Below, in pieces: positions 1-54,593 of a DNA stretch of 54,593 bases (positions within the stretch are counted from its first letter, which is position 1; every line of letters starts with the position of its first letter). The translations under genes were made by a program, and so were the position numbers. Location: the NCBI GenBank assembly GCA_964514585.1, contig CAZETU010000001.1, positions 289,409-344,001 on the forward strand, given 5' to 3'. This DNA is from Candidatus Woesearchaeota archaeon. GTDB taxonomy: Archaea; Nanobdellota; Nanobdellia; Pacearchaeales; GW2011-AR1. Below the pieces are notes generated by a model. That model was not told the origin of the DNA. It searched no databases and saw nothing but the letters and a program-made list of their open reading frames with translations.

Positions 1-72
1 ATCCAAAACACTTAGCTCACCAGAGATACCTACTGGGTAAAAACTCGTTTTTAAGAACATCCAAAACACTTA
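1..72. repeat. 14-bp direct repeat (1-14, 59-72) flanking a segment that carries a 21-bp motif also found at 40508-40528
   Basis: ATCCAAAACACTTA twice; TTAGCTCACCAGAGATACCTA at 12-32 and 40508-40528. Confidence 0.75.
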
Positions 73-97
73 AAAACCAATTTTTACCACTATATTT

Positions 98-352
98 ATG
101 GAAATCAAAGTTCTAAACGAAGATAAGACTTCAATGGACATCGAAATAGACAGCTTGACTATCGCAGAAGTCTTAAGAGCGTATTTGAACAAACAGGGAG
201 TAAAACTGGCAGCATGGAGAAGAGATCATCCTACAAAAAACCCAGTTCTACACATCGAAGGAGACAATCCAAAGAAACTCCTTAAAGCTGCAATTGCAGA
301 TCTCGAAAAAGAAATTGACAAAGCAGTTGATGAATTCAAAAAGTTAAAGTAA
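98..352 (+). CDS. rpoL: DNA-directed RNA polymerase subunit L (Rpo11)
   Basis: 84 aa; 'SLTIAEVLRAYL...AAWRRDHPT..PVLHI' matches the RpoL/RPB11 pattern. Confidence 0.85.
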   Translation: MEIKVLNEDKTSMDIEIDSLTIAEVLRAYLNKQGVKLAAWRRDHPTKNPVLHIEGDNPKKLLKAAIADLEKEIDKAVDEFKKLK

Positions 353-397
353 GTCTATCGCAACAATCCTTTTAACCAACTCATCCCTTGCTGACAC

Positions 398-1138
398 ATG
401 ATAAAAGAACTAAGAATATCAGCAGGTAATTTTGAACTAAACAAATTTCTTTCCGGCGGTTACGAAACAGACATAATCACAACAATCTACGGACCAGGCG
501 GCTCAGGCAAATCAAACTTCTGCATGATTGCAGCAACGTCCCAAGCAAGAAAAGGAAATAAAGTTATATTCATAGACACCGAAGGCGGCTTCTCAGTAGA
601 CAGATTCAAACAAATACATCAAGGCGAAAAATTAGAAATCGAAGACAGCCTCCAAAACATTCTCCTCCTAAAACCAACCTCATTCGTCGAGCAAGAAAAA
701 GCTTTCGATCAAATGCTCGTTCATCTAAAAAACAAAAGCATCTCCTTAATTATTATCGACTCAATCGCAATGCTCTACAGACTAGAACTAGGAGAAGCAA
801 TCGGATCAAAAGATTCAAAAAAAATATCAGCAGTAAATAGAAAACTAGCAAACCAACTCCGAACCCTAAACGAAATCGCCAGAAAACAAAATATTCCAGT
901 CATCGTAACAAACCAAGTATACTCTTCATTTTCCCCAAACATCGAAGACAAAAAATTCGAAAAACAAGTTTCAATGGTCGGCGGCGATCTCTTAAAATAT
1001 TGGAGCAAATGCCTAATCGAACTCCAAACTCATTCTGGCAGAAGGAAGCTAATTCTCAAAAAACACAGAAGCTTACCCATTAAAGAATTGGCATTCGAAA
1101 TCATCAACACAGGAATCAGAAAACGAGGATTATTCTAA
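398..1138 (+). CDS. radB: DNA repair and recombination protein RadB
   Basis: Walker A GPGGSGKS, IDTEGGFS, Walker B IIIDS, VIVTNQV and the RadB basic patch KHRS. Confidence 0.92.
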   Translation: MIKELRISAGNFELNKFLSGGYETDIITTIYGPGGSGKSNFCMIAATSQARKGNKVIFIDTEGGFSVDRFKQIHQGEKLEIEDSLQNILLLKPTSFVEQEKAFDQMLVHLKNKSISLIIIDSIAMLYRLELGEAIGSKDSKKISAVNRKLANQLRTLNEIARKQNIPVIVTNQVYSSFSPNIEDKKFEKQVSMVGGDLLKYWSKCLIELQTHSGRRKLILKKHRSLPIKELAFEIINTGIRKRGLF

Positions 1139-1542
1139 CCACACAAAGCACAATAATCATCTATAGAAAAACTTCTAAAATCAGAAAGAATTATTCTTTC
1201 TTTGCGCCCAGAGTCTTCCTCCATCTCATTACACAACCTATAGCAGTTCCCCATGCTTAACCTTTGAAAAGCAGGAGGAATAGTCACCTTCTTATGTTCG
1301 ACACCTCTAAGCTCAACAATTATTCCCCTAACAACATCCGGCCTAGAAGTACATCTTTCAACAATTTCCCCTTCGTCACCACGATAAACAATAACATTTA
1401 CAACTCCAGAATTTTTCCACCTGCCATAATTATCAACAATATAATCAACAAGAGAAGCCTTTTGCCCCTCACTTTGTGGAAGTTCAAAATCACCAACTCT
1501 ATTCGCAACACCTTCCTCAACATAAGCCGTCTCTAAGCTCAT
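1135..1542 (-). CDS. hypothetical protein
   Basis: 135-aa ORF filling the gap between radB and topA; TTTATAAA box about 22 nt upstream; no recognised motif. Confidence 0.6.
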   Translation of the reverse strand: MSLETAYVEEGVANRVGDFELPQSEGQKASLVDYIVDNYGRWKNSGVVNVIVYRGDEGEIVERCTSRPDVVRGIIVELRGVEHKKVTIPPAFQRLSMGNCYRLCNEMEEDSGRKERIILSDFRSFSIDDYCALCG

Positions 1543-1585
1543 GAGAAATATAAAGTAATTTAATCTTTATAAAAACTATTACACT

Positions 1586-3847
1586 CTATTTCTTACTTTT
1601 CTTCTTAGCAACCTTCTTCTTAGCAACCTTCTTCTCTTCCTTGCCGTGATCAATAACTTTCCCATCTTTATCAACTTCAATCTCCCCACTCTTCAACTTC
1701 GCCTTAAACTCCTCTTTCTTTTTCTGCAACTCTTCATTCGACGGACACTTAGGATTAAAACAAAATTTCCAAGGAGCTCGACCCCTCTGAAAACTCTGCA
1801 CTAAAGGAAATCCACACTCCGCACACATCTCCAAATCATCTTCTTTTTTCCCAGCTTCCTCAGCAGCCTTTTTGCTCAGCCGAGCCGGCTTCATCATTCC
1901 CTTAGGCGGCAAACTATAAATCGTCTTGCAATCAGGATAAGCATCACACGAAACAAAATACCTCGAAAACCGCTTTCCATACATAACCCTCAACTTCCCC
2001 TTATGACAAACAGGACACTCCGTCATCGTATTCGCCTCTTTCTCTTCCTCCCAAACAATCGCGTTAGCATCAGCCAAACTCTTCCCCATAGCATCCATAT
2101 GCTTAGTCATCCCCTCGGCAATCTTCGTCACAACTTTCTTCGCATGTCCCAAAATTTTATCCTCTTCTTTCTTCAGTACTTCCATCTCTTTCTTTTTACC
2201 ATCCTTAGTAGAATCACTCATCTCAATCTCATCCAATTCCTTAGTCATCTCCCGAGTCAATTCCTCATCCAAAATAATCGGCGAGTACTTTTCCAAAGTC
2301 TCAGTCATCCTCATCCCGAGCTCAGTCACCTCGATACTCTTATCCCGTACATAACCCCTCGAATACAAAGTCTCAACAATCGAAGCCCGAGTCGCCTTAG
2401 TCCCAAGCTCACGCTTCTCCAACTCCTTAACTAATGAAGCAGCAGAATATCTTCTCGGAGGCTTAGTCTCCTTTTCTTCAGTCCGAATCTCCAAGACATC
2501 AACTTCACCATCAACAGTGGGCACCTTTGACTCCTTAATCGAAGACGGATAAACATGTATCCAACCCTTTTCCTTAATCTGAACACCCTTTGTCCCAAAC
2601 TTCAAACCGCCAACGTCAACCTTGATGTGTTTATTCTCAACCCTAGCAGACTCACAAAAACACGAAATAAATCTCTTAACAATCAAATCATAAATCCTCT
2701 TATCTCCTTCGTTAATCTTCTTCATCTCGCCAGTCGGATAAATCGCCGGATGCGCAGGATCTTCCTTCGCTCCCTCAGTCGGTTTCTTATTAACAGCATA
2801 CTTAACCTGCGTAGTAAACTTCTTCAACCGCTTCAAAATCTTATCATACCCAATAGAAGCCGGATACTTCTGACTCGAAGTTCTAGGATAAGAAATAATC
2901 CCAGCCAAATACAAACTCTGCGCTGCCCTCAAAGTCTGAGTCGGGGTATACCCACAATTCTTATACGCCTCAGTCTGCAAAGTTGTCAAGTCAAAAGGTG
3001 TAGGGGCCTTAACCTCTTCCTCCTTAATCGTCGTCATAGCCTGGCCCTTCTTCCCCTGCAAATGCTTAAACTTCAACAACTCACCCTTCTTGAAAATATC
3101 CTTAGGATGCTTAACCTCAATCTGTTGCCCCTTAATATCCTTAACCTGCAAAAAAATCTGCCAATAAGGCTCACTCTTAAAATCATTAATCTCCGTCTCC
3201 CTATCAGCAACAATTTTCAAAGCAGGTCCCTGAACCCTACCAATAGACAAAATTCTAAAAGTCCCTGTCGAGCTCAAAGCCTTCATCAAACCCCGCGACA
3301 AATTAATCCCATAAAACCAATCAATATAATGCCGAGTTTCCCCTGCTATAGCAGCACCCCAATTAATCGTCGGCAATAAGTTTTCAAACGATTCATCCAA
3401 AGCCTCCTTAGTCAACAAAGAAAACTTCATCCTCTTCGCGTCCTTCTGATTACAAACAAACCGCACAACATTCCAACCAATAACCTCACCCTCAACATCA
3501 AAGTCCGTCGCAACAATAAACTCATCAGCCTCCTTCGCCAACTTCTTCAAAACATTCAAATACTTCTTCGTAAAAGCACTCCTCCCCTTCTGATAAGACG
3601 GTTGCCACTCAACTTCAAAATTAGGAAACGGCCCTCTCTTCGCAACCTGTTGAATCCCATACAAATGACCAACCGCACATCCAACAATATATCTTCGCGA
3701 TCCCTTATGAAACTCATAATAAGAAACCTTATCCTTGTTTGTAATTTTCTCATCGGTAGCACCAGACAAAGCCGCCGCTATTTTAGCCGCAGCCTGAGGT
3801 TTTTCCGTAATAATCAATGTTGTGTTCTTGTCTTTTTTATTCGCCAT
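1586..3847 (-). CDS. topA: DNA topoisomerase I (type IA) with C-terminal zinc ribbons and Lys-rich tail
   Basis: TOPRIM 'LIITEKP', 'ATDFDVEGE', 'SIGRVQGP', active site 'ISYPRT'; CxxC motifs at the C-terminus; ATG at 3847 preferred over the upstream TTG. Confidence 0.97.
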   Translation of the reverse strand: MANKKDKNTTLIITEKPQAAAKIAAALSGATDEKITNKDKVSYYEFHKGSRRYIVGCAVGHLYGIQQVAKRGPFPNFEVEWQPSYQKGRSAFTKKYLNVLKKLAKEADEFIVATDFDVEGEVIGWNVVRFVCNQKDAKRMKFSLLTKEALDESFENLLPTINWGAAIAGETRHYIDWFYGINLSRGLMKALSSTGTFRILSIGRVQGPALKIVADRETEINDFKSEPYWQIFLQVKDIKGQQIEVKHPKDIFKKGELLKFKHLQGKKGQAMTTIKEEEVKAPTPFDLTTLQTEAYKNCGYTPTQTLRAAQSLYLAGIISYPRTSSQKYPASIGYDKILKRLKKFTTQVKYAVNKKPTEGAKEDPAHPAIYPTGEMKKINEGDKRIYDLIVKRFISCFCESARVENKHIKVDVGGLKFGTKGVQIKEKGWIHVYPSSIKESKVPTVDGEVDVLEIRTEEKETKPPRRYSAASLVKELEKRELGTKATRASIVETLYSRGYVRDKSIEVTELGMRMTETLEKYSPIILDEELTREMTKELDEIEMSDSTKDGKKKEMEVLKKEEDKILGHAKKVVTKIAEGMTKHMDAMGKSLADANAIVWEEEKEANTMTECPVCHKGKLRVMYGKRFSRYFVSCDAYPDCKTIYSLPPKGMMKPARLSKKAAEEAGKKEDDLEMCAECGFPLVQSFQRGRAPWKFCFNPKCPSNEELQKKKEEFKAKLKSGEIEVDKDGKVIDHGKEEKKVAKKKVAKKKSKK

Positions 3848-3908
3848 TAGTAATAACAAAGTCTCCTACTATAATAACGTTACGCACAAAATAGCACTTT
3901 AAAGTTTT

Positions 3909-4751
3909 CTATTTAACTTTCCCCAACTCATCCAATCGCTTCTTACTCCCAATCGCTCCAGAAAACATCTTCCAAAAAACCCGACTCATCCACTCACCCC
4001 AATCCTTATCTTTAATTGTATAAAATATAATTAATTTTTTTTCCAGTTCCCTTCTTGAATCAGGAATTCGGACCTCTTTCATATTGACAATTTCTCCATC
4101 AACAACCGTGATTCTCAAGGGTTGCTCTCGATGCCGAATCTCAATTAATTCCTTCCCATACTTATAATTCAGGGCCAAAACCCTTTCAATATTTTCATTT
4201 CCAACAAAATCGACCCGACAAATAATCTTAATACTAATTCCTCGAGCAATCAATTTTTCAATCTCATTAAAAATATCTATCCCCTTATCTTTAAAATTAA
4301 CAAAAGAGAGATTACCAGAGAAAAATAATATTTGTTTTTTTGCAGATCTAAGCAACTTTGCAAATACTTCTAACTTCCCAACTTTAACCTCGTTTTCTGC
4401 AAAAGCTTTCGAAACTTCTTTTTTACTATCACTAACATGCTGAAAAATATCAAAAGCCATAAAATCACTTCTCCCTCTACCATTCATAATAATATTCTCC
4501 AACTCCTCCTGGAAAACAGAATGACTAGCCTTCTCAATACTCGCCCAATAAACAATCTTCAAAGCCCCCCGCGTCCCCTCTCTAAAAACTCGTTTCCCTA
4601 AAGTCCCATACTCACTAATAATCTCTTCGACATATCTATCCGCCGTTCTCCAATTCTTATTCAAGTGCCCAGCAATTTCCTGAATACTTCTCGGTTTACT
4701 ATAAACAAAATCCTCAATTTTTTTCACAATCTCATTATTCAACATAAACAA
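3909..4751 (-). CDS. HTH-domain protein, putative transcriptional regulator with TrmB-like C-terminal region
   Basis: N-terminal HTH-like 'PRSIQEIAGHLNKNWRTADRYV'; C-terminal 'LRITVVDGEIV' resembles the TrmB effector domain. Confidence 0.55.
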   Translation of the reverse strand: MFMLNNEIVKKIEDFVYSKPRSIQEIAGHLNKNWRTADRYVEEIISEYGTLGKRVFREGTRGALKIVYWASIEKASHSVFQEELENIIMNGRGRSDFMAFDIFQHVSDSKKEVSKAFAENEVKVGKLEVFAKLLRSAKKQILFFSGNLSFVNFKDKGIDIFNEIEKLIARGISIKIICRVDFVGNENIERVLALNYKYGKELIEIRHREQPLRITVVDGEIVNMKEVRIPDSRRELEKKLIIFYTIKDKDWGEWMSRVFWKMFSGAIGSKKRLDELGKVK

Positions 4752-4868
4752 TCATGCCAACCAAACTATTTAAATTTATACAACACTGCGGACAAATTTT
4801 ACACAGTAAATGTCATATAAAATACAACTCATAATAATACTATGGAAGACAATGGAGGCAAACGAACA

Positions 4869-4961
4869 ATGGAGGTCAAAATAATATACGACGCAACAGA
4901 ACTTTTCAAAAGAGCACAAGAAGACATTCTCAACGGAGAGTTCTATGTCTACTCGGCGTAA
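4869..4961 (+). CDS. small protein (30 aa), not in the ORF track
   Basis: MEVKIIYDATELFKRAQEDILNGEFYVYSA*, preceded by a GGAGG Shine-Dalgarno about 10 nt upstream; alternative in-frame ATG at 4842. Confidence 0.55.
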   Translation: MEVKIIYDATELFKRAQEDILNGEFYVYSA

Positions 4962-4964
4962 TTC

Positions 4965-5642
4965 ATGAAAAAATCAAATATCACGATTTATCCAGCAGCC
5001 GCATTATTTAACGGAAGGTCTACCTACTTTAATCAAGCCCTGGTTCAAGGACTAGAAGAAAAAGGATATAGAACAAATTTTCCCCAAAGAGATGGATTCG
5101 AATTCGGAAATCTTCACGAAGCACTAAGGGGCGAATTGCCAGAATCAGAAATACCCTCAGCAGTCGAAAATATAATTTACTATTTAGATATGGGCGTATT
5201 CATTCCACAATCCCACGTAATCGTAGCAAACCTAGACGAGCCACAAGACGAAGGAGTATTGGTAGAATTAGCCCACGCAAAAAACATACACAAACACACC
5301 ATAGGATTCAGAACAGATGTAAGGAGCCCGTACGGATCATCGATAGACAATTTCGGCGGTATGCATTTTTTTCCAGCCTTGTATTTATGTGATACATTTA
5401 TCTCCCACCACATGCCGTGCCAAACACCACAAGACACCAGGTCACAAATGCAGGGATTAGTCGACAAAATTGATGAGGAGATATCACGGCAAGATTTCAA
5501 ACCAATAACTCCAATAACAGACAACATTTTATTCTCAGGAATTGAAGACATACATTCCTCAGAAGGATTAGAAGAATTAGTCACAAGATATATTTCAAAC
5601 AAAGATAAAATAGCATCATATGGACCAAAAATAATCAGATAA
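4965..5642 (+). CDS. nucleoside 2-deoxyribosyltransferase (NDT) family protein
   Basis: 'IYPAAALFN', 'FPQRDG', 'YYLDM', 'DEGVLVELAHA' match NDT/N-glycosidase motifs, including the catalytic Glu. Confidence 0.75.
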   Translation: MKKSNITIYPAAALFNGRSTYFNQALVQGLEEKGYRTNFPQRDGFEFGNLHEALRGELPESEIPSAVENIIYYLDMGVFIPQSHVIVANLDEPQDEGVLVELAHAKNIHKHTIGFRTDVRSPYGSSIDNFGGMHFFPALYLCDTFISHHMPCQTPQDTRSQMQGLVDKIDEEISRQDFKPITPITDNILFSGIEDIHSSEGLEELVTRYISNKDKIASYGPKIIR

Positions 5643-5650
5643 ATTTTTAT

Positions 5651-6244
5651 CTAAATCTCCAAAATCTTCCCACGTCGCCCGACCTGAACAACTCGAGTCT
5701 TCCCAATCTTATCCTCAATACCTTCGCCTTCATGAATGTGCGCAGAAATTAACAAGTCGGGCTCAAAATCTTTAACAGCCTTTCTCAAGACATCATCCCC
5801 AAGTATACCAGAAAACTCAGCCTTTGTCCCACGAGCGTGCAAATGCGAAACCAAAATTTTCTTCGCCGGCTTCATCCTCTCAAAATTCTTCTTTATCGAA
5901 ACCAAATCCCCATCATCCAACGACAACTTCCAATTCGGACTCCCAATCCCCGCAATTCCAACATCCTTATACGTCACATAATAATTATGAATATCCCGCC
6001 CCTTCTTAGACAAAACCACCCTCTCCTCATCAAAATCACAATTCCCCGGCACAAAAACCACCTTCTTTCCCACTTTCTCAAACGACTCCAAAATATTTTT
6101 ATCCCCCTCTCCATAACCATAAATATCCCCAGCCAAAACAACCAAATCAACCTTCTCATCCAAAGCCTTCTTCGACAACTTCCTCGCACTCTCAACACTA
6201 CCATGCAAATCCGCAGCCGCCAAAATTTTCAACTTCTTTACCAT
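5651..6244 (-). CDS. calcineurin-like metallophosphoesterase
   Basis: ADLHG, LAGD, PGNCD, VSH and SAHIHE motifs; start moved to MVKKLKIL (6244) to avoid overlap with valS. Confidence 0.9.
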   Translation of the reverse strand: MVKKLKILAAADLHGSVESARKLSKKALDEKVDLVVLAGDIYGYGEGDKNILESFEKVGKKVVFVPGNCDFDEERVVLSKKGRDIHNYYVTYKDVGIAGIGSPNWKLSLDDGDLVSIKKNFERMKPAKKILVSHLHARGTKAEFSGILGDDVLRKAVKDFEPDLLISAHIHEGEGIEDKIGKTRVVQVGRRGKILEI

Positions 6245-6292
6245 GCAGCACTCAATCAACACTTTTTTAAATAACTTACCGTTCCAACTATC

Positions 6293-8755
6293 ATGACAGA
6301 CAAACCCAAGAAGAAAGGCTACGATTTCACAGAAGTAGAGGCAAAAATCAAAGAATTCTGGGAAAAGGAAAAAATATTCAAAACTCAAATCAAAGATAAC
6401 ATCTACTCAATAGATACTCCCCCACCAACAGTCTCAGGAAAAATGCACATCGGCCACGCATTCTCATACGCCCAACAAGATTTCATCGCAAGATATCGAA
6501 GAATGAACGGAGGAGTTTTTTACCCATTCGGAACAGACGACAACGGTCTACCAACAGAACGGCTAGTAGAGAAACTAAAAAAAGTAAAAAGCAAAAACAT
6601 GAGTCGAACAGAATTCATAAAACTCTGTCTAAAAACAATAGAAGAAATAAGACCCGATTTTATAAACGACTGGAAAAATCTAGGAGTCAGCGCAGACTAT
6701 GACAAATGCTACTCAACAATCGACGACGAATCAAGAAAAATATCACAAAAAGGATTCTTAGATTTATACAAAAAGGGCGAAATCTACAAAAACAAATTTC
6801 CAACATTGTGGTGCCCAGAGTGCCAAACAGCAATCGCTCAGGCAGAATTAGAAGATAAAGAAAGGTCAACATATTTAGTATATATAAAAGCAAAAGTTGA
6901 AGACGGGTCTTTCATCATCTATGCAACAACAAGACCAGAACTACATCCAGGCTGCATCGGAATTTCAATTAACGAAAACGGACAATACGTAAAAGTAAAA
7001 TCAAATGGAGAATCTTGGATAATCAGCAAAGACGCATTAGAAAAAATGAAAGAAGAATTCGACTTAGAATTAGAAGAAGAATTTTTAGGAAAAGACATAA
7101 TCGGCAAAAAAGTAGAAATACCATATGCAGAACAAACAGTAGAAATCAACCATGACATTTCAGCAAAAACAGAATATGGAACAGGAGTTGTATACTATTG
7201 TAGCTATGGAGGACTAGACTGCGTCCAATGGCTAGGAAGACACCCAGAAGCAAAACCAATTCACGTCATGGATGAATCAGGTTCGTATACAAAAGGACTG
7301 TTCAAGGGATTGAAATCTCCAGAAGCAAGAGAGAAAATAATCGAACTTCTAGAAAAAGAAGGATCTCTAATCAAAAAAGAAAAAATGAATCACGCCGTAA
7401 ATACGCACGACAAATGCGGAACAGATATAGAATTCATAGCAACCCCACAATGGTTCATAAAATTAATGGACAAGAAAGATAAATTAATCAAACAAGGCAA
7501 CAAAGTTAAATGGTATCCAGAATACATGCACAAGAGATACGACAATTGGGTAAACGGCCTCGAATGGGACTGGAACATTTCTAGAAACAGACACTTCGGA
7601 ATTCCAATTCCTGCATGGGAATGTAAAGATTGTAATGAAATAATCATAGCAGAAGAAAAAGAACTCCCAATTGATCCACTTCAAACAAAAAAGTCTTGTC
7701 CTAAGTGTGGCAAAGAAGCAACTCCAGAAGTTATGGTTTTAGATACTTGGGCAACTTCCTCAATGAGTCCTAAAATCGCAAGCAATCTCGTAGGCGACAA
7801 AGTAAAACTACCATATTCTCTTCGTCCAAACGCTCACGACATAATCAGAACCTGGGCATTCTACACAATCACAAGAGCATATCTGCACGAAAATAAAATC
7901 CCATGGAAAGATATTGTAATCTCCGGAATAGTTTCCCTCAAAGGAGAAAAAATGTCCAAATCAAAAGGAAATGTAATCGACCCAAAAACAGTTTTAGAAA
8001 ACTACGGAGCAGACGCTCTTCGGTTCTGGGCAAGCGGATCAAAGCTCGGAAGCGACTTAGATTATCAAGAACAAGACTTAGTAGCCGGCAAAAAAACAGC
8101 GACAAAATTCTGGAACGCAACAAAATTTGTATTCATGAATCTCGAAGATTACGACGGCAAAACAAAACCAAAATCCCGCTTAGAAACAATTGACATAATC
8201 TTCCTAAATAAATTAAACCAATTAGTACAAACATGCACAGAATCATTCGAAAAATATGAATATAGTAAAGCAAAATTAGAAATCGAAAAATTCTTCTGGA
8301 AAGATTTCTGTGACAATTACTTAGAAATAGTCAAAAAGAGAATATACAATTCTCAAGGAGACGAAAAAATATCAGCACAGTATAGCCTATACAAATCATT
8401 GTTAACAATTACAAAACTCCTTTCTCCAATCATGCCATTCATAACTGAAGAAACCTATCAAACTTACTTCAAAAAAATTGAAAAAGGCAAATCAATCCAC
8501 ACTTCAAGCTGGCCAAAAGCAGAAGGCCAAATAAAAGAAATTCCATGCCATGCCGACTTCGATTCTTTCTCAGAAGTCCTATCACAAATAAGACAAGCGA
8601 AAACTGCCGCCCAAAAAGCAATGAACTCAGAAATCACTCTAACCCTTGAAAAAGATATAATCAAAAACTTGGGTGAAACTCTAAAAGACTTGCAAGAAGT
8701 TACCAACGCCAAAGAAATCAAAGAAGGCAAATTCAATGTAGCTTTTATCAATTAA
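6293..8755 (+). CDS. valS: valine--tRNA ligase
   Basis: 'DTPPPTVSGKMHIGH' (HIGH), KMSKS, 'DTWATSS', archaeal-type C-terminus. Confidence 0.96.
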   Translation: MTDKPKKKGYDFTEVEAKIKEFWEKEKIFKTQIKDNIYSIDTPPPTVSGKMHIGHAFSYAQQDFIARYRRMNGGVFYPFGTDDNGLPTERLVEKLKKVKSKNMSRTEFIKLCLKTIEEIRPDFINDWKNLGVSADYDKCYSTIDDESRKISQKGFLDLYKKGEIYKNKFPTLWCPECQTAIAQAELEDKERSTYLVYIKAKVEDGSFIIYATTRPELHPGCIGISINENGQYVKVKSNGESWIISKDALEKMKEEFDLELEEEFLGKDIIGKKVEIPYAEQTVEINHDISAKTEYGTGVVYYCSYGGLDCVQWLGRHPEAKPIHVMDESGSYTKGLFKGLKSPEAREKIIELLEKEGSLIKKEKMNHAVNTHDKCGTDIEFIATPQWFIKLMDKKDKLIKQGNKVKWYPEYMHKRYDNWVNGLEWDWNISRNRHFGIPIPAWECKDCNEIIIAEEKELPIDPLQTKKSCPKCGKEATPEVMVLDTWATSSMSPKIASNLVGDKVKLPYSLRPNAHDIIRTWAFYTITRAYLHENKIPWKDIVISGIVSLKGEKMSKSKGNVIDPKTVLENYGADALRFWASGSKLGSDLDYQEQDLVAGKKTATKFWNATKFVFMNLEDYDGKTKPKSRLETIDIIFLNKLNQLVQTCTESFEKYEYSKAKLEIEKFFWKDFCDNYLEIVKKRIYNSQGDEKISAQYSLYKSLLTITKLLSPIMPFITEETYQTYFKKIEKGKSIHTSSWPKAEGQIKEIPCHADFDSFSEVLSQIRQAKTAAQKAMNSEITLTLEKDIIKNLGETLKDLQEVTNAKEIKEGKFNVAFIN

Positions 8756-8792
8756 CCCAAACCTCTATAAATTAAATCTCTCTTCTATAAAC

Positions 8793-9887
8793 ATGGATGA
8801 AGCACAAAAATTCGAACTCGAAAGTTTAGTTGAAGAACTAGAAGGCTATCGCGGCAGACACACAGAACTCATTACAGTTATGGTCCCAGCAGGAGCTACA
8901 CTAACCCAAACAACAAAACAACTAGAAGACGAAAAAGGAACAGCAACAAACATCAAATCAACAGGAACAAGAAAAAACGTAATCAACGCACTTGAAAGAG
9001 CAATCAGAAAATTAAAAGAAATAGAAAGAACCCCGCCAAACGGCCTAGCAGTTTTTTCAGGAAATGTAGAAAAATCCGACGGCAAAGAATATTTAGAAGT
9101 CTGGGCAATCGAGCCACCAAAAAAACTCAAGATAAAAATTTACCGTTGTGACCAAACATTTGTTTTAGATCCTCTTAAAGAAATGCTTGATACCGACGAA
9201 GCATACGGGCTCCTAATCATCGAAAGAAACGAAGCATCTATCGGAATATTAGACGGCAAACACATAAAACTCTTGCAAAACATGACTTCAGGCATCCCAG
9301 GAAAAACAAGAGCCGGCGGACAGTCAGCTCAAAGATTCGCACGAATACGAGAATCAGCCGCAAAAGAATTCTTTAAGAGAGTAGCAGAAGCAATGAAAAA
9401 ACATTTCTGGGAAAATAAAAAACTCAAAGGAATCATAGTAGGGGGACCAATCCCAACAAAAGAAGAATTCCTAGATCAAGGCCAACTTGTAACAGCTCTA
9501 AAAAACAAGGTAATCGGAGTAAAAGACATAGGCGGAACAGGAATGCACGGACTTCACGAATTAGTAGAAAAGTCAGAAGATCTCCTGGCAGAACAAGAAA
9601 TGACAAAACAACGATTAATCCTAGACCTCTTCTTTGAAAAACTAGCCAAAGAACCAGAGAAAGTAGCATACGGAGAAGCCGAAGTCGAAAATCGATTAGC
9701 AAGGGGTGCAGTAGGAAAATTAATTATTTCAAAATCTCTTTCTAGAGAAAAAGTAAAGTTACTAGAAAAATCAGCAAAGGAATCATCAACAGAAATTCAC
9801 ATCGTCACAAAAGAAACCGCAGAAGGCGTCCAATTCGACAATTTAGGTGGAGTCGGCGGAATTCTAAGATTCGCAATTCATGACTAA
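8793..9887 (+). CDS. prf1: peptide chain release factor aRF1
   Basis: NIKS motif, 'YRCDQTF', GGQSA motif. Confidence 0.97.
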   Translation: MDEAQKFELESLVEELEGYRGRHTELITVMVPAGATLTQTTKQLEDEKGTATNIKSTGTRKNVINALERAIRKLKEIERTPPNGLAVFSGNVEKSDGKEYLEVWAIEPPKKLKIKIYRCDQTFVLDPLKEMLDTDEAYGLLIIERNEASIGILDGKHIKLLQNMTSGIPGKTRAGGQSAQRFARIRESAAKEFFKRVAEAMKKHFWENKKLKGIIVGGPIPTKEEFLDQGQLVTALKNKVIGVKDIGGTGMHGLHELVEKSEDLLAEQEMTKQRLILDLFFEKLAKEPEKVAYGEAEVENRLARGAVGKLIISKSLSREKVKLLEKSAKESSTEIHIVTKETAEGVQFDNLGGVGGILRFAIHD

Positions 9888-10229
9888 CGCCGGCGTATGG
9901 AGTTGGCGAACAATTCGCTTTTTCGAATCCAAATATATCAAGACTATCTTTCGAAAATGCAAATTGTGAGTAGGAATTCTAAGATTCGCAATCCACGATT
10001 AATTTTCCCCACGAAACCTTTTTGCAAACTTAGCCTGTAGACTTGCTTCAATTGAAGCATTCTCTCTTAGTTCATTCAGCCCAAGAGCACAAAGGATTTC
10101 ATGTCTCTGTTCAGTAGTTAAGTTAGTTATCTCAGGAGGGGAATATCCAACACTAGAATCATAGGCAACATCATCTCTCATACAGGCAACTACATTCTAA
10201 CATTTATTAAGATTCCTATCCACGACTAA
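9858..10229 (+). repeat. three direct copies of the aRF1 3' end (9858-9887, 9973-10002, degenerate 10207-10229)
   Basis: GGAATTCTAAGATTCGCAATTCATGACTAA vs GGAATTCTAAGATTCGCAATCCACGATTAA (27/30) vs TTAAGATTC-CTATCCACGACTAA. Confidence 0.9.
9999..10181 (-). CDS. hypothetical protein (60 aa) inside the repeat-bounded insert
   Basis: ATG-started ORF that nearly fills the segment between repeat copies 2 and 3; its stop lies inside copy 2. Confidence 0.45.
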   Translation of the reverse strand: MRDDVAYDSSVGYSPPEITNLTTEQRHEILCALGLNELRENASIEASLQAKFAKRFRGEN

Positions 10230-10259
10230 TTTTTTAAACTCTCCAAACATACATTTAAT

Positions 10260-10847
10260 ATGGAAGAAACTGAAAATCAGGTGACACATAATACTCCCGT
10301 TATCACCGAATCAACAGCCGAAGAATTAGACAACACATTCGAAGAAAACGAAAAAGAATCCGAATCAAAAGTCGAAGCTGCCCTTTTCATCGCAGGCCGA
10401 TTCTTAAATCTCCAAGAATTAATCATGCTAACCGACGTCAACCCAATCATGCTCAAAGAAATTTTGAGTCGTCTTGAAAAAAAATATTCAGAACAAAATT
10501 CAAATGTCCTCAGGCTAATCAATCGAAGCAATTCATGGAAAATGGACGTCGATGAAAAATATCACTACCTAATAAACAAGCTAGCAACGGGCAACGCAGA
10601 ATTCACAAAAGCAGAACAAGAAACCCTAGCAATCATTGCATACAAACAGCCAATCAAACAATCTGTTGTAATCAAAATCCGAGGCAACAAATCCTACGAC
10701 CATATTAAAAAATTCAGACAATTAGGCTTAGTCGTCGCAAAACAAATCGGCCACACATTAGACCTTTCACTCTCCGAAGAATTCTACGAATATTTCAACG
10801 TACATAAAGCCGAACCAAAAGAAGAAAACAAACAGGAGCAAGAATAA
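10260..10847 (+). CDS. scpB: SMC-Scp complex subunit ScpB
   Basis: 'VEAALFIAG', 'ETLAIIAYKQPI', 'IRG' ScpB signature. Confidence 0.92.
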   Translation: MEETENQVTHNTPVITESTAEELDNTFEENEKESESKVEAALFIAGRFLNLQELIMLTDVNPIMLKEILSRLEKKYSEQNSNVLRLINRSNSWKMDVDEKYHYLINKLATGNAEFTKAEQETLAIIAYKQPIKQSVVIKIRGNKSYDHIKKFRQLGLVVAKQIGHTLDLSLSEEFYEYFNVHKAEPKEENKQEQE

Positions 10848-12079
10848 TGGAATTTCTAACAATCCTATACTTCACTTATACCTTCATCGCATTTTACTTC
10901 CTTTTTATCTATATACTAACATACATACAAAACAAAAAACACATCTACGAAATAATTAAACCAAATAAGATAAGGTCCCTAAGTATAGTAGTCCCTTGTT
11001 ACAACGAAGCTGAAAGCATAGGAAAAAATATAGAAGCATTTTTAGCATCAAATTACGAAGGATTAAAACAATTAATCATAGTAGACGATTGTAGCACAGA
11101 CAACTCTTACGAAATCATAAAAGAATACGCAAGAAAATATTCAAAAGTAATAGCATTACAAACCCCGAAAAACACAGGTAGAGCCGCAGGAGCAAAAAAC
11201 TTTGGAGCCAAATATGTTAAAACAGAACTAATAGGTTTTAGCGACGCCGATTCAATTCCTAAAAAAGATGCAATAAGTAAAATGGTAGGATTCTTCAATG
11301 ATGAAAAAGTGGGGGCAATAACATCAAGAGTTTTTGTGGAAAATCCAAAAAACTTCCTAGAAAGAATCCAATCAATTGAGTATAAAATCATGGCATTCAC
11401 AAGAAAATTACTTGGATTTTTAGACTCAATCTATGTGACAAATGGGCCTCTAAGTATTTACAGAAAAAAAGCATATGATGAAGTGGGTGGATTTGATATG
11501 AAAAATATGACCGAAGATATAGAAATAACCTGGCACTTTGTTTCAAAAGGTTGGAAAGTCAAAATGTCAATACCCGCAAGAGTTTATTCAGTTGTTCCAA
11601 AAACAGTAAAATCATGGTTTCATCAAAGAATTCGTTGGAACGTCGGAGGAATCCAAACCGTCGCAAAATACAAAAAGAAAATCGCTCAATGTGGGATGCT
11701 TGGATATTTTATTATACCATTCTTTGTTCTCTCCTGGTTTATAGGACTAACAGGCCTCTTCTTTTTGACCTACCGTATAAGTAAATATCTAATCACAAAA
11801 TATCTCGTGACAAAATATTCAATAGTAGCTCAAGTTGCAGTCTTAGAATTAAACGACTTCAGTTTCAGCCCAAGCATACTTTTCTTCTTCGGAATCTTGC
11901 TTTTCACCCTCGGTTTCGCATACACTTTCGTAGCACTAGGCCACTCCAAAGAAAAAGGCTGGCTAATCGGACACTCTCTCTACGACATCTTTATATACTC
12001 GTTCTTCTACTTGCTAATGTACCCACCGTTGCTGATAATATCTTTTTATAAATATTTCAGAGGATACAATACCTGGTAA
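10847..12079 (+). CDS. family 2 glycosyltransferase, integral membrane
   Basis: 'IVVPCYNE', 'VDDCSTD', DAD, 'TED', QRIRW (QxxRW) and C-terminal TM helices. Confidence 0.92.
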   Translation: MEFLTILYFTYTFIAFYFLFIYILTYIQNKKHIYEIIKPNKIRSLSIVVPCYNEAESIGKNIEAFLASNYEGLKQLIIVDDCSTDNSYEIIKEYARKYSKVIALQTPKNTGRAAGAKNFGAKYVKTELIGFSDADSIPKKDAISKMVGFFNDEKVGAITSRVFVENPKNFLERIQSIEYKIMAFTRKLLGFLDSIYVTNGPLSIYRKKAYDEVGGFDMKNMTEDIEITWHFVSKGWKVKMSIPARVYSVVPKTVKSWFHQRIRWNVGGIQTVAKYKKKIAQCGMLGYFIIPFFVLSWFIGLTGLFFLTYRISKYLITKYLVTKYSIVAQVAVLELNDFSFSPSILFFFGILLFTLGFAYTFVALGHSKEKGWLIGHSLYDIFIYSFFYLLMYPPLLIISFYKYFRGYNTW

Positions 12080-12080
12080 A

Positions 12081-12731
12081 ATGTTAAAAAGTAATAAACA
12101 TATTTTTTGGGAAGCTCTAATAATCACAATCGTGATTTTCTTAATGGGACTTTTTTTAGGAATGATGATAGAAGCAGGACATTCCAACGAAATCAACAAT
12201 TTCTATCTAGCATCAGAAGCAAACCTAATAGATGGCATGGCACTCTCACAAATTTCAGGAGGAAGTCATATAAGTTGTGAAACAATAAAGCAAAAAAACA
12301 TAGATTTCGCAAACAAGGTATATGAAGAAGCAAAGCTACTCGAAAAATATGAATCCTCACAAAAATTAACAGAAAATTTAAAGATAATACATAAAAAATA
12401 CGATCTACTAAGAACACTGGCATGGATAAGCAACTCAAACTCCCTAGAACAGTGTCAAAATTACGATCTAGTAATCTATCTATACGAATATAACTCAGAA
12501 AACATAACAAAAAAAGCAATTCAAAATGTATGGTCAAAAATTTTACTTGATGTAAAAGAAGAAAATGAAGACATGATTCTTATACCAATAGCTTCAGACC
12601 AAGACATCACTTCATTAGAAGTTTTAATGGAAAAATATGGCGTATCAAGCTTCCCAGCACTGGTTATCAACAACCAAGAAGTAATCTATTCTCTAGAAGG
12701 TTCAGATCAAATCAAGAGCCTTCTAAACTAA
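12081..12731 (+). CDS. membrane-anchored hypothetical protein with thioredoxin-like C-terminal region
   Basis: N-terminal TM helix; C-terminal 'KYGVSSFPALVIN'; coupled to the GT2 gene. Confidence 0.6.
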   Translation: MLKSNKHIFWEALIITIVIFLMGLFLGMMIEAGHSNEINNFYLASEANLIDGMALSQISGGSHISCETIKQKNIDFANKVYEEAKLLEKYESSQKLTENLKIIHKKYDLLRTLAWISNSNSLEQCQNYDLVIYLYEYNSENITKKAIQNVWSKILLDVKEENEDMILIPIASDQDITSLEVLMEKYGVSSFPALVINNQEVIYSLEGSDQIKSLLN

Positions 12732-12782
12732 TATATACTAGACCACATATTTACTTAAAAATAACTTCTTCCATTGAAATTC

Positions 12783-13628
12783 ATGAGATGTACAATATGT
12801 AAGAAAGAATCAGATGAGGTAGAATTGTTTTCAGGAATCCTTAACGCAGAAATGGTCAATATTTGTGAAACGTGTGCAGAAAGCGAAAGTGTTCCAATTA
12901 TCAAAAAACCCTCAGAACAACAACTCGAAAAAGCCGAAGAAAGACAATCCGTCAGAGAAAGAATGGAAAGAATGTCAGGCATGAGAGAGGCAACAGAAAT
13001 CAGTCCAGAACAAACAATCGTCCAAGGAAATCTAGCAAAATTACGAATACCAGAAAAAAAACAACATCACCCAGACGTCCTAGATAATTATTACTGGACA
13101 TTAAACATAGCAAGACGAAGATCAAAAATGACAATCAACCAAATCGCAGAAAAAGCCCAAATCAACTCAATCCTAATCAGAGAAATCGAAAAAGGAAAAC
13201 TCCCAGAAAACTTCCAAGAAATATTCCTCAAATTAGAATCCATCTTAGGAATCAAGCTCTTAAAAAATCACGAAAACAAAATAAACTTCGTTAGAACTCA
13301 CGACGAAGAACAAGATATTCTAGAAAACGTTCGAGCTAAAATGAACGGCACTTCACTTACAGAAGAAGAAGAGTTCCCCCAAGAAATTGATGAAGAAACC
13401 AAGGAAGCAAAAGCAGAGCTTATTAACAAACGAAAGAAAGAAAAACTAGAAAAACTATCAAAAGGAGAGGCTGACTTCTCAAAAAGAACAGACCTAGAAA
13501 ACGTCACATTAAACGACCTTGTCGAAATGAAAAGACAACGAGAAGAAAAAGAGTCTCAAAGAAAAACTAGGACCCAAGAAGAATCCATGCTTGGAGAAGA
13601 CATAGACCTAGAACTAGAGGAAATATAA
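12783..13628 (+). CDS. zinc-ribbon + XRE HTH protein (aMBF1-like) with charged C-terminal extension
   Basis: CxxC...CxxC at the N-terminus; 'LNIARRRSKMTINQIAEKAQINSILIREIEKGK' HTH. Confidence 0.7.
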   Translation: MRCTICKKESDEVELFSGILNAEMVNICETCAESESVPIIKKPSEQQLEKAEERQSVRERMERMSGMREATEISPEQTIVQGNLAKLRIPEKKQHHPDVLDNYYWTLNIARRRSKMTINQIAEKAQINSILIREIEKGKLPENFQEIFLKLESILGIKLLKNHENKINFVRTHDEEQDILENVRAKMNGTSLTEEEEFPQEIDEETKEAKAELINKRKKEKLEKLSKGEADFSKRTDLENVTLNDLVEMKRQREEKESQRKTRTQEESMLGEDIDLELEEI

Positions 13629-13858
13629 TGAGCGGACACATATCACAAAGATCAGCAAATGAATTAGGGTTGAGCCCAATATCCTTTGATGGCTTACAAA
13701 CAAATTTTGAAGGGAGATGTTCTCTAAGAACATACACGCCAATTTCGTCAGACCCAACTGCAGAAATAATAAGAGCATGTAAAAAAGCAGCTTATACAGA
13801 CCCATTAGCATTATTCCACTACAACGGAAGACCAAGAAGAACAAGACGAGTAGCTTGA
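13628..13858 (+). CDS. hypothetical protein (76 aa)
   Basis: ATG overlaps the upstream stop; fills the gap to the next ORF. Confidence 0.4.
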   Translation: MSGHISQRSANELGLSPISFDGLQTNFEGRCSLRTYTPISSDPTAEIIRACKKAAYTDPLALFHYNGRPRRTRRVA

Positions 13859-13865
13859 TTCTAAA

Positions 13866-14399
13866 TTAACCTCCAACAAGACTCCTTTTAACTCCAGCTG
13901 TAAGATGAATATCCGCACCATCCCTTCTAATATTTTTATACGTCCTAGGTAAAAGTGACCTTTTTGCAAATTTAATATAGTTTTCCCATTCACTAATTCT
14001 AGTTCTTCCAGTTTGCCTATATGTCTTAAATCCATCCACCCAATCAGGTGTAACTATCCAAGTCTCTCTTTTTGTAACCATATCCCCCAAAGAATCACCC
14101 CCATTAATATCACGAACTCGTCGGTCTAAAGAATAAGTCCCCATTAAAAAATAAAACGGCATTCCAAAATCTTTTCCATATCTAACCTGATGATCTAAAA
14201 CTCTCCAAGAAACATAATTCCTATTTCTAACATTTGGGTCAACACTCTCAGGAACAAGTAAAGTAAATTTAACTTCAATAATTTTTTTACTGTCAATCAA
14301 ATCAGGTCCAGCTTTCAAATATCTTGTCATCCCAAGCGCATCAGCAGCCCATTGCTCATTAACTCCAGGCATCAAACTATTAAAATATCGAGCTTTCAT
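13866..14399 (-). CDS. PD-(D/E)XK nuclease-like protein
   Basis: 'NEQW...GPDLIDSKKIIEVKF' = E...PD-x7-EVK; start set at MKARY right after the RPA stop. Confidence 0.6.
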   Translation of the reverse strand: MKARYFNSLMPGVNEQWAADALGMTRYLKAGPDLIDSKKIIEVKFTLLVPESVDPNVRNRNYVSWRVLDHQVRYGKDFGMPFYFLMGTYSLDRRVRDINGGDSLGDMVTKRETWIVTPDWVDGFKTYRQTGRTRISEWENYIKFAKRSLLPRTYKNIRRDGADIHLTAGVKRSLVGG

Positions 14400-14400
14400 T

Positions 14401-15036
14401 CTATCCCAAATATCGCAACCGTCCAGGCCGCGGCTCATAAATCAAACCCTCTTCCAATAACTTCTTAATATCAGCATTAATCAAATCAGGACTAGCCTCA
14501 ACATCCATAATAATCGTATCAATATCAATCCCACCCTCACCCTCAGCTTCCTTAATCTTACTCATAATCGAATCCTTCAACGACGAATCCCCACTCTCCG
14601 CAGCCGGCATATCCTTCCGAGCATTCTGAATCTCCAATTTCCTAACCAACAACCATCGAGGATCAACCTTCTTAATCGCTTCAGGAATCATATACAACTC
14701 ACCATTCCACTCTCGAACATTCCCAATAACCTGCAAAGTATCCCCCTGAATAATATCCTTCAACGGCTCAATATCCTCCCCAAAAGCCTTCAAACGAATC
14801 TGCCCCGAAGCATCATCAACCGTCAAACTCGCATACTTCTTCTCGCCATCCTGAATAAACTTATCAACACAATTCGCCAAAATATTCACCCGCACAATCT
14901 TCTTATCACCAAGCTCCAAAAACAAAAACTTTCCCTCGTCCATCATCGACTTACCCTTAAGAATATCACCAATCCGCATCTTAAACGCAACATTCCTCTT
15001 CCTAATCTCACCACCAACAGGCGCATCTGCTTCCAT
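14401..15036 (-). CDS. replication protein A subunit (RPA32-like, OB fold + winged helix)
   Basis: 'RVNILANCV', 'LTVDDASGQIRLKAF', C-terminal 'LLEEGLIYEPRPG'. Confidence 0.85.
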   Translation of the reverse strand: MEADAPVGGEIRKRNVAFKMRIGDILKGKSMMDEGKFLFLELGDKKIVRVNILANCVDKFIQDGEKKYASLTVDDASGQIRLKAFGEDIEPLKDIIQGDTLQVIGNVREWNGELYMIPEAIKKVDPRWLLVRKLEIQNARKDMPAAESGDSSLKDSIMSKIKEAEGEGGIDIDTIIMDVEASPDLINADIKKLLEEGLIYEPRPGRLRYLG

Positions 15037-15106
15037 CAAAAAAAATATCAACCTGACTTTATAAGGATTATTGGGATTGAGTTAAGGAAATTTCAAATTA
15101 TTTAAC
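15031..15106 (-). repeat. intergenic direct repeat, copy 1 (stop codon + TATA box + start context)
   Basis: 20-bp identical core ATTATTGGGATTGAGTTAAG at 15067-15086 and 16272-16291; similarity extends on both sides. Confidence 0.85.
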
Positions 15107-15829
15107 TGCCTCGACCAATGTAATATTCCCATCATCTAAAGCCCCTCTCCAATAATTCTCACCAAACTTTTCTATACCCTCTTTTGATACTTCTAACGGA
15201 GCCCATGTAATTTTATTAAACCCAGCTTTCTTAAATGCAGTCTCATAAGTTTGCTTAGACCAGTGATAATTAATAAACGAACACAATTCCTTTTCACCGT
15301 CATAAATTGTTATTTTAATTGGGCTACCTTCCTCAAGTTTATTCCCACAAATCGCCGTTGCACCATACTTCTTCCCATTCGTTAGGGGCTGATCGGGGTT
15401 AGCATTGATACCAATAAACCGCCCACCCTTATTCAAATTCTTATAAATATTAGTGCACATTAACTCCAACTCTTCAACAGTTTTAGAATAGTGCAATAAA
15501 AACTCTCCAGTTACCAATTCAAACTCTCCAAGCTTCTCAAGAGAAATTACATCCCCAACACTATATTCAATATTTAAAGGACTATCATTCTCTTTTTGTT
15601 TTGCAATCTTAATCATCTCCTCAGAAATATCTATTCCCGTAACTTTCTTAGCTCCATTCAGAACAAGTTGCCTAGACAAAAATCCATCCCCACAGGCTAA
15701 GTCTAAAATCTCCTTACCTTCCAAATCACCCAACCATCTAAAAACTGTAGGCAAAACCATGTAATTTTTCTTAGGATGAATATCTCCAACAAAACTATAC
15801 TCTTTCGCAATCTTATCATACTCAGCCAT
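15098..15829 (-). CDS. class I SAM-dependent methyltransferase, ToxA-like
   Basis: 'ILDLACGDG', 'GIDISEEM', 'LLHYS', 'FINYHWSKQTYETAFKKAGF', 'YW' follow the ToxA-type small-molecule N-methyltransferase layout. Confidence 0.85.
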   Translation of the reverse strand: MAEYDKIAKEYSFVGDIHPKKNYMVLPTVFRWLGDLEGKEILDLACGDGFLSRQLVLNGAKKVTGIDISEEMIKIAKQKENDSPLNIEYSVGDVISLEKLGEFELVTGEFLLHYSKTVEELELMCTNIYKNLNKGGRFIGINANPDQPLTNGKKYGATAICGNKLEEGSPIKITIYDGEKELCSFINYHWSKQTYETAFKKAGFNKITWAPLEVSKEGIEKFGENYWRGALDDGNITLVEAVK

Positions 15830-15879
15830 AAAAATAAAAAAGAATTCTCATATATATAATTAACCACTTCTCACAATTA

Positions 15880-16236
15880 CTAAATAACTCTCCATCCCTT
15901 TCCATATTTTTTCTCAGCAACAAAAATATCATAATAGGAAAAACTTCTCGTATAGGGAAGTCGGCTTACTCTTCGTCTATGACTAGTCCGTCCAATGTCA
16001 TTCTCATCAATTATAACTCTTGAAACTCCCCACATAGGCGCCCACCCAACAAAATCAACTCTCATTTTCAGCTTTTCCCTTTCTCTAGTTAAATTTCTAG
16101 GATCAATAACCTCACCTTGTCTCAAACTAACAGCATCAGACCCATAATCCATCCATAATCTAACAACATTCCCTGGCGCAAAATCCCCAGGAGAATAACG
16201 CCTCCATTCTATAATAGGCATAACAATTTCTTCCAT
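15880..16236 (-). CDS. hypothetical protein
   Basis: ORF inside the repeat-bounded cassette, with the TATA box supplied by repeat copy 2. Confidence 0.55.
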   Translation of the reverse strand: MEEIVMPIIEWRRYSPGDFAPGNVVRLWMDYGSDAVSLRQGEVIDPRNLTREREKLKMRVDFVGWAPMWGVSRVIIDENDIGRTSHRRRVSRLPYTRSFSYYDIFVAEKKYGKGWRVI

Positions 16237-16309
16237 CTTCAAAATAAAATACGAGCTGATTCCTTATAAAAATTATTGGGATTGAGTTAAGAATATTAAG
16301 TTATTTAAC
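16231..16309 (-). repeat. intergenic direct repeat, copy 2
   Basis: matches 15031-15106; core offset 1205 bp. Confidence 0.85.
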
Positions 16310-16507
16310 GAGTTCCGTTTTTTCTTCTAGCCCACCATTTTTCTGGTCTAAGCGTTTCCTGCTCCCTTTAAGCTCCTTATAGCAATTTCTCAATACAGAA
16401 ACACCCTCCCCTACCATATATGCTCCATAAGCCAATGACCCAACCCCAACCACAGCACCTATAAAAACAAAAACGTCATACATAGCTTGAGCTTCACTAG
16501 TAGCCAT
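16301..16507 (-). CDS. small single-TM hypothetical protein
   Basis: 68 aa with hydrophobic 'VFVFIGAVVGVGSLAYGAYMV'. Confidence 0.6.
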   Translation of the reverse strand: MATSEAQAMYDVFVFIGAVVGVGSLAYGAYMVGEGVSVLRNCYKELKGSRKRLDQKNGGLEEKTELVK

Positions 16508-16546
16508 GTTGCAATTTATTCAACAAACTATTTAATCATTTCCGTT

Positions 16547-18598
16547 CTAAACCCGTTGAACAAATCCCTTCTTGGGCCGAAACAAATCCCCGCCTTTCAA
16601 CAACTTTCCAACAGCCTCGTCAATATCCATCTCCTTCATCTTTCCATCCAACGCCTTCGTCACCTCTTCCAACGGAACCAACTTCCCCAACCGTTTCTCC
16701 AACTCCTCAACCGTATCCATAACCAAATGAATCTTATTCCTCTGACTAGCCCCCTGCCCAGTAATCCTATCAACATCAAAAGTCTTCGTCTCCTTATCAT
16801 ACCCAACCTGCAACAAATAGCTCCTCACCAAATCAATCGCCACCTCAGCATCCTCCTTGCTAACTTCCTTATTCAACCTCATTCGCGCATGCGCCTCAGC
16901 CAACCTAACCAAAGCCTCCAACTGCCTAGCCCCAATCGGAATCGGCTTACTCGGCCCGTCCCCAATCTGCGGCATATTTCTGAGTCCCACATAAAAATCC
17001 TTCATAATCCCAACAGCCTCATCAGTCAAAATCGGATTAAACTTCTGCTTCGAATAAGAAATATATTTCCTCAACAACTCCTTATCTATAACATCATGCT
17101 TCGCCGTCTGCTTATGCTCCATCAAAACATGATTAGCAATCGCCTCATCATTAGCCTTACTCGGCACATCCCTCATAATAAAAATAGCATCAAAACGCGA
17201 AAGTAAAGATGGCGCCAAATTAACCTGTTTCGGAATAGACTGCAAAGGATCAAACCGACCAAACTTAGGATTCGCCGCCGCCAAAACAGAAGTCTGAGAA
17301 CGCAAAGTTGCCTGAACAGTCGCCTTCGAAATCGTAACAGTCTGCTGTTCCATCGCTTCATGCATAGTCGACCTATCCTCCTCATCCATCTTATCAAACT
17401 CATCAATACAAACAATCCCCTTGTTCGCCAAAACCATCGCACCAGCCTCAAGCCCCCAACCCTTCAAAATCTCATCCTTAACAACAGTCGCAGTCAAACC
17501 CTTCCCAGATGCCCCCTTCCCAGAAACATACCGAGCCTTCGGAGCAACCCCACTAATAAAACTAAGCATAACCGACTTCGCAACACCAGGATCCCCCACA
17601 AGCAAAACATGAATATCCCCCCTCATAGCCGTCCCATCACTCCTCGTCTTCTTCGTCCCGCCAAACAACTGCAACGCAAGGGCCCATTTAACATCGCTAT
17701 GCCCCCAAATCGACGGCGCAATACTCCGAACCATCTTCTTCATCAAATCAGGATCCCCCGCCAACTCTCTTATCGACCGCTCGTCCTCCTCATCAATATC
17801 AATATCCTCAAAACTCTCCTCCAACGGAATAATATTATTAGCCTCAATCGCCAAATCAAACCGAGTAAGCATAGCCCCGCTCGAAGACGAAATCGCAATC
17901 TCCTTCAAAACCCCAATAATCCTAACCCGACTACCAGGCGTCGTCCTCATCTCCATCCGCGGATCAACCAAGTCCTCCTTTAAAAAAATCGTCATCCTCT
18001 TCGGCTGCTCACCCCCACTCAAATTATCACTCGCCTCCTCAATCGTCAAAACCTGCGCATCAACCATTTCCTTCGAGAGCTGCTTAAACCCACCACGCCG
18101 ACCACACGAACACCTAGACGGTTCCTTAAACTTCTTATCAATCTGCAAAACCGAAATAATCGTCCCACAACTAGGACACTCAAACTTAGCATTAGTAACC
18201 TGCGGCCGAACCTCGCTAGCCTGCCGAACAATCCCCTCAATCGAAATCATCTTCCCTAAATGCTTCGCCCGAATATACCGAATCAAAATTTCCTGCCCCT
18301 CAGAAATATCCATAAACCGAGCCCTCGCATCATTCGGCGCCCACTCCAGCTCCTCCAAAGCGATCTCCAACATCTGAATCGTTTCCTCGGGCCGATCAAT
18401 CAAATAATTACCAAGATCAGGAGAATGCTCAGTAAAATCCGTCCAATCAACATGAACAACCTTCTCACCAGCCTTAACAACCTTCCCAACTTCCTTCCGG
18501 TTCGCCTCAAAAAACGCCTTAGCATCGCTCAAAAACTCATCATGCCGAATCGCTTCAACATCCCCAACACCTTTTTCTTTACCTTCTCCCTCTGCCAT
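16547..18598 (-). CDS. mcm: replicative helicase MCM
   Basis: Zn finger CPSC..CSC, Walker A GDPGVAKS, Walker B CIDEFDKM, SRFD arginine finger. Confidence 0.97.
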   Translation of the reverse strand: MAEGEGKEKGVGDVEAIRHDEFLSDAKAFFEANRKEVGKVVKAGEKVVHVDWTDFTEHSPDLGNYLIDRPEETIQMLEIALEELEWAPNDARARFMDISEGQEILIRYIRAKHLGKMISIEGIVRQASEVRPQVTNAKFECPSCGTIISVLQIDKKFKEPSRCSCGRRGGFKQLSKEMVDAQVLTIEEASDNLSGGEQPKRMTIFLKEDLVDPRMEMRTTPGSRVRIIGVLKEIAISSSSGAMLTRFDLAIEANNIIPLEESFEDIDIDEEDERSIRELAGDPDLMKKMVRSIAPSIWGHSDVKWALALQLFGGTKKTRSDGTAMRGDIHVLLVGDPGVAKSVMLSFISGVAPKARYVSGKGASGKGLTATVVKDEILKGWGLEAGAMVLANKGIVCIDEFDKMDEEDRSTMHEAMEQQTVTISKATVQATLRSQTSVLAAANPKFGRFDPLQSIPKQVNLAPSLLSRFDAIFIMRDVPSKANDEAIANHVLMEHKQTAKHDVIDKELLRKYISYSKQKFNPILTDEAVGIMKDFYVGLRNMPQIGDGPSKPIPIGARQLEALVRLAEAHARMRLNKEVSKEDAEVAIDLVRSYLLQVGYDKETKTFDVDRITGQGASQRNKIHLVMDTVEELEKRLGKLVPLEEVTKALDGKMKEMDIDEAVGKLLKGGDLFRPKKGFVQRV

Positions 18599-18648
18599 AA
18601 AATAGAAACAAACTCCTCTTATTTAAGCATTATTAGACTCCAATGTCA

Positions 18649-19482
18649 TCAATTAAACACAAACTCACTCCGCCCAAAAATAATCTCCTCACTCCCTCTC
18701 TTGTAAATCCCAACAAAATCTTCCCCACAAAACAAAGCAAAAACATCCCCATTCTTCAAATCATCCCCACCTTCAACATTAGAACTATACAAAGGCTTCC
18801 CCGTATGAAGCGACTTAATAGCAGACTTATCAACCTGGGCAACAGGCAAAACCTTCTTTATAGCATCCTCAGCCCGAACAACCATCCCCTTCAACAAACT
18901 CCCATCTCCACTCTTATACAAATCAACCGCTTTCTCAAAATCATACAAACTAACAATACTACCCTCATCAAAAATCCCAGCTTCACCTCTTCGTAACTCC
19001 CCCATATGCGCCCCGCCAATCATCTCGCCCAAATCACTACAAATCTTCCGAATATACGTCCCACCTTCAACCTTACACTCAAACAAAAAATCCCGCTTAG
19101 TATCCCCAGCCTCCAAAAATTTAAAACTATAAACAGTCCTCTCCCTCTCCTCCCTCTTAACAGCACTCCTATGCGGCGGCGTCTGCTTAATCTTCCCAAC
19201 AAAATTATCATCAATCAACTTCTGCAACTCCGTCATATTCTGATCCTTATGCGTATGCAAAACCCCAACATAACTCTTATCATGTTTAATAAAATATCCA
19301 GCCAACTTACAAGCCCGCCCAAGCGTAATCGGCAAAACCCCAGTCACCTTAGGATCCAACGTCCCCATATGCGAAGTCTTCTTCAGCCCCAACTTCCGCC
19401 GAACAAACTCACTAACAGAATAAGACGTAGGCCCAGCCGGCTTATCAATATTAATCAAACCAAAATTCAAAAGGTCTTCCAT
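18649..19482 (-). CDS. cbf5: RNA-guided pseudouridine synthase Cbf5/TruB family
   Basis: 'IDKPAGPTS', 'HMGTLDPKVTG', 'GTYIRKIC', C-terminal PUA-like region. Confidence 0.9.
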   Translation of the reverse strand: MEDLLNFGLINIDKPAGPTSYSVSEFVRRKLGLKKTSHMGTLDPKVTGVLPITLGRACKLAGYFIKHDKSYVGVLHTHKDQNMTELQKLIDDNFVGKIKQTPPHRSAVKREERERTVYSFKFLEAGDTKRDFLFECKVEGGTYIRKICSDLGEMIGGAHMGELRRGEAGIFDEGSIVSLYDFEKAVDLYKSGDGSLLKGMVVRAEDAIKKVLPVAQVDKSAIKSLHTGKPLYSSNVEGGDDLKNGDVFALFCGEDFVGIYKRGSEEIIFGRSEFVFN

Positions 19483-19565
19483 AACTAGAATCATCAAATT
19501 GGGTTTTTATATCTAATCTTCACCTATGTAAAAGATTTTAAATAGCAAAGTTTCTTTCACTACGT

Positions 19566-20087
19566 ATGCGGATTTCAATAAAAAGAGAAATATTTGTAAT
19601 AGCGAGTTTGATTTTAATATTTAATTCATTATATTTTGTTTTAGCTCAAGATACAATCCCCATAGAAACTGTGAATAGGACGTTGCTTAAAATGAGGCAA
19701 TTTAATATTGAAAATATATTACCTTTATCAATTCTACTAGTTTTTATTGCAATTGGTATTGTGTTATTAATTCGTTCAAAAAGTATAAAATCCAAATCTC
19801 TAAAGACATCGATAATTCTCCCTTTAATTTTTTGGATTATGGGATTAGTTCACTTGGTTGGTTCCATGTTTAGTTCATATCTTACCGGAGGGGTATTATT
19901 AGACTTTGGAGCATTCCTTATGTATTTTTGGCTTCTTTTTGCACCTATAATTTTAGTATCAATTGGTTTTTCAATATTTGCTCTAGTAAAACTTCAAGAA
20001 AAAAAGATATCCACTACAAATTTAATTTTGAATATTATATATTTAATAATTTGGATTATATTTGTAAGCACTGTTAGAATGGGATAA
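19566..20087 (+). CDS. multi-pass membrane hypothetical protein
   Basis: 173 aa with about 5 hydrophobic segments; AT-rich with T-ending codons unlike its neighbours. Confidence 0.7.
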   Translation: MRISIKREIFVIASLILIFNSLYFVLAQDTIPIETVNRTLLKMRQFNIENILPLSILLVFIAIGIVLLIRSKSIKSKSLKTSIILPLIFWIMGLVHLVGSMFSSYLTGGVLLDFGAFLMYFWLLFAPIILVSIGFSIFALVKLQEKKISTTNLILNIIYLIIWIIFVSTVRMG

Positions 20088-20098
20088 ATTCATTAAAA

Positions 20099-20659
20099 CT
20101 AACTCTTTCCCCGCCGAAAACACCCAGCCTCGTGGTCATCAACTATCCCCACAGCCTGCATAAACGCATAAATAATAGTCGACCCAACAAAGCTCATTCC
20201 CCGCTTCCTCAAATCCCGCGAAATCTCATCCGACAAATCACTCGTCGCCAGCACGTCCCTCCAAGTTTCAAAATTATTCTTAACAGACCTCCCATCAACA
20301 AACCCCCAAATATAATTATCAAAACTCCCAAACTCATTCCTTATCTCAATAAAAATCTTAGCATTATTAATCGCCGACCTAATCTTCAACCGATTACGAA
20401 CTATTCCCTCATCCCCCATTAACTCCTCAATCTTCTCATCCCCATACAAAGCAACTTTCTCAAAATCAAACCCATCAAACGCCGCCCGATAATTTTCCCT
20501 CTTCTTCAAAATCGTCGACCAAGAAAGCCCAGCCTGCGCCCCCTCCAAAATCAACATCTCAAACAACCGAACATCATCATGCACAGGCACACCCCACTCC
20601 TCATCATGATACCTAACATACAACTCATTCCCAACTGGAACCCATTCACAACGCTTCAT
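20099..20659 (-). CDS. tag: DNA-3-methyladenine glycosylase I
   Basis: 'RCEW', 'YHDEEWG', 'EGAQAGLSW', 'IVRNRLKI', 'DDH..C'. Confidence 0.95.
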   Translation of the reverse strand: MKRCEWVPVGNELYVRYHDEEWGVPVHDDVRLFEMLILEGAQAGLSWSTILKKRENYRAAFDGFDFEKVALYGDEKIEELMGDEGIVRNRLKIRSAINNAKIFIEIRNEFGSFDNYIWGFVDGRSVKNNFETWRDVLATSDLSDEISRDLRKRGMSFVGSTIIYAFMQAVGIVDDHEAGCFRRGKS

Positions 20660-20689
20660 TCTAATCTAAAAGAAACCTAAATTATAAAT

Positions 20690-21499
20690 CTATTTTTTAA
20701 GAGATTTCCTAACAGGAGCAGTCTTCTTCAAATGAGCACCCTGAGCAGTATGCTTCTGAGTCTTAACCGCAGCAGCCTCAACCTTAGCCGATTTCTCAGC
20801 CCCAGACTTAGCATCCTCTTTCTCTTCAACCTTATCAGCAACGCCATCCTTATCTTTATCGGCATCTTCCTTCTCTTTTCCCTTCTTTGGCATCTTAGTC
20901 TTAACCTTAGCATCCGCACTCTTCTTCTTTTCATCCCGCGCCATAATAAATTTAACAGCCTCAGGAATCTCAGCTAACTCAACATAAACAACCCCATCAA
21001 TCTTCTTCGCCTTAACCTTAACCTTATTCATCGGCTTCTTAATCCCTCGAAACCAAATCTCATTATTCAAATACCGATCAATCTTAACCTTCCGAACATC
21101 CCTATCCTCAACCTTCATATGACGAACCAAAAACTCCCGAATAACCTTAACAGCCCTCTTCGCCCTCTTGTACTGTGGAACTTTCAAAACGCCTTTCTTC
21201 AAAGGAATAACATACTCCCTCTCAAGCTCAACCTTCCCCTCAACTTTCTTATCCTTCTTTGAAACCTTGGCAACAGCCGGCTCAGATTTTTTATCATTAG
21301 ATTTTTCTTCCTTAACATCTTCTTTCTTTTCCTCAGCCTTTGTCTCTTCAACTTTAGTTTCTTCAACCTTATCCTCAACAACAACCTCACCATTAGCCTC
21401 GGCAACAGCTTTCTTATTCTCAGGAGTCTCCTTAATATCATCAAGTTTCTTAACTTCTTTTTTCTCTTCCACCTTAATCTCAATCTTCTCGTCTACCAT
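20690..21499 (-). CDS. rpl31e: 50S ribosomal protein eL31 with long charged N- and C-terminal extensions
   Basis: core 'EREYVIPL...YKRAKRAV..IREFL.RHMK...LNNEIW.RG'. Confidence 0.9.
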   Translation of the reverse strand: MVDEKIEIKVEEKKEVKKLDDIKETPENKKAVAEANGEVVVEDKVEETKVEETKAEEKKEDVKEEKSNDKKSEPAVAKVSKKDKKVEGKVELEREYVIPLKKGVLKVPQYKRAKRAVKVIREFLVRHMKVEDRDVRKVKIDRYLNNEIWFRGIKKPMNKVKVKAKKIDGVVYVELAEIPEAVKFIMARDEKKKSADAKVKTKMPKKGKEKEDADKDKDGVADKVEEKEDAKSGAEKSAKVEAAAVKTQKHTAQGAHLKKTAPVRKSLKK

Positions 21500-21693
21500 T
21501 ATCCTAAATACTTCTTAGCGGTCTTTCGCGGTTTAATTTTCAACTTACTTCTCGACCAACTTCTCTTAACGTGAGTAATACTCGAAGGATGAACTTTCTT
21601 CCCCTTTCCAAACTTTTTCAAAACCGTCCAAAACGGCGCCCACTTAGTCTGCCTCTTAGCTCTATCCAAATGCCTCTTCTTGCTACTCGCCAT
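21499..21693 (-). CDS. rpl39e: 50S ribosomal protein eL39
   Basis: 64 aa 'KKRHLDRAKRQTKWAPFW...H.KRSW.R.KLK', located between eS19 and eL31. Confidence 0.88.
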   Translation of the reverse strand: MASSKKRHLDRAKRQTKWAPFWTVLKKFGKGKKVHPSSITHVKRSWSRSKLKIKPRKTAKKYLG

Positions 21694-21703
21694 CTTTGAC
21701 TTT

Positions 21704-22282
21704 CTACTCGCCATCTTCAGCCTCCTTAACTTCCTCTTCAACTTCAGGGTCAGCAGGGCCATTCTCTGGGGACTCAACAATCTCTTCACCAGTTTCCTCA
21801 TCAGTATTCTCTTGGGTAATCTCCATTGGCTTAGTTGCAATCTCTTCAAAATTCAAACCTACCTTCTCCTCAACTTCAATAGAATCCAAAAGATCTCGAC
21901 CCTTAGCAGTCAACCTTCGACCATGTTGCATCCGACTCACTTTCTCAACCAAACCAGCAGCCTCAGCCTGTTGCAAAATCATTCGAATAACCTTGCCTCC
22001 AGCTTTCATAAATTTATCAGGCCTTCCACCTCTATTCTTCCTAGAACCATAACGCGTCCGAAGCTTTCCAACACCAACGACCCCCTTGATATATAATTGT
22101 CTCAAAATCGAAGCAGCCCGAGTATACCAAAAATCATTCAACATAGGAGGTCTCTCTCGAGAAACACCAGTCTTAACATAAGCCGCCCACTCTGGAACCT
22201 CAAACTCAGAAACACTCTTCAAAGCCTCAGCCAAAGCTGGAATAAACTTCACAGGGTCTTTCATAAATATTGTTTTCGCCAT
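21704..22282 (-). CDS. rps19e: 30S ribosomal protein eS19 with acidic C-terminal tail
   Basis: 'PEWAAYVKTG', 'WYTRAASILR', 'QQAEAAGLVEK', 'GRRLT'. Confidence 0.95.
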   Translation of the reverse strand: MAKTIFMKDPVKFIPALAEALKSVSEFEVPEWAAYVKTGVSRERPPMLNDFWYTRAASILRQLYIKGVVGVGKLRTRYGSRKNRGGRPDKFMKAGGKVIRMILQQAEAAGLVEKVSRMQHGRRLTAKGRDLLDSIEVEEKVGLNFEEIATKPMEITQENTDEETGEEIVESPENGPADPEVEEEVKEAEDGE

Positions 22283-22335
22283 ATTCGTATTCAGGCTCTT
22301 CTTTCGAAGATAGACAAGCCGCAGCCCGTTAACCT
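22283..22335 (-). promoter_or_regulatory. candidate structured 5' leader of the eS19-eL39-eL31 operon
   Basis: UCUUC-GAAA-GAAGA GNRA hairpin (22297-22310); TATA box at 22357-22364, about 75 nt from the ATG. Confidence 0.4.
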
Positions 22336-22423
22336 AATATTCAATCAAAAATTCACTTTATAAAACTTTGGTATGAATTCCGTATCAAACAAAAGTAGTA
22401 AAAAGAAAAATTTATAAACCAAC

Positions 22424-22446
22424 TTTATACATAAATTATGTATAAA
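22424..22446. promoter_or_regulatory. perfect inverted repeat (candidate operator) upstream of the DUF2080-like gene
   Basis: TTTATACATA-AAT-TATGTATAAA. Confidence 0.45.
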
Positions 22447-22465
22447 CTATAAAGTAGTAACTAAA

Positions 22466-22621
22466 ATGAAAGAAAAAACAGAATTCACCATTACTAAAAA
22501 AATTGCAAAACATGGTAGTCAAGCAATCATAGTTATACCAAGAGTTCTAGAATCCCGTCTAAAACCAGGAACAATAGCCGAAATAAAAATAAATATTTTA
22601 GAGGAAAAACAAGATGATTAA
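22466..22621 (+). CDS. DUF2080-like / AbrB-fold small DNA-binding protein (51 aa), not in the ORF track
   Basis: MKEKTEFTITKKIAKHGSQAIIVIPRVLESRLKPGTIAEIKINILEEKQDD*; 'K.AKHG.QA.IVIP' is the swapped-hairpin signature. Confidence 0.75.
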   Translation: MKEKTEFTITKKIAKHGSQAIIVIPRVLESRLKPGTIAEIKINILEEKQDD

Positions 22622-24584
22622 TGCGGTCAGACCAAGGCAAAATCAAAATCTAGAGGAGCTTCTAAGAGATATCCAAGAAACCTGTGTTGGAAGAATCGAA
22701 GATGTAAGTGTATTCAAACAAGGAAATAATCACGCAGGAACAAAAGCTATCTTTAAGGGAACAGATGGAGGCAGAGAAGTTATTCTTGCAACAGTAGGAA
22801 GAAACTTGAGGGGAGTAGGAGAAAAAGTTGCTAATTCGGGGTATGGCTTAGAAAATGAAGTAAAAATTGGCAAAGATTTTGGGTTAGTTGAAGCATATGA
22901 AAATCATCTAGCAATTGCCAATGAAACATTTGAAACAAATGGTGGAGAATTGGTGGCAGTTTCTCCAAGAATAGAGGGTGTTTGTTTAGCAGATTATGTA
23001 TCAACAAATAAATTTAATCAAAAAGATTTCAGAACTTTTTTCGGACAAGCAATATCAACGCAAAAATTTATGAAAGAAAAAGATGTTTGTCACAGAGATT
23101 TAAGCCCATATAATTTATTGGTTAAGAAAAATGGAACAATGGAGGCATGGACAACCGATTTAGGTAGTGCATGCAAAACAGCTGAAGCGAGGGCAGAAAC
23201 ACTTCACACCAGAGGTGCAAGAACAGTTAGAGACCCAAGATTATTTTTTAACAACTCAACATATTCAGACAGACAAGAGGTTTACGCGTTAGCGCAAAAT
23301 ATGTTAGTAGCTTTAAATGGAGAGCCAGCAGTCAAATATGATTCATGCAATTTCAAAGATTGGAACTCAAAACTTCATGATAAAAAAATTAAACAGGCAG
23401 TAAAAAAAATGCCAAGATGGGCAAGAAAAAGATATAAAAAATTAATATACAAAGCAATGAGTTCCGAAGGGGGATGTTCTATAGAGGAATTCCAAAGAGA
23501 TTTTCAAAAGGTCAGTAGGGTAGGAATTCTCGAAACCACAAAGAGAAAAGTATTGGCAGGTACTCTTGCTGGAGCAATTACTCTCGCAGGACTGGGGATA
23601 AATGAAGCAAGTAATCATTATCAAAACAACCTAGAACAAGCAGTTAATCAAGCATCTCTTTACCCTGTAACCACAAATCATCTAGGAGAAAATACGGAAA
23701 TAATAAATAATCTCATAGGCTTAGATTTAAGAATATCAACAAAGCCAGGATATGAAAGATTATATAGCAAAAACAAAACCCCAGAGTTTATCAAATTAAA
23801 GCAAGGTCAAACGATAAGAGTTTTGCCTTATCTTGAAGAAAAACCTCGACCCGAAATAGCCCATTTAGCATTACCAAGCTTTAAGGTAAGAGTCTATTTT
23901 GAGGGGTATCCAGCAAAAGAATTCCATACTCCATCAATTTGCTCAGATCCATATGTATACGAAATGGGAGGTCCAATCCCAAGAGAAGAAGATATAACTG
24001 TTCCAAAAGAAATGAGAGACGGGTGTTATCAGTTGGTGACCGAAGTTTATGCGCACACAAAAAAAAACAAAGTAAATATGCACGATGCCACAGAAGGTAT
24101 GATATATGAAAGTCCAGGAAGAGCAATAATTAGAAAGCCAATAAATGTTGTCGTAGGAGACCCAAAAGATTATCTTTTTGTTAATTACTTTAGAGGAGAG
24201 TACTCTCCTTCAATAGATTTAAGAAATTTAAGAAAAGTTCCAAGAGAGCAAGACCCAAATTTTACTTCAACTAAAAGAGTAGAAGAGGGAACTACTGCAG
24301 AAGCATCATTCCCAGGAATGGGGTATAACCCAGGTCAAAAAGAAATAAGAGGTCTGGGTGATCATTTCCAATGGGCAAGATTCCCAAAAATGACAGACAC
24401 CAAAGAAAAGATAATGCAGGTTGTAACAAGACAAGATGGCAAAGTTACAGGTTACCAATATATTCCAGTCAAAGGAGAAAAAATAGGAAATTCATATTGG
24501 ATGCAAGCTTCCCGCCCAGGTCCAGACTTCTCAGATAAAATAGTCGAACTAAGAAAACAACTCTATGAAGAATCAGGCGATTAA
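22614..24584 (+). CDS. protein kinase-like domain + single TM segment + C-terminal extracellular domain
   Basis: HRDLSPYN catalytic loop, DLG in place of DFG, 'EVYALA'; hydrophobic 'VLAGTLAGAITLAGLGI'. Confidence 0.75.
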   Translation: MINAVRPRQNQNLEELLRDIQETCVGRIEDVSVFKQGNNHAGTKAIFKGTDGGREVILATVGRNLRGVGEKVANSGYGLENEVKIGKDFGLVEAYENHLAIANETFETNGGELVAVSPRIEGVCLADYVSTNKFNQKDFRTFFGQAISTQKFMKEKDVCHRDLSPYNLLVKKNGTMEAWTTDLGSACKTAEARAETLHTRGARTVRDPRLFFNNSTYSDRQEVYALAQNMLVALNGEPAVKYDSCNFKDWNSKLHDKKIKQAVKKMPRWARKRYKKLIYKAMSSEGGCSIEEFQRDFQKVSRVGILETTKRKVLAGTLAGAITLAGLGINEASNHYQNNLEQAVNQASLYPVTTNHLGENTEIINNLIGLDLRISTKPGYERLYSKNKTPEFIKLKQGQTIRVLPYLEEKPRPEIAHLALPSFKVRVYFEGYPAKEFHTPSICSDPYVYEMGGPIPREEDITVPKEMRDGCYQLVTEVYAHTKKNKVNMHDATEGMIYESPGRAIIRKPINVVVGDPKDYLFVNYFRGEYSPSIDLRNLRKVPREQDPNFTSTKRVEEGTTAEASFPGMGYNPGQKEIRGLGDHFQWARFPKMTDTKEKIMQVVTRQDGKVTGYQYIPVKGEKIGNSYWMQASRPGPDFSDKIVELRKQLYEESGD

Positions 24585-25466
24585 TCCAGTCAGAGGAGAA
24601 ACTCCCTGATAAAATTGCCTTATAGAAGACATAATTCTATAAACAATTATATTCTCCTTGCCACTCGTTTTTTCAATCAAAGAATATGCTTTGCCCAAAA
24701 TTAAATCTTTTTCAAGTTTATGAATTTCACCAAGGTTCTCAATTTTTTTATTTTTATAAGAATCAATCAATAATATAAATATTTTTTCACAACCATTCAA
24801 AAGTTCAACCGTTTTCTTATTCACTTTAACATTGTCAATTATCTTATTTAGATAATACAAATCTCTATACCCCCTAATTATAGAAGACAAAAAGGCCCAA
24901 AACATTTCAGAATTTTTCTCAAGAAACTTTCTTTTAATAATTATCCTCCTACAAAAATTATCATATTTCTGTATTAAACTAGACAAATCTTCGTAATCTT
25001 CTTTAGTCCCATCCAATCTCTTTTTTGTCACTGAAAACATTTCCTCTATATTCATAAATATTTTATCTAATATATTTTCAAATTGTTCACCCGAAGGCTC
25101 AGTCACATTTTCAACAATGCAAAAATTCCCTTTTTTATTTATTATCTCAAACCCAATAAGACGCGTATCAACAACCTCTTTCATTATCACAAATTGTTGA
25201 GTATTCTCAAACTCAACTTTTATTTTATCGTATCCTAAACGATAGGTATTTGTTATCATTGTTCTAATTGAGGATTCAGTAAGCCCAGTTAATTTTATTG
25301 AAGTCTCAGTTTTAATTTCTTTTGAAGAAGTAGAGACAAGAAGCCCCTCTTTCAATTCTTCAAGATTAATTTCACTTCCCTTATCAAGACCATTTAATCT
25401 AACCCACTTTGAGGGCAGAGATATCATCATTGTTGCAGTTCCCTGTTTTACTAATTTACGTCTCAT
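24573..25466 (-). CDS. AbrB-domain / PhoU-like phosphate-uptake regulator family protein
   Basis: 'RKLVKQG.ATMMISLPSKWV...LDKGSEI' AbrB domain; 'YRLGYD.I.V' followed by a helical PhoU-like region. Confidence 0.8.
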   Translation of the reverse strand: MRRKLVKQGTATMMISLPSKWVRLNGLDKGSEINLEELKEGLLVSTSSKEIKTETSIKLTGLTESSIRTMITNTYRLGYDKIKVEFENTQQFVIMKEVVDTRLIGFEIINKKGNFCIVENVTEPSGEQFENILDKIFMNIEEMFSVTKKRLDGTKEDYEDLSSLIQKYDNFCRRIIIKRKFLEKNSEMFWAFLSSIIRGYRDLYYLNKIIDNVKVNKKTVELLNGCEKIFILLIDSYKNKKIENLGEIHKLEKDLILGKAYSLIEKTSGKENIIVYRIMSSIRQFYQGVSPLTGLIA

Positions 25467-25582
25467 GTAACAACAAGTAGATTCATTTTTATAAACTTTT
25501 CTAAAATATATATAGATTTAAATTAATATATATAGTTTAATAAAAAAGTTTATATTAAGATTTAAACAGTAACTACTGTACA

Positions 25583-26767
25583 ATGAAACATAAAAAAATG
25601 TCACTATGTAAAAGCGTATTAGTAAGCGGAGCAACAGTAGTTACAGGATTAGCAAACTTAGTTAGCGGAGCAAATTCTGGTACATTATCCAACCCAGTGA
25701 CGATACAAAACGCTCTAAAAAACGATTACTCATTGAGAACTAGAATTGAGCAAACAGAAGCAGAAGACACACACTTAACAAAAACTACATTTGGTATGGC
25801 TCCATGGCAGGATGGACATAGTAGATTCAAGGAAGTTTTCAGAAGCTATCATTACGACGGGAAACAAAACGGTTCCAATGTCGATTGGGACACATATGGA
25901 TTAATAATTCCAAAATTCAATAACGGAGGTTTGGAACATTCAATTAGCGTCTTCGGAGAAACTGGAGACAGAGAGGGTATGGGAATGGAAGCCATAACAA
26001 GTTTCGGGAAATTAGATTTATATCTAAACGCAGAAAAAAGTTCATCAAATGACGCGAGAAGACTAGGTTTTAGATTCGAGCATAATTATGGAGGAACCTT
26101 TAATCTCGGAGCAGGTTTTGATGAAGTAGAAACCGTAGGGGGTAAAACGAATTATTGGAGCGGTAAGGTAGTTTGGAACATGGATGAAAACCATCAATTA
26201 GGAGGAGCTCTAAGATTATCAGATAACGACACCGGAACAAATAGAGCCGTAGGCTATGTTATGAGACATGGGAAGGATATCAGTTGGGGAAATAGAAGTT
26301 TTATTGTTTATGACCAAAAAGAGGATTTCGAAAATATTTGGTTTAGAAGTACATTTGCACAGAACCCAACATTTAGTAGAAATGGAAGTGGTCCAGCATT
26401 CGTAGGAACAAATCAAGGATATATTGTAAGTCCACACGTGGTAAATTCGCCAGTAACGACAATAGAACCCCCTAGCACAGTCGAAAGATCAAGTAACGGA
26501 GCCGCTCTAAGAATTGGTGGCAATATTTCTAACACAGATGGTTTAAGAAAAGGTCACATAGGAACCGAAGTTGGTTATCAATTCGGAGGAAATTTCGGTG
26601 TATATGGCTATTCAAATAATGGGATAGGCGGAGTCGAAGATTCATATGGAGTTCATGCCGTAGCAAGATTAGGAAAGTATGTAAAACTTGAAGTTGATCA
26701 TGATTTTAAAGGTGAAGATACATGGGCAAGTGCAAGTATGTGTATTCCATTAGGAAAGAAAGAATAA
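25583..26767 (+). CDS. secreted protein with predicted beta-barrel (porin-like) pattern
   Basis: N-terminal signal-peptide-like segment, no TM helix after it, about 18-19 short alternating Gly/aromatic-rich strands. Confidence 0.65.
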   Translation: MKHKKMSLCKSVLVSGATVVTGLANLVSGANSGTLSNPVTIQNALKNDYSLRTRIEQTEAEDTHLTKTTFGMAPWQDGHSRFKEVFRSYHYDGKQNGSNVDWDTYGLIIPKFNNGGLEHSISVFGETGDREGMGMEAITSFGKLDLYLNAEKSSSNDARRLGFRFEHNYGGTFNLGAGFDEVETVGGKTNYWSGKVVWNMDENHQLGGALRLSDNDTGTNRAVGYVMRHGKDISWGNRSFIVYDQKEDFENIWFRSTFAQNPTFSRNGSGPAFVGTNQGYIVSPHVVNSPVTTIEPPSTVERSSNGAALRIGGNISNTDGLRKGHIGTEVGYQFGGNFGVYGYSNNGIGGVEDSYGVHAVARLGKYVKLEVDHDFKGEDTWASASMCIPLGKKE

Positions 26768-27013
26768 TTACCTTTGTGCCTTCCGATACTTAACAACCGT
26801 CAAAACATAACCAACCAACTTATAATCATACTTCTTTCCCAATGCCTCAATCAAGTCCCGACCAATCTTTTCAGCATCCTTCTTATCTCGACAAGCCGAC
26901 TTCAAAATCGAAATCTTAACCAAAGTCTCCTTCTCAAAAATAGATTTAACCTGATCAACAAACGCAGCCGTCAGGCCATTCTTCCCAATCTGCAATCTCT
27001 TAATCTGTTTCAT
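26768..27013 (-). CDS. YhbY/CRM-domain RNA-binding protein
   Basis: 'LQIGKNGLT..F...V...FEKETLVKISILK'. Confidence 0.85.
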   Translation of the reverse strand: MKQIKRLQIGKNGLTAAFVDQVKSIFEKETLVKISILKSACRDKKDAEKIGRDLIEALGKKYDYKLVGYVLTVVKYRKAQR

Positions 27014-27105
27014 AATAAAAAAAGACAACATAAGATTATAAAGCTTTAGCAGACAAGTTAACACAGATACCAAACTAATATAAATCAAAATTTCGTATTC
27101 ATAAA

Positions 27106-27933
27106 ATGGAAGCAAAAAAATTCGGACTTATCGGTCATCCCGTCGGGCACAGCTTATCAGCAGTAATGCACAACAGAGTTTTCAAAGAATTAAACCTCCC
27201 ACACACTTACGAAGCCTTCGACGTTCTCCCAGAAAATCTAGAAAATTTCATAGCAACAACTTCTCTCGACGGACTAAATGTAACAATCCCACACAAAGTT
27301 GCAGTAATGAGATTCTTAGATGAGCTCGACCAATCAGCAAAAGATATTCACGCAGTCAACACAATACATTTCAACGACATAAAAATGGGACACAACACCG
27401 ACGGAATCGGCTTCACAAAATCCCTAGAAGAAGAAGGCATAAAAATTAAAGGAAAAAATGTTTTAGTAGTTGGAGCAGGCGGAGCTTCCAGGGCAATTTT
27501 ATCATCATTAGTTCAAAACGAAGCAAACGTAACTTTAACAAACAGAACAAGAGAAAAAGCAGAAATCCTAATCTTCGAAATGGGCGAACAAGAATTAGTA
27601 AAAATCTTAGACTATACTCCAGAAAAACTAAAAGAAGTTTTACAAGAAACAGACATCATCGTCAACACAACTTCCCTGGGCATGCATCCAAACGTCGACA
27701 CTTCTCCAATCCCAAAAGAATTCCTAAAACCTAACCATGTAATTTTCGACGCTGTTTACAATCCCATAGAAACAAAACTAATCAAAGACGCAAAATCCAT
27801 CGGTTGTAAAACAATCTCCGGCGTCAGCATGCTCGTTCACCAAGGAGCCCAATCCCTAAGAATCTGGCTTGGAATAGAACCCCCGATTCAAATAATGAAA
27901 GATGCAGTTATGGAAAAATTAATTTCCCAATAA
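27106..27933 (+). CDS. aroE: shikimate dehydrogenase
   Basis: 'GHPVGHSLS', 'NVTIPHK', 'AVNT', 'NTDG', GAGGA, 'NTTSLGM', 'MLVHQG'. Confidence 0.93.
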   Translation: MEAKKFGLIGHPVGHSLSAVMHNRVFKELNLPHTYEAFDVLPENLENFIATTSLDGLNVTIPHKVAVMRFLDELDQSAKDIHAVNTIHFNDIKMGHNTDGIGFTKSLEEEGIKIKGKNVLVVGAGGASRAILSSLVQNEANVTLTNRTREKAEILIFEMGEQELVKILDYTPEKLKEVLQETDIIVNTTSLGMHPNVDTSPIPKEFLKPNHVIFDAVYNPIETKLIKDAKSIGCKTISGVSMLVHQGAQSLRIWLGIEPPIQIMKDAVMEKLISQ

Positions 27934-28296
27934 TTCCTCAAATTTCAAAATATCAACCTTTTTAACCTTCAACTTCTCTTGCTTCCCAACGCCCCAAGTC
28001 CCAGCCTTCATCAAAGCACCTTTCTTCATATCACTCTTCAAAAACTTATTCACAATAACATCCCTTTTCCCATCACGCCAATCCTGAGAATACTTCGCAC
28101 AAAAAACCGCAGCCTCTTTCAACTCTTCCTTAGAAGGGTCCTCCCCAACATTCACAAACGGACTCCCAGGCGCATCAGTATGCAACATCATATCATTCCG
28201 CTTCGCCCGCCTCACAAGTAAATCATTACTCTCCGCAGACTTACCGCCCAAAATCTTAAACCCAGACGAAGTCACAAATTCTCTAAAATCTCCCAT
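27919..28296 (-). CDS. NFACT RNA-binding (DUF814) domain protein
   Basis: 'GGKSAESND.L', 'LHTDAPGSPFV', 'EAAVFCAKYS'. Confidence 0.85.
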   Translation of the reverse strand: MGDFREFVTSSGFKILGGKSAESNDLLVRRAKRNDMMLHTDAPGSPFVNVGEDPSKEELKEAAVFCAKYSQDWRDGKRDVIVNKFLKSDMKKGALMKAGTWGVGKQEKLKVKKVDILKFEELLGN

Positions 28297-28331
28297 AACA
28301 AATTCACGAAAAAAATCTTTATAATTCTTGC

Positions 28332-28865
28332 CTAAGGCGTTTGACAACAAGTCTCCGCAGCAGCAGAACAAGTATAGCTCTGACAAGCTGTTCCTCCAGG
28401 TAAAGATGCCGAAATGTCTACAGCAAATCCACAAGTTTCTATTGCAGTATCTCCAGTCTCTCCAGGAAGTCTCCAATCATGTTCATCAGTAAGACAACTA
28501 CTAGCACAAGTCGCACCACCACCACCATTGCAAAAACTACTTGTTGTTCGATAAGCTATAATAGTTTCCCCAGCCCCACAACCAAAAGTCCCACTATTGA
28601 TATAAATATTACTCTGACTCGTATCACAAATTCCCCCACTACTTCCACCAACCTCACTCCAATCACTTATGCAATTTCCATTCAAACAAATCTTATTTAC
28701 ATTAATCTCAGGAATTGTATCACTCCACTCTAACTCATCAAGACTATGCCCCATCGTGCTCGCCGGACCTCCAGAACCATAAGCTATAGCATAACCTACT
28801 CCCAGAACAACAACTATCAAAAAACCAAAATACCACGCATCTCTTTTCCCAAGTTCTATCTTCAT
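28332..28865 (-). CDS. secreted or membrane-anchored Cys-rich protein
   Basis: N-terminal TM helix, 'AYGSGGPASTMGHS', Gly/Ser linker, C-terminal domain with about 10 Cys. Confidence 0.65.
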   Translation of the reverse strand: MKIELGKRDAWYFGFLIVVVLGVGYAIAYGSGGPASTMGHSLDELEWSDTIPEINVNKICLNGNCISDWSEVGGSSGGICDTSQSNIYINSGTFGCGAGETIIAYRTTSSFCNGGGGATCASSCLTDEHDWRLPGETGDTAIETCGFAVDISASLPGGTACQSYTCSAAAETCCQTP

Positions 28866-28917
28866 AACACACCTCGTACAACAAAAAGACAAAAAGAGTT
28901 TATATACATTACTAAAA

Positions 28918-29343
28918 TTATTTTACAATCTCAACAATTTTTATCTTAAAAATCAAAACCTTCCCCGCCATAGGATGATTCATATCAACACTAACTTCCT
29001 TATCAGTCACTTCCATAATTTTAGCAGGAATCTGCTGACCACTAGGCAACGGAATCCCAATCATCATTCCAGCCTCAATCTCCATCGGGAACTTATCCTT
29101 AGGAACTTTCTGTATCGCCGCAGGATTAGGTTGTCCATAAGCATCCTCGGGCTGCAAAGTAAACTCTCTCTCCTCACCAACTTCCATCCCAATCACAGCA
29201 TTATCAAAACCAGGCACAACCATCCCTTCACCAGCTTTAAATTCCAACGGCTCACCATGCTTCTCACTCGCATCAAAAACCTCACCGTCCTCAAAACGCC
29301 CTTCATAATCAACCTTAATCACATTACCTTTTTCAACTGTCAT
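28918..29343 (-). CDS. slyD: FKBP-type peptidyl-prolyl isomerase (SlyD-like)
   Basis: 'VDYEG.FEDGEVFD', 'VVPGFDNA', 'PEDAYG', 'DMNHPMAGK.L.F'. Confidence 0.93.
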   Translation of the reverse strand: MTVEKGNVIKVDYEGRFEDGEVFDASEKHGEPLEFKAGEGMVVPGFDNAVIGMEVGEEREFTLQPEDAYGQPNPAAIQKVPKDKFPMEIEAGMMIGIPLPSGQQIPAKIMEVTDKEVSVDMNHPMAGKVLIFKIKIVEIVK

Positions 29344-29422
29344 AACAACTTTTAATAAAATCTATATTTAAGTCTTTGGTAATTTTCAACTGTCAAAGAA
29401 TGACACAGCAAAAAATATATCT

Positions 29423-29505
29423 GATAATTTCAGGAGTCACATCTCGTGAAATTATCCCAAAAAATTCTGCAGAATTTTCCCAATGATTTTTTCACCAGAA
29501 AAAAT
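29423..29505. repeat. structured intergenic element, copy A (three inverted repeats)
   Basis: GATAATTTCA-ggagtcacatctcg-TGAAATTATC; 18-bp palindrome AAAATTCTGCAGAATTTT (29461-29478); TTTTTTC-acca-GAAAAAA. Confidence 0.8.
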
Positions 29506-29513
29506 ATTGATCC

Positions 29514-30116
29514 CTAAAACTCGTCTTCTTCCTTAGCCTTCTTAGCAGCCAATTCCTTAATCCTTTTAAGCGCCGCTCTAACATTCTTATTCAACTGAAT
29601 CATAGAATCATCCAACTGAGCCTTATTCTTAGTTCCAGTACAAACCAACTTTCCATTACTAAAAAGCAAAAAGGTCGCAGTAGGATCTTCCAACTTGTAA
29701 ACCAAACCAGGAAACTGCTCCGGCTCATACTCAGTATTCTCAAGCTCCAAAGCCAAAGTATTTAAATTCAAATCAAGATTAATCGCTCCACTCGCCACAA
29801 TATTCTGAACAGTAATCTTTGGTTTAATAGTAACATTTACCCCAATTTTTTTCAATTGCTTAATAACTTGCGTCACCACATCTCGAACCTGTGAAATCGA
29901 CTTTGTCCCAGTACAAACCAAATTTCCAGAACTAAAAACTAAAACCGCAGATTTGGGCTTCTTAACTCTCAAAACCAAACCAGGAAAAGTATCAGGATTA
30001 TACTCAGTATTAGGCTGAGTTCGAGCTAACTTAGTCAACGAAACATCCTTACCCAAGGACGTAGTTGCGACAATGTTCTGAACTTTCAAAGAAGTATCTT
30101 TTTTTGCTACTACCAC
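29514..30116 (-). CDS. tbp: TATA-box-binding protein
   Basis: two repeats 'VQNIVA...YNPDTFPGLV' and 'VQNIVA...YEPEQFPGLV', 'FSNGKLVCTG'. Confidence 0.97.
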   Translation of the reverse strand: MVVAKKDTSLKVQNIVATTSLGKDVSLTKLARTQPNTEYNPDTFPGLVLRVKKPKSAVLVFSSGNLVCTGTKSISQVRDVVTQVIKQLKKIGVNVTIKPKITVQNIVASGAINLDLNLNTLALELENTEYEPEQFPGLVYKLEDPTATFLLFSNGKLVCTGTKNKAQLDDSMIQLNKNVRAALKRIKELAAKKAKEEDEF

Positions 30117-30183
30117 TCAATACTTTAGAAAAAATCCTTTATAAAGCTTCCCTTTTACCGTCGGGATAAAAATAGCAAAGTTA

Positions 30184-31872
30184 TTATCCAGCTTCTTTCT
30201 CAACTTCCTCAATCGTCGCAATATCACTAGATCCTCTATCATCCCTAAACCGAGTAATCCGTGGGAACCTTAAAGCATAACCCGAAGAGTAAGTCGGTGA
30301 CTTCTGAATATTCTGATACTGAACCGTAACAACTATCTCAGGCCGAACCTTAACTCGCCTCCCATCAACCTCAATAACCAACTTCTCCAACATATCTGTC
30401 ATCTCCTCAAAACTCAAACCTTCATCTTTTAATTCCTTCAATCCTGTCGAAACCTTACCAATCTCCAATAATTCCCCATCTTCACCCCTACAAGAAACAT
30501 CAAAACTAGTCAACCACCCAGCTCTCTTCCCGGTCCCCCACTCAGCCCCAGTAATCACCAAATCAAAATCATTATCCTCCGGCTTCAACTTAACAGCGTG
30601 CCCAATGCGAGCCCCAGGTTTATACGGCGCCTCCAAATTCTTCCCCATTACACCCTCCTGATTGTCTGCCAAAGCCGCCTCATAAAATTTCTCAACCTCA
30701 CTCGCATCATCAGTAATAATCTGCTTCGAAAGCACAATCTTCCACAGCTCCTCACGAACAATCTTTTCAATTAAATGCCGACGCTCTCCAAACGGAGTAT
30801 CAATCAAACTCTCCCCATCATAATAAATAATATCAAAAACCGCGAGCTCAATTGGCAAACTCTTTTGCATCTCATCAATCCCATACTTCCGCCGAATCCT
30901 CTGACTTATCGCTTGAAAATCAGTATACTTTTTCGTCTCCGAATCAAATCCAACAGCCTCAGCATCCAAAATAAAACTCTTTCCCTCGACATGGCTATTA
31001 ACATACTCAACAATCTCAGGAAACTGCTCAGTCACCTCCTCAAGTCTCCTCGTAAAAATCTTAATCTTCCCATCCGTCTCCTTGTTTATCATAACCCGAA
31101 ACCCATCATACTTATACTCAAAAGCCGCCGGCCGACCAACAATACTAAACGCATCCTCAACATCCTTCGCCTTCGGAAACAACATCACCTTCACGGGCTT
31201 CCCAGGTTCCAATTTAATCTTCTCTAAAGAATCATCACGAGCTCTCTCAAAGACTTCGGCAAAATCAGTAGCCTTATCATAAGCTTCCTGAACAGCCTTC
31301 GCGCAAACCTTCTTATCCTCAATATTCTTAGGCTTAAAACAATTCTCAACAATCGCATCCCTTAAAATCCCAGAACCAACACCAATTTTCAAATCACCCA
31401 AAATAGTTCGAGCAATATACTTAGCCTCAATCGGAGTCGCTGAGTGCAACAAGTCAATAATCAAACCAATCTTAATATCAACCGTCCCCTTTCCCTCTAG
31501 CGTCGGAATTTTCGTCAAATTATCCATCACCTTCTCAACGCTAAGCTTCTTAGAGAACAAAGCAGTTTGCAACTTCTTTTTTCTCAAAATAAATTCCGCC
31601 GCCTTCCCCAAATCACCTAAATTCTTAAACTCTTCAACAACCTCATTGTCGCCAATTCCAGCCGCTTTAGAAATCGCCCGAATAACCAACTGATGTGAAA
31701 TCCCAAGTTCCCTATTATCATAATCAGCAAAAATCCGACCTTGCAACAAATAAATCAAACCCGGTTCCTCTCGAATCTTTTCCAAAAAATCTGCCAATAT
31801 AACAGTCTTCTCTAATCCCTTCGACGTCGATTCCAACGCATGATAAACCTCACATAATTCCGAATAATCCAT
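30184..31872 (-). CDS. lig: ATP-dependent DNA ligase
   Basis: 'EYKYDGFR' (KxDG), 'EGVMGK', 'LRFPR..R.RDD'. Confidence 0.96.
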   Translation of the reverse strand: MDYSELCEVYHALESTSKGLEKTVILADFLEKIREEPGLIYLLQGRIFADYDNRELGISHQLVIRAISKAAGIGDNEVVEEFKNLGDLGKAAEFILRKKKLQTALFSKKLSVEKVMDNLTKIPTLEGKGTVDIKIGLIIDLLHSATPIEAKYIARTILGDLKIGVGSGILRDAIVENCFKPKNIEDKKVCAKAVQEAYDKATDFAEVFERARDDSLEKIKLEPGKPVKVMLFPKAKDVEDAFSIVGRPAAFEYKYDGFRVMINKETDGKIKIFTRRLEEVTEQFPEIVEYVNSHVEGKSFILDAEAVGFDSETKKYTDFQAISQRIRRKYGIDEMQKSLPIELAVFDIIYYDGESLIDTPFGERRHLIEKIVREELWKIVLSKQIITDDASEVEKFYEAALADNQEGVMGKNLEAPYKPGARIGHAVKLKPEDNDFDLVITGAEWGTGKRAGWLTSFDVSCRGEDGELLEIGKVSTGLKELKDEGLSFEEMTDMLEKLVIEVDGRRVKVRPEIVVTVQYQNIQKSPTYSSGYALRFPRITRFRDDRGSSDIATIEEVEKEAG

Positions 31873-31960
31873 TAAATATCGAAGAGAAAACTCTTTTTAT
31901 AATTTCCCGCCCCAAGAAAACTTATAAACCCGAAGATCGTTAACACAACAAGGTGATACA

Positions 31961-34354
31961 ATGAATAGAAAAAAAGCTTTCGTTCTCCCATTCGATAAAT
32001 TACAAATTGAAGACGTGCCAATCGTCGGCGGTAAAAACGCATCCCTCGGCGAAATGTACCAAGACTTAAAACGAAAAGGTATCGCAGTCCCAAACGGTTT
32101 CGCAGTAACAGCCCTCTCCTATAGATACTTCATAGAAAAAGCAAACTTAAAAGATAAAATAAAATCAATCTTGTCAGACCTAAACACACACGATACAAGA
32201 AACCTAATGGAGCGCGGGAAAAAAGTCAGAGATGTAATTCTTAACGCCGAAGTGCCAGAAGAGATACAAAAAGAAATCATAAAAAGTTACAAAAAATTGT
32301 CCAAAGAATATGGCGACAAATACACCGACGTCGCAGTTAGAAGCTCAGCAACAGCAGAAGATTTGCCAGACGCTTCATTCGCAGGACAACAAGAAACTTA
32401 TCTTAATATTGTAGGAGAAAAAGCAATTCTTGAAGCCTGTAAAAAATGTTTCGCATCTCTTTTCACAAACAGAGCGATTTCATACAGAGAAGACAAAGGC
32501 TTCGACCACTTCAGCATAGCTCTTTCAATCGGAGTCCAAAAAATGGTACGAAGCGACTTATCATCAAGCGGAGTAATGTTTTCAATAGACACAGAATCAG
32601 GATTTAAAGACGCAGTTTTCATAACAGGAATTTACGGACTCGGAGAAAACATAGTCCAAGGTGCAGTAAACCCAGACGAATTCTATGTCCATAAACCAAC
32701 TTTGAAAAAAGGATACAGACCAATTATTTCAAAAAAAGTTGGAGAAAAAAAAATCAAAATGATATACAATCCAAAAGGACCAAATCCAGTAAAAAATATT
32801 CCAGTCTCAAAAGAAGATATGCAAAAATTCTGTATTACCGACGAAGAAATCTTAAAGTTAGCAAGATGGGCAGTAATCATCGAAGATCACTACAATAAAG
32901 CAATGGATATGGAATGGGCAAAAGATGGGAAGACCGGAAAATTATTCATTGTACAAGCAAGACCAGAAACAGTTCAAAGCCAAAAGAACGCAGGCGAGTT
33001 AGAAGAATATGTGCTAAAGAAAAAAGGACAAGTATTAGTCGTTGGGAGCAGTGTAGGTGCGAGAATAGGAGCAGGACCAGTAAGAGTAATCAAAGAAGTC
33101 TCAGGAATTCACGGCTTCAAAAAGGGAGACGTCCTAGTAACTGAAATGACAGATCCAGACTGGGAACCAATAATGAAAATCGCTTCAGCAATCGTAACAA
33201 ACAAAGGCGGCCGAACATGCCATGCTGCAATCATCTCAAGAGAACTTGGTATACCTTGTCTAGTCGGAACAAACGACGCAACAGAAAAACTAAAAACAGG
33301 CGACAAGGTAACAGTTAGTTGCGCAGATGGAGAAAAGGGGCGCGTGTACAAAGGAATTCTAAAGTATGTCGTAGAAAAACACAATTTAAAATCAATACCA
33401 AAAACACGAACAAAAATAATGATGAACATAGGAAACCCAGAGTCCGCATTCGAGCAAAGCTTCATTCCAAACGAAGGTGTCGGACTAGCAAGAGAAGAAT
33501 TCATAATAAACTCCCACATCAAAATTCATCCAAAAGCTCTAATTAATTTCGAAAAGATAACCAACCAGAAAGTAAAAAAACAAATATCAGAAATCACCGT
33601 TGGCTACAAAGACAAAAAACAATTCTTCGTGGACAAATTAGCAGAAGGAGTTGGAATGATTGGCGCAGCATTTTATCCAAAAGATGTAATTGTAAGAATG
33701 TCGGATTTCAAATCCAACGAATACAAAAACTTAATCGGTGGAGAAGAGTACGAACCAGAAGAGGGAAATCCAATGATAGGATGGCGAGGAGCGTCCCGTT
33801 ATTACAGCGAAGAATATAGGCAAGCTTTCGAACTGGAGTGTGAAGCAATCAAAAAAGCAAGAAACGAATTCGGACTAAAAAACATAAAACTAATGATTCC
33901 ATTTTGCCGAACAATCGAAGAAGGATTAAAAGTCCAAGCGATAATGGCAAGGAAAGGACTAAAGAGAGGAAAAGATGGATTAGAAATTTACGTAATGTGT
34001 GAAATCCCATCAAACGTAGTCTTAGCAGACGAGTTCTCAAAAATTTTCGACGGCTTTTCAATCGGTTCAAACGACTTAACTCAATTAACATTAGGTCTAG
34101 ATAGAGACTCAGAAATTGTTTCATCAATCTACGACGAAAGAAACCAAGCAGTCAAAACTTTAATTTCAACAGTAATAAAAACAGCAAGAAAAAACGGGAA
34201 GAAAATAGGAATATGCGGACAAGCACCGTCAGACTTTCCAGACTTCGCCCAATTCTTAGTTAGATGCGGAATAGATTCAATTTCTCTAAACCCAGACACA
34301 GTTATTAAAACAAGATTAAAGATTGCAGAACAAGAAAGAAAGTTAAGAAAATAA
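31961..34354 (+). CDS. ppsA: phosphoenolpyruvate synthase (pyruvate, water dikinase)
   Basis: 'VGGKNASLGE', 'RSSATAEDL', 'GGRTCHAAI', 'FSIGSNDLTQ', 'GICGQ'. Confidence 0.96.
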   Translation: MNRKKAFVLPFDKLQIEDVPIVGGKNASLGEMYQDLKRKGIAVPNGFAVTALSYRYFIEKANLKDKIKSILSDLNTHDTRNLMERGKKVRDVILNAEVPEEIQKEIIKSYKKLSKEYGDKYTDVAVRSSATAEDLPDASFAGQQETYLNIVGEKAILEACKKCFASLFTNRAISYREDKGFDHFSIALSIGVQKMVRSDLSSSGVMFSIDTESGFKDAVFITGIYGLGENIVQGAVNPDEFYVHKPTLKKGYRPIISKKVGEKKIKMIYNPKGPNPVKNIPVSKEDMQKFCITDEEILKLARWAVIIEDHYNKAMDMEWAKDGKTGKLFIVQARPETVQSQKNAGELEEYVLKKKGQVLVVGSSVGARIGAGPVRVIKEVSGIHGFKKGDVLVTEMTDPDWEPIMKIASAIVTNKGGRTCHAAIISRELGIPCLVGTNDATEKLKTGDKVTVSCADGEKGRVYKGILKYVVEKHNLKSIPKTRTKIMMNIGNPESAFEQSFIPNEGVGLAREEFIINSHIKIHPKALINFEKITNQKVKKQISEITVGYKDKKQFFVDKLAEGVGMIGAAFYPKDVIVRMSDFKSNEYKNLIGGEEYEPEEGNPMIGWRGASRYYSEEYRQAFELECEAIKKARNEFGLKNIKLMIPFCRTIEEGLKVQAIMARKGLKRGKDGLEIYVMCEIPSNVVLADEFSKIFDGFSIGSNDLTQLTLGLDRDSEIVSSIYDERNQAVKTLISTVIKTARKNGKKIGICGQAPSDFPDFAQFLVRCGIDSISLNPDTVIKTRLKIAEQERKLRK

Positions 34355-34356
34355 AA

Positions 34357-35145
34357 TTATATATTAGCAGCCTTACCCCAAACATTATCAAATTCTTTAG
34401 ATAAATTATTAGCCAAATCTTTATTCCAAATTGTTACAATAGAAGAAATTTTACTTTCGCTTAAAGGATTCAAATTCAAAAACAAAACAGTTTTTTTATC
34501 AACAATACCAAAATAAGAATTAATTTTATTGACAGTTTTCACTTTTATTTTATTCCCTGCAATTAATTTAGAATAATCCTTATCGAGTTTAAGTTGATCC
34601 AATGTATCTCGAGTCATAATTAATCTAAAATCAACAGAACCATCCAAAGCCTTTTCAATTTTATCTAAAATTTTAGAAGCAAACCTAACATTCACTTCAT
34701 GCAAAAAAATATCAACACTAATTTTTGGATCATAAAATAATAAATTATTTATTCTATCAATTTTGTCTTCGTCTAAATCAGTAGTCCAGAAAATCTTTTC
34801 ATTTTTATTTTGAAGTTTTTTTGAAGAAAACTCATTCATTAAATCAGAAACAGTTTCTTTAAGCGAAGTTATCTTCTTGGAAAACCAACTTTCTTGATTC
34901 TGAGTATATTTTTTTAACGCAATTTCTGGTTCAACTGCCCTGTATTTTTTCGGCTTAGTATTAAGTACCTCAACAAAACCCTTACCATTTAATGAATCCA
35001 AGGTAGAATATATTTTACCAAATGGAATGTTAGCCTTTGTGTAAATAGTTTTGGCATTTGTCTCATCGTATTTCAAAAGTTCCATATAAGCCCTAATTTC
35101 ATAATCAGTCAGCCCAATCTCAGATAACAATTCCTCTTTTTCCAT
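34357..35145 (-). CDS. TrmB family transcriptional regulator
   Basis: 'IGLTDYE..AY..LL', 'IPFGKIY.TL.SL..KG.V', 'PKKY.AV.P'. Confidence 0.88.
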   Translation of the reverse strand: MEKEELLSEIGLTDYEIRAYMELLKYDETNAKTIYTKANIPFGKIYSTLDSLNGKGFVEVLNTKPKKYRAVEPEIALKKYTQNQESWFSKKITSLKETVSDLMNEFSSKKLQNKNEKIFWTTDLDEDKIDRINNLLFYDPKISVDIFLHEVNVRFASKILDKIEKALDGSVDFRLIMTRDTLDQLKLDKDYSKLIAGNKIKVKTVNKINSYFGIVDKKTVLFLNLNPLSESKISSIVTIWNKDLANNLSKEFDNVWGKAANI

Positions 35146-35244
35146 ATTAAAGGTTACAAATTTACATTAATAAGTTTTGTTACAACCACAAAAAAGTTGT
35201 AGCCAGAGTATAATCCCTTTAAAGCAATTTTTTTTAATATTTTG

Positions 35245-37035
35245 ATGGGGAAAGTAAAAGTCTTACCAGTATACCCAAGCTCGCCTCCATCATTCTGGAG
35301 TTTCAACGAAGCTTTGAAAATAGAAGGGAAAAAAGCAGCAATGCCTCCAACGGGTTTAGTCACAGCAATGGCAATGTTCCCCGAAGAGGAATTTGAAATA
35401 ATGCCAGTACAAGATTTAAATATTGCACCCCTAGATGAAAGAGCATTGAAAGAATCGGATTTAGTTGCAACCTCTTCGATGGTAATCCATGAAAAATCTC
35501 ACAATAAAGTAATGGATTTAGCGCATAGATATGAAAAAAAAGTAGTTGCAGGAGGACCGTTCCCATCATCTTCTCCAGATAGAAATACAAGAGCAGATTA
35601 TATCGTAGCAGGAGAAGCTGAAATGACACTAGCACCATTCTTACACGATTTTCTAAAAGGAACTCCAAGGAGAATATACACAGAACAAGATGCAGCGAGA
35701 ACGACATTAACAAAACTTACAAGATCGGGAAAACCAGATTTGTCACAAACACCACTTCCGAGATGGGATTTAATAGACATGAAAGCCTATGACTCCGTAG
35801 GAATACAGTTCTCAAGAGGATGTCCTTGGGATTGCGAGTTTTGTAATATAACTTCGTTGTTCGGCAGAGAAGCAAGAACAAAAGGCGTTGACCAAATGAT
35901 CGCAGAATTCCAAAGTATTTATGACGCAGGCCACAGAGGGGGAGTTTTCTTACTAGACGATAACTTAATAGGTAATAGAAAAAACGTCAAACAATTACTC
36001 CCAGCCTTGGCCAAATGGCAAAAGGCAAGAGGCTATCCTTACGACATCGGAACAGAAGCAAGCATGAATTTAGCTTGGACAGAAAACGAAGGAATATTAA
36101 ATGGAATGAATGATGCAGGATTCGTTAGAACTTTCCTCGGAATAGAATCTGTTGATCCAGAAGTAATTAGTGGGATGAATAAGCAGCAGAATCTCAAAAT
36201 GTCACCAATAGAAGCTGTAAGAAGAATCCAAAACGCGGGCTTAGAAGTAACAGCAGGATTAATAATCGGCAACGACGGAGAAAAGCCGCAAGTCTTTGAT
36301 GATTTATACAATTTTGTTCAAGAGGCAGGGATAGTTCTCCCAATGGCAGGACTTCTAGGAGTAGTACCAGGAACAAAATTAGCAACAAGGCTAGAAAAGG
36401 AAGGAAGACTAAGAGAATATAATTGCGGATCAAACACACACTCATTCTCGTTAGACTTCGAACCAAAGTTAGCTCCAGGATTCACAGAAGGGCAACTCTT
36501 ATCAGGATACAAAGACCTCCTTCAAAGATTATTTTCTCCAAAAAGTTATTATGATAGATGCAGAGTTCTCCAAAAAGAACTAGGTCCAAGCCACCAAGAA
36601 AAACATTCCGCTCTTGAAAGTATGGCAATTCTAGGAAGGTTTGCAAAACATCAACTCACTGGAGGAGCTAATCTAGAAACTGCAAAATATTTAGCAGAGA
36701 CAGCCGCAAGATCCCCCTCACAACTTACAGTAGCAGTCACCCACACAGTAAAATACCAACACCTAAAAAGCATAACACAACAAAGCCTAGCAGCCGACAA
36801 TTATCATTCACAACTCGAATCAATGTACACGGATTTTGTAGCAGGAGCCGGAGAAGTCGCAACAAAATACGGAGAAAATATTAGAAGTGCCAGGAGAGCA
36901 TTGTTCAGAAAAGCAAGCAGGGTTCTAACAAAGGCAGAAAAACTCTATGAAAGAATTCATCCCTCTCTCAGGACAGAAGCCCATAAACATAAATTAAGAG
37001 AATTAAAAAAAAGTGTTTCGGAAAAAGCAGCATAA
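35245..37035 (+). CDS. B12-binding radical SAM protein (DUF4070-type)
   Basis: CxxxCxxC 'SRGCPWDCEFC'; N-terminal 'YP..P.SFWSF...PPTGL' cobalamin-binding region. Confidence 0.88.
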   Translation: MGKVKVLPVYPSSPPSFWSFNEALKIEGKKAAMPPTGLVTAMAMFPEEEFEIMPVQDLNIAPLDERALKESDLVATSSMVIHEKSHNKVMDLAHRYEKKVVAGGPFPSSSPDRNTRADYIVAGEAEMTLAPFLHDFLKGTPRRIYTEQDAARTTLTKLTRSGKPDLSQTPLPRWDLIDMKAYDSVGIQFSRGCPWDCEFCNITSLFGREARTKGVDQMIAEFQSIYDAGHRGGVFLLDDNLIGNRKNVKQLLPALAKWQKARGYPYDIGTEASMNLAWTENEGILNGMNDAGFVRTFLGIESVDPEVISGMNKQQNLKMSPIEAVRRIQNAGLEVTAGLIIGNDGEKPQVFDDLYNFVQEAGIVLPMAGLLGVVPGTKLATRLEKEGRLREYNCGSNTHSFSLDFEPKLAPGFTEGQLLSGYKDLLQRLFSPKSYYDRCRVLQKELGPSHQEKHSALESMAILGRFAKHQLTGGANLETAKYLAETAARSPSQLTVAVTHTVKYQHLKSITQQSLAADNYHSQLESMYTDFVAGAGEVATKYGENIRSARRALFRKASRVLTKAEKLYERIHPSLRTEAHKHKLRELKKSVSEKAA

Positions 37036-37161
37036 TTAACACTCTGCAAATTTACAAGCAAACTCACTAATATCAAGAGTAGCTACTCCAATCACAACAC
37101 CAACTACCAAAGCAATAACTCCAATCGCCAAAAGCCACAAAGCCAATTTTTTAAGGTTCAT
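37036..37161 (-). CDS. small single-TM protein (41 aa), not in the ORF track
   Basis: MNLKKLALWLLAIGVIALVVGVVIGVATLDISEFACKFAEC*; overlaps the upstream stop; G/T-rich codons like neighbouring minus-strand genes. Confidence 0.55.
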   Translation of the reverse strand: MNLKKLALWLLAIGVIALVVGVVIGVATLDISEFACKFAEC

Positions 37162-37540
37162 ATTTCTTAAAAGCCCGAACATTTAAATCAATATACCATT
37201 TCATCGCCACCACAAAATATTTCACAACAAAATAATTTCCAATCATCCAAAGTCCACCAAAACAAAATATCGCTACAGATAAGAAAGCAAGAGCCACAGG
37301 ATGAATCCCCCCGAGAGAAATATACTCGGCCATCCAACCACTCGAAATCAAAGGATAAATCAAACTAAGTATAAATCCAGCAAGTCCACCGACAATCATT
37401 CCAAATGCTCCAGCAATCAACCCAATTATAACACCAATTACCCCAATCAAAAAATGAATAACAAATACTACATTAAGCACAACCAAAGCTATCAAGATAA
37501 AAATATTATCAACATTACTAGGCTTCCCCCTTTTCACCAT
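37151..37540 (-). CDS. membrane protein resembling the DUF1700 C-terminal TM region
   Basis: three long hydrophobic segments, ending 'MKWYIDLNVRAFK'. Confidence 0.6.
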   Translation of the reverse strand: MVKRGKPSNVDNIFILIALVVLNVVFVIHFLIGVIGVIIGLIAGAFGMIVGGLAGFILSLIYPLISSGWMAEYISLGGIHPVALAFLSVAIFCFGGLWMIGNYFVVKYFVVAMKWYIDLNVRAFKKYEP

Positions 37541-37626
37541 ACTAAACAAAACATTCCAACCCTTAAATATCTTTCCAGTTAACACAGATAACCAACATTT
37601 ATAAAATAAAAATCATAAGACTAATT

Positions 37627-37950
37627 ATGGAAATCGATGTTAAAGACGAAACTTTTGAAACAGAAGTGATTGAAAAATCCAAGACAACCCCAGTCCTAGT
37701 AGACTTTTGGGCAAGCTGGTGCGGACCCTGTATGATGCTAAAACCAATCTTAGAAAAATTAGCAACAGAATACGAAGGAAAATTCATTCTAGCAAAAGCA
37801 CTAACTGACGACAATCAAAATATGGCTGGTAAATTCGGAGTAATGTCAATCCCATCAGTAAAGCTTTTCAAGAACGGCGAAGTCGTCGACGAATTCATGG
37901 GCGCTCAACCAGAAGCTACAATCAAACAGTGGCTAGATCAGAAGTTATAA
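37627..37950 (+). CDS. trxA: thioredoxin
   Basis: 'VDFWASWCGPC', 'SIP'. Confidence 0.95.
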   Translation: MEIDVKDETFETEVIEKSKTTPVLVDFWASWCGPCMMLKPILEKLATEYEGKFILAKALTDDNQNMAGKFGVMSIPSVKLFKNGEVVDEFMGAQPEATIKQWLDQKL

Positions 37951-37953
37951 TTC

Positions 37954-38520
37954 TTAATCAATCAGCACAGCCTTAAATCCCATACTCTTAGCCTTCTTCG
38001 AAATAAGTTCATTAACGCTCATTCCCCTTTTCTTAGCAGTAATTCTTGCTTGCTCTAAATCATTAACCTCAAATTTTCTAGACTTTAATGCAGCAATCCC
38101 AATCTCCCCAAAAATTTCTTTAGACCCTGTGTCATAAGCCATCGACTGAATAGTAAACGGAGTTCCAGTAAGAAAGTTTTCAACTGTAGGACGAAGCTTT
38201 CTTCGAATATTTTGGTCAATTAAATTCAAGGGTATGTGATCAATAGAAATTTCAGAATTAGTAATTTTCCACCCACCATAACTATTCTTCCCAATCTTCC
38301 AATCCTCAGGCAAATCAAACTTCTCGACACATTCCTCAACAATAAAATCAAAATCAAAAGAATGCTGTGGTGTTCCATAAATCAACTGATTCAAATTCCT
38401 AGATAACGCCCCACCAATAAGCCAAATCTTCCCCTTGGAATTCCGCCTCACAATATCATAAGCAATCCTATAACTCTCTTCCTTTTCAATATATTCCTCA
38501 AAAACTTTTGAAATATTCAT
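37954..38520 (-). CDS. nucleotidyltransferase, CCA/poly(A)-polymerase head-like, standalone
   Basis: 'IWLIGGALSRNL...DFDFIV', 'FTIQSMAYD'. Confidence 0.7.
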   Translation of the reverse strand: MNISKVFEEYIEKEESYRIAYDIVRRNSKGKIWLIGGALSRNLNQLIYGTPQHSFDFDFIVEECVEKFDLPEDWKIGKNSYGGWKITNSEISIDHIPLNLIDQNIRRKLRPTVENFLTGTPFTIQSMAYDTGSKEIFGEIGIAALKSRKFEVNDLEQARITAKKRGMSVNELISKKAKSMGFKAVLID

Positions 38521-38547
38521 AAAATAACAACAGAATCACAATTTAAA

Positions 38548-38745
38548 TTACTTCCTAGGCGTAATAACCCACATAATCAAATAAGCCAAAATTCCAGCTC
38601 CAAAACTAAAAATAGTAATCAATATCCAAAGCAACCGAATCAAAGTCGGATCAGCCTCAAAATAATTCCCAATCCCAGCACAAACACCACCAAGCATAGA
38701 ATCCTTCTCCGCCGCCCGATACAACCTCTTAACCTTCTTAGCCAT
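38548..38745 (-). CDS. PspC domain protein
   Basis: 'LYR...MLGGVCAGIGNYF..DPTLIRLLW...GILAYLI.W'. Confidence 0.92.
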   Translation of the reverse strand: MAKKVKRLYRAAEKDSMLGGVCAGIGNYFEADPTLIRLLWILITIFSFGAGILAYLIMWVITPRK

Positions 38746-38759
38746 AACATATACAACAA

Positions 38760-38782
38760 AAATTACTTTATAAAATTATTCT
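38760..38782. repeat. 23-bp perfect direct repeat, copy 1
   Basis: AAAATTACTTTATAAAATTATTC, identical at 39860-39882. Confidence 0.88.
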
Positions 38783-39846
38783 TCAGTCTCAATTATCACT
38801 TTGCCAGTCGCAACAGAGTTCAATACTTCATTATTATCTTTTACGTAATCATAAAATTCACGATAGGTCATCACCTTGGACCCACTATTTTCAATGTATT
38901 TTAGAAATTTATCTAAATCTTTAAGCTTTTTCTCGCTATCAAAGGTATTAACATGAAGCTGCAAAACAAACAAATTAGATTTCTCAAAAGCATCAATCCA
39001 TTCATCAGAAGAAGTATGCCTAAAATCTTTAGTGTACCAACCATAATGCCATATAGGATCATAACTACGAGGAGTAATAATAACACCATCATCAAAATAA
39101 GTTTTTGGGACATGTGTATTTCCAATAATCTTAAACCCAGCTTTTTTAACATTATCATATTGTTCATCAGTCCAGTAATTACCAGGAGGAAAATAGGAGA
39201 CAAAAGATTTCCCAAAAGTTTTTTCTAGAGACTGTTTTCCTATAAAAATATTATACCAAATTTCTTCATATTTAGGACAATAATTTACATTCCTACAATG
39301 ATTGTATCCATGCATTGCTAACTCATATCCCTTATCATCTAATTCTTTCAGATATTCAACCATCTCCTCATCATCATTCAAGTCAAAATTTTCTTGAACC
39401 TCCTCCACAAAAATATACGGAGTAAGTCCCAACGAAGCAGTAAAGCCATATTTATCAATTATATCAGAGACCTCTCTATATCTTTCCATCGTATAGCCAT
39501 AACTCGCGAAATAAGCCGATGTATCATTTATATTCCAGTAATCATCAATCTCAATTATCAAAATTTTTTCATCTATCCTAACTGTAGTTTCCTCATCTAA
39601 TTTTGCGGAAGTATATTTAACAAATCCAAGTCCAAGAAAAGAAACAACAACCAAAAATAAAAAAATAAAAAATAAAATTTTTTTATATCTCTCAGTCAAT
39701 TTAACTAACATCTTAAAGAAACGATTCAATAATCCAAACTCTATCAACAATAAAAATATCAAAAAGACAATAGCAATGTCAAAAATTCTTATAGCTAATA
39801 CATTATAAAATTCAGACAAATCCATCCCAGAGTAAAATCCCAACAT
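38776..39846 (-). CDS. membrane-anchored polysaccharide deacetylase (DUF2334-like)
   Basis: two N-terminal TM helices; 'IEIDD', 'ELAMHGYNH', 'YFPPGN', 'LQLH' NodB-type motifs. Confidence 0.85.
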   Translation of the reverse strand: MLGFYSGMDLSEFYNVLAIRIFDIAIVFLIFLLLIEFGLLNRFFKMLVKLTERYKKILFFIFLFLVVVSFLGLGFVKYTSAKLDEETTVRIDEKILIIEIDDYWNINDTSAYFASYGYTMERYREVSDIIDKYGFTASLGLTPYIFVEEVQENFDLNDDEEMVEYLKELDDKGYELAMHGYNHCRNVNYCPKYEEIWYNIFIGKQSLEKTFGKSFVSYFPPGNYWTDEQYDNVKKAGFKIIGNTHVPKTYFDDGVIITPRSYDPIWHYGWYTKDFRHTSSDEWIDAFEKSNLFVLQLHVNTFDSEKKLKDLDKFLKYIENSGSKVMTYREFYDYVKDNNEVLNSVATGKVIIETEE

Positions 39847-39859
39847 AAAAACAATAATT

Positions 39860-39882
39860 AAAATTACTTTATAAAATTATTC
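39860..39882. repeat. 23-bp perfect direct repeat, copy 2
   Basis: identical to 38760-38782; offset 1100 bp. Confidence 0.88.
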
Positions 39883-39889
39883 AAAAACT

Positions 39890-40456
39890 CTAATTACCCC
39901 TTCTACGGTTCGCTCGAAGCGACGGTCTAACCTTAGGAGCCTTAATAGGACTATTTCGGAGTCCCCTAGCCTTTCGACCAGCAGAAGTAATTCCCCTCAA
40001 AGATCTCTTCTTTGGAGCCTTAACAAAAGCGCCAAGTTCCTTATCAGACTTAATCTCAGGAGCAACACGGTCAACCAAAATCACTTCAAAGAAATAATTC
40101 ATCCCATCCTTTCCAACTTGATAAGAATTCAAAACTTCCATATTATTATATTTCCGAGCAACCCTAGACTCAGCAATCTCCTTATAATTCATCTTAAGAT
40201 TTTTCCTAATATGCAACCTCTTCGTTCTCCTCGCTTTATTCGGCCTACTCTTCTTATGACCACCACGCTTAATTCTAATCCTAACAACAGTAACGCCCTT
40301 CTTCGCTTTATACCCAAGAGCCCGAGCCCTGTCCAATCTCAACGGTTTCTCAACCTTAACAATCGACTCACCCTTTCGCCACTCAATCATTCTTTCCCGA
40401 AGTATTTTCACATCAGGCTTTCTCCATGCCAATCTCAAATATTTTGTTAAACTCAT
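39890..40456 (-). CDS. rpl15e: 50S ribosomal protein eL15
   Basis: 'RLDRARALGYKAKKG', 'IAESRVARKY.NMEVLNSY', 'GLTS/GITSAGRK'. Confidence 0.96.
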   Translation of the reverse strand: MSLTKYLRLAWRKPDVKILRERMIEWRKGESIVKVEKPLRLDRARALGYKAKKGVTVVRIRIKRGGHKKSRPNKARRTKRLHIRKNLKMNYKEIAESRVARKYNNMEVLNSYQVGKDGMNYFFEVILVDRVAPEIKSDKELGAFVKAPKKRSLRGITSAGRKARGLRNSPIKAPKVRPSLRANRRRGN

Positions 40457-40565
40457 ACTATCTTATCAAAAATTTCCTTTTTAAAGTTAATCATTATCCC
40501 CCAAAGTTTAGCTCACCAGAGATACCTAAAGGGTTATAAATCAAAAATTCGCTAAGTATTTACAT

Positions 40566-40639
40566 GAGGCTGTAGCGCAGTCAGGTAGCGCATCGCTCTG
40601 ATAAGGCGGGGGTCCCAGGTTCAAATCCTGGCAGCCTCA
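40566..40639 (+). tRNA. tRNA-Ile(GAT)
   Basis: acceptor GAGGCTG/CAGCCTC, D-arm GCGC, anticodon loop CT-GAT-AA, T-arm CCAGG-TTCAAAT-CCTGG; no intron. Confidence 0.95.
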
Positions 40640-41068
40640 TTCATCCAAATATGAAGATATTAAATTAACCTCATCTTTCCGACCTATAGATTCATAGAAT
40701 TTTTTAGTATCATCTAAAGAGAGAATGGGCAAACGCAAATCTCTCCACAAAACCTTTTCAATTTTAACGAATACATCAAATTTCCTGTCTCCATAAGAAT
40801 TTATCTCAACCTCAAAACCACATATATTACAAATCAAAGAAGGACCATTTATTTTTTCACTAAAAAAATCTTTAACAATAAATTTTTTTAAATTATCTCT
40901 AAAGAATTCAATTCCCTCGTCATTGGTAGTTATATCTAAGTCCTGAACAGAAACATCGATACCATGAATTTTAAGATTCGCACTTCCTTCAATTATCCAG
41001 AAAACATCACTACCTCCAACCCTATCCAAAATCACTTCCAAAATTTCTTTAATATTTTTTTCTTCCAC
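40637..41068 (-). CDS. minimal nucleotidyltransferase (Pol beta superfamily)
   Basis: 'WIIEGSANLKIHG..V.VQDLDI' = GS...DxD; GTG start. Confidence 0.75.
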   Translation of the reverse strand: MEEKNIKEILEVILDRVGGSDVFWIIEGSANLKIHGIDVSVQDLDITTNDEGIEFFRDNLKKFIVKDFFSEKINGPSLICNICGFEVEINSYGDRKFDVFVKIEKVLWRDLRLPILSLDDTKKFYESIGRKDEVNLISSYLDE

Positions 41069-41074
41069 GGTCTT

Positions 41075-41680
41075 TTATCCTTCAATCTCCAAAAAAACCT
41101 TTTCCTTCTCAACATAATACTCAATTATTTCAACCTTCAAAGGAATAAATTTCACATAACACTTATCTTTAGAATAAGCTTTAATTTCCAACCCCGACGC
41201 TAATTCAGTCACAACAACATCAGTCTTAGCTTTAACACCAGGAGTTTCAATTTCATAAACAATTCTATCTGCAAGCCGTCTCACTTTAGATTCAACTTCC
41301 ACCTTAGGCAAGCCCATCCTTCGTCGATTCTCCTCATTACTAACCTCAACAACATCAATCTTCTTGACCGGCGATCTTTGAACAACTTGATTTCCCTGAG
41401 GATTATTCCTAGCAACTCTAATCTTAATCCCCCTCGGCACACCATTCTCACCATTTAACTCATTCATCTGCTTCTCCAACTGTTTCACCAAAGAACCAAC
41501 AATCTTATTCATTCCAAAAGGCAATTTCACTTCATCCTGAATCTCATCAATATCTCCTCGCCCCAACATCCCAAAATTTTCCCGCTCTCTCTTCGCCTTA
41601 AACGAGACTCCACAGTAAGGACAAAAATTAAATTTCCGATCAATCTTACTCGCGCACGCAGGACACTTCCTCTTTACCAT
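41075..41680 (-). CDS. zinc-ribbon + Hsp20/alpha-crystallin-like domain protein
   Basis: CPAC..CPYC; C-terminal 'YEIETPGVK...LEIKA...Y.K.IPL'. Confidence 0.75.
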   Translation of the reverse strand: MVKRKCPACASKIDRKFNFCPYCGVSFKAKRERENFGMLGRGDIDEIQDEVKLPFGMNKIVGSLVKQLEKQMNELNGENGVPRGIKIRVARNNPQGNQVVQRSPVKKIDVVEVSNEENRRRMGLPKVEVESKVRRLADRIVYEIETPGVKAKTDVVVTELASGLEIKAYSKDKCYVKFIPLKVEIIEYYVEKEKVFLEIEG

Positions 41681-41733
41681 AATAATAAAAAATATTCACT
41701 CTATTTAAATCTCACTATGCCTCATTTCTGGAC

Positions 41734-42897
41734 TCAAATCGCTTTATCCTTCAAGTCATCCTTCATTAATAAAATATATTCCGCATGACTCCAGCCTAAA
41801 GGATTAGCCCAATAAACCATTTCAGTCCCATTAATTTTTTTTATAGTTTTTTCAATCTTTTTCATCTCATTCAAAATCCGACTATTAAATTCAATTTCAT
41901 TAACTTTCCAATCATAATATTCCTTTTTGGTAGCTATGTGTTCTGGCAAATTCTGATTAGAAAGAGAACCAATTTTTTCAATCCAATTTTTACATTCCTC
42001 ATAATTCCTTTTTCGATTCACTTTCTTGTAAAACCTCGCTGCAATAGCAGTCAATCCACACCAACTTCCAGAACCTCCAGTATACCAATGCCAATCATCA
42101 CAAACCTCAAATTTTCTAAACCTACGAAATCCACCAGTATCCTCCTCCCATATGTGCTCCTTAAGATAACCCAATGTATTCCTCAAGATTTTTTTATCAT
42201 CAACTATATCAAAATAAAATGGAGCCAATTGAGAAATGTCAGGATTATTCGGAAATCTTTTATTTTTTATATAAAGACCTCTTTTCTTATCAAATAATTG
42301 CTTATTAATATTTTTCAAAATTTCTTCAGCCTTCTTGTCCCACCTTTTCGCCTTATCTTTATGATTTAATGCCTCAGCTATTTTTGCAGCATCCTTCAAT
42401 CCCCTACAGCAAGCAGAATTAACCCAAATATCATAACCCTTTTCCAATTTATCATATTCATGAATACTACAATTCGTTTTAACTAACCCGTTCTTAGAAT
42501 AAGAAAAAATTAAATCAACAGTCTTATCAATTACAAGCCACATATTCTGTATAAAAGTTTCTTTACCATTATGTAAATAAGTATCATATATTCCATGCAA
42601 AAGCATTCCTTCATTATCGTTTTGACCCTTCCTGGTAACCGAAGGTTTTCCCGAAGAAGTATATCTTTGAAAAACTTCCTTATAATCATCAATTTTAACA
42701 AACCTCCTCATAAAATAATAAAATTTTTCACTCGCCTTAACGTTCCCAGTCCTATTCAATGCCTTGGTTATAATAACACTATCTCGAGTATAAACATAAG
42801 GATAGGCACCGTCTTTAGGCGTAGCCAAAATACCACCATTGGGCAACTGAAGACCCTTCAAAATTTTAACACTTTTCTTAAATAAATCTACCATCAA
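41734..42897 (-). CDS. glycoside hydrolase family 15 (glucoamylase-like)
   Basis: 'YPYVYTRDS', 'Q.DNEG', 'IHE', 'LPEH', 'PLGWSHAEY'. Confidence 0.88.
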   Translation of the reverse strand: MMVDLFKKSVKILKGLQLPNGGILATPKDGAYPYVYTRDSVIITKALNRTGNVKASEKFYYFMRRFVKIDDYKEVFQRYTSSGKPSVTRKGQNDNEGMLLHGIYDTYLHNGKETFIQNMWLVIDKTVDLIFSYSKNGLVKTNCSIHEYDKLEKGYDIWVNSACCRGLKDAAKIAEALNHKDKAKRWDKKAEEILKNINKQLFDKKRGLYIKNKRFPNNPDISQLAPFYFDIVDDKKILRNTLGYLKEHIWEEDTGGFRRFRKFEVCDDWHWYTGGSGSWCGLTAIAARFYKKVNRKRNYEECKNWIEKIGSLSNQNLPEHIATKKEYYDWKVNEIEFNSRILNEMKKIEKTIKKINGTEMVYWANPLGWSHAEYILLMKDDLKDKAI

Positions 42898-42954
42898 TCT
42901 CCTCTCATAAAAAGAAACAATCCTTCTTTATAAATTATTTGAAACCTCTTTCTA

Positions 42955-44412
42955 TTAGACGTAATGTTCTACCTTTTTAGCAAAACTTTCTACATTATGA
43001 ACGCTATGCACCACTCCATCAAGAGGATGTATCTCCCTAAAAAAATAAGATGGTTTAAATTCTTCTTTTATACCCCTAACCTCTTTTAAATAACTAAGTC
43101 CCCAAATAGCAACCACAACTCTTAAAATAAAAGCAACTAGGAAAATAAAAAGAAGGGTGTTCATAAACGAAACTCCAAAGAGAGCAATAATCGAACCAAT
43201 ACCAGAACCAATAAATGCACCCATACCAACCATAAGATTCATATAAGAATTTCCAAAACTCCTCTTTTCTTTTTTGACCGCATCAAAAACATAATTATTC
43301 GTAGCCAATAAAAAGCCAGACCAGGCAATACCACCCATAAAACCCGGAACAATAAAAAGGAATGCAATAAGCAAAGGCCTGCTTGTTATTAATGCAGAAA
43401 TAACATATATGATAGGAGCCAAGGCGCCCACAAAAGAACAAAATTTAATCACACTAACATTTCCAAATCTATCCGAAAGTTTACCCCAAATAGCCAAAAA
43501 AGCTAACTGAAATAATAATCCAGAAGAAACAACTGCAATATACCAAAAGTATGAAAATCCAAGATTTTTAAGCATATAAACCGCCCAAAACGGTGTAGCA
43601 ACACTAATTGCAATACTATAAAAAAATCTATATATAGTAAACCTACCAAAAGGATTCTTTCTAGCCTGCTTAATGAATTGCCAAAAAGAAAAATAATCCC
43701 TCTTTCTAACCTTTATCATAGGCTCATACTGTCGCGCCAAATAAACAAAAGAAACAAACCTTGAGACAATTGCCATTAAGAACAAAATACCAAAACCAAA
43801 AAGAGTATAAATCTCAACCTGTCCAGATATAATACCCCTATTCTTAAAATTATCAAGTACCAATGCAGCCAAAATAAGAGTGAGAATGCCAAATGAATTA
43901 AATACAAAACTCTTCCTAGAAAAATATTTACCTCTAATCTCATCAGGAACAAGAGAACCCATCCAAGAAAACCAAATGGGGTACGCAACACCCCCAAACG
44001 CAAAATACGCCGCAGCAAAAATCATCATAACCAAAACGGCATAATCAAATCCGATATAATAAAGATATCCAGAAAGAAAAATCGGAATTAACATTAAAAG
44101 TTGCAAAAAAACAAAAAACAAAACTATCTTCTTTCTCTTAAACCTTTCAATCAATCCAACACTAAATAACTGAGCAACACTAGGAACAAAATAAGTAAAA
44201 GAACTCAAAATACCAATCTGAAAGTTCGTCGCTTTCATAAAAATAGCAAAAGGCGAAAAATAATATATTCCCGTATTCTGTGAAACAGAAGAAAAAGCAC
44301 CCTCACGAACACTAAGCTCTAAACTTTTCTCAATTTTTTTTTGAACTATTGGATGATTTGCAGAAACTATTTTTTTCTTTTTTTTATCAACACTCTTTTC
44401 TTTTCGCCTCAT
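42955..44412 (-). CDS. MFS transporter
   Basis: about 12 TM segments; 'W.SWMGSLVPDEIRGKYF', 'WGKLSDRFG'. Confidence 0.9.
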   Translation of the reverse strand: MRRKEKSVDKKKKKIVSANHPIVQKKIEKSLELSVREGAFSSVSQNTGIYYFSPFAIFMKATNFQIGILSSFTYFVPSVAQLFSVGLIERFKRKKIVLFFVFLQLLMLIPIFLSGYLYYIGFDYAVLVMMIFAAAYFAFGGVAYPIWFSWMGSLVPDEIRGKYFSRKSFVFNSFGILTLILAALVLDNFKNRGIISGQVEIYTLFGFGILFLMAIVSRFVSFVYLARQYEPMIKVRKRDYFSFWQFIKQARKNPFGRFTIYRFFYSIAISVATPFWAVYMLKNLGFSYFWYIAVVSSGLLFQLAFLAIWGKLSDRFGNVSVIKFCSFVGALAPIIYVISALITSRPLLIAFLFIVPGFMGGIAWSGFLLATNNYVFDAVKKEKRSFGNSYMNLMVGMGAFIGSGIGSIIALFGVSFMNTLLFIFLVAFILRVVVAIWGLSYLKEVRGIKEEFKPSYFFREIHPLDGVVHSVHNVESFAKKVEHYV

Positions 44413-44560
44413 GCAAAAGAAAGAACATTTTATTTTATAAAATCTTCCAAACCGCCAAACCCCTATATAATCATTCTCTCATAATGTAGCGGACGTTCTA
44501 GTCATATCTTTCATCCTAATCATATTAAATTTTTAAACACTAAGGTATTCCAAATAACAT

Positions 44561-44631
44561 GCGTGAGTGGTATAGTGGTAGCATGTAAGCTTCCCAAGCT
44601 TGAGATCCGGGTTCAACTCCCGGCTCGCGCA
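44561..44631 (+). tRNA. tRNA-Gly(CCC)
   Basis: acceptor GCGTGAG/CTCGCGC, anticodon arm TAAGC-TTCCCAA-GCTTG, T-arm CCGGG-TTCAACT-CCCGG. Confidence 0.95.
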
Positions 44632-44675
44632 TCCTATCTAGTTAAATTTTTATACACATCTTTTCTCACTATTCT

Positions 44676-46439
44676 ATGGCAAAAAAATTTTACATAACAA
44701 CGGCAATCGACTACGTGAATGCGAAACCCCACATAGGCCACGCCTTCGAAAAAATCCTAACCGATACAATCGCAAGATGGCACAGACTCCAAGGCGAAGA
44801 AGTCTTCTTTCTAACGGGAGTAGATGAAAACGCCCAAAAAAATGTCCAAGCAGCAGTTGTCGCAGGATTACCAGTAAAAGAATTCATAGACCAAAACGCA
44901 CAATTATTCATAGACCTCTGCAAAAAATTAAATATCAGCTACGACAAATTTATAAGAACATCAGCAAAAGAACATTCAAAAGTTGTAGAAGAAGTAATAA
45001 AAAAAATAACAGACAAAGGCGATATTTACAAGGGAGAATACGAAGGAGAATATTGTGTAGGCTGCGAATCTTTCATAACAGAGAGAGACCTAGTAGACGG
45101 CAAATGCCCAGAACACAACAAAAAACCTGAGCACAGAAAAGAATCAGCATACTTTTTCAAATTATCAAAATACCAAAACGAGCTAATCGAATTCACAGAA
45201 AATTACATAACCCCAAAAGAAAAGAAAAATGAAATCATATCTAGATTAAAAGAAGGTCTAAACGATTTATGCGTAAGTCGAGCAGGAGCAGAATGGGGAA
45301 TTGATTTCCCGGGAGATAAAGATTTCAAAGTATACGTCTGGGTCGACGCTTTAATTAATTATTTATCCGGTGCAAAAAAAGAATGGCCAGCCGATGTCCA
45401 CGTAATCGGGAAAGGAATCAACTGGTTCCACTCAGTAATCTGGCCAGCTCTTTTAATGTCAGCAGAAATTCCACTCCCCAAAAAACTCTTAGTCCACGGA
45501 TACATCAACATCGCCGGACAAAAAATGTCAAAATCTCTAGGAAACGTAATCGACCCAGCAGTTTTAATAGAAAAATACGGCGCAGATTCAGTAAGATACG
45601 CTCTTCTAAGATGTTCAGTTTTTGAAGATTCAGATTTCTCAGAAGAAATACTAGTAGAACGTCACAACAACGAACTCGCAAACAAACTAGGAAACTTAGT
45701 CTCAAGAACCTCAGCTCTTGCAGAAAAATATGGGATAGAAAAAACCAAAAACCAATTAATAGAAAAATTAAAGCTAGATGAAATCGAAAAAAACTTTAAA
45801 GAATTCAAAACAGACAAAGCATTAAGCGAAATCTTCGCATTTATCGACGTTTGTAACGAATATATTCAAGATAAAAAACCATGGGAAAGTCAAGATAAAA
45901 AAGTCCTATACACAATAGTCGACTCCATAAGACAAGTTACAAAACTACTTTCCCCCTTCATCCCAGATACAGCAGAAAAAATATCAAAAATATTCAAAAC
46001 AAGCAAAATAAAAAAAGCACCAATCTTATTTACAAAAATAGAATATGTACAACCAACACAAAACCTTAATAAAGATGAAGAGCCAAAAGAAATTATGGAA
46101 GGAGTAGCAATAATAGAATTCGACGATTTTGCAAAAGTAGACCTAAGAGTCGCACAAATAAAAGAAGTTAAAGAAATTAAAGGAGCAGACAAACTCTACA
46201 AATTATCAATTAACGTCGGCGAACTAGGTGACAGAACGATTTGCGCAGGAATAAAACAATTCTACAAAGCAGAAGACCTAAAAGATAAAAAAATAATTAT
46301 AGTAGCAAACTTGAAATCTAGAAAATTGAGAGGCATCGAATCATGCGGAATGCTTCTTGCGGCAGGTTCAAAAGAAGCAAACACTTGTGTTCTAATCGTT
46401 CCAGATAAAGATATCCCAACGGGAACAATAATAAGCTAA
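44676..46439 (+). CDS. metG: methionine--tRNA ligase with C-terminal tRNA-binding domain
   Basis: 'YITTAIDYVNAKPHIGH', Zn knuckle, KMSKS, 'DFAKVDLRV...ES.GMLL'. Confidence 0.96.
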   Translation: MAKKFYITTAIDYVNAKPHIGHAFEKILTDTIARWHRLQGEEVFFLTGVDENAQKNVQAAVVAGLPVKEFIDQNAQLFIDLCKKLNISYDKFIRTSAKEHSKVVEEVIKKITDKGDIYKGEYEGEYCVGCESFITERDLVDGKCPEHNKKPEHRKESAYFFKLSKYQNELIEFTENYITPKEKKNEIISRLKEGLNDLCVSRAGAEWGIDFPGDKDFKVYVWVDALINYLSGAKKEWPADVHVIGKGINWFHSVIWPALLMSAEIPLPKKLLVHGYINIAGQKMSKSLGNVIDPAVLIEKYGADSVRYALLRCSVFEDSDFSEEILVERHNNELANKLGNLVSRTSALAEKYGIEKTKNQLIEKLKLDEIEKNFKEFKTDKALSEIFAFIDVCNEYIQDKKPWESQDKKVLYTIVDSIRQVTKLLSPFIPDTAEKISKIFKTSKIKKAPILFTKIEYVQPTQNLNKDEEPKEIMEGVAIIEFDDFAKVDLRVAQIKEVKEIKGADKLYKLSINVGELGDRTICAGIKQFYKAEDLKDKKIIIVANLKSRKLRGIESCGMLLAAGSKEANTCVLIVPDKDIPTGTIIS

Positions 46440-46443
46440 GCGG

Positions 46444-46566
46444 GCAATCTCTCAAGAACTATTTATGGCTTTAAGAAAGCGAAGTTTTCTTCTTTTGAAA
46501 ATCGAAGATTTTCAGTTTTCTATTCATGTTTTTATAGACTCTACTTTCTAAGCAATCTTTCAAGAA
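46444..46566 (-). repeat. duplicated minD 3' segment (46444-46458 vs 46552-46566) flanking two GAA-triloop hairpins
   Basis: GCAATCTCTCAAGAA vs GCAATCTTTCAAGAA; AAGAAAGC-GAA-GTTTTCTT and GAAAATC-GAA-GATTTTC lie between them. Confidence 0.7.
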
Positions 46567-47293
46567 AAGTCTTACTTATTTCAATTTTCTCACCACTAAC
46601 TTTTCGAGCAATCTCAACATACTTCTTCGCAACCTTGCTTCGTGGATGAGTGTGAACAACGGCATCCCTCAAATTCAAAGCTTCTTTAACAGCCTTATCT
46701 TCAGGGACAACTCCAATTATCTGAGCCTCAAGCATAGACTTAATCGAAGACAAAGGCATCTCGTATTTCGCATTACTATGTCGAGTCACAACAACCCCAT
46801 TAATCTCCTTTCCCATTTGTCGAGCAACCTTAACAGCCTTAAGCGCATCAGTAACGGCAGGCATTTCAGGATTAGTCACAATAATAATTTCATCAGCAGC
46901 TTCAATAACAGCAATAACCTCGTCACCAAACCCAGCAGCAGAATCAACAATTACATAATCACAAAGTTTAGCCAACTTCTTCATAATCTCAGGTAACTTC
47001 TTCGTATTAAATTTAGTCAACTCCTTAACTGAAAGCGACGACGGTATAATCTTAGTTCCAGAAGAATGTTCGTAAATAGCGTCCTCAATATCAGCTTTCC
47101 CCTTCAGAACATGATTTAAAGTCACAGGAACAATCGGCGCACCAAGCTGCAAACCAACATTAGGAGTATTCAAATTAGCATCGACAATAATAACTTCCTT
47201 ATCCAACTTATTCAGCGACGTTCCTAAATTAATAGCAGTAGTGGTCTTACCAACACCGCCTTTCCCTGAATTTATTACTATTATTCTTGCCAT
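46541..47293 (-). CDS. minD: MinD/ParA family ATPase
   Basis: deviant Walker A 'SGKGGVGKTT', 'DANL..PN', 'VDSAAG', 'VTNPEMPAVTDA'; in-frame upstream ATG at 47332. Confidence 0.92.
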   Translation of the reverse strand: MARIIVINSGKGGVGKTTTAINLGTSLNKLDKEVIIVDANLNTPNVGLQLGAPIVPVTLNHVLKGKADIEDAIYEHSSGTKIIPSSLSVKELTKFNTKKLPEIMKKLAKLCDYVIVDSAAGFGDEVIAVIEAADEIIIVTNPEMPAVTDALKAVKVARQMGKEINGVVVTRHSNAKYEMPLSSIKSMLEAQIIGVVPEDKAVKEALNLRDAVVHTHPRSKVAKKYVEIARKVSGEKIEISKTFLERLLRK

Positions 47294-47370
47294 AATTTCA
47301 TCTTCATAATAATGGTACTCTTCGAGCGCCATAATTTTTCGTCATAATAATGGTACTCTTCGGACGCCAT
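47294..47370 (-). repeat. two tandem 38/39-bp units, each starting ATGGC, directly upstream of the minD ATG
   Basis: ATGGCGTCCGAAGAGTACCATTATTATGACGAAAAATT and ATGGCGCTCGAAGAGTACCATTATTATGAAGATGAAATT. Confidence 0.9.
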
Positions 47371-47459
47371 CTTAAATCAACGTGTAAATATCAGAAAAAC
47401 TCGGTTTATAAGCTTTATCAGTCGAAAGGTTAAAACGCCTCGACCTTTAAAAAAGAATA

Positions 47460-47903
47460 TTACTTTGCAAGAATTTGTTTAACTTCAGCGATAAATTTTT
47501 CGACAATATCTGAATACTCCCCAAGTTTTTCCATATTAATTTCAGTAGTTTTAGTAGCTTCAATAATTTTCAAATTCACATTTTTTCTAAATTCACCCTC
47601 TCGAGTCTTCTTTAAATCGGGCACTCTCTTGAAAAAAATATAAAGTGGAATCACAGCCTGGATAACATCTCCTTTCCTAAAGTATTTCTTCATAAATTCA
47701 ATTCTCTGTTTGGGATTCGTAGGCATAGCAGGAATTTTCCCCCCCTCAACTCTATGCTCAAGAACAGCGTCGAAACTAATCTCAATCAAACTTTTCCACC
47801 GAGCCAATAAATTCAAAATAACGTCACAAGTCTTGGTATACTTTAAACTGACGTATAAAAGATGGTCGGCACTCGTCTTTTCCTTTATAATTTCCTCAAT
47901 CAT
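47460..47903 (-). CDS. conserved archaeal hypothetical protein (helical, possibly HEPN-like)
   Basis: 147 aa 'ADHLLYVSLKYTKT.DVI.N'; fold assignment is a guess. Confidence 0.6.
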   Translation of the reverse strand: MIEEIIKEKTSADHLLYVSLKYTKTCDVILNLLARWKSLIEISFDAVLEHRVEGGKIPAMPTNPKQRIEFMKKYFRKGDVIQAVIPLYIFFKRVPDLKKTREGEFRKNVNLKIIEATKTTEINMEKLGEYSDIVEKFIAEVKQILAK

Positions 47904-47985
47904 ATATATTATGCCTCTAAGCGTAAAAAAACAAAAGACAGCAACCTTTTTATACTTGTCGAAAAATCAAGCATCAATATTCTCA

Positions 47986-48402
47986 CTATTCTTTAGGAAA
48001 TTTACCAGCAGCACACTCAACAGACCTCAAAAAATCACCAATTCTCTCAGCTTTCAAAAAACGATACTTACCTTCAATCAATAAAATAATTTTATCCCCT
48101 TTCGCATACTCAATTGGCGAAGTCTTCTGCGCCCTTTCAACCTCCAAAATCTTAAATAAATTCTCCTTCGTCAAATCATCCAAATACTTAGGCGCAATAT
48201 CATCCATAAAAACCTTTAGGCTCCTTTCCCCCACATTCTCATAATCAAAAAACGCCCGAATCAAATCCCCAGCAGCCCGCGCCGTCTCATTAATCACCCC
48301 AATCAAAAACCGCTTATCCGCAAACTTCCCATAACCATCAAACATCCGCCGCGCCACACTCAAATGATACTTCGCATTTATCAAACTCTCCCTCCAATCC
48401 AT
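47986..48402 (-). CDS. hypothetical protein, possible distant paralog of 47460-47903
   Basis: 138 aa 'AKYHLSVARRM'; host-like codon skew. Confidence 0.6.
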   Translation of the reverse strand: MDWRESLINAKYHLSVARRMFDGYGKFADKRFLIGVINETARAAGDLIRAFFDYENVGERSLKVFMDDIAPKYLDDLTKENLFKILEVERAQKTSPIEYAKGDKIILLIEGKYRFLKAERIGDFLRSVECAAGKFPKE

Positions 48403-48549
48403 AAAACAAAACCCCAAGAACTCTTTATATTAATTATTGCGATTAACAATTTTAATTTATAGCTGAAAAGTTCGCAGTATAAAAAATTTAGACGCGTGTT
48501 TTTACACATAAGAAATTTTTTATCAAGAAATTTTCGCTAGAAATTGAAA

Positions 48550-48876
48550 TTATTTCAATTCCATTATCGCCTCAGCAATATCCCCATCACTTTTCTCCAA
48601 AGCAGCCTTGACTTCGTCCTCGCTTTTCCCAGTTTTCTCAATAACCATAACAACATCCTCTTCACTAAAAACCTCAGTACTTTCTTCAACAGCTTCCCCA
48701 GTAACCTGATAACTCTCCTGACCTTGCATCATAATCTTAATCACCGACGGATCATCAATAACCAAATTCCCATCCGCCATCTCAAAAATAACTTTTCTAA
48801 CAGGCAACGGAGTCTGAGAAATCCCCATCTTTTTCATCATCCCCTGCATCTTCGCAGGATTCATTCCACCAAGCAT
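48550..48876 (-). CDS. nac: nascent polypeptide-associated complex protein
   Basis: 'MNP.KMQGMMKKMGI', 'MMQGQESYQV.G', UBA-like 'EDV..V.EKTG.S..E...AL....GDIAEAI'. Confidence 0.93.
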   Translation of the reverse strand: MLGGMNPAKMQGMMKKMGISQTPLPVRKVIFEMADGNLVIDDPSVIKIMMQGQESYQVTGEAVEESTEVFSEEDVVMVIEKTGKSEDEVKAALEKSDGDIAEAIMELK

Positions 48877-48877
48877 C

Positions 48878-49033
48878 TTAAGTAAACCATATCCGAAGAC
48901 CAACAACAAGCGCAATCACCGCGATAATCATCCCGACAACAGCCCCAGGTCCGAACTTCAATTTAGAATTATACTCTTCCTTATACCTCATCAACCCGCC
49001 AAATCCAGCAGGCATTGCCATATCATCTGCCAT
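48878..49033 (-). CDS. secG: preprotein translocase subunit Sec61beta, not in the ORF track
   Basis: MADDMAMPAGFGGLMRYKEEYNSKLKFGPGAVVGMIIAVIALVVGLRIWFT*; 'P..GGL.RY.E...K..P..V' + TM signature. Confidence 0.88.
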   Translation of the reverse strand: MADDMAMPAGFGGLMRYKEEYNSKLKFGPGAVVGMIIAVIALVVGLRIWFT

Positions 49034-49044
49034 ACATAAACAAA

Positions 49045-49665
49045 CTAATTTCCCTTTTTAATTCTTTCCAAAGCCAAATCTTCCCTATTCCTCGACCGCC
49101 CAACAGTCTGCCCAAACCGAACCAAAATCCAATTAATAGAATTCCAATATCTCCGCGGAAACAATTTATTCAAATCCTTCTCAACTTTATTTGGATCTAA
49201 ATTCTTAGTCCAACCCATCTTCCGAGAAATCCGACCAACATGGGTATCAACCCCAATAGCAGCAGCCTTTTTCACCTCAACCAAATAAACATTCGCAGTC
49301 TTCCGCCCAACCCCAGGAAACTTCATCAACTCATCAACGCTCTCATTCAAACCACCTTCAGCAATCATCCCAGCCGTCGCCTTAATATGCCGAGCCTTAG
49401 TCTTATAATAATTAATAGAACCAATATCTTTCTCAATCGAAGAAAGCCGAGCCCTTCCCAATTTCTCAACCTTATCATATTTTTTAAAAAGTTTCTCACA
49501 AACAGCAACGGTTTTTGTATCTCGAGTCTGAGCCGATAACATTATAGCAATCAAAGTTTGCCAATTCTCATTCCAACCCTCGGCAGCCAACCGCGGACTT
49601 TCCCCAGTCTGTTCGACCAACTTCTCAATCTCTTTCAATTGCTCCACTGCAAGTTTAGAATCCAT
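49045..49665 (-). CDS. nth: endonuclease III family HhH-GPD glycosylase lacking the 4Fe-4S motif
   Basis: 'LIAIMLSAQTRD', HhH 'FPGVGRKTANV', 'VDTHVGR'; no C-terminal Cys cluster. Confidence 0.88.
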   Translation of the reverse strand: MDSKLAVEQLKEIEKLVEQTGESPRLAAEGWNENWQTLIAIMLSAQTRDTKTVAVCEKLFKKYDKVEKLGRARLSSIEKDIGSINYYKTKARHIKATAGMIAEGGLNESVDELMKFPGVGRKTANVYLVEVKKAAAIGVDTHVGRISRKMGWTKNLDPNKVEKDLNKLFPRRYWNSINWILVRFGQTVGRSRNREDLALERIKKGN

Positions 49666-49813
49666 AAACTATCAAGCACACTTTCCTTAAAAAACATTTA
49701 TATAACATCTATAGAGACATAAAAACACTACGTCCACGGCATCTATATCTACTCGCAAAATATAAATCAGATTAGAGCATAACCTCACGTTTCAAAAACA
49801 AATACCACATTTC

Positions 49814-50269
49814 TTAAATTATCCCCGCATGTTCAAAGACTTCACAGACCCCATCAGAATAAATAGTCCACCCAAAGCTCCCAGAAGCAAGACGTTCCCT
49901 CCTCCTAATTTCACATGTCGTAGGAATAGTTTCTCCTCCAATAAAATTATTCTCCCTCAAAATTTCCTCGGCTGCCTCTTGCATTTCTTCATCACTCATC
50001 CGAGCCCAACTACATCCCATAAAATCACGATATGCATTTCCAATTCCAGAAAGCGCAACAACAATCCCAGATTCCGAATCTTGACTAATACCAGTAATCA
50101 TTAACTGCGAATCAACAAGAGCCTTATATCCTCTCAACCTCCTCTTGACCCCTGCAACATACCCTCTATTAACTTCCTCAAAAGCCAAATGACTCAAAAC
50201 GTCATCCAATCCTACCTCCAATTCAAACAAAGGATTTCCATCAACAAAAAATCCCAACACTGATTCCAA
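49814..50269 (-). CDS. hypothetical protein
   Basis: 151-aa ORF with TTG start and a TATA-like box upstream; no motif recognised. Confidence 0.5.
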   Translation of the reverse strand: MESVLGFFVDGNPLFELEVGLDDVLSHLAFEEVNRGYVAGVKRRLRGYKALVDSQLMITGISQDSESGIVVALSGIGNAYRDFMGCSWARMSDEEMQEAAEEILRENNFIGGETIPTTCEIRRRERLASGSFGWTIYSDGVCEVFEHAGII

Positions 50270-50330
50270 CGGCCCACTCGTAAAAATAAAAAATCATTCG
50301 AATATATAAAAATTGTTACACCAAACTATC

Positions 50331-51614
50331 CTACTTCGCCCCTATCTTCTTCAACCCACCCATATAAGGCTGCAAAACTTTCGAAACATTAATCGACCCA
50401 TCCTTATTCTGATTATTCTCCATCAAAGCAATCAAGGCCCTTGGCGAAGCAACAACTGTATTATTCAAAGTATGCGCAAAATAATTCCCACTTCCACCAT
50501 TAATTTTAATTCCAAGTCGCCGAGCCTGAGCATCCTCTAAATTAGAACAACTCCCAACTTCAAAATACTTCTTCTGCCTCGGACTCCACGCTTCAACATC
50601 CGCCGATTTCGCTTTCAAATCCGCCAAATCTCCACTGCAACATTCCAACTTCCTAACAGGAACATCAAGGCTCTTAAAAAATTCAACAGTCCAATTCAAC
50701 ATCTTGTCATACCACTCATAACTATTCTCAGGTTCACAAACGACAACCATCTCTTGCTTCTCAAATTGATGCACACGATAAAGACCACGCTCCTCAGCCC
50801 CATGCGCCCCCTTCTCTTTCCTAAAACAAGGCGAATAACTAGTCAAAGCCTGCGGAATCTCACCCTTCTTCATCGTCTTATCCTTAAACATCCCAATCAT
50901 CGAATGTTCACTCGTCCCAATCATATACAAATCCTCACCTTCAATCTTATACATCATCGCGTCCATCTCCTCAAAGCTCATAACGCCAGTCACAACATCA
51001 CTCCTAATCATAAACGGCGGCACACAATACTCAAAGCCCTTACCAATCATAAAATCCCTAGCATAGGTCAAAACCGCCGCATGAAGTCGAGCAATATCTC
51101 CCCTCAAAAAATAAAACCCCTGCCCCGAAGTCTTCCTCGAACTCTCTATATCTAACCCCCCAAGTTTTTCAGCCAACTCAGTATGATTAAAAATCTCATA
51201 ATCAGGGACTTTAGGTTCGCCAATCTTCTCCAACTCAACATTCTCAGTATCATCCTTACCCAACGGCACAGTCTCATGAATAATCTGCGGAATCCTCATC
51301 ATTATCTCTCGAATTTTCTCACCCAATTTATCTTCCTTAGCCTCAATCTTTGCAATCTTCTCAGGAATTTTCTTAGCCTCCGCAATCAAACCCTTTGCAT
51401 CCACTTTCTTCCCCGACTTCATCACCTGATTAATCTGCTCACTAATCTTATTCCGCTCACTCCTCAAGTCATCCGCCCTCTTTCTCTCTCTTCGCCACTT
51501 CAAATCCAAATCAATCACTTCATCAACAAGCTTCAACTTCTCATCCTGTCCTTTCTTCCGAATATTCTCTCTAACCAAATCAGGATTCTCCCGAACCAAC
51601 TTAATATCTATCAT
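50331..51614 (-). CDS. serS: serine--tRNA ligase
   Basis: 'MIDIKLVRENP', coiled-coil arm, 'GTSEH', 'CFRKEKG', 'VHQFEKQE', 'HTLNNT'. Confidence 0.97.
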   Translation of the reverse strand: MIDIKLVRENPDLVRENIRKKGQDEKLKLVDEVIDLDLKWRRERKRADDLRSERNKISEQINQVMKSGKKVDAKGLIAEAKKIPEKIAKIEAKEDKLGEKIREIMMRIPQIIHETVPLGKDDTENVELEKIGEPKVPDYEIFNHTELAEKLGGLDIESSRKTSGQGFYFLRGDIARLHAAVLTYARDFMIGKGFEYCVPPFMIRSDVVTGVMSFEEMDAMMYKIEGEDLYMIGTSEHSMIGMFKDKTMKKGEIPQALTSYSPCFRKEKGAHGAEERGLYRVHQFEKQEMVVVCEPENSYEWYDKMLNWTVEFFKSLDVPVRKLECCSGDLADLKAKSADVEAWSPRQKKYFEVGSCSNLEDAQARRLGIKINGGSGNYFAHTLNNTVVASPRALIALMENNQNKDGSINVSKVLQPYMGGLKKIGAK

Positions 51615-51644
51615 ATAAAAAATAAACTCAGAATATATTTAAAT

Positions 51645-52094
51645 CTACCTGATACGTCGAGCCAAAACCCGACCCAAATTTTCAAGTCCTCGATTTCTTA
51701 TATATCTAATTTTTTCACAACCAACTCCAATTTCTTTGGTGATAACATTTATTTCTTTACCCTGAAAATATATTTTTCTTAGAACGTCAGCATATCTTTG
51801 CCCATCAGGATTTTCAGAACCATAACCTTCAGCACTATTTCCTACAGAATAATGAATCTGTTCCATTTCACCCAAGGCTGCTTCTATCTCTTCAATTAAT
51901 TCAGCTCTCTGTATCCTATCTTCATATGGGAATTTCCGAAAAAGACCTACGGTTTTCATTCTATCTTCAAATTCTCTTTGCGCCTTAGATGTTCCAGGAT
52001 GATCCCTCATTCTCTCCCTAATCTTAACATAGTGCGACATGCTACGACATCCCTTACCTCGCGCCCAATTATTCATATCCATTATTACTCCCAA
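51645..52094 (-). CDS. hypothetical protein with sigma-70 region 4-like HTH
   Basis: 'VLRKIYFQGKEINVITKEIGVGCEKIRYIRNRGLENL' fits the region-4 pattern. Confidence 0.55.
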   Translation of the reverse strand: MGVIMDMNNWARGKGCRSMSHYVKIRERMRDHPGTSKAQREFEDRMKTVGLFRKFPYEDRIQRAELIEEIEAALGEMEQIHYSVGNSAEGYGSENPDGQRYADVLRKIYFQGKEINVITKEIGVGCEKIRYIRNRGLENLGRVLARRIR

Positions 52095-52158
52095 GAATTA
52101 TTACTTTTAAATTCTCCCTTTCATAAAACTTATTAACATAACTCTCTAGCCCATACCC

Positions 52159-52863
52159 ATGGACGACAAAGAGCTCATAAAAAAAGTAAGAAATTCTCTA
52201 ATTGCAAAAAAATCCAAATCAGAAATACTACGAGGTTTCCAAAAAAGAGGCTACAAATTAGAATACGCTGAAGCACTCCTAAACAAAGCCAAAAAGCCAA
52301 AAAAAGTCGTCACGGTCCTAACTTTATTAATAATCGTTTCAGCCCTACTATTCGCAACATTCTACATCTCATTTTTAACAGGCCAAAAAACAACCTTAAC
52401 AAATCCGCTTGCAGGCTTCACAATCACAGGAAATACTATAGCAGATTCAAATCCCCAGATTCCTCAAGGTACCCAAATCCTAAATCAAAACTCAACCACA
52501 GAAAAATCCCTAGAGCAAATCGAAATAACTCCAGAATTCATATCCTTCCTACTCCAAGAAATTGGCGCAAGCCAACTCCATTCAAATCTCCTAGAAAAAC
52601 CAATAATAAACGTCAAAATAGAAGATCAAGTATTTCATTCAATTATCGGAAACGAAATAAAAACAACAGAAGGTCTAAGTGAAGATGCAGACATCCAATT
52701 CAACACAAATAAACCAGATTTAGTCGAGGCTATAATATCAGACAATCCAGAAATAATCTTCAAAGAATCAATCACAAGCGGCAACACTCAAATCGAACTC
52801 AAAACAAGCGAAACAGAACTCTTCTCAAAAGGATACCTCGGACTTTACGATTCCCTAAGATAA
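52159..52863 (+). CDS. membrane-anchored protein with SCP2-like C-terminal domain
   Basis: one TM helix; 'EDADIQF', 'IFKESITSGNTQIE', 'ELFSKGYL.LY'. Confidence 0.6.
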   Translation: MDDKELIKKVRNSLIAKKSKSEILRGFQKRGYKLEYAEALLNKAKKPKKVVTVLTLLIIVSALLFATFYISFLTGQKTTLTNPLAGFTITGNTIADSNPQIPQGTQILNQNSTTEKSLEQIEITPEFISFLLQEIGASQLHSNLLEKPIINVKIEDQVFHSIIGNEIKTTEGLSEDADIQFNTNKPDLVEAIISDNPEIIFKESITSGNTQIELKTSETELFSKGYLGLYDSLR

Positions 52864-52992
52864 CCAATAATTTATTTTGTCTGCTACCACTCTAAAATTT
52901 TCTGTCACCAACGCCCAATTCTTGTACCTACTACCCATGGACGAATTTTCAGAGAAAGACTTAAAAGCAAAATATCATTCTAATATATACAT

Positions 52993-53010
52993 TAGAACAT
53001 ATATGTTCTA
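52993..53010. promoter_or_regulatory. perfect 18-bp palindrome, candidate autoregulatory operator
   Basis: TAGAACATATATGTTCTA, ending 10 nt before the wHTH ATG. Confidence 0.6.
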
Positions 53011-53020
53011 CCTTAAAACC

Positions 53021-53287
53021 ATGGGAGACAGCTTTGATTTATTTTTCAGAAGAAAGCCAGCGATGATGCTCATAGCCCTAAAGAAGGTTTCTCGAGCAAA
53101 ATACGGATCACAACTAGCAAAAGAAGTTGACTGCACATATTCTCACGCTGTAAAAATTCTACAAAACCTTGAAGAGCTAGGGCTAGTAAGCTTCGAAAAA
53201 AAAGGCAGAATCAAAATAATCAAGTTAACCAAAAGGGGAACTGATGTTGCAGAACATATAGAAGCAATCCGAAAAATTGTTGGGTAA
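53021..53287 (+). CDS. MarR-like winged-helix transcriptional regulator
   Basis: 'YGSQLAKEVDCTYSHAVKILQNLEELGLV.FEKKGR.K..KLTKRG'; start MGDSF chosen. Confidence 0.85.
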   Translation: MGDSFDLFFRRKPAMMLIALKKVSRAKYGSQLAKEVDCTYSHAVKILQNLEELGLVSFEKKGRIKIIKLTKRGTDVAEHIEAIRKIVG

Positions 53288-53437
53288 TTCTCAAGTAATC
53301 CTAAAGATTATATATTAGTCATAATTTTATTCCGGGAGTCGCGTCTCGCGGAATAAAACAAAAACAATTCGGCAGAATCACCTTGCCCACAAGGCATTAG
53401 TCACATAGAAGCTATCCGAAAAATTGTTGGATAATTC
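53255..53437 (+). repeat. duplicated regulator 3' end (53255-53290 vs 53402-53437) flanking structured element copy B
   Basis: 33/36 identity; TTTTATTCCG-ggagtcgcgtctcg-CGGAATAAAA hairpin at 53325-53358. Confidence 0.9.
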
Positions 53438-54436
53438 CTAAACACCTTCTCGACTTTCTCTCAATATATCTTTCCCACTAAAAAGAATTAATAAGCAAAA
53501 TCCAATAGCCGAAACTATCAATCCCCTAACTCTATAAATCAAACTAAAGAGAAGCCCAGCCCCGGCCTCATTTTTCAGCAAAGCAAAGAATCCACTTTGT
53601 CCAAATTCCATCGAACCAAGCGCCATCGGCAAAGGAATAAGCGTCGTAATCCCAACAATCATAATTACAATAATCAACTCAAGCACATTAGTACTTACCC
53701 CAAAACTCAAGAGTAAAAACTTATATTCAATTATGGCAATAACCGCAGACAAAATATAAAAAGAATAACTAGCAAAAAAAGCCTTTTTCTGATGAATCAT
53801 AAAATGACTCAACCTAGAATCAATATCCTTCAAACTCTTTCCCATCTTCTCCAATCTTTTCTTACTCAAGAAAATGCTAAACAAATTATGAAACAATCCC
53901 TTCTTACGGCTAAGTCTATAATATACATAAGTTAAAACTAACATAGAAAAAATTATCAAACCAAAAAGAATTAATCTAATAATACCAGGCATACCCGGAA
54001 TAAAAATCAAAAGAACAACACCTACCAGCCCAAACGTAAGCGAACCCAAATATTCCATATATTTATCAAGTATAATACTCGCCGTCCCAGTTTTATAATC
54101 AACATTAGATTCTTTCTTAAGCATATAAATCCTCAAAGGCTCACCACCAATCCTCGAAGACGGCGTAACAAAACTCACAGCATAGCCAGCCAATTGCATT
54201 CTAAGAAGCTTCAAGAAACCAACACTTTTCCCATAACCTTTCAAAATTGCTTGCCAACGCCAAACAAGTGGGAAGATTGACACTACCGTAAAAAAAGCAT
54301 AAAGCCACATATACTTAGCATTAAAATTCGCCCGAAACAATTCTATCCCATCCCCGCCAAGTGCATAAAGACTATAAACAAATAACAAAATACCAGCAGT
54401 AAATAAAAAAATCTGCATTTTACTAATCCTCTTCAT
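53438..54436 (-). CDS. lysylphosphatidylglycerol synthase TM-region / flippase-like protein (UPF0104)
   Basis: 'WRWQ.IL', 'VTPSSRIGGEPLR.Y', 'P.P.ALG..EFG', 'YRVR'. Confidence 0.88.
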   Translation of the reverse strand: MKRISKMQIFLFTAGILLFVYSLYALGGDGIELFRANFNAKYMWLYAFFTVVSIFPLVWRWQAILKGYGKSVGFLKLLRMQLAGYAVSFVTPSSRIGGEPLRIYMLKKESNVDYKTGTASIILDKYMEYLGSLTFGLVGVVLLIFIPGMPGIIRLILFGLIIFSMLVLTYVYYRLSRKKGLFHNLFSIFLSKKRLEKMGKSLKDIDSRLSHFMIHQKKAFFASYSFYILSAVIAIIEYKFLLLSFGVSTNVLELIIVIMIVGITTLIPLPMALGSMEFGQSGFFALLKNEAGAGLLFSLIYRVRGLIVSAIGFCLLILFSGKDILRESREGV

Positions 54437-54546
54437 TAAATAATCTCGTAAAATTCATTATTAAAACTTTTCATCAAATCTTGCTACGACAATAACAAGG
54501 CCAATAAGCAATAGTTTTTTAAATCAAATTTATCATAAATATTTAT

Positions 54547-54593
54547 GGCTTCGTAGCTCAGCCTGGTTAGAGCACTAGACTCTTAATCTAGGT
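54547..54593 (+). tRNA. tRNA-Lys(CTT), truncated by the window end
   Basis: GGCTTCG-TA-GCTC-AGCCTGGTTA-GAGC, anticodon arm CTAGA-CTCTTAA-TCTAG. Confidence 0.88.

Follow-up and report, generated by a model that had tools for sequence, protein, structure and literature searches.

Integrative elements that enter at the 3′ end of a gene and provide a replacement end include coliphage 21 and e14 at icd, elements with tyrosine integrases of the tRNA T-loop class, and integrase-less derivatives of the CIME type. In fungal mitochondria, partial C-terminal duplications of cob and atp6 are flanked by LAGLIDADG or GIY-YIG ORFs (PMC6279837). Homology-facilitated illegitimate recombination, or C-terminal displacement, has been described at Rhs loci and in the T6SS effector-immunity arrays of Vibrio cholerae (PMC5361080). 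The tRNA-linked repeats (TLRs) of E. coli are short non-coding units behind tRNA and rRNA genes, sometimes in tandem, that end in an 18–19 bp copy of the upstream 3′ end; some are processed small RNAs (PMC8144298).

We analysed a 54,593-nt stretch of DNA (the window) from a Candidatus Woesearchaeota archaeon, a DPANN archaeon with a tiny, 90%-coding genome that is 89.7% complete (G000). Inserts flanked on one side by a working host terminus and on the other by an older, displaced copy of it are real and recur in related genomes. Seven direct-repeat pairs scoring at least 18 within 2.5 kb are present in the window, compared to none in 20 third-order Markov simulations. A genome-wide scan, of the kind proposed in a preliminary description of this DNA, in which the last 42 nt of genes were searched for downstream, gave seven independent recurrences, compared to 0–1 with internal segments and none with reverse complements. 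That description listed at least six repeat-bracketed inserts, and we find five loci, including a unit at the window start, at which a gene end or a stop+promoter junction, present in copies of 15–39 nt, brackets an insert (Table 1). Comparison with congeneric genomes revealed empty sites for at least four of these five, and different inserts occupy one junction in different species, making such junctions hot spots. As proposed, the host gene or promoter stays intact, its terminus being present twice. No integrase was found in or beside any insert, and the reported absence of one from the window is borne out, all six tyrosine-recombinase matches in a genome search lying outside it.

Two of three proposed gene-end cases, aRF1 and the MarR-like wHTH gene, stand. 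The third, the minD 3′ repeat, does not include the stop codon and is at the level of genome-wide noise; it was rejected as a displaced gene end and judged to lie outside the phenomenon. The tandem repeat at the start of minD is of a different kind, with a motif that relatives also carry at other loci. At the window start the 58-nt tandem unit is real, with two units ahead of a 100-N scaffold gap and, beyond the gap, one more and a partial copy, but the gap is edged by exact 55-mers that are an assembler k-mer overlap, and the copy number is therefore uncertain. In the last partial copy (59–72), which adjoins the next gene's promoter, TAA replaces TAG.

Table 1. Features of the bracketed loci and of the minD repeats, in window coordinates.
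Feature	Position	Strand	Description
58-nt tandem array tail	1–72	+	unit: upstream gene's last 15 nt (with stop) + 43-nt insert
aRF1 (peptide chain release factor)	8793–9887	+	Pfam eRF1_1/2/3; orthologues in 40/41 relatives
aRF1 end c1, working copy	9858–9887	+	27/30 vs 9973–10002
Insert A, 85 nt	9888–9972	+	18-nt spacer + one R1 hairpin mini-element; covariance-model match 9897–9975
aRF1 end c2, displaced, probable former end	9973–10002	+	intact; 3 synonymous differences from c1
60-aa ORF of insert B	9999–10181	−	convergent; no known family
Insert B, 209 nt	10003–10211	.	unique to G000; holds the 60-aa ORF
aRF1 end c3, probable ancestral end	about 10212–10232	+	one-indel decay; then conserved TTTTTTAAAC promoter of scpB
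scpB	10260–10847		conserved TTTTTTAAAC promoter upstream
Native stop+promoter junction, repeat copy 1	15059–15092	−	30/34 vs 16264–16297; upstream of RPA-like OB-fold gene (14401–15051)
Methyltransferase cargo cassette	15093–16263	−	SAM methyltransferase (15098–15829, Pfam) + 120-aa ORFan (15880–16242)
Second stop+promoter junction copy	16264–16297	−	30/34; now drives methyltransferase cassette
Junction copy before pspC (38548–38745)	38743–38781	−	GAA-TAA + TATA box; supplies deacetylase stop codon
Deacetylase cargo cassette	38776–39846	−	polysaccharide deacetylase/DUF2334 (Pfam)
Junction copy at rpl15e (39890–40456) end	39844–39882	−	23 nt exact, 32/39 overall vs 38743–38781
minD 3′ region	46444–46566	−	14/15-nt repeat without stop codon
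minD 5′-end tandem units	47301–47370	−	38/39 nt; 3 differences, all non-synonymous
wHTH (MarR-like) gene	52877–53290	+	Pfam; orthologues in 45/48 congeners
wHTH end c1, working copy	53255–53290	+	33/36 vs 53402–53437
111-nt insert behind wHTH gene	53291–53401	+	TATA-like box, palindromic hairpin motif (about 53321–53356), second hairpin
wHTH end c2, displaced	53402–53437	+	3 synonymous differences

The aRF1 end is present three times in G000 and also in a relative, L176. In both arrays the decayed copy is the outermost, with an indel, and the middle copy is intact; middle and working copies differ only by synonymous changes (three of three in G000, and four of four plus the stop codon in L176). 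Congeners show the empty aRF1–scpB site, and in relatives 1–100 nt lie between the aRF1 stop and scpB. Insert B DNA matched nothing in 40 relatives, and the unit of spacer and hairpin that constitutes insert A also occurs at the aRF1 end in G016 and L176. The repeat boundaries fall at two fixed positions that recur in at least four species, and T-loop-like motifs in the aRF1 end, GAATTC and GATTCG, are located exactly at both.

Insert A scores 75.7 bits with the R1 covariance model on the + strand versus 18.7 on the − strand. R1 is a strand-specific hairpin of ~77 nt; about 340 copies are spread over 41 of 49 congeners (6 in G000, and 0 to 28 per genome, with tandem arrays). It lies in the sense of the upstream gene and contains G-U pairs; 10 of its 18 base pairs have changes on both sides, a level reached in none of 500 shuffles. 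Its usual position is directly 3′ of a tRNA gene, and immediately behind it the tRNA 3′ end is repeated from the T-loop onward. Of 36 copies examined, at least 22 have a 17–33-nt copy of the upstream tRNA's 3′ end that starts −2 to +5 nt from the element's own 3′ end. More than 10 tRNA species precede R1 elements, the right junction is precise and the left side variable, and in tandem accretions at R1/aRF1 sites the newest unit adjoins the gene. The att-like mobilisation in trans that had been proposed for the inserts in general is plausible only for this hairpin family.

The remaining inserts are of other kinds. The 111-nt insert behind the wHTH gene looks like a small-RNA module, and its palindromic motif has two further copies in G000 (C5:41187 and C5:44033). 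At the empty site in congeners, a promoter and tRNA-Lys come directly after the wHTH gene, and the repeat boundaries at this gene fall within 5 nt of each other in two species. Both inserts said to repeat a stop+TATA unit, the methyltransferase and deacetylase cassettes, do have such repeats. The promoter stretch of the OB-fold gene aligns in many congeners but the sequence upstream of it does not, and the methyltransferase cassette DNA has no match in 48 congeners. The deacetylase cassette is missing between rpl15e and pspC in most congeners, where these genes are 0–40 nt apart; the two are adjacent in at least ten congener genomes. No homologue of the G000 cargo genes is present in 48 congeners, and a congeneric donor is therefore not demonstrated. 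The suggestion of a single new system is not supported, and the architecture comes from at least two or three processes: the inserts are a multi-copy hairpin element, a small-RNA-like module and ordinary cargo genes, joined in relatives by homing endonuclease genes.

All seven substitutions between the nearest copies of the three gene-end cases were originally described as synonymous. This is true of aRF1 and the MarR-like gene (3/3 each), and in seven pairs from four genomes 19 of 20 changed codons are synonymous (19:1), a bias with p about 0.002 under neutrality of the displaced copy. The 7+2 split of the pairs was chosen after the data were seen, and with all nine pairs the synonymous excess (20:8) is not significant (p=0.27). 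The two pairs that break the rule lie elsewhere in the genome: TYW3, with one synonymous change and four that are not, and dUTPase, with none and three respectively, including a nonsense change. The TYW3/FttA locus has two tandem units, in each of which unrelated cargo is enclosed by fragments of the two flanking gene ends. The proposal that both copies were once working gene ends is very probably correct, judging by the intact displaced copies, the synonymous-only pattern in the seven pairs, the confinement of decay to the outermost copy in the two three-copy arrays, and a native-type displaced Kae1 end in two relatives.

In those relatives (G052 and G007) a complete Kae1 gene with a divergent C-terminus is followed by a convergent LAGLIDADG gene and then by the native-type last 41 codons and stop. 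The two end copies in G052 share 67% nucleotide identity over 118 nt, and in both genomes the working copy is xenologous or recoded; at the empty site in G018, Kae1 overlaps the next gene. A terminal duplicate lies beside 6–7 of 24 free-standing LAGLIDADG genes in congeners, and in three species it is the N-terminus of an RtcB-like gene that is duplicated. Free-standing LAGLIDADG genes build the same architecture in relatives, a recoded working end plus an intact displaced native end. To our knowledge, endonuclease genes with duplicated host-gene termini have not been described in archaeal chromosomes.

The reading we favor, which holds about half of our confidence, is one of terminus-displacing insertions by at least two processes in the window, a hairpin element and homology-facilitated cassette capture. 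Each insert sits between the working copy (the last 15–40 bases, or a stop+promoter junction) and the older displaced copy, and neither neighbouring gene is damaged in this 90%-coding genome. The working copy was most likely brought in by the insert to replace the former end, which survives as the displaced copy; the newest insert would adjoin the gene, with older inserts pushed outward to decay. For the 85-nt aRF1 insert, a copy of the genus-wide hairpin element, the moved unit would comprise gene-end copy, spacer and hairpin, moved by some enzyme or by recombination between genomes. The deacetylase cassette, the methyltransferase with its ORF, insert B and the wHTH module occupy hot spots whose flanking conserved genes adjoin each other in relatives. 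They would be captures, most likely from related lineages. One flank of the incoming DNA would recombine by homology with the conserved gene there, and the other would be joined illegitimately, as in C-terminal displacement, with the resident terminus shifted rather than replaced. Homology-anchored capture, raised earlier as an alternative, fits the cargo cassettes at least as well as integration does; we know of no documented natural DNA uptake in these archaea. The repeats, the empty sites, the hot spots, the hairpin family with its structure, the intact displaced ends and the endonuclease cases are observed; which way events ran, that the working copy stems from a donor, and all enzymatic steps are our inferences.

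Several observations count against terminus displacement by these routes. Neither a donor or recombination tract nor a circular junction, an excision event or a responsible enzyme was seen. A number of repeats are exact (20, 23 and 26 nt, and 18–25 nt at tRNAs), which de novo target duplication explains equally well, and the TYW3 and dUTPase pairs are mainly non-synonymous. If every R1 unit has to bring its own replacement end, it is awkward that the element lies behind more than 10 different tRNAs with an end to match each of them. The recurring aRF1 boundaries (at least four species) and the closely placed MarR boundaries indicate site preference rather than random illegitimate joins.

In a rival reading, all inserts would be tiny non-autonomous integrative elements whose attP includes the host gene 3′ end, integrated and excised by a tyrosine or other recombinase encoded elsewhere, with attL and attR both selected as gene ends. 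We consider this unlikely. In its favour, the architecture resembles classical gene-3′-end integration, tRNA repeats run 17–25 nt from T-loop to 3′ end, aRF1 boundaries are T-loop-like and recurrent across species, accretion is in tandem and leaves the newest unit beside the gene, and displaced ends are constrained. The six tyrosine recombinases could act in trans, but Xer-type enzymes are near-universal and their presence discriminates little. Against it are the lack of an integrase at any insert, the very small circles that 43–111 nt inserts would need, and heterogeneous cargo with no shared end motifs outside the R1 family. Repeat length moreover varies up to sixfold at one gene (20–23 versus about 120 nt at Kae1, and 36 versus 58 nt at MarR), and the fixed att sites originally envisaged behind the cassettes are therefore disfavoured.

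De novo target-site duplication is distinctly less probable. A transposase or casposase/Cas1-like enzyme would nick with a 15–40 bp stagger at gene ends and T-loops, gap repair would duplicate the target, and the copies would diverge later. Most tRNA-side repeats are exact and match whichever tRNA was hit, over more than 10 tRNA species, the hairpin junctions are precise on the right and variable on the left, and casposons target the 3′ ends of tRNA and EF-2 genes. However, the recommended search for such enzymes, which did locate the tyrosine recombinases, found no Cas1 in the 89.7%-complete genome and a Y1 HUH transposase in only 12 of 49 genomes, many R1-rich genomes having no Y1. Repeat lengths from 15 to about 139 nt, the xenologous or recoded working copies in G052 and G007, and the synonymous-only differences in seven pairs also speak against it.

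We give little credence to the reading of the micro-inserts as co-transcribed small-RNA modules like the TLRs, in which the repeated 3′ end is kept as a processing or termination signal, although it is compatible with terminus displacement and need not exclude it. The TLR end copies, the strand-specific, covarying R1 hairpin in the sense of the upstream gene, and the TATA-like box and hairpins of the MarR insert agree with it, but cargo-gene cassettes, promoter duplications and endonuclease cases are left unexplained, and copy number runs from 0 to 28 per genome, with tandem arrays resembling those of an element that proliferates. That co-occurring strains were joined into chimeras is barely credible: the assembly's exact 55-nt repeats, of the sort a k=55 graph leaves, its 100-N gaps (one at the window start) and strain-like synonymous differences would fit, but the repeats concerned are 20–45 nt and imperfect and thus not k-mer overlaps, the sequence across the junction of insert and displaced copy is unique and must come from a real molecule, and independent MAGs, produced in different studies and with different assemblers, show the same architecture at the same genes.

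Among known systems, integron gene cassettes (attC hairpins, IntI) similarly stack as promoterless single-gene cassettes at a fixed place and have a structure-defined hairpin element; here IntI and an attI/Pc platform are missing, host gene ends of 15–40 nt serve as the repeats in place of 7-nt core sites, and most cassettes have no hairpin. Like TLRs, the archaeal units behind tRNA genes end in a copy of the upstream gene's 3′ end, but the family has a conserved covarying hairpin core and hundreds of copies across the genus, and also lies behind a protein-coding gene. The fungal mitochondrial arrangement is matched by congeners in which a LAGLIDADG gene separates a recoded working terminus from an intact native one (Kae1 in G052 and G007; RtcB-like in G007, G043 and G009), unlike G000, which has no LAGLIDADG domain and whose cassette ORFs have no significant similarity to endonucleases. 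Gene-3′-end integrative elements share the working end beside the insert with the displaced former end beyond it, mostly synonymous divergence, tRNA repeats starting in the T-loop, and tandem accretion; they differ in that here no integrase accompanies the inserts, which are as small as 43–111 nt, repeat length is not constant per site, and one family lies behind more than 10 tRNAs and a protein gene. As in C-terminal displacement, a conserved gene anchors the incoming DNA, earlier 3′ pieces and cargo move downstream, and the newest unit lies beside the gene; here, however, the replaced part is only the last 15–120 nt and encodes the same protein, and promoters and gene starts are affected too.

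The host genome (G000) is a MAG of 1.04 Mb in 18 contigs, with 37% G+C, 89.7% completeness and a coding share of about 90% as estimated with a length-based gene caller; the window is the terminal 54.6 kb of its contig C1. We compared it with 48 further species of the same genus (other G-numbers), whose core genes share 65–85% nucleotide identity, and with individual loci fetched from the host or its relatives (L-numbers). Searching with the aRF1 protein retrieved relatives in MAGs named as Woesearchaeota, Pacearchaeota or Nanoarchaeota, which places the host among the DPANN archaea; these MAGs stem from several studies and assemblers. Strand asymmetry is extreme: third-codon-position GC skew is −0.48 to −0.77 in plus-strand letters, independent of gene strand, or +0.26 to +0.70 on other host contigs, with one polarity per large contig. 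AT skew runs parallel to it, and the bias suffices to derail a codon-usage gene caller, whose calls collapse onto one strand. The inserts share the strand bias of the host, and their composition is uninformative on their origin.

Direct repeats that bracket inserts in the window. Each repeat consists of a gene end or of a junction (a stop-plus-promoter unit).
Feature	First copy	Second copy	Match
aRF1 end	9858–9887	9973–10002	27/30
aRF1 end, third copy	~10212–10232		decayed, one indel
wHTH (MarR-like) gene end	53255–53290	53402–53437	33/36
Junction around methyltransferase and 120-aa ORF	15059–15092	16264–16297	30/34
Junction around deacetylase gene	38743–38781	39844–39882	23 nt exact

Short-range direct repeats scoring at least 18 number seven in the window and none in 20 third-order Markov simulations. 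Across the whole host genome, the final 42 nt of a gene turn up again no more than 2.5 kb downstream in seven independent cases, compared with 0–1 for internal segments and 0 for the reverse complement. Additional host loci with such repeats are FttA/aCPSF1, TYW3, Kae1, a NiFe-hydrogenase-like gene, dUTPase and the start of a KH-domain gene. At aRF1, the wHTH gene, FttA and Kae1 the arrangement is att-like, in that the direct repeats are the 3' end of the gene and the gene is restored. Scanning the host at the protein level for recoded terminal duplicates yielded nothing beyond the cases seen in DNA and tandem paralogues.

The bracketing repeats reported in the preliminary description are real and statistically solid at five of seven examined loci, taking the aRF1 array as a single locus, but weaker at minD and at the window start. 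The gene-end repeat claimed for minD matches at 14/15 nt, leaves the stop codon outside and is at noise level; the strong repeat there lies at the gene start and is a tandem duplication of 38/39 nt. Its two units (47274–47418), both beginning ATGGCG, stand ahead of the conserved MinD start; one of them is in frame and adds 13 codons, and the other is out of frame. The motif of the unit matches other loci in at least eight congeners, at times twice per contig. At the window start there is a genuine 58-nt tandem unit, made of the 15 final nt of the upstream gene plus 43 nt, but it straddles a 100-N gap and its exact 55-mers are assembler overlaps. Exact 55-nt short-spaced direct repeats with 100-N gaps lie at C1:18368–18733, C4:86671–86880, C7:36207–36324 and C1:289196–289480; they are hallmarks of k=55 graph assembly, and local copy numbers are unreliable there. 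The explanation that the bracketing repeats are themselves assembly chimeras is excluded only by argument, as they are imperfect and shorter than k, their junctions are unique sequence, and independent MAGs show the same architecture.

Judged by empty sites in congeners, in comparisons between species, the bracketed segments are insertions. The aRF1 stop lies 1–100 nt from scpB in six of them (G019, G022, G023, G004, G007 and G013), and the third aRF1 copy of the host represents the ancestral end, because the same conserved TATA-type promoter follows it. Spacing between rpl15e and pspC is 0–40 nt in at least ten congeners, and only the host has a deacetylase gene between them. In G018, Kae1 extends into the start of the next gene downstream. 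The wHTH gene is usually followed by a promoter and tRNA-Lys. Of the sequence at the methyltransferase cassette, the first promoter copy (15059–15092) can be aligned genus-wide, and what lies upstream of it cannot. Other species hold different inserts at the same junctions (0.25–2.1 kb behind aRF1, 0.5–0.95 kb between rpl15e and pspC), and both are hot spots.

Mismatches between gene-end copies had been described as exclusively synonymous. This holds, nearly, for seven pairs, namely aRF1 (G000, G016 and locus L176), the wHTH gene (G000 and G044), FttA and the KH-domain gene start, in which 19 changed codons are synonymous and one is non-synonymous (p ~0.002 if the displaced copy, the second gene end beyond the insert, were neutral). 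The opposite pattern is seen at TYW3 (1:4) and dUTPase (0:3, including a nonsense codon); over all nine pairs the synonymous excess is not significant (p=0.27), and the division into seven and two is post hoc. The proposal that both copies were once working gene ends is well supported by intact displaced ends and synonymous differences. We read the displaced ends of highly conserved proteins as probably having worked until recently, or as selected via recombination with the working copy beside the insert, and the older or less constrained ones as decayed. In the three-copy aRF1 arrays of G000 and L176, only synonymous differences (3/3, and 4/4 plus TAG/TAA) separate the intact middle copy from the working one, and the outermost copy carries an indel, which fits sequential displacement with the newest unit beside the gene.

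In the VR/TR pair of a diversity-generating retroelement (DGR), mismatches are confined to template-repeat adenines. Those in the gene-end repeats of the window are T/C, A/T and G/A at third codon positions and are not adenine-specific, and a DGR was rejected as their source. The host does have a true DGR (C7:1963–3271), with a variable repeat at a gene end (1963–2042), a template repeat (2338–2417) and a reverse transcriptase (2654–3271); 11 of its 11 mismatches are at template adenines.

Insert A (9888–9972), behind aRF1, belongs to a family of hairpin mini-elements of about 77 nt, R1. It aligns with 70–80-nt sequences at other loci of relatives, and the fold common to nine copies is one long hairpin with 18 pairs, 10 of which are changed on both sides; 91% of cells are paired, compared with 80% in shuffles, none of 500 of which reach this value. 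With a covariance model, 41 of the 49 genomes yield about 340 copies in total (0–28 per genome). Six are in the host and only one of these is in the window, where the match is strongly strand-specific (75.7 vs 18.7 bits). The 30 loci fetched for this family contain 36 copies, and at least 22 of these precede a 17–33-nt, mostly exact duplicate of the upstream tRNA's 3' terminus. The duplicate starts −2 to +5 nt from the 3' end of R1, and its match to the tRNA opens in the T-loop at (G/A)AATCC. The tRNAs represent more than 10 species, and some R1 copies form tandem arrays. Rfam found nothing but tRNAs in the window and around R1 copies.

Behind aRF1, R1 is present only in G000, G016 and L176. 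The aRF1 end includes GAATTC and GATTCG, and the repeat boundaries of five species fall at two recurrent positions, exactly at these T-loop-like motifs. The 18-nt spacer plus hairpin of L176 is nearly the same as that of the host (15/18 spacer bases), and the recurring unit is therefore gene-end copy, spacer and hairpin. The left junction of R1 is variable and the right one precise. The recurrent T-loop-like boundaries and precise right junction point to a probable site- or structure-specific step for this family. De novo target duplication is a live rival for the exact tRNA repeats.

Two known classes of element were considered for R1 and rejected. MITEs and other DNA transposons have terminal inverted repeats and a short target-site duplication of fixed length; R1 is one long hairpin with a variable left junction and flanking repeats of varying length (17–33 nt). 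Hairpin elements derived from IS200/IS605 (PATE/REP-like) depend on a Y1 HUH transposase and make no target duplication, whereas R1 has a target duplication and is present in 41/49 genomes, compared with 12/49 for Y1_Tnp.

At C4:73238–73475 of the host, an intact tRNA-Cys adjoins a second tRNA-Cys copy split at the anticodon arm by R1, and the R1 copy at C1:115733 is flanked by a decayed tRNA-Leu copy of about 65 nt in inverted orientation. An insert at tRNA-Leu in G015 contains an apparent aRF1-end remnant (17 matches over 26–30 nt), which is suggestive only.

The inserts are heterogeneous. Ordinary cargo makes up the cassettes outside the window and, inside it, insert B, the deacetylase gene and the methyltransferase block; among it are a NUDIX gene and an ATP-grasp/PPDK_N-like fold, and the rest are ORFans for which the 48 congeners have no homologue. 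Two cassette proteins have a homologue in 0 of 48 congeners; in a structure Atlas, one of the two has the ATP-grasp/PPDK_N-like fold and the other gave nothing usable. Neither Pfam, at E-values as high as 10, nor PHROGs assigns the cassette ORFs to a family, and these ORFs show no significant similarity to 24 congeneric LAGLIDADG proteins (best E-values 0.04–0.2). No recognisable mobility genes were found in the host's own cassettes. The single-gene cassette behind Kae1 (C2:117344–117940; L037:1545–2141, minus strand) encodes a 198-aa protein with a confident fold (Atlas pTM 0.74), whose nearest structural neighbours are PPDK_N/ATP-grasp-type domains and small Bacillota and phage proteins. The wHTH insert contains a TATA-like box and a palindromic hairpin motif with two further copies on contig C5, and looks like a small-RNA gene or operator. 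This near-palindromic motif, of the type TTCC-GGAGTCGCGTCTC-GGAA, has three copies in the genome (window 53300–53356, C5:41187–41220 and C5:44033–44068), located about 10–25 nt downstream of a TATA-like box and each followed by a different second hairpin; a small-RNA family or an operator is possible.

Replacement of gene ends is clearest at Kae1. In G052 and G007, Kae1 is complete but has a divergent C-terminus, followed by one convergent gene and then by a second copy of the last 41 codons plus stop. This distal end is intact and of genus-typical sequence, and in G052 it is 67% identical to the working end over 118 nt; the gene between the two ends is a free-standing LAGLIDADG homing endonuclease. 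Since the working end is divergent and the distal one of native type, the working terminus most likely arrived with the insert and displaced the native one. Among free-standing LAGLIDADG genes in congeners, 6–7 of 24 have a protein-level duplicate of their neighbour's terminus on the far side. A recoded working end stands beside a native remnant in G052 and G007, and the host pairs show synonymous differences; PF14528 has no matches in the host.

These cases include the N-terminus of an RtcB-like gene in three species: a free-standing LAGLIDADG gene lies just upstream of it at L137 (G007:C1), L138 (G043:C22) and L140 (G009:C12), where its first 12–36 codons are doubled. The upstream copy looks like a native remnant, and the working start is strongly recoded. 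A single LAGLIDADG-like remnant was found in the host (C1:19462–19689; tblastn E=1e-8 against congeneric endonucleases); it adjoins the more distal of two copies of a 150-nt gene start (C1:17576–17724 and 19141–19290). Extra segments of about 55–175 nt at two recurrent positions in the Kae1 coding region (G019, G043, G054, G057, G018, G044 and G007) may be short in-gene insertions or mini-inteins.

The preliminary description proposed one candidate undescribed att-like system for the inserts, with the recombinase encoded elsewhere. This is only partly borne out, and for the cassettes it lacks support because repeat length varies, there are no end motifs common to them, and the TYW3/FttA locus has a tandem structure. 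Repeats range from 15 to about 139 nt and differ even at the same gene (Kae1, 20–23 vs ~120 nt; MarR, 36 vs 58 nt). The TYW3/FttA locus consists of two tandem units, each with parts of both flanking gene ends around unrelated cargo, the product expected from one-sided homologous plus illegitimate recombination or from Campbell-type integration of a circularised fragment; either process could have given rise to the cassettes. Survivorship probably sharpens the pattern, as among spacers of 0–40 nt only inserts sparing the signals of both neighbours would persist.

Tyrosine recombinases are encoded elsewhere in the host genome, but no link to the inserts was found, and no recombinase was found inside any insert. 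Serine recombinase matches are marginal. The sole reverse transcriptase was rejected as a candidate, as it belongs to the DGR. Cas1 (PF01867) had no match in the host at its 89.7% completeness, and casposon- or Cas1-mediated integration was likewise rejected. Across the 49 genomes, the presence of a Y1 HUH transposase does not go along with that of the R1 family. Other observations concern the contigs on which such genes lie: C16 (3.5 kb) has three tandem tyrosine-recombinase genes (196–2663) and may be a shufflon-type or foreign fragment; C9, which also encodes a tyrosine recombinase, has 24–28-nt direct repeats spaced 1.3–1.7 kb apart that delimit gene blocks (2076–5120 and 10937–11419); and C5 has two IS200/IS605 Y1 transposase matches with identical scores and one in-frame TGA each (31193–31552 and 59638–59997). 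We consider it rather unlikely that DPANN archaea harbour an undescribed mobile system in which a structure-defined hairpin unit with a replacement gene end would integrate at T-loop-like cores in the 3' ends of tRNA and protein genes, be mobilised in trans and, by the same machinery, stack cargo cassettes at gene junctions in an integron-like manner without breaking the host gene.

A compact genome, with about 90% coding sequence and genes 0–40 nt apart, has hardly any neutral place for an insertion, and the pattern described here is an entry route for new genes and small RNAs in which the insert brings or regenerates its neighbour's end or promoter. Displaced ends decay outward and leave a dated fossil record, from which the history of gene gain in uncultured DPANN archaea could be worked out. 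Annotation easily miscalls such ends, as it does split pseudo-tRNAs. Two leads emerge: the R1 family, which tracks tRNA T-loops and has no known enzyme, and archaeal chromosomal homing endonuclease genes with recoded host-gene ends, described so far mainly in fungal mitochondria.

The findings are best filed as a variant of three known phenomena: gene-end-restoring integration, homing-endonuclease terminal duplication and homology-facilitated displacement. The Kae1/LAGLIDADG arrangement follows the icd/phage-21 logic invoked in the preliminary description, and matches the pattern in fungal mitochondria, where C-terminal duplications of cob and atp6 lie beside endonuclease ORFs (PMC6279837). 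The R1 family appears undescribed in print; the nearest published match found is the tRNA-linked repeats of E. coli, units behind a tRNA or rRNA gene that end in a copy of about 18 bp of its 3' end (PMC8144298), an arrangement shared by at least 22 of the 36 R1 copies. Homology plus illegitimate recombination is the published model for C-terminal displacement at Rhs loci and for arrays of T6SS effector-immunity genes (PMC5361080), and the features of this model, orphan termini, an anchor gene and unrelated cargo, are seen in the TYW3/FttA units, the aRF1 array and Kae1.

Follow-up and report, generated by a model that had tools for sequence, protein, structure and literature searches.

In the 54,593-nt stretch of a Candidatus Woesearchaeota genome analyzed here (the window), two hairpins with almost the same center and different arms lie just past the stop codons of two minus-strand genes, tbp and a UPF0104 gene, and the question they raise is what kind of element they belong to. 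A preliminary description had taken them for the two copies of a new element, either a single-stranded DNA hairpin recognized by an HUH enzyme or a recombinase, or a 3'-UTR RNA motif. Both hairpins were indeed found (Table 1): their 14-nt cores match at 12 positions and differ at two, and their 10-bp arms, which differ at five of ten positions, pair perfectly in both copies. The surroundings were also as reported, with ATATAT upstream (3 nt from the hairpin in copy A and ~13 nt in copy B), a box AATTC(T/G)GCAGAAT 6-7 nt downstream of each hairpin, and then a hairpin with an acca or ccca tetraloop. The window contains the core pattern twice, where 0.23 occurrences are expected, and none of 100 shuffles contained it twice or more. 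Fold z-scores were -5.25 (+ strand) and -2.90 (- strand) for copy A, and -4.93 and -4.31, respectively, for copy B. A small ORF across the hairpin was considered and rejected, as the frames hold stops and show no conservation.

Table 1. Features of copies A and B and of the adjoining genes (positions in the window)
Feature	Position	Strand	Remarks
Copy A left-end segment	29397..29422	+	A/T-rich, CAAA..TATAT motif
Copy A head hairpin h1, GAGTC type	29423..29456	+	core 29433-29446
Copy A hairpin h2	29461..29478	+	7-bp stem, TGCA loop, PstI-like palindrome
Copy A hairpin h3	29481..29509	+	ACCA loop, bulged G
tbp	29514-30116	-	stop faces copy A
Copy B left direct repeat	53255..53290	+	3' end of wHTH (MarR-like) gene 52877-53287
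Copy B inserted module, 111 nt	53291..53401	+	bounded by two direct repeats
Copy B head hairpin h1, GAGTC type	53325..53358	+	core 53335-53348; architecture as copy A
Copy B degenerate h2	53366..53378	+	12/13 identical to the box of copy A
Copy B h3-like hairpin	53381..53394	+	5-bp stem, CCCA loop
Copy B right direct repeat	53402..53437	+	relic wHTH 3' end, abuts UPF0104 stop codon 53438-53440
UPF0104 gene	53438-54436	-	stop faces copy B

In the head of copy A, the 10-bp stem is followed by a 1x1 G.G mismatch and then by a GAG/CTC mini-stem, which is capped by the 6-nt loop TCACAT. Its left-end motif resembles an archaeal BRE/TATA on the + strand and is a T6 run on the - strand. Its h3 has an outer stem of 4 bp, a bulged G and an 8-bp T6/A6 stem capped by an ACCA loop, and it ends 4 nt from the tbp stop codon (29514-29516). 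The direct repeats that bound copy B are identical at 33 of 36 nt, with all three differences silent, and the left one comprises the true final 10 codons of the wHTH gene, its stop and 3 nt.

The two hairpins are probably the head (h1) of a non-coding, genus-restricted repeat of ~110 nt composed of three hairpins, here called the hairpin train. As to its nature, the explanation that we favor, with a probability of about 60%, is a non-autonomous insertional repeat which is tolerated by the host or used as a bidirectional oligo-T terminator.

Extent and structure of the repeat family

The repeat comprises a left-end motif followed by a head hairpin, which is variable, a hairpin with a TGCA loop and a hairpin with an ACCA loop and a bulged G; the three hairpins differ from one another, and their order and orientation are constant. 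The head with the GAGTC core is one of at least four interchangeable types. The h2 of copy A is nearly identical to those at C1:126289 and C1:202943, and at C1:126289 the near identity covers h2-h3, the heads of the two copies being unrelated. Moreover, a hybrid head at C5:184-227 combines the right arm of copy A with the left arm of another head type. The count of two copies proved too low: besides this hybrid, the genome under study (G000; other G codes are relatives compared) has five GAGTC-core hairpins, and these represent one head variant within a family of which 56 distinct copies from six genomes were aligned.

Model R2 matched 12 times in G000, 38 times in G030 and once or twice in each of four congeners, with no match in 42 other congeners (48 compared) or in 140 genomes from 83 other genera of the order. 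The model misses the h3-like hairpin of copy B, which has diverged too far, and the copy count is 12-15 in G000 and 38 in G030. The repeat has a mosaic structure and a dispersed distribution, which is patchy among congeners, with expansion in single genomes; its sequence variants are species-specific, and its hosts are a few tiny genomes of the Pacearchaeota type (DPANN). Perfect hairpins of at least 8 bp are only mildly enriched genome-wide (342 against ~220 in shuffles), which indicates that the hairpin train is a specific family and not a genome-wide style.

The search for further homologs that had been proposed for the hairpin gave, in addition to the copies in this genome, GAGTC-type copies in G061, G003, G011, G015 and a metagenome contig (L063). 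Scanning genome, metagenome and viral collections for the exact pattern gave nothing beyond the same organisms, the new copy in L063 and chance matches without a hairpin, and at E <= 0.1 the GAGTC hairpin was present in only three of 48 other congeners. A motif related to that at the left end of copy A, AAGTCAAA..TATAT, lies ~25 nt ahead of the core in most GAGTC-type copies. Across the 11 GAGTC heads, 89% of the cells are paired and 30 cells changed on both sides, a value equaled in none of 500 shuffles. The compensatory change first noticed between two copies thus holds in a larger alignment, with arm covariation far above shuffled and slid controls, but it is not by itself a proof of selection on RNA, as had been suggested for structure in general. 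The GAGTC head, in which the core is conserved and the arms covary freely, would be a clean bait for a hairpin-reading protein.

Covariation is strong in all three hairpins. The ACCA loop is present in 46 of the 56 copies and the bulged G in 54. Core stems are 97% Watson-Crick, with nine G.T and nine A.C departures; as these are few and equal, DNA hairpins, use of both strands or templated correction of the arms are no worse a fit than an RNA motif on one strand. The outermost pairs of h3, where about half of the copies have AAC/GTT and the others GAC/GTC, show 14 A.C departures against one G.T, an excess confined to these pairs.

Probable insertion and position at gene ends

The spacer between tbp and the FKBP gene has 47 nt in G001, where it is "empty", and 170 nt in G000; in G003 and G061 it holds unrelated fillers. 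Direct repeats flank copy B (36 bp) and copies in G030 (38, 46, 55 and 93 bp). These target duplications are kept at only five of ~60 copies, and among the G000 copies none besides copy B has one. Moreover, no two copies share full-length identity, so recent transposition in G000 is not directly shown. The ends of the duplication-bounded inserts (copy B and the G030 loci L084 and L104) are not inverted repeats of each other. Presence and absence across the genus singled out no candidate mover among Y1 transposase, reverse transcriptase and tyrosine recombinases, the latter being equally present in congeners without the repeat.

In 36 of the 56 copies the stop of a convergent ORF lies between -2 and +11 nt from the h3 end, and the orientation of the repeat relative to the abutting gene is fixed. 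Runs of at least five T are found on both strands in 47-48 of the 56 modules, and in 42 of them a run starts 4-6 nt into the module in the gene sense. Archaeal terminators are U5-U7 tracts which do not need a hairpin and which lie shortly after the stop codon, at mapped transcript 3' ends (PMC7515710). As candidate terminators, the modules would resemble them in the tract just behind the stop, in this case from the T6/A6 arms of h3 and on both strands; however, the known terminators are hairpin-independent and are not dispersed repeats with conserved loops. A scan for bacterial sigma-70 promoters and terminators was set aside, the host being an archaeon.

Not all copies are at gene ends. The GAGTC copies C5:41202 and C5:44048 lie between divergent genes, the copy of G003 is inside a hydrogenase operon, and some copies are in front of a tRNA. 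The idea of a new 3'-UTR motif is therefore only partly borne out: the element is structured, repeated, non-coding and found at gene 3' ends, but with two of the five GAGTC copies between divergent genes it is not strictly a 3'-UTR motif. These two copies and that of the hydrogenase operon are also awkward for a strong terminator. The junction of contigs C1 and C5 is within a tRNA carrying a module insert.

According to the explanation favored here, the repeat would spread at the DNA level, through insertion or copy-paste with duplication of 36-93 bp of the target, and its copies would be homogenized within a genome by gene conversion or re-insertion. The unpaired GAGTCRCRTCTC core, the R.G mismatch, the ACCA loop and the bulged G may be the marks by which the folded single strand is recognized, its reader being a putative structure-specific protein, with the arms free to vary as long as they remain paired. 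The T-rich/A-rich palindromes would put oligo-T on both strands ~10 nt behind the stop codon, as a putative bidirectional archaeal terminator or insulator, or at least as something harmless, and this may be why copies persist in very compact genomes. Against this explanation count the negative outcome for candidate movers, the lack of full-length identity between copies and the small number of copies with duplications; the copies at four orthologous genes in two species could equally reflect old vertical inheritance under host selection. We also advance, tentatively, the possibility of a new archaeal non-autonomous mobile element with exchangeable heads, whose folded strands would be read via their loops by a machinery unrelated to known transposases and inserted precisely behind stops with long variable duplications, and on which the hosts, streamlined symbionts, would have come to rely as bidirectional terminators or insulators.

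Alternative explanations

The three hairpins might instead fold in a transcript, as a cis-acting 3'-UTR motif or a small stand-alone RNA gene whose conserved loops would bind a protein or nuclease setting mRNA 3' ends, stability or processing, with spread and duplications being secondary. Covariation in all three hairpins, fixed orientation to the abutting gene, the copies at orthologous genes and the BRE/TATA-like motif upstream of h1 on the + strand are consistent with an RNA. Moreover, the gene-sense strand folds slightly better (mean -29.0 against -27.2 kcal/mol, Wilcoxon p = 0.002) and is richer in G.U pairs, and the A.C departures of outer h3, on the ACCA strand, are G.U in the gene sense. 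However, these two strand tests conflict with the purine-purine mismatches of the heads, which are on the strand opposite to the gene sense, and in the core stems wobble is nearly absent and without bias. Read in the gene sense, the T6 tract comes ahead of all the hairpins and should terminate most transcripts upstream of them, and the predicted + strand start site falls inside h1. Considering also the absence of the family from 42 of 48 congeners and all other sampled genera, its bursts of copy number (38 against 0), its mosaic structure and the copies located between divergent genes or before a tRNA, an RNA role appears rather doubtful.

A REP/REPIN- or PATE-type element, with single-stranded DNA hairpins moved by a Y1 (HUH) transposase of the IS200/IS605/RAYT group, is unlikely, although imperfect hairpins with conserved mismatches and loops are like TnpA/RAYT substrates, the extragenic gene-end position and species-specific variants agree with it, and the two copy-richest genomes, G000 and G030, both encode Y1 transposases. 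In the resident IS200 elements (two G000 copies aligned and folded, one G030 copy read), the end hairpins are unrelated in sequence to h1-h3, the transposase has an in-frame TGA in both G000 copies, and the repeat flanks no Y1 gene. Among 49 congeners, Y1 does not track the repeat: G063 has 10 Y1 matches and no modules, and G003, G005, G015 and G061 have modules and no Y1. Furthermore, IS200/IS605 elements insert without target-site duplication, as opposed to the duplications of 36-93 bp seen here. The HUH link of the preliminary description was thus not sustained, and of the readings it offered the REP-like one fits most closely. Quasipalindrome correction, that is, intrastrand template switching in replication, would make the compensatory arms a functionless mutational by-product in decaying copies. 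The Watson-Crick content of the core stems and their balanced departures agree with this, and the hybrid head is the kind of intermediate that correction would resolve; however, the R.G and T.T mismatches, the bulged G and the loops are unpaired and conserved in nearly all copies, indicating that pairing is not simply maximized, and since correction accounts for the arms but not for the conserved cores, position or spread, we consider it improbable. Very little credence can be given to a double-stranded operator or cruciform for a dimeric transcription factor at promoters, such as the MarR-like wHTH protein encoded beside copy B. A near-perfect 34-bp palindrome with a partly conserved TTCC...GGAA, its overlap with a TATA-like box and two copies in divergent promoter regions would suit an operator, but the arms co-change on both sides, which half-site recognition does not require, the conserved center is asymmetric, most copies are behind stop codons rather than at promoters, and 46 of 49 congeners have the wHTH gene, as opposed to the three of 48 others in which the hairpin was found.

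Relation to known elements and significance

Only tRNAs passed the Rfam search of the window, and the best sub-threshold matches at both copies (E ~1-5) were far below gathering scores, in agreement with the novelty claimed earlier. BLAST against phages and plasmids gave nothing meaningful, viral contigs gave no match, and no description of the repeat was found in the literature searched; a paper on the Rep-Arvir origin hairpin was unrelated to it. A restriction-modification reading of GAGTC/GTCTC was rejected, as these words are not markedly avoided (observed/expected 0.83-1.19), and so was that of origin-recognition boxes (TTCCA..TGGAA), because the copies are scattered across three contigs.

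By its features, the hairpin train resembles bacterial REP/BIME or MITE repeats. The REP, BIME and REPIN elements of Proteobacteria are moved by RAYTs (PMC2817692, PMC3337134), and REPs exceed 100 copies per genome and alternate in orientation within BIMEs (PMC2817692). As in the train, they are short extragenic imperfect palindromes in composite units, species-specific and frequently behind gene ends. However, the train has three different hairpins in a single direction and 12-38 copies, flanks no RAYT gene (in G000 and G030, the Y1 genes are part of IS200-like units), shows long target duplications at some copies and resides in a DPANN archaeon. MITE-like intergenic repeats, such as Correia/NEMIS in Neisseria, RUP/BOX/SPRITE in pneumococci and the enterobacterial RU/ERIC, are non-coding, structured, dispersed and patchy sequences of ~100-150 nt at gene boundaries, with possible terminator or promoter activity. 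The train shares their size, non-coding structure, dispersal, patchiness and placement. Classical MITEs have terminal inverted repeats and short target duplications of fixed length, whereas the inserts of the train lack such repeats, their duplications range from 36 to 93 bp and no cognate transposase was found.

In PATE and IS200/IS605 elements, recognition is through imperfect subterminal hairpins with conserved unpaired bases, and action is strand-specific. The train would share these traits; it differs from them in the unrelated end hairpins of the resident IS200 and in its duplications at five copies. Integron attC sites have RYYYAAC/GTTRRRY core sites, with an integron integrase and attI nearby. 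They are folded single-strand recombination sites set by structure and a few extrahelical bases, as the train would be, and the outer h3 stem CAAC...GTTG faintly recalls their AAC/GTT. However, half of the train copies have GAC/GTC, there is no integron integrase context or cassette ORF, and tyrosine recombinases also occur in congeners lacking the train.

DPANN archaea have tiny gene-dense genomes in which nearly every intergenic base is thought to be under pressure. Because of this compactness, a structured repeat that reaches dozens of copies in one species but is absent from sister species is informative, and so are its placement at stop codons and the duplication of up to 93 bp of target. 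The repeat suggests that archaea have an insertion mechanism to which no enzyme has yet been assigned. To our knowledge nothing is known about termination in this lineage, and the modules would supply a natural collection of candidate end-signals for transcription, or of candidate insulators separating convergent genes. Modules also break assemblies, and the pseudo-duplicated gene ends confuse annotation.

Hairpins of the window and the GAGTC-type heads

The preliminary description reported two structured hairpins in the window, and both were found where it had placed them. Copies A and B are built alike, with a stem of 10 bp, one 1x1 mismatch (G.G), a mini-stem of GAG with CTC, and a loop of 6 nt; their 14-nt cores differ by two purines, and their arms, different at 5 of 10 positions, pair perfectly in both. 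Downstream of this head hairpin (h1) each copy has the box AATTC(T/G)GCAGAAT and then a tetraloop hairpin. Two occurrences of the core pattern were counted in the window, where 0.23 are expected, and the fold z-scores of the modules of copies A and B against shuffles were -5.25 and -4.93, respectively, on the + strand.

Location of the features discussed (window positions unless a genome and contig are named; G000 is the genome of the window, on contig C1, and G030 a congener)
Feature	Position	Strand	Remark
FKBP-type isomerase gene	28918-29343	minus	neighbour of copy A
13-nt repeat at FKBP gene start	29330-29342 and 29383-29395		
Copy A, hairpin	29423-29456		
tbp	29514-30116	minus	neighbour of copy A
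MarR-like wHTH gene	52877-53287	plus	neighbour of copy B
Copy B, hairpin	53325-53358		
UPF0104	53438-54436	minus	neighbour of copy B
C1/C5 junction	54547-54593 and G000:C5:1-283		
GAGTC-type heads on C5	G000:C5:41202 and C5:44048		
Hybrid head	G000:C5:184-227		
h2-h3 pairs almost identical to that of copy A	G000:C1:126289 and C1:202943		
IS200-like Y1 transposases	G000:C5:31193-31552 and C5:59638-59997		
Tandem tyrosine-recombinase genes	G000:C16:196-2663		
Xer-like recombinase gene	G000:C1:106834-107310 and G030:C10:78901-79371		orthologous site
Second small-insert family	~9858-9992 (G000:C1:299266); G000:C1:115698; C1:257774; C5:26		repeat offset 115 at the window site
Recurring 55-72-nt unit	1-130 (G000:C1:289196-289480)		offsets 58, 155 and 213 nt

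The hairpin had been described as a two-copy element, which did not hold: it has five copies in this genome and more in congeners, and it proved to be one head of a larger repeat. A pattern search of the G000 assembly (1.04 Mb, 18 contigs) and a covariance model of the GAGTC head (R1) both gave exactly five copies, two in the window, two on C5 between divergent membrane-protein genes and one on C6 behind the gene for ribosomal protein S10. By R1 and exact-pattern scans, copies were also found in three congeners: G061, where the hairpin precedes a tRNA by 12 nt; G003, where it separates two genes for hydrogenase subunits within an operon; and G011. A metagenome contig (L063) carries one behind an SMC/Rad50-like gene, and further finds were one copy in G015 and a hybrid head on C5. 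The hairpin was absent from the viral contigs scanned, and 150 other genomes of the order gave a single weak match. Among 11 GAGTC heads the core is nearly invariant and the arms differ freely: 89% of cells are paired, with two-sided change in 8 pairs (30 cells), a covariation that was matched by 0 of 500 shuffles and was far lower in every slid control.

Contigs C1 and C5 share a 19-nt overlap within tRNA-Lys, so that five of the six GAGTC-type heads lie within ~70 kb, which suggests that heads of this type spread locally. At this junction, in tRNA-Lys(CUU), a second copy of the tRNA's last 25 nt lies 113 nt downstream, and the two copies enclose another kind of hairpin insert, of the CAATTCGC...GCAAATTG type. 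Next comes the hairpin train with the hybrid head; the assembly break was probably caused by the repeat.

A train of three hairpins at gene ends

In a census of tetraloop hairpins, the pair behind copy A, one hairpin with a TGCA loop (h2) and one with an ACCA loop and a bulged G (h3), was met again with 25-nt spacing at seven more sites on C1 and, in the opposite orientation, on C6. The h2-h3 stretch of copy A is almost identical by alignment to those of two other C1 sites, and the heads there are unlike. Some other heads are visibly related to that of copy A; one shares with it the outer stem GATAA/TTATC and has an inner stem GAGA..TCTC. There are at least four head types, the GAGTC type among them, and the hybrid head combines two. 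In copy B, h2 is degenerate and h3 has been re-stemmed. Two different perfect hairpins, some of which still resemble h2 or h3, are present in the G061, G011 and L063 copies and in both C5 copies.

The hairpins h2 and h3 also covary strongly (96.7% paired; two-sided change in 8 pairs; 0 of 500 shuffles). A covariance model of both (R2) matched 12 times in G000, 38 times in G030 and once or twice each in G003, G005, G015 and G061, with no match in 42 other congeners or in 140 genomes from 83 other genera of the order. Of 56 distinct copies that were aligned, 46 keep the ACCA loop and 54 the bulged G, and four extra pairs of the h3 stem show a compensatory switch between CAAC/GTTG and TGAC/GTCA.

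To the right of every canonical G000 copy is an opposite-strand gene; from the start of h2 to its stop codon is 50-53 nt, which puts the stop directly after h3. A convergent stop falls -2 to +11 nt from the h3 end in 36 of the 56 copies, and several of the others abut RNA genes or a duplicated target. No copy was found inside an ORF, and the orientation of the repeat tracks the abutting gene, not the contig. Exceptions are the two GAGTC-type copies on C5 and those of G061 and G003, which lie between divergent genes, in front of a tRNA and within an operon, respectively. At one orthologous site in G000 and G030, an Xer-like tyrosine recombinase gene lies ~1 kb or less from a hairpin train, which is probably shared synteny and not a functional link.

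The initial observation was sound and its interpretation half right: a structured repeat located at gene ends, of the REP/BIME/MITE kind, stands, and the novelty of a two-copy element does not. The repeat is distinctive as a train of three unlike hairpins running in one direction, whose heads are interchangeable, and also by its placement at stop codons, its long and variable target duplications and its confinement to a few genomes of one DPANN genus. In the literature, we found no paper on such repeats in DPANN.

Signs of insertion and candidate movers

The tbp-FKBP spacer that holds copy A measures 170 nt in G000 versus 47 nt in G001, where it contains the FKBP promoter only; in G003 and G061 it has other fillers (170-190 nt). 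Behind the wHTH gene, relatives have tRNA-Lys and not the repeat. Copy B is a 111-nt module flanked by a 36-nt direct repeat made of the last ten codons and the stop of the wHTH gene, with three mismatches, all silent, between the two repeats; the right one touches the UPF0104 stop. In G030 the repeats that flank four copies measure 38, 46, 55 and 93 bp and have at most one mismatch; they span the end of a neighbouring gene and leave both genes intact. The insert ends have no inverted repeats, and the length of the flanking repeats is variable. Three G000 copies and one G003 copy lie behind orthologues (68-84% protein identity) of copy-bearing G030 genes, with head and loop variants own to each genome. 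Either such genes are favoured targets that were hit repeatedly, or the insertions are old and each genome has homogenised its own copies.

The mechanism of mobility is inferred. Derivation from IS200/IS605 was not supported as far as it could be tested. Contig C5 carries two IS200-like elements (666 bp, 99.85% identical), each with an HUH (Y1) transposase gene bearing the same in-frame TGA, and the end hairpins of both, as of one G030 copy, bear no relation to the hairpins of the repeat. Of 49 congeners, 12 have a Y1 transposase and 6 the repeat, and only G000 and G030 have both; G063 has ten Y1 matches and no repeat. A reverse transcriptase is absent from G030, and tyrosine recombinases are present both with and without the repeat, so that neither was retained as the mover. 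No Rfam family and no phage or plasmid record matched the repeat, and there is no avoidance of the words GAGTC and GTCTC in the genome. Three tandem tyrosine-recombinase genes on a 3.5-kb contig (C16) recall the bacterial 'recombinase in trio' elements.

Small inserts of a second family, whose CAATTCGC...GCAAATTGTGAGTAG-like core is unlike the hairpin train, are flanked by duplicated 3' ends of a gene or tRNA (20-77 nt). At loci L035, L037, L039 and L041, 3' of the wHTH gene in congeners, several relatives have degenerate partial tRNA copies and inserts beside tRNA-Lys, so that small insertions have a hot spot here. A repeated unit was also seen at the start of the window.

Strand preference and transcription signals

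The core stems are 97% Watson-Crick, and their departures (9 G.T and 9 A.C) show no strand bias and hardly any wobble. Bias exists only in the outermost h3 pairs, where the ACCA strand has 14 A.C versus one G.T, which read as G.U on the sense strand of the adjoining gene. Folding of whole modules slightly prefers the gene-sense strand, which is also richer in G+U, and the purine-purine mismatches of the heads (G.G and A.G; GUA/GGA in another head type) are on the ACCA strand. As these signals conflict, no single RNA strand is picked out, a pattern compatible with hairpins that are important in both strands or at the DNA level.

In 47-48 of the 56 modules each strand has a run of at least five T, supplied by the T-rich 5' and A-rich 3' arms of h3, and the gene-sense run begins 4-6 nt into the module in 42. 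Archaeal termination occurs at U5-U7 tracts and does not require a hairpin (PMC7515710). Thus the module would halt RNA polymerase from either side at a gene end, and we infer that it may serve as a terminator or insulator. The A/T-rich left arm, read on the + strand, and the preceding motif resemble BRE/TATA, but promoter geometry would put the start site within the hairpin, at the conserved G that follows TCTC; a promoter role is unproven.

At the start of the FKBP gene, 13 nt that include its minus-strand start codon recur 53 nt upstream, and the TATA-like box of the gene lies within the 40 nt between the two copies. It looks as if a promoter-bearing segment had been inserted or duplicated at the 5' end of this gene.

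Follow-up and report, generated by a model that had tools for sequence, protein, structure and literature searches.

A regulator gene end duplicated with silent differences in a Woesearchaeota archaeon, most likely the recombination scar of a spent cassette

Introduction

Archaeal integrated elements use the 3′-distal parts of protein genes as targets, as is the case for 14 of 68 in Thaumarchaeota, one of them at the gene of an AsnC-family regulator; in crenarchaeal integrated elements the att repeats measure 29-69 bp, and archaeal elements form tandem arrays (Krupovic et al. 2019, PMC6563490). In Escherichia coli, the element e14 at the icd gene carries a replacement icd end, and most of the differences between it and the displaced end, icdC, are silent or conservative (Hill et al. 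1989, as recounted in PMC13626634). Bacterial restriction-modification units served to define a further class, insertion with long target duplication, whose mechanism is unknown and for which no archaeal case passed the screen (Nobusato et al. 2000; Furuta et al. 2010, PMC2853133). The class is marked by repeats of more than 30 bp, a target that is single-copy in relatives, the lack of a mobility gene, a variable repeat length and slight departures of the repeats from each other and from the target (PMC2853133).

Here we describe a locus in Candidatus Woesearchaeota archaeon at which the last 36 nt of a regulator gene and its flank recur on the far side of a short insert. Like the archaeal elements integrated at gene 3′ ends (PMC6563490), the locus has repeats that are the gene's own end, and an end supplied by the incoming element would have kept the gene intact. 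Reuse of the site, giving tandem arrays, a repeat length within the 29-69 bp range and the choice of a small regulator gene as target are further likenesses. Unlike those elements, which are several kb long and encode an integrase or casposase, the insert here consists of 111 non-coding bases, and no recombinase gene lies nearby.

The 36-nt repeat and the absence of a mobility gene nearby also recall insertion with long target duplication, some cases of which overlap gene 3′ ends. In contrast to that class, however, the insert is read as a non-coding remnant and not a gene unit; sister cases at the same regulator end do carry gene units, namely a gene pair with a HicA toxin (locus L101) and a single ORF (genome G034). 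The silent-only differences between the repeats likewise set the locus apart, as they argue for two functional alleles and not for a duplication made on the spot. As far as the account of icd goes, the arrangement matches that of e14 (and phage 21), in which the element brings a replacement 3′ end of an essential gene and the original end survives beyond it as a pseudogene fragment. e14 is a bacterial 15-kb prophage with its own integrase that excises on SOS induction, and the segment duplicated there is longer than the one at the regulator gene. The type of scar is already known, and the regulator locus is a fairly ordinary further case of it.

A regulator gene with two silently different ends

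The window, i.e., the whole 54,593-nt stretch analysed, corresponds to C1:289409-344001 of the host genome (G000; 1.04 Mb in 18 contigs, about 37% G+C). The features at its right-hand end that bear on the duplication are as follows.

52937-53287, + strand: winged-helix (MarR-like, HTH_27) regulator gene, the intact target, with its conserved part from near the ATG at 53021
53255-53290, + strand: copy 1, comprising the last 10 codons, the stop codon and TTC; belongs to the working gene
53264-53280, + strand: 17-nt identical core ATCCGAAAAATTGTTGG, with its second copy at 53411-53427; likeliest region of a putative crossover
53402-53437, + strand: copy 2, a displaced, untranslated gene end abutting the stop codon of the convergent gene
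53438-54436, − strand: accessory gene for an LPG_synthase_TM (UPF0104) membrane protein (Pfam, 4.3e-33), its 3′ end touching copy 2
54547-54593, + strand: 5′ part of tRNA-Lys(CTT) (Rfam match), continuing on contig C5

The regulator ORF has alternative starts at 52877, 52937 and 53021, all leading to the same end at 53287. It matched the Pfam family HTH_27 with 25.5 bits against a cut-off of 22.2, other winged-helix families staying below their own cut-offs, and 'MarR-like' fits it only in a loose sense. It is a core gene, present in 56 of 61 related genomes; its ORF is intact in the host, and its end is copy 1.

Copy 1 and copy 2 are identical at 33 of 36 nt, start 147 nt apart and are separated by a 111-nt spacer (53291-53401). 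All three mismatches, CAT/CAC (His), GCA/GCT (Ala) and GGG/GGA (Gly), fall at third codon positions and are silent, both copies encoding HIEAIRKIVG followed by a stop codon. The last base of copy 2 lies 1 nt short of the convergent gene's stop codon. The first-pass annotation, which had described the 3′ end of the regulator gene as duplicated with synonymous-only changes, was thus accurate on this point.

The 36-nt repeat sequence has no further occurrence in the genome. A scan for downstream copies of all ORF ends in the 1.04-Mb genome returned non-identical duplicates at only two genes, the regulator and aRF1, and chance 30-mer matches, gauged at more than 120 related loci, peaked at 13-21/30 compared with 28/30 here. 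Because of this genome-wide scan, and because chance matches never exceeded 21/30, the repeat is not attributable to chance. A 21/30 match in genome G022 was considered as a decayed copy 2 and rejected; it is the conserved C-terminus of a gene common to G011, and the match is probably fortuitous. Searches for inverted copies of gene ends, and for small contigs carrying an attP-like copy of the regulator gene end, found none.

The runs that hold this stretch are salt-lake metagenomes. The duplicated gene end is not an assembly artefact, because the identical repeat structure is present in a Logan contig and in an ENA MEGAHIT contig, which come from two independent public assemblies, and because contigs from runs X7 and X9 also read through the insert; three assemblers gave the same structure. 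Exact 55-nt repeats elsewhere in the assembly adjoin N gaps and are scaffolding artefacts, unlike the repeat at the regulator end.

The notion that an assembler stitched together the alleles of two strains, or that copy 2 has been kept as translated or regulatory sequence, is scarcely credible. Related populations do co-occur in the sample, with contigs 90-95% alike in the runs, and the offset of 147 is a multiple of three, which places copy 2 in frame with copy 1. However, the assemblers agree, contigs of other runs bridge the structure, and the in-frame stretch upstream of copy 2 lacks ATG, GTG and TTG and is preceded by two stop codons. The corresponding repeat at aRF1 has an offset of 115, which is not a multiple of three, and older copies there decay. 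Translation of copy 2 within an unrecognised ORF, which the first-pass annotation had named as an observation that would overturn its reading, is at odds with the missing start codon and the two stops.

The 111-nt insert and its hairpins

The following features were recognised between the two copies.

53291-53401: non-coding insert of 111 nt, unique, read as the remnant of a larger cargo
53307-53317, + strand: TATA-like box ATTATATATTA, just upstream of the larger hairpin, of putative function
53325-53358: palindromic hairpin with arms 53325-53341 and 53342-53358
53371-53401, + strand: possible 5′ relic of a lost small gene, a weak assignment, the start codon being lost here
53381-53394: second small hairpin, CCTTG-CCCA-CAAGG, read from the sequence and the fold

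The insert contains no ORF, and its folding is far above that of shuffled sequences (z = −4.9). The larger hairpin consists of 10 contiguous pairs, a G·G mismatch, 3 more pairs and a 6-nt loop, TCGCGT. A hairpin with a 10-bp stem and the CCTTG-CCCA-CAAGG motif had both been reported for the insert from inspection of the letters, and both are present. A search of 52800-54593 against Rfam at a permissive threshold matched the tRNA alone and left the insert without a match, and the insert had no other copy in the genome or among 150 genomes of the family that were searched.

The larger hairpin belongs to a family of 4-5 copies, the others lying in the host genome at C5:41195, at C5:44033 and at about 29434 in the window, with a decayed copy at C5:200. 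They have the conserved core GAGTC(G/A)C(G/A)TCTC, and among four sequences compensatory changes affect 6 of 13 pairs with none broken. The other copies stand between ordinary genes, behind A+T-rich TATA-like stretches, and no direct repeats of at least 12 nt flank them. The exact core was not found in 48 other genomes of the genus and would, on that comparison, be species-specific. The family probably consists of regulatory palindromes or small structured RNAs, and the member at the regulator gene is probably a passenger in the insert.

The first-pass annotation had gone further and tied the repeat mechanism to the hairpin family, which amounts to a mobile, hairpin-bearing miniature element that makes repeats on insertion. 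The strong structure of the insert and the compensatory changes across the hairpin copies would agree with such an element, and a different one, a 65-nt palindromic element, does lie between duplicated ends at aRF1 and at several tRNA genes. The explanation is nevertheless highly improbable for the regulator locus: the insert is single-copy, the other hairpin copies have no flanking repeats, the profile of the 65-nt element does not match the insert, and the cargo at the regulator end in three other organisms (G034, L101 and L157) has neither hairpin. The proposed tie between repeats and hairpins falls on these grounds, the search for the insert at other loci having come back empty and a unique insert being an outcome that the annotation had itself named as refuting its idea.

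The 65-nt palindromic element (arms CAATTCGC and GCAAATTG) is present in insert 1 at aRF1 and occurs between 25-nt repeats on the 3′ side of tRNA-Lys (C5:51-138). It was also found beside tRNA-Leu, tRNA-Trp and tRNA-Arg, and beside and within tRNA-Cys copies; one copy lies 1.3 kb downstream of the regulator locus, behind tRNA-Lys. The element is multi-copy and conserved across genera, with multiple copies or tandem arrays in other genera. An nhmmer search with a 16-sequence profile recovered the aRF1 and tRNA copies and nothing at C1:342699-342809, the position of the insert. The regulator locus is like these sites in having sequence between duplicated gene 3′ ends, although the insert itself is not that element.

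Positions 53371-53401 aligned with the start of an 84-aa ORF of another genus at 28/31 identity, with an in-frame 3-nt gap. That ORF belongs to no Pfam family and was not found in the host's genus, and the alignment is at most a weak lead to a possible gene relic. A resemblance of the insert start to the start of a hicAB cassette (shuffling P = 0.02) and to an intergenic region of G022 (P = 0.005) was discarded, as unrelated A+T-rich loci score alike. No clear homologue of the insert that would identify the original cargo was found.

Recurrence at the regulator end and at aRF1

The same regulator gene end is duplicated in three other organisms, each with a different cargo between the copies. 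In G034 a 38-nt duplication surrounds a 580-nt cassette, which comprises a single ORF and a TATA box of its own. In L101, a metagenome contig, a 57-nt duplication surrounds a gene pair, one of whose members encodes a HicA toxin (E = 1.9e-18), preceded by an ORF of 76 aa that had no Pfam match and is taken for the antitoxin of a hicAB pair. In L157 a 30-nt duplication, which includes an AGA/CGT Arg-to-Arg change, surrounds only 36 nt. The repeat length at this gene end varies from 30 to 57 nt, the three repeats have a similar left edge, which is nearly identical between G000 and G034, and the differences between their copies are silent-only or nearly so. Copy 2 in all three stands in the ancestral context, directly before the tRNA-Lys promoter.

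The end of the aRF1 gene is duplicated in five genomes. G000 and G031 have three copies and two inserts each, the copies in G064 and G061 flank ORF-bearing inserts, and G030 has a decayed copy with a 19/30 match. The regulator locus had been put forward as an independent replicate of the aRF1 pattern, a view strengthened by these further occurrences at both genes. Because old copies decay, as seen in an indel in aRF1 copy 3 and in the 19/30 match of G030, displaced copies are under no lasting selection and the clean ones are young.

In many members of the genus, and in L099, the closest metagenome relative (94% protein identity), tRNA-Lys(CTT) follows within about 40 nt 3′ of the regulator gene, and on this comparative evidence it is the ancestral downstream neighbour. 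The corresponding distance in the host genome is 1.2 kb and comprises the insert, copy 2 and the UPF0104 gene with its promoter region. The UPF0104 gene occurs in 2 of 48 genus relatives, both times convergent to the regulator gene and with another ORF between. The stretch 3′ of the regulator gene is a variable spot, because the UPF0104 gene is accessory and another ORF lies between the two genes in relatives.

An alternative origin of copy 2 is that a block with the UPF0104 gene was imported from a sister lineage in which it stood tail-to-tail with the regulator gene, with homologous recombination on its tRNA-Lys flank and illegitimate joining at its opposite flank. On that view the donor's regulator gene left a hitch-hiking stub, copy 2, and the 111 nt once formed the recipient's own downstream sequence. 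The way in which copy 2 abuts the UPF0104 stop codon is just that of a native tail-to-tail pair, the gene, where present in relatives, is always beside the regulator gene, and the silent-only differences fit a donor allele. In the nearest relatives, moreover, tRNA-Lys directly follows the regulator gene, and a 140-nt contig of run X7, which belongs to a relative, joins 53234 to 54511. We nonetheless regard this import as unlikely. In the three parallel cases it is the DNA between the copies that is new, while copy 2 remains in its ancestral tRNA-Lys context; the near-identical left edge in G000 and G034 is unexpected for random illegitimate joins; and the 111 nt are unlike the tRNA-Lys promoter spacer that follows the regulator gene in most relatives.

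Silent differences and the origin of the two copies

When seven repeat pairs were pooled, 23 of 26 differing codons were silent, stop-to-stop changes and the AGA/CGT Arg pair included. The three non-silent exceptions are a boundary codon, a D/E difference that matches the alleles of other lineages, and an H/Y difference in a displaced copy. The excess of silent differences has P of about 1e-11 if a quarter are expected to be silent and about 4e-7 if 40% are; for the regulator locus alone (3/3 silent) P is about 0.014.

Duplication of the target at insertion, by a staggered cut and fill-in as with a transposon or casposon, followed by drift of initially identical copies, is very unlikely in the light of these figures. 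It would account for the direct repeats flanking the insert, small inserts with 24-78 nt repeats are common in the genome, and the two copies within each genome share lineage-specific amino acids (IVG in G000, LVA in G034, Ala at aRF1). A dead copy should, however, show changes of any kind; given some 3 silent changes over 10 codons of the live copy, several such changes would be expected in the dead one, and none is seen here; duplication and drift do not fit because 23 of the 26 differing codons are silent, an excess that stands even with 40% expected. The repeat length at one site ranges over 30-57 nt, there are no inverted terminal repeats, and the genome, which is 89.65% complete, yielded no Cas1 and one weak TnpB-like match.

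Three specific kinds of element were rejected. The mismatches T/C, A/T and G/A are all silent and not adenine-specific, unlike the work of a diversity-generating retroelement; a casposon would call for Cas1, which was not found in the genome; and for a transposon or MITE, the only inverted repeat is the internal hairpin, the insert is single-copy and the repeat length is not fixed.

The 3 differences in 36 nt approximate the expectation for two populations about 92% identical, and the nearest relatives of G000 are only about 84-89% identical in the regulator gene body. Compared with L148, its nearest relative, L157 differs at 6 positions in the in-gene copy, against about 1.5 expected at a 95% background identity, and at 3 in the displaced copy. 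The odd states of L101 (TAC) and G000 (GCT, versus GCA in all relatives read) fall in the left part of copy 2, which fits the layout attL = B-O-P′ and attR = P-O-B′. To judge from the L157 comparison and from these odd states, one copy looks foreign, and the pooled differences support a descent of both copies from working gene ends of different lineages.

A recombination model for the locus

We consider it probable that foreign DNA recombined into the regulator gene at its last 11 codons and that the two 36-nt copies are the scars of this event, one on the left and one on the right. We infer a crossover, a foreign origin for one version of the gene end, a later shrinkage of the cargo and an enzyme to carry out the exchange. 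The incoming DNA would have carried a functionally equivalent regulator gene end from a sister lineage about 92% identical. A single (Campbell-type) crossover between the resident and the incoming ends, most likely inside the 17-nt identical core, would have produced an attL made of host left and incoming right sequence and an attR made of incoming left and host right sequence. The regulator gene would have been left whole, the cargo placed behind its stop codon, and the second gene-end copy pushed downstream, where it now touches the UPF0104 stop codon. The silent-only differences would be explained because both versions had been the ends of a working gene. As for the enzyme, a tyrosine recombinase may have acted in trans, or homologous recombination by the cell itself may have sufficed.

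The cargo would once have been larger, because double-stranded DNA of 147 bp is too short to form a circle, and would later have been deleted down to 111 non-coding bases with the TATA-like box, the palindromic hairpin and the small second hairpin. Such shrinkage is consistent with, though not proved by, the size series at the same site, in which the 580-nt ORF cassette and the hicAB pair give way to inserts of 111 nt and 36 nt. All considered, a spent cassette most likely left this scar by recombination, at a docking site that is used recurrently.

A tblastn search with the genome's six tyrosine recombinases, covering about 130 loci around the regulator and aRF1 ends, found no integrase or mobility gene within 1.5-2.5 kb of the site; the six genes themselves (PF00589) lie elsewhere in the genome, among them C3:124611, C9:10937 and three on C16. 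The empty site proposed as a check by the first-pass annotation, with a single regulator end abutting the UPF0104 gene, did not turn up in the contigs of four runs (X7, X9, X10 and X11) or in 80 metagenome loci, and no contig of these runs skipped the 147 bp. About 95 relatives have a single regulator gene end, none of which abuts a UPF0104 gene. A search of viral contigs, using degenerate patterns of the two gene ends, gave no regulator-end match; the sole aRF1-end match was dismissed as chance, lying inside an unrelated ORF on the opposite strand.

Taken singly, the locus is a small scar, and its value is as a clean, well-controlled data point for a recurring pattern of these very small archaeal genomes: a conserved gene is followed by an inserted single gene or toxin-antitoxin pair, which lies between two copies of the conserved gene's end that differ silently, and no recombinase is in sight. 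Tentatively, it is possible that in this group of DPANN archaea very small, recombinase-free cassettes are exchanged across the lineage and dock at conserved gene ends (those of the regulator, aRF1 and tRNA genes). The cassettes would move between sister lineages by short-homology recombination, each bringing a functional replacement end; the regulator/tRNA-Lys junction would be a hot spot, and the present locus one spent cassette. If true, such an exchange of cassettes, recombinase-free or served in trans, would help to explain the turnover of accessory genes in genomes of about 1 Mb with few mobile elements. The pattern also calls for caution in annotation, in that short 'pseudogene' copies of gene ends mark insertion boundaries, and a core gene may owe its last codons to foreign DNA.

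Two further observations concern the host genome at large. One tyrosine recombinase gene lies on C9, a 12-kb low-G+C contig whose ends share k-mer overlaps with tRNA-Glu-ended contigs. The genome also has many other small units, in which repeats of 24-78 nt surround 100-900 bp; they often hold one orphan ORF, and one holds an NYN-domain protein.

Duplicated sequences around other inserts

Duplicated sequences flank inserts at further places in the genome under study (G000, with contigs C1 to C18) and in a metagenome relative (contig L101):

C1:257774-258013, outside the window: tRNA-Phe duplication
L101:1481-1916: gene pair, 76-aa ORF and HicA toxin
C2:158163-158981, C3:45213-45835, C3:94912-95877, C2:200646-201192, C2:195807-196333, C6:12110-12644, C5:34393-34980: further single-gene units

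At the first of these, the tRNA-Phe promoter and 5' part are present twice (78 nt) on either side of an 86-nt insert with the terminal sequence GATTGTGAGTA; the two copies differ solely in one D-loop cluster of changes. In L101, it is the last 57 nt of the winged-helix regulator gene that occur in two copies, with the toxin gene pair between them. The seven single-gene units span 500–900 bp, are bounded on both sides by direct repeats of 26–62 nt, and lie at tRNA ends, gene ends or promoters; their cargo is mostly orphan ORFs, with an NYN-domain protein in one. Exact 55-nt repeats at C1:289196-289480 (window start), C1:18368-18733 and C4:86671-86880 adjoin runs of N, and were rejected as scaffolding or k-mer overlap artefacts.

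A palindromic element at tRNA 3' ends

The tRNA-Lys gene downstream of the regulator gene is divided across the ends of C1 and C5. Behind it, directly past the window end (C5:26-163, equivalent to L185:26-163), comes a 65-nt palindromic element copy, and the tRNA 3' end occurs on either side of this element as identical 25-nt repeats. L101 and the related genome G033 likewise have the element behind tRNA-Lys, between copies of the tRNA 3' end. The family has the arms CAATTCGC and GCAAATTG, and further copies lie at:

window 9888-9972
C1:115749-115805
C7:27948-28008
C2:106656-106712
C4:73391-73436

Members almost always neighbor tRNA 3' ends and are often bracketed by duplicated gene ends; on C4, the element breaks up a second, pseudo tRNA-Cys copy. 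In two genomes from other genera (G091, G137), the family is multi-copy or forms tandem arrays. Between two 95% identical relatives (L148 and L157), a short tRNA-Lys segment lies in opposite orientation, with no inverted gene-end copy flanking the turned segment.

A separate intergenic hairpin family

A small family of palindromic hairpins shares the conserved core GAGTC.C.TCTC, with compensatory stem changes:

window 29421-29469
L001:7181-7229 (on C5)
L001:10027-10075 (on C5)

All are intergenic and downstream of a TATA-like stretch, and each of the C5 copies precedes a small membrane-protein gene by ~120 nt. Candidate roles are operator or small RNA.

Possible aRF1 inteins, integrated element and replicon

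In three genus relatives (G063:C18, G066:C28, G001:C9), aRF1 lies within open frames of 814–880 aa and its match is split at ~residue 180, which suggests an intein.

Contig C9 (11,957 bp; 31.5% G+C) carries a tyrosine recombinase gene close to one end, and shares 55-nt overlaps with the ends of C5 and C7, which hold two tRNA-Glu genes; C9 probably represents a 12-kb element whose integration site was the 3' end of a tRNA-Glu gene. C12 (4.4 kb; 30.6% G+C) is probably a small circular replicon because its 55-nt ends are identical. C16 (3.5 kb) has three tyrosine recombinase genes in tandem.
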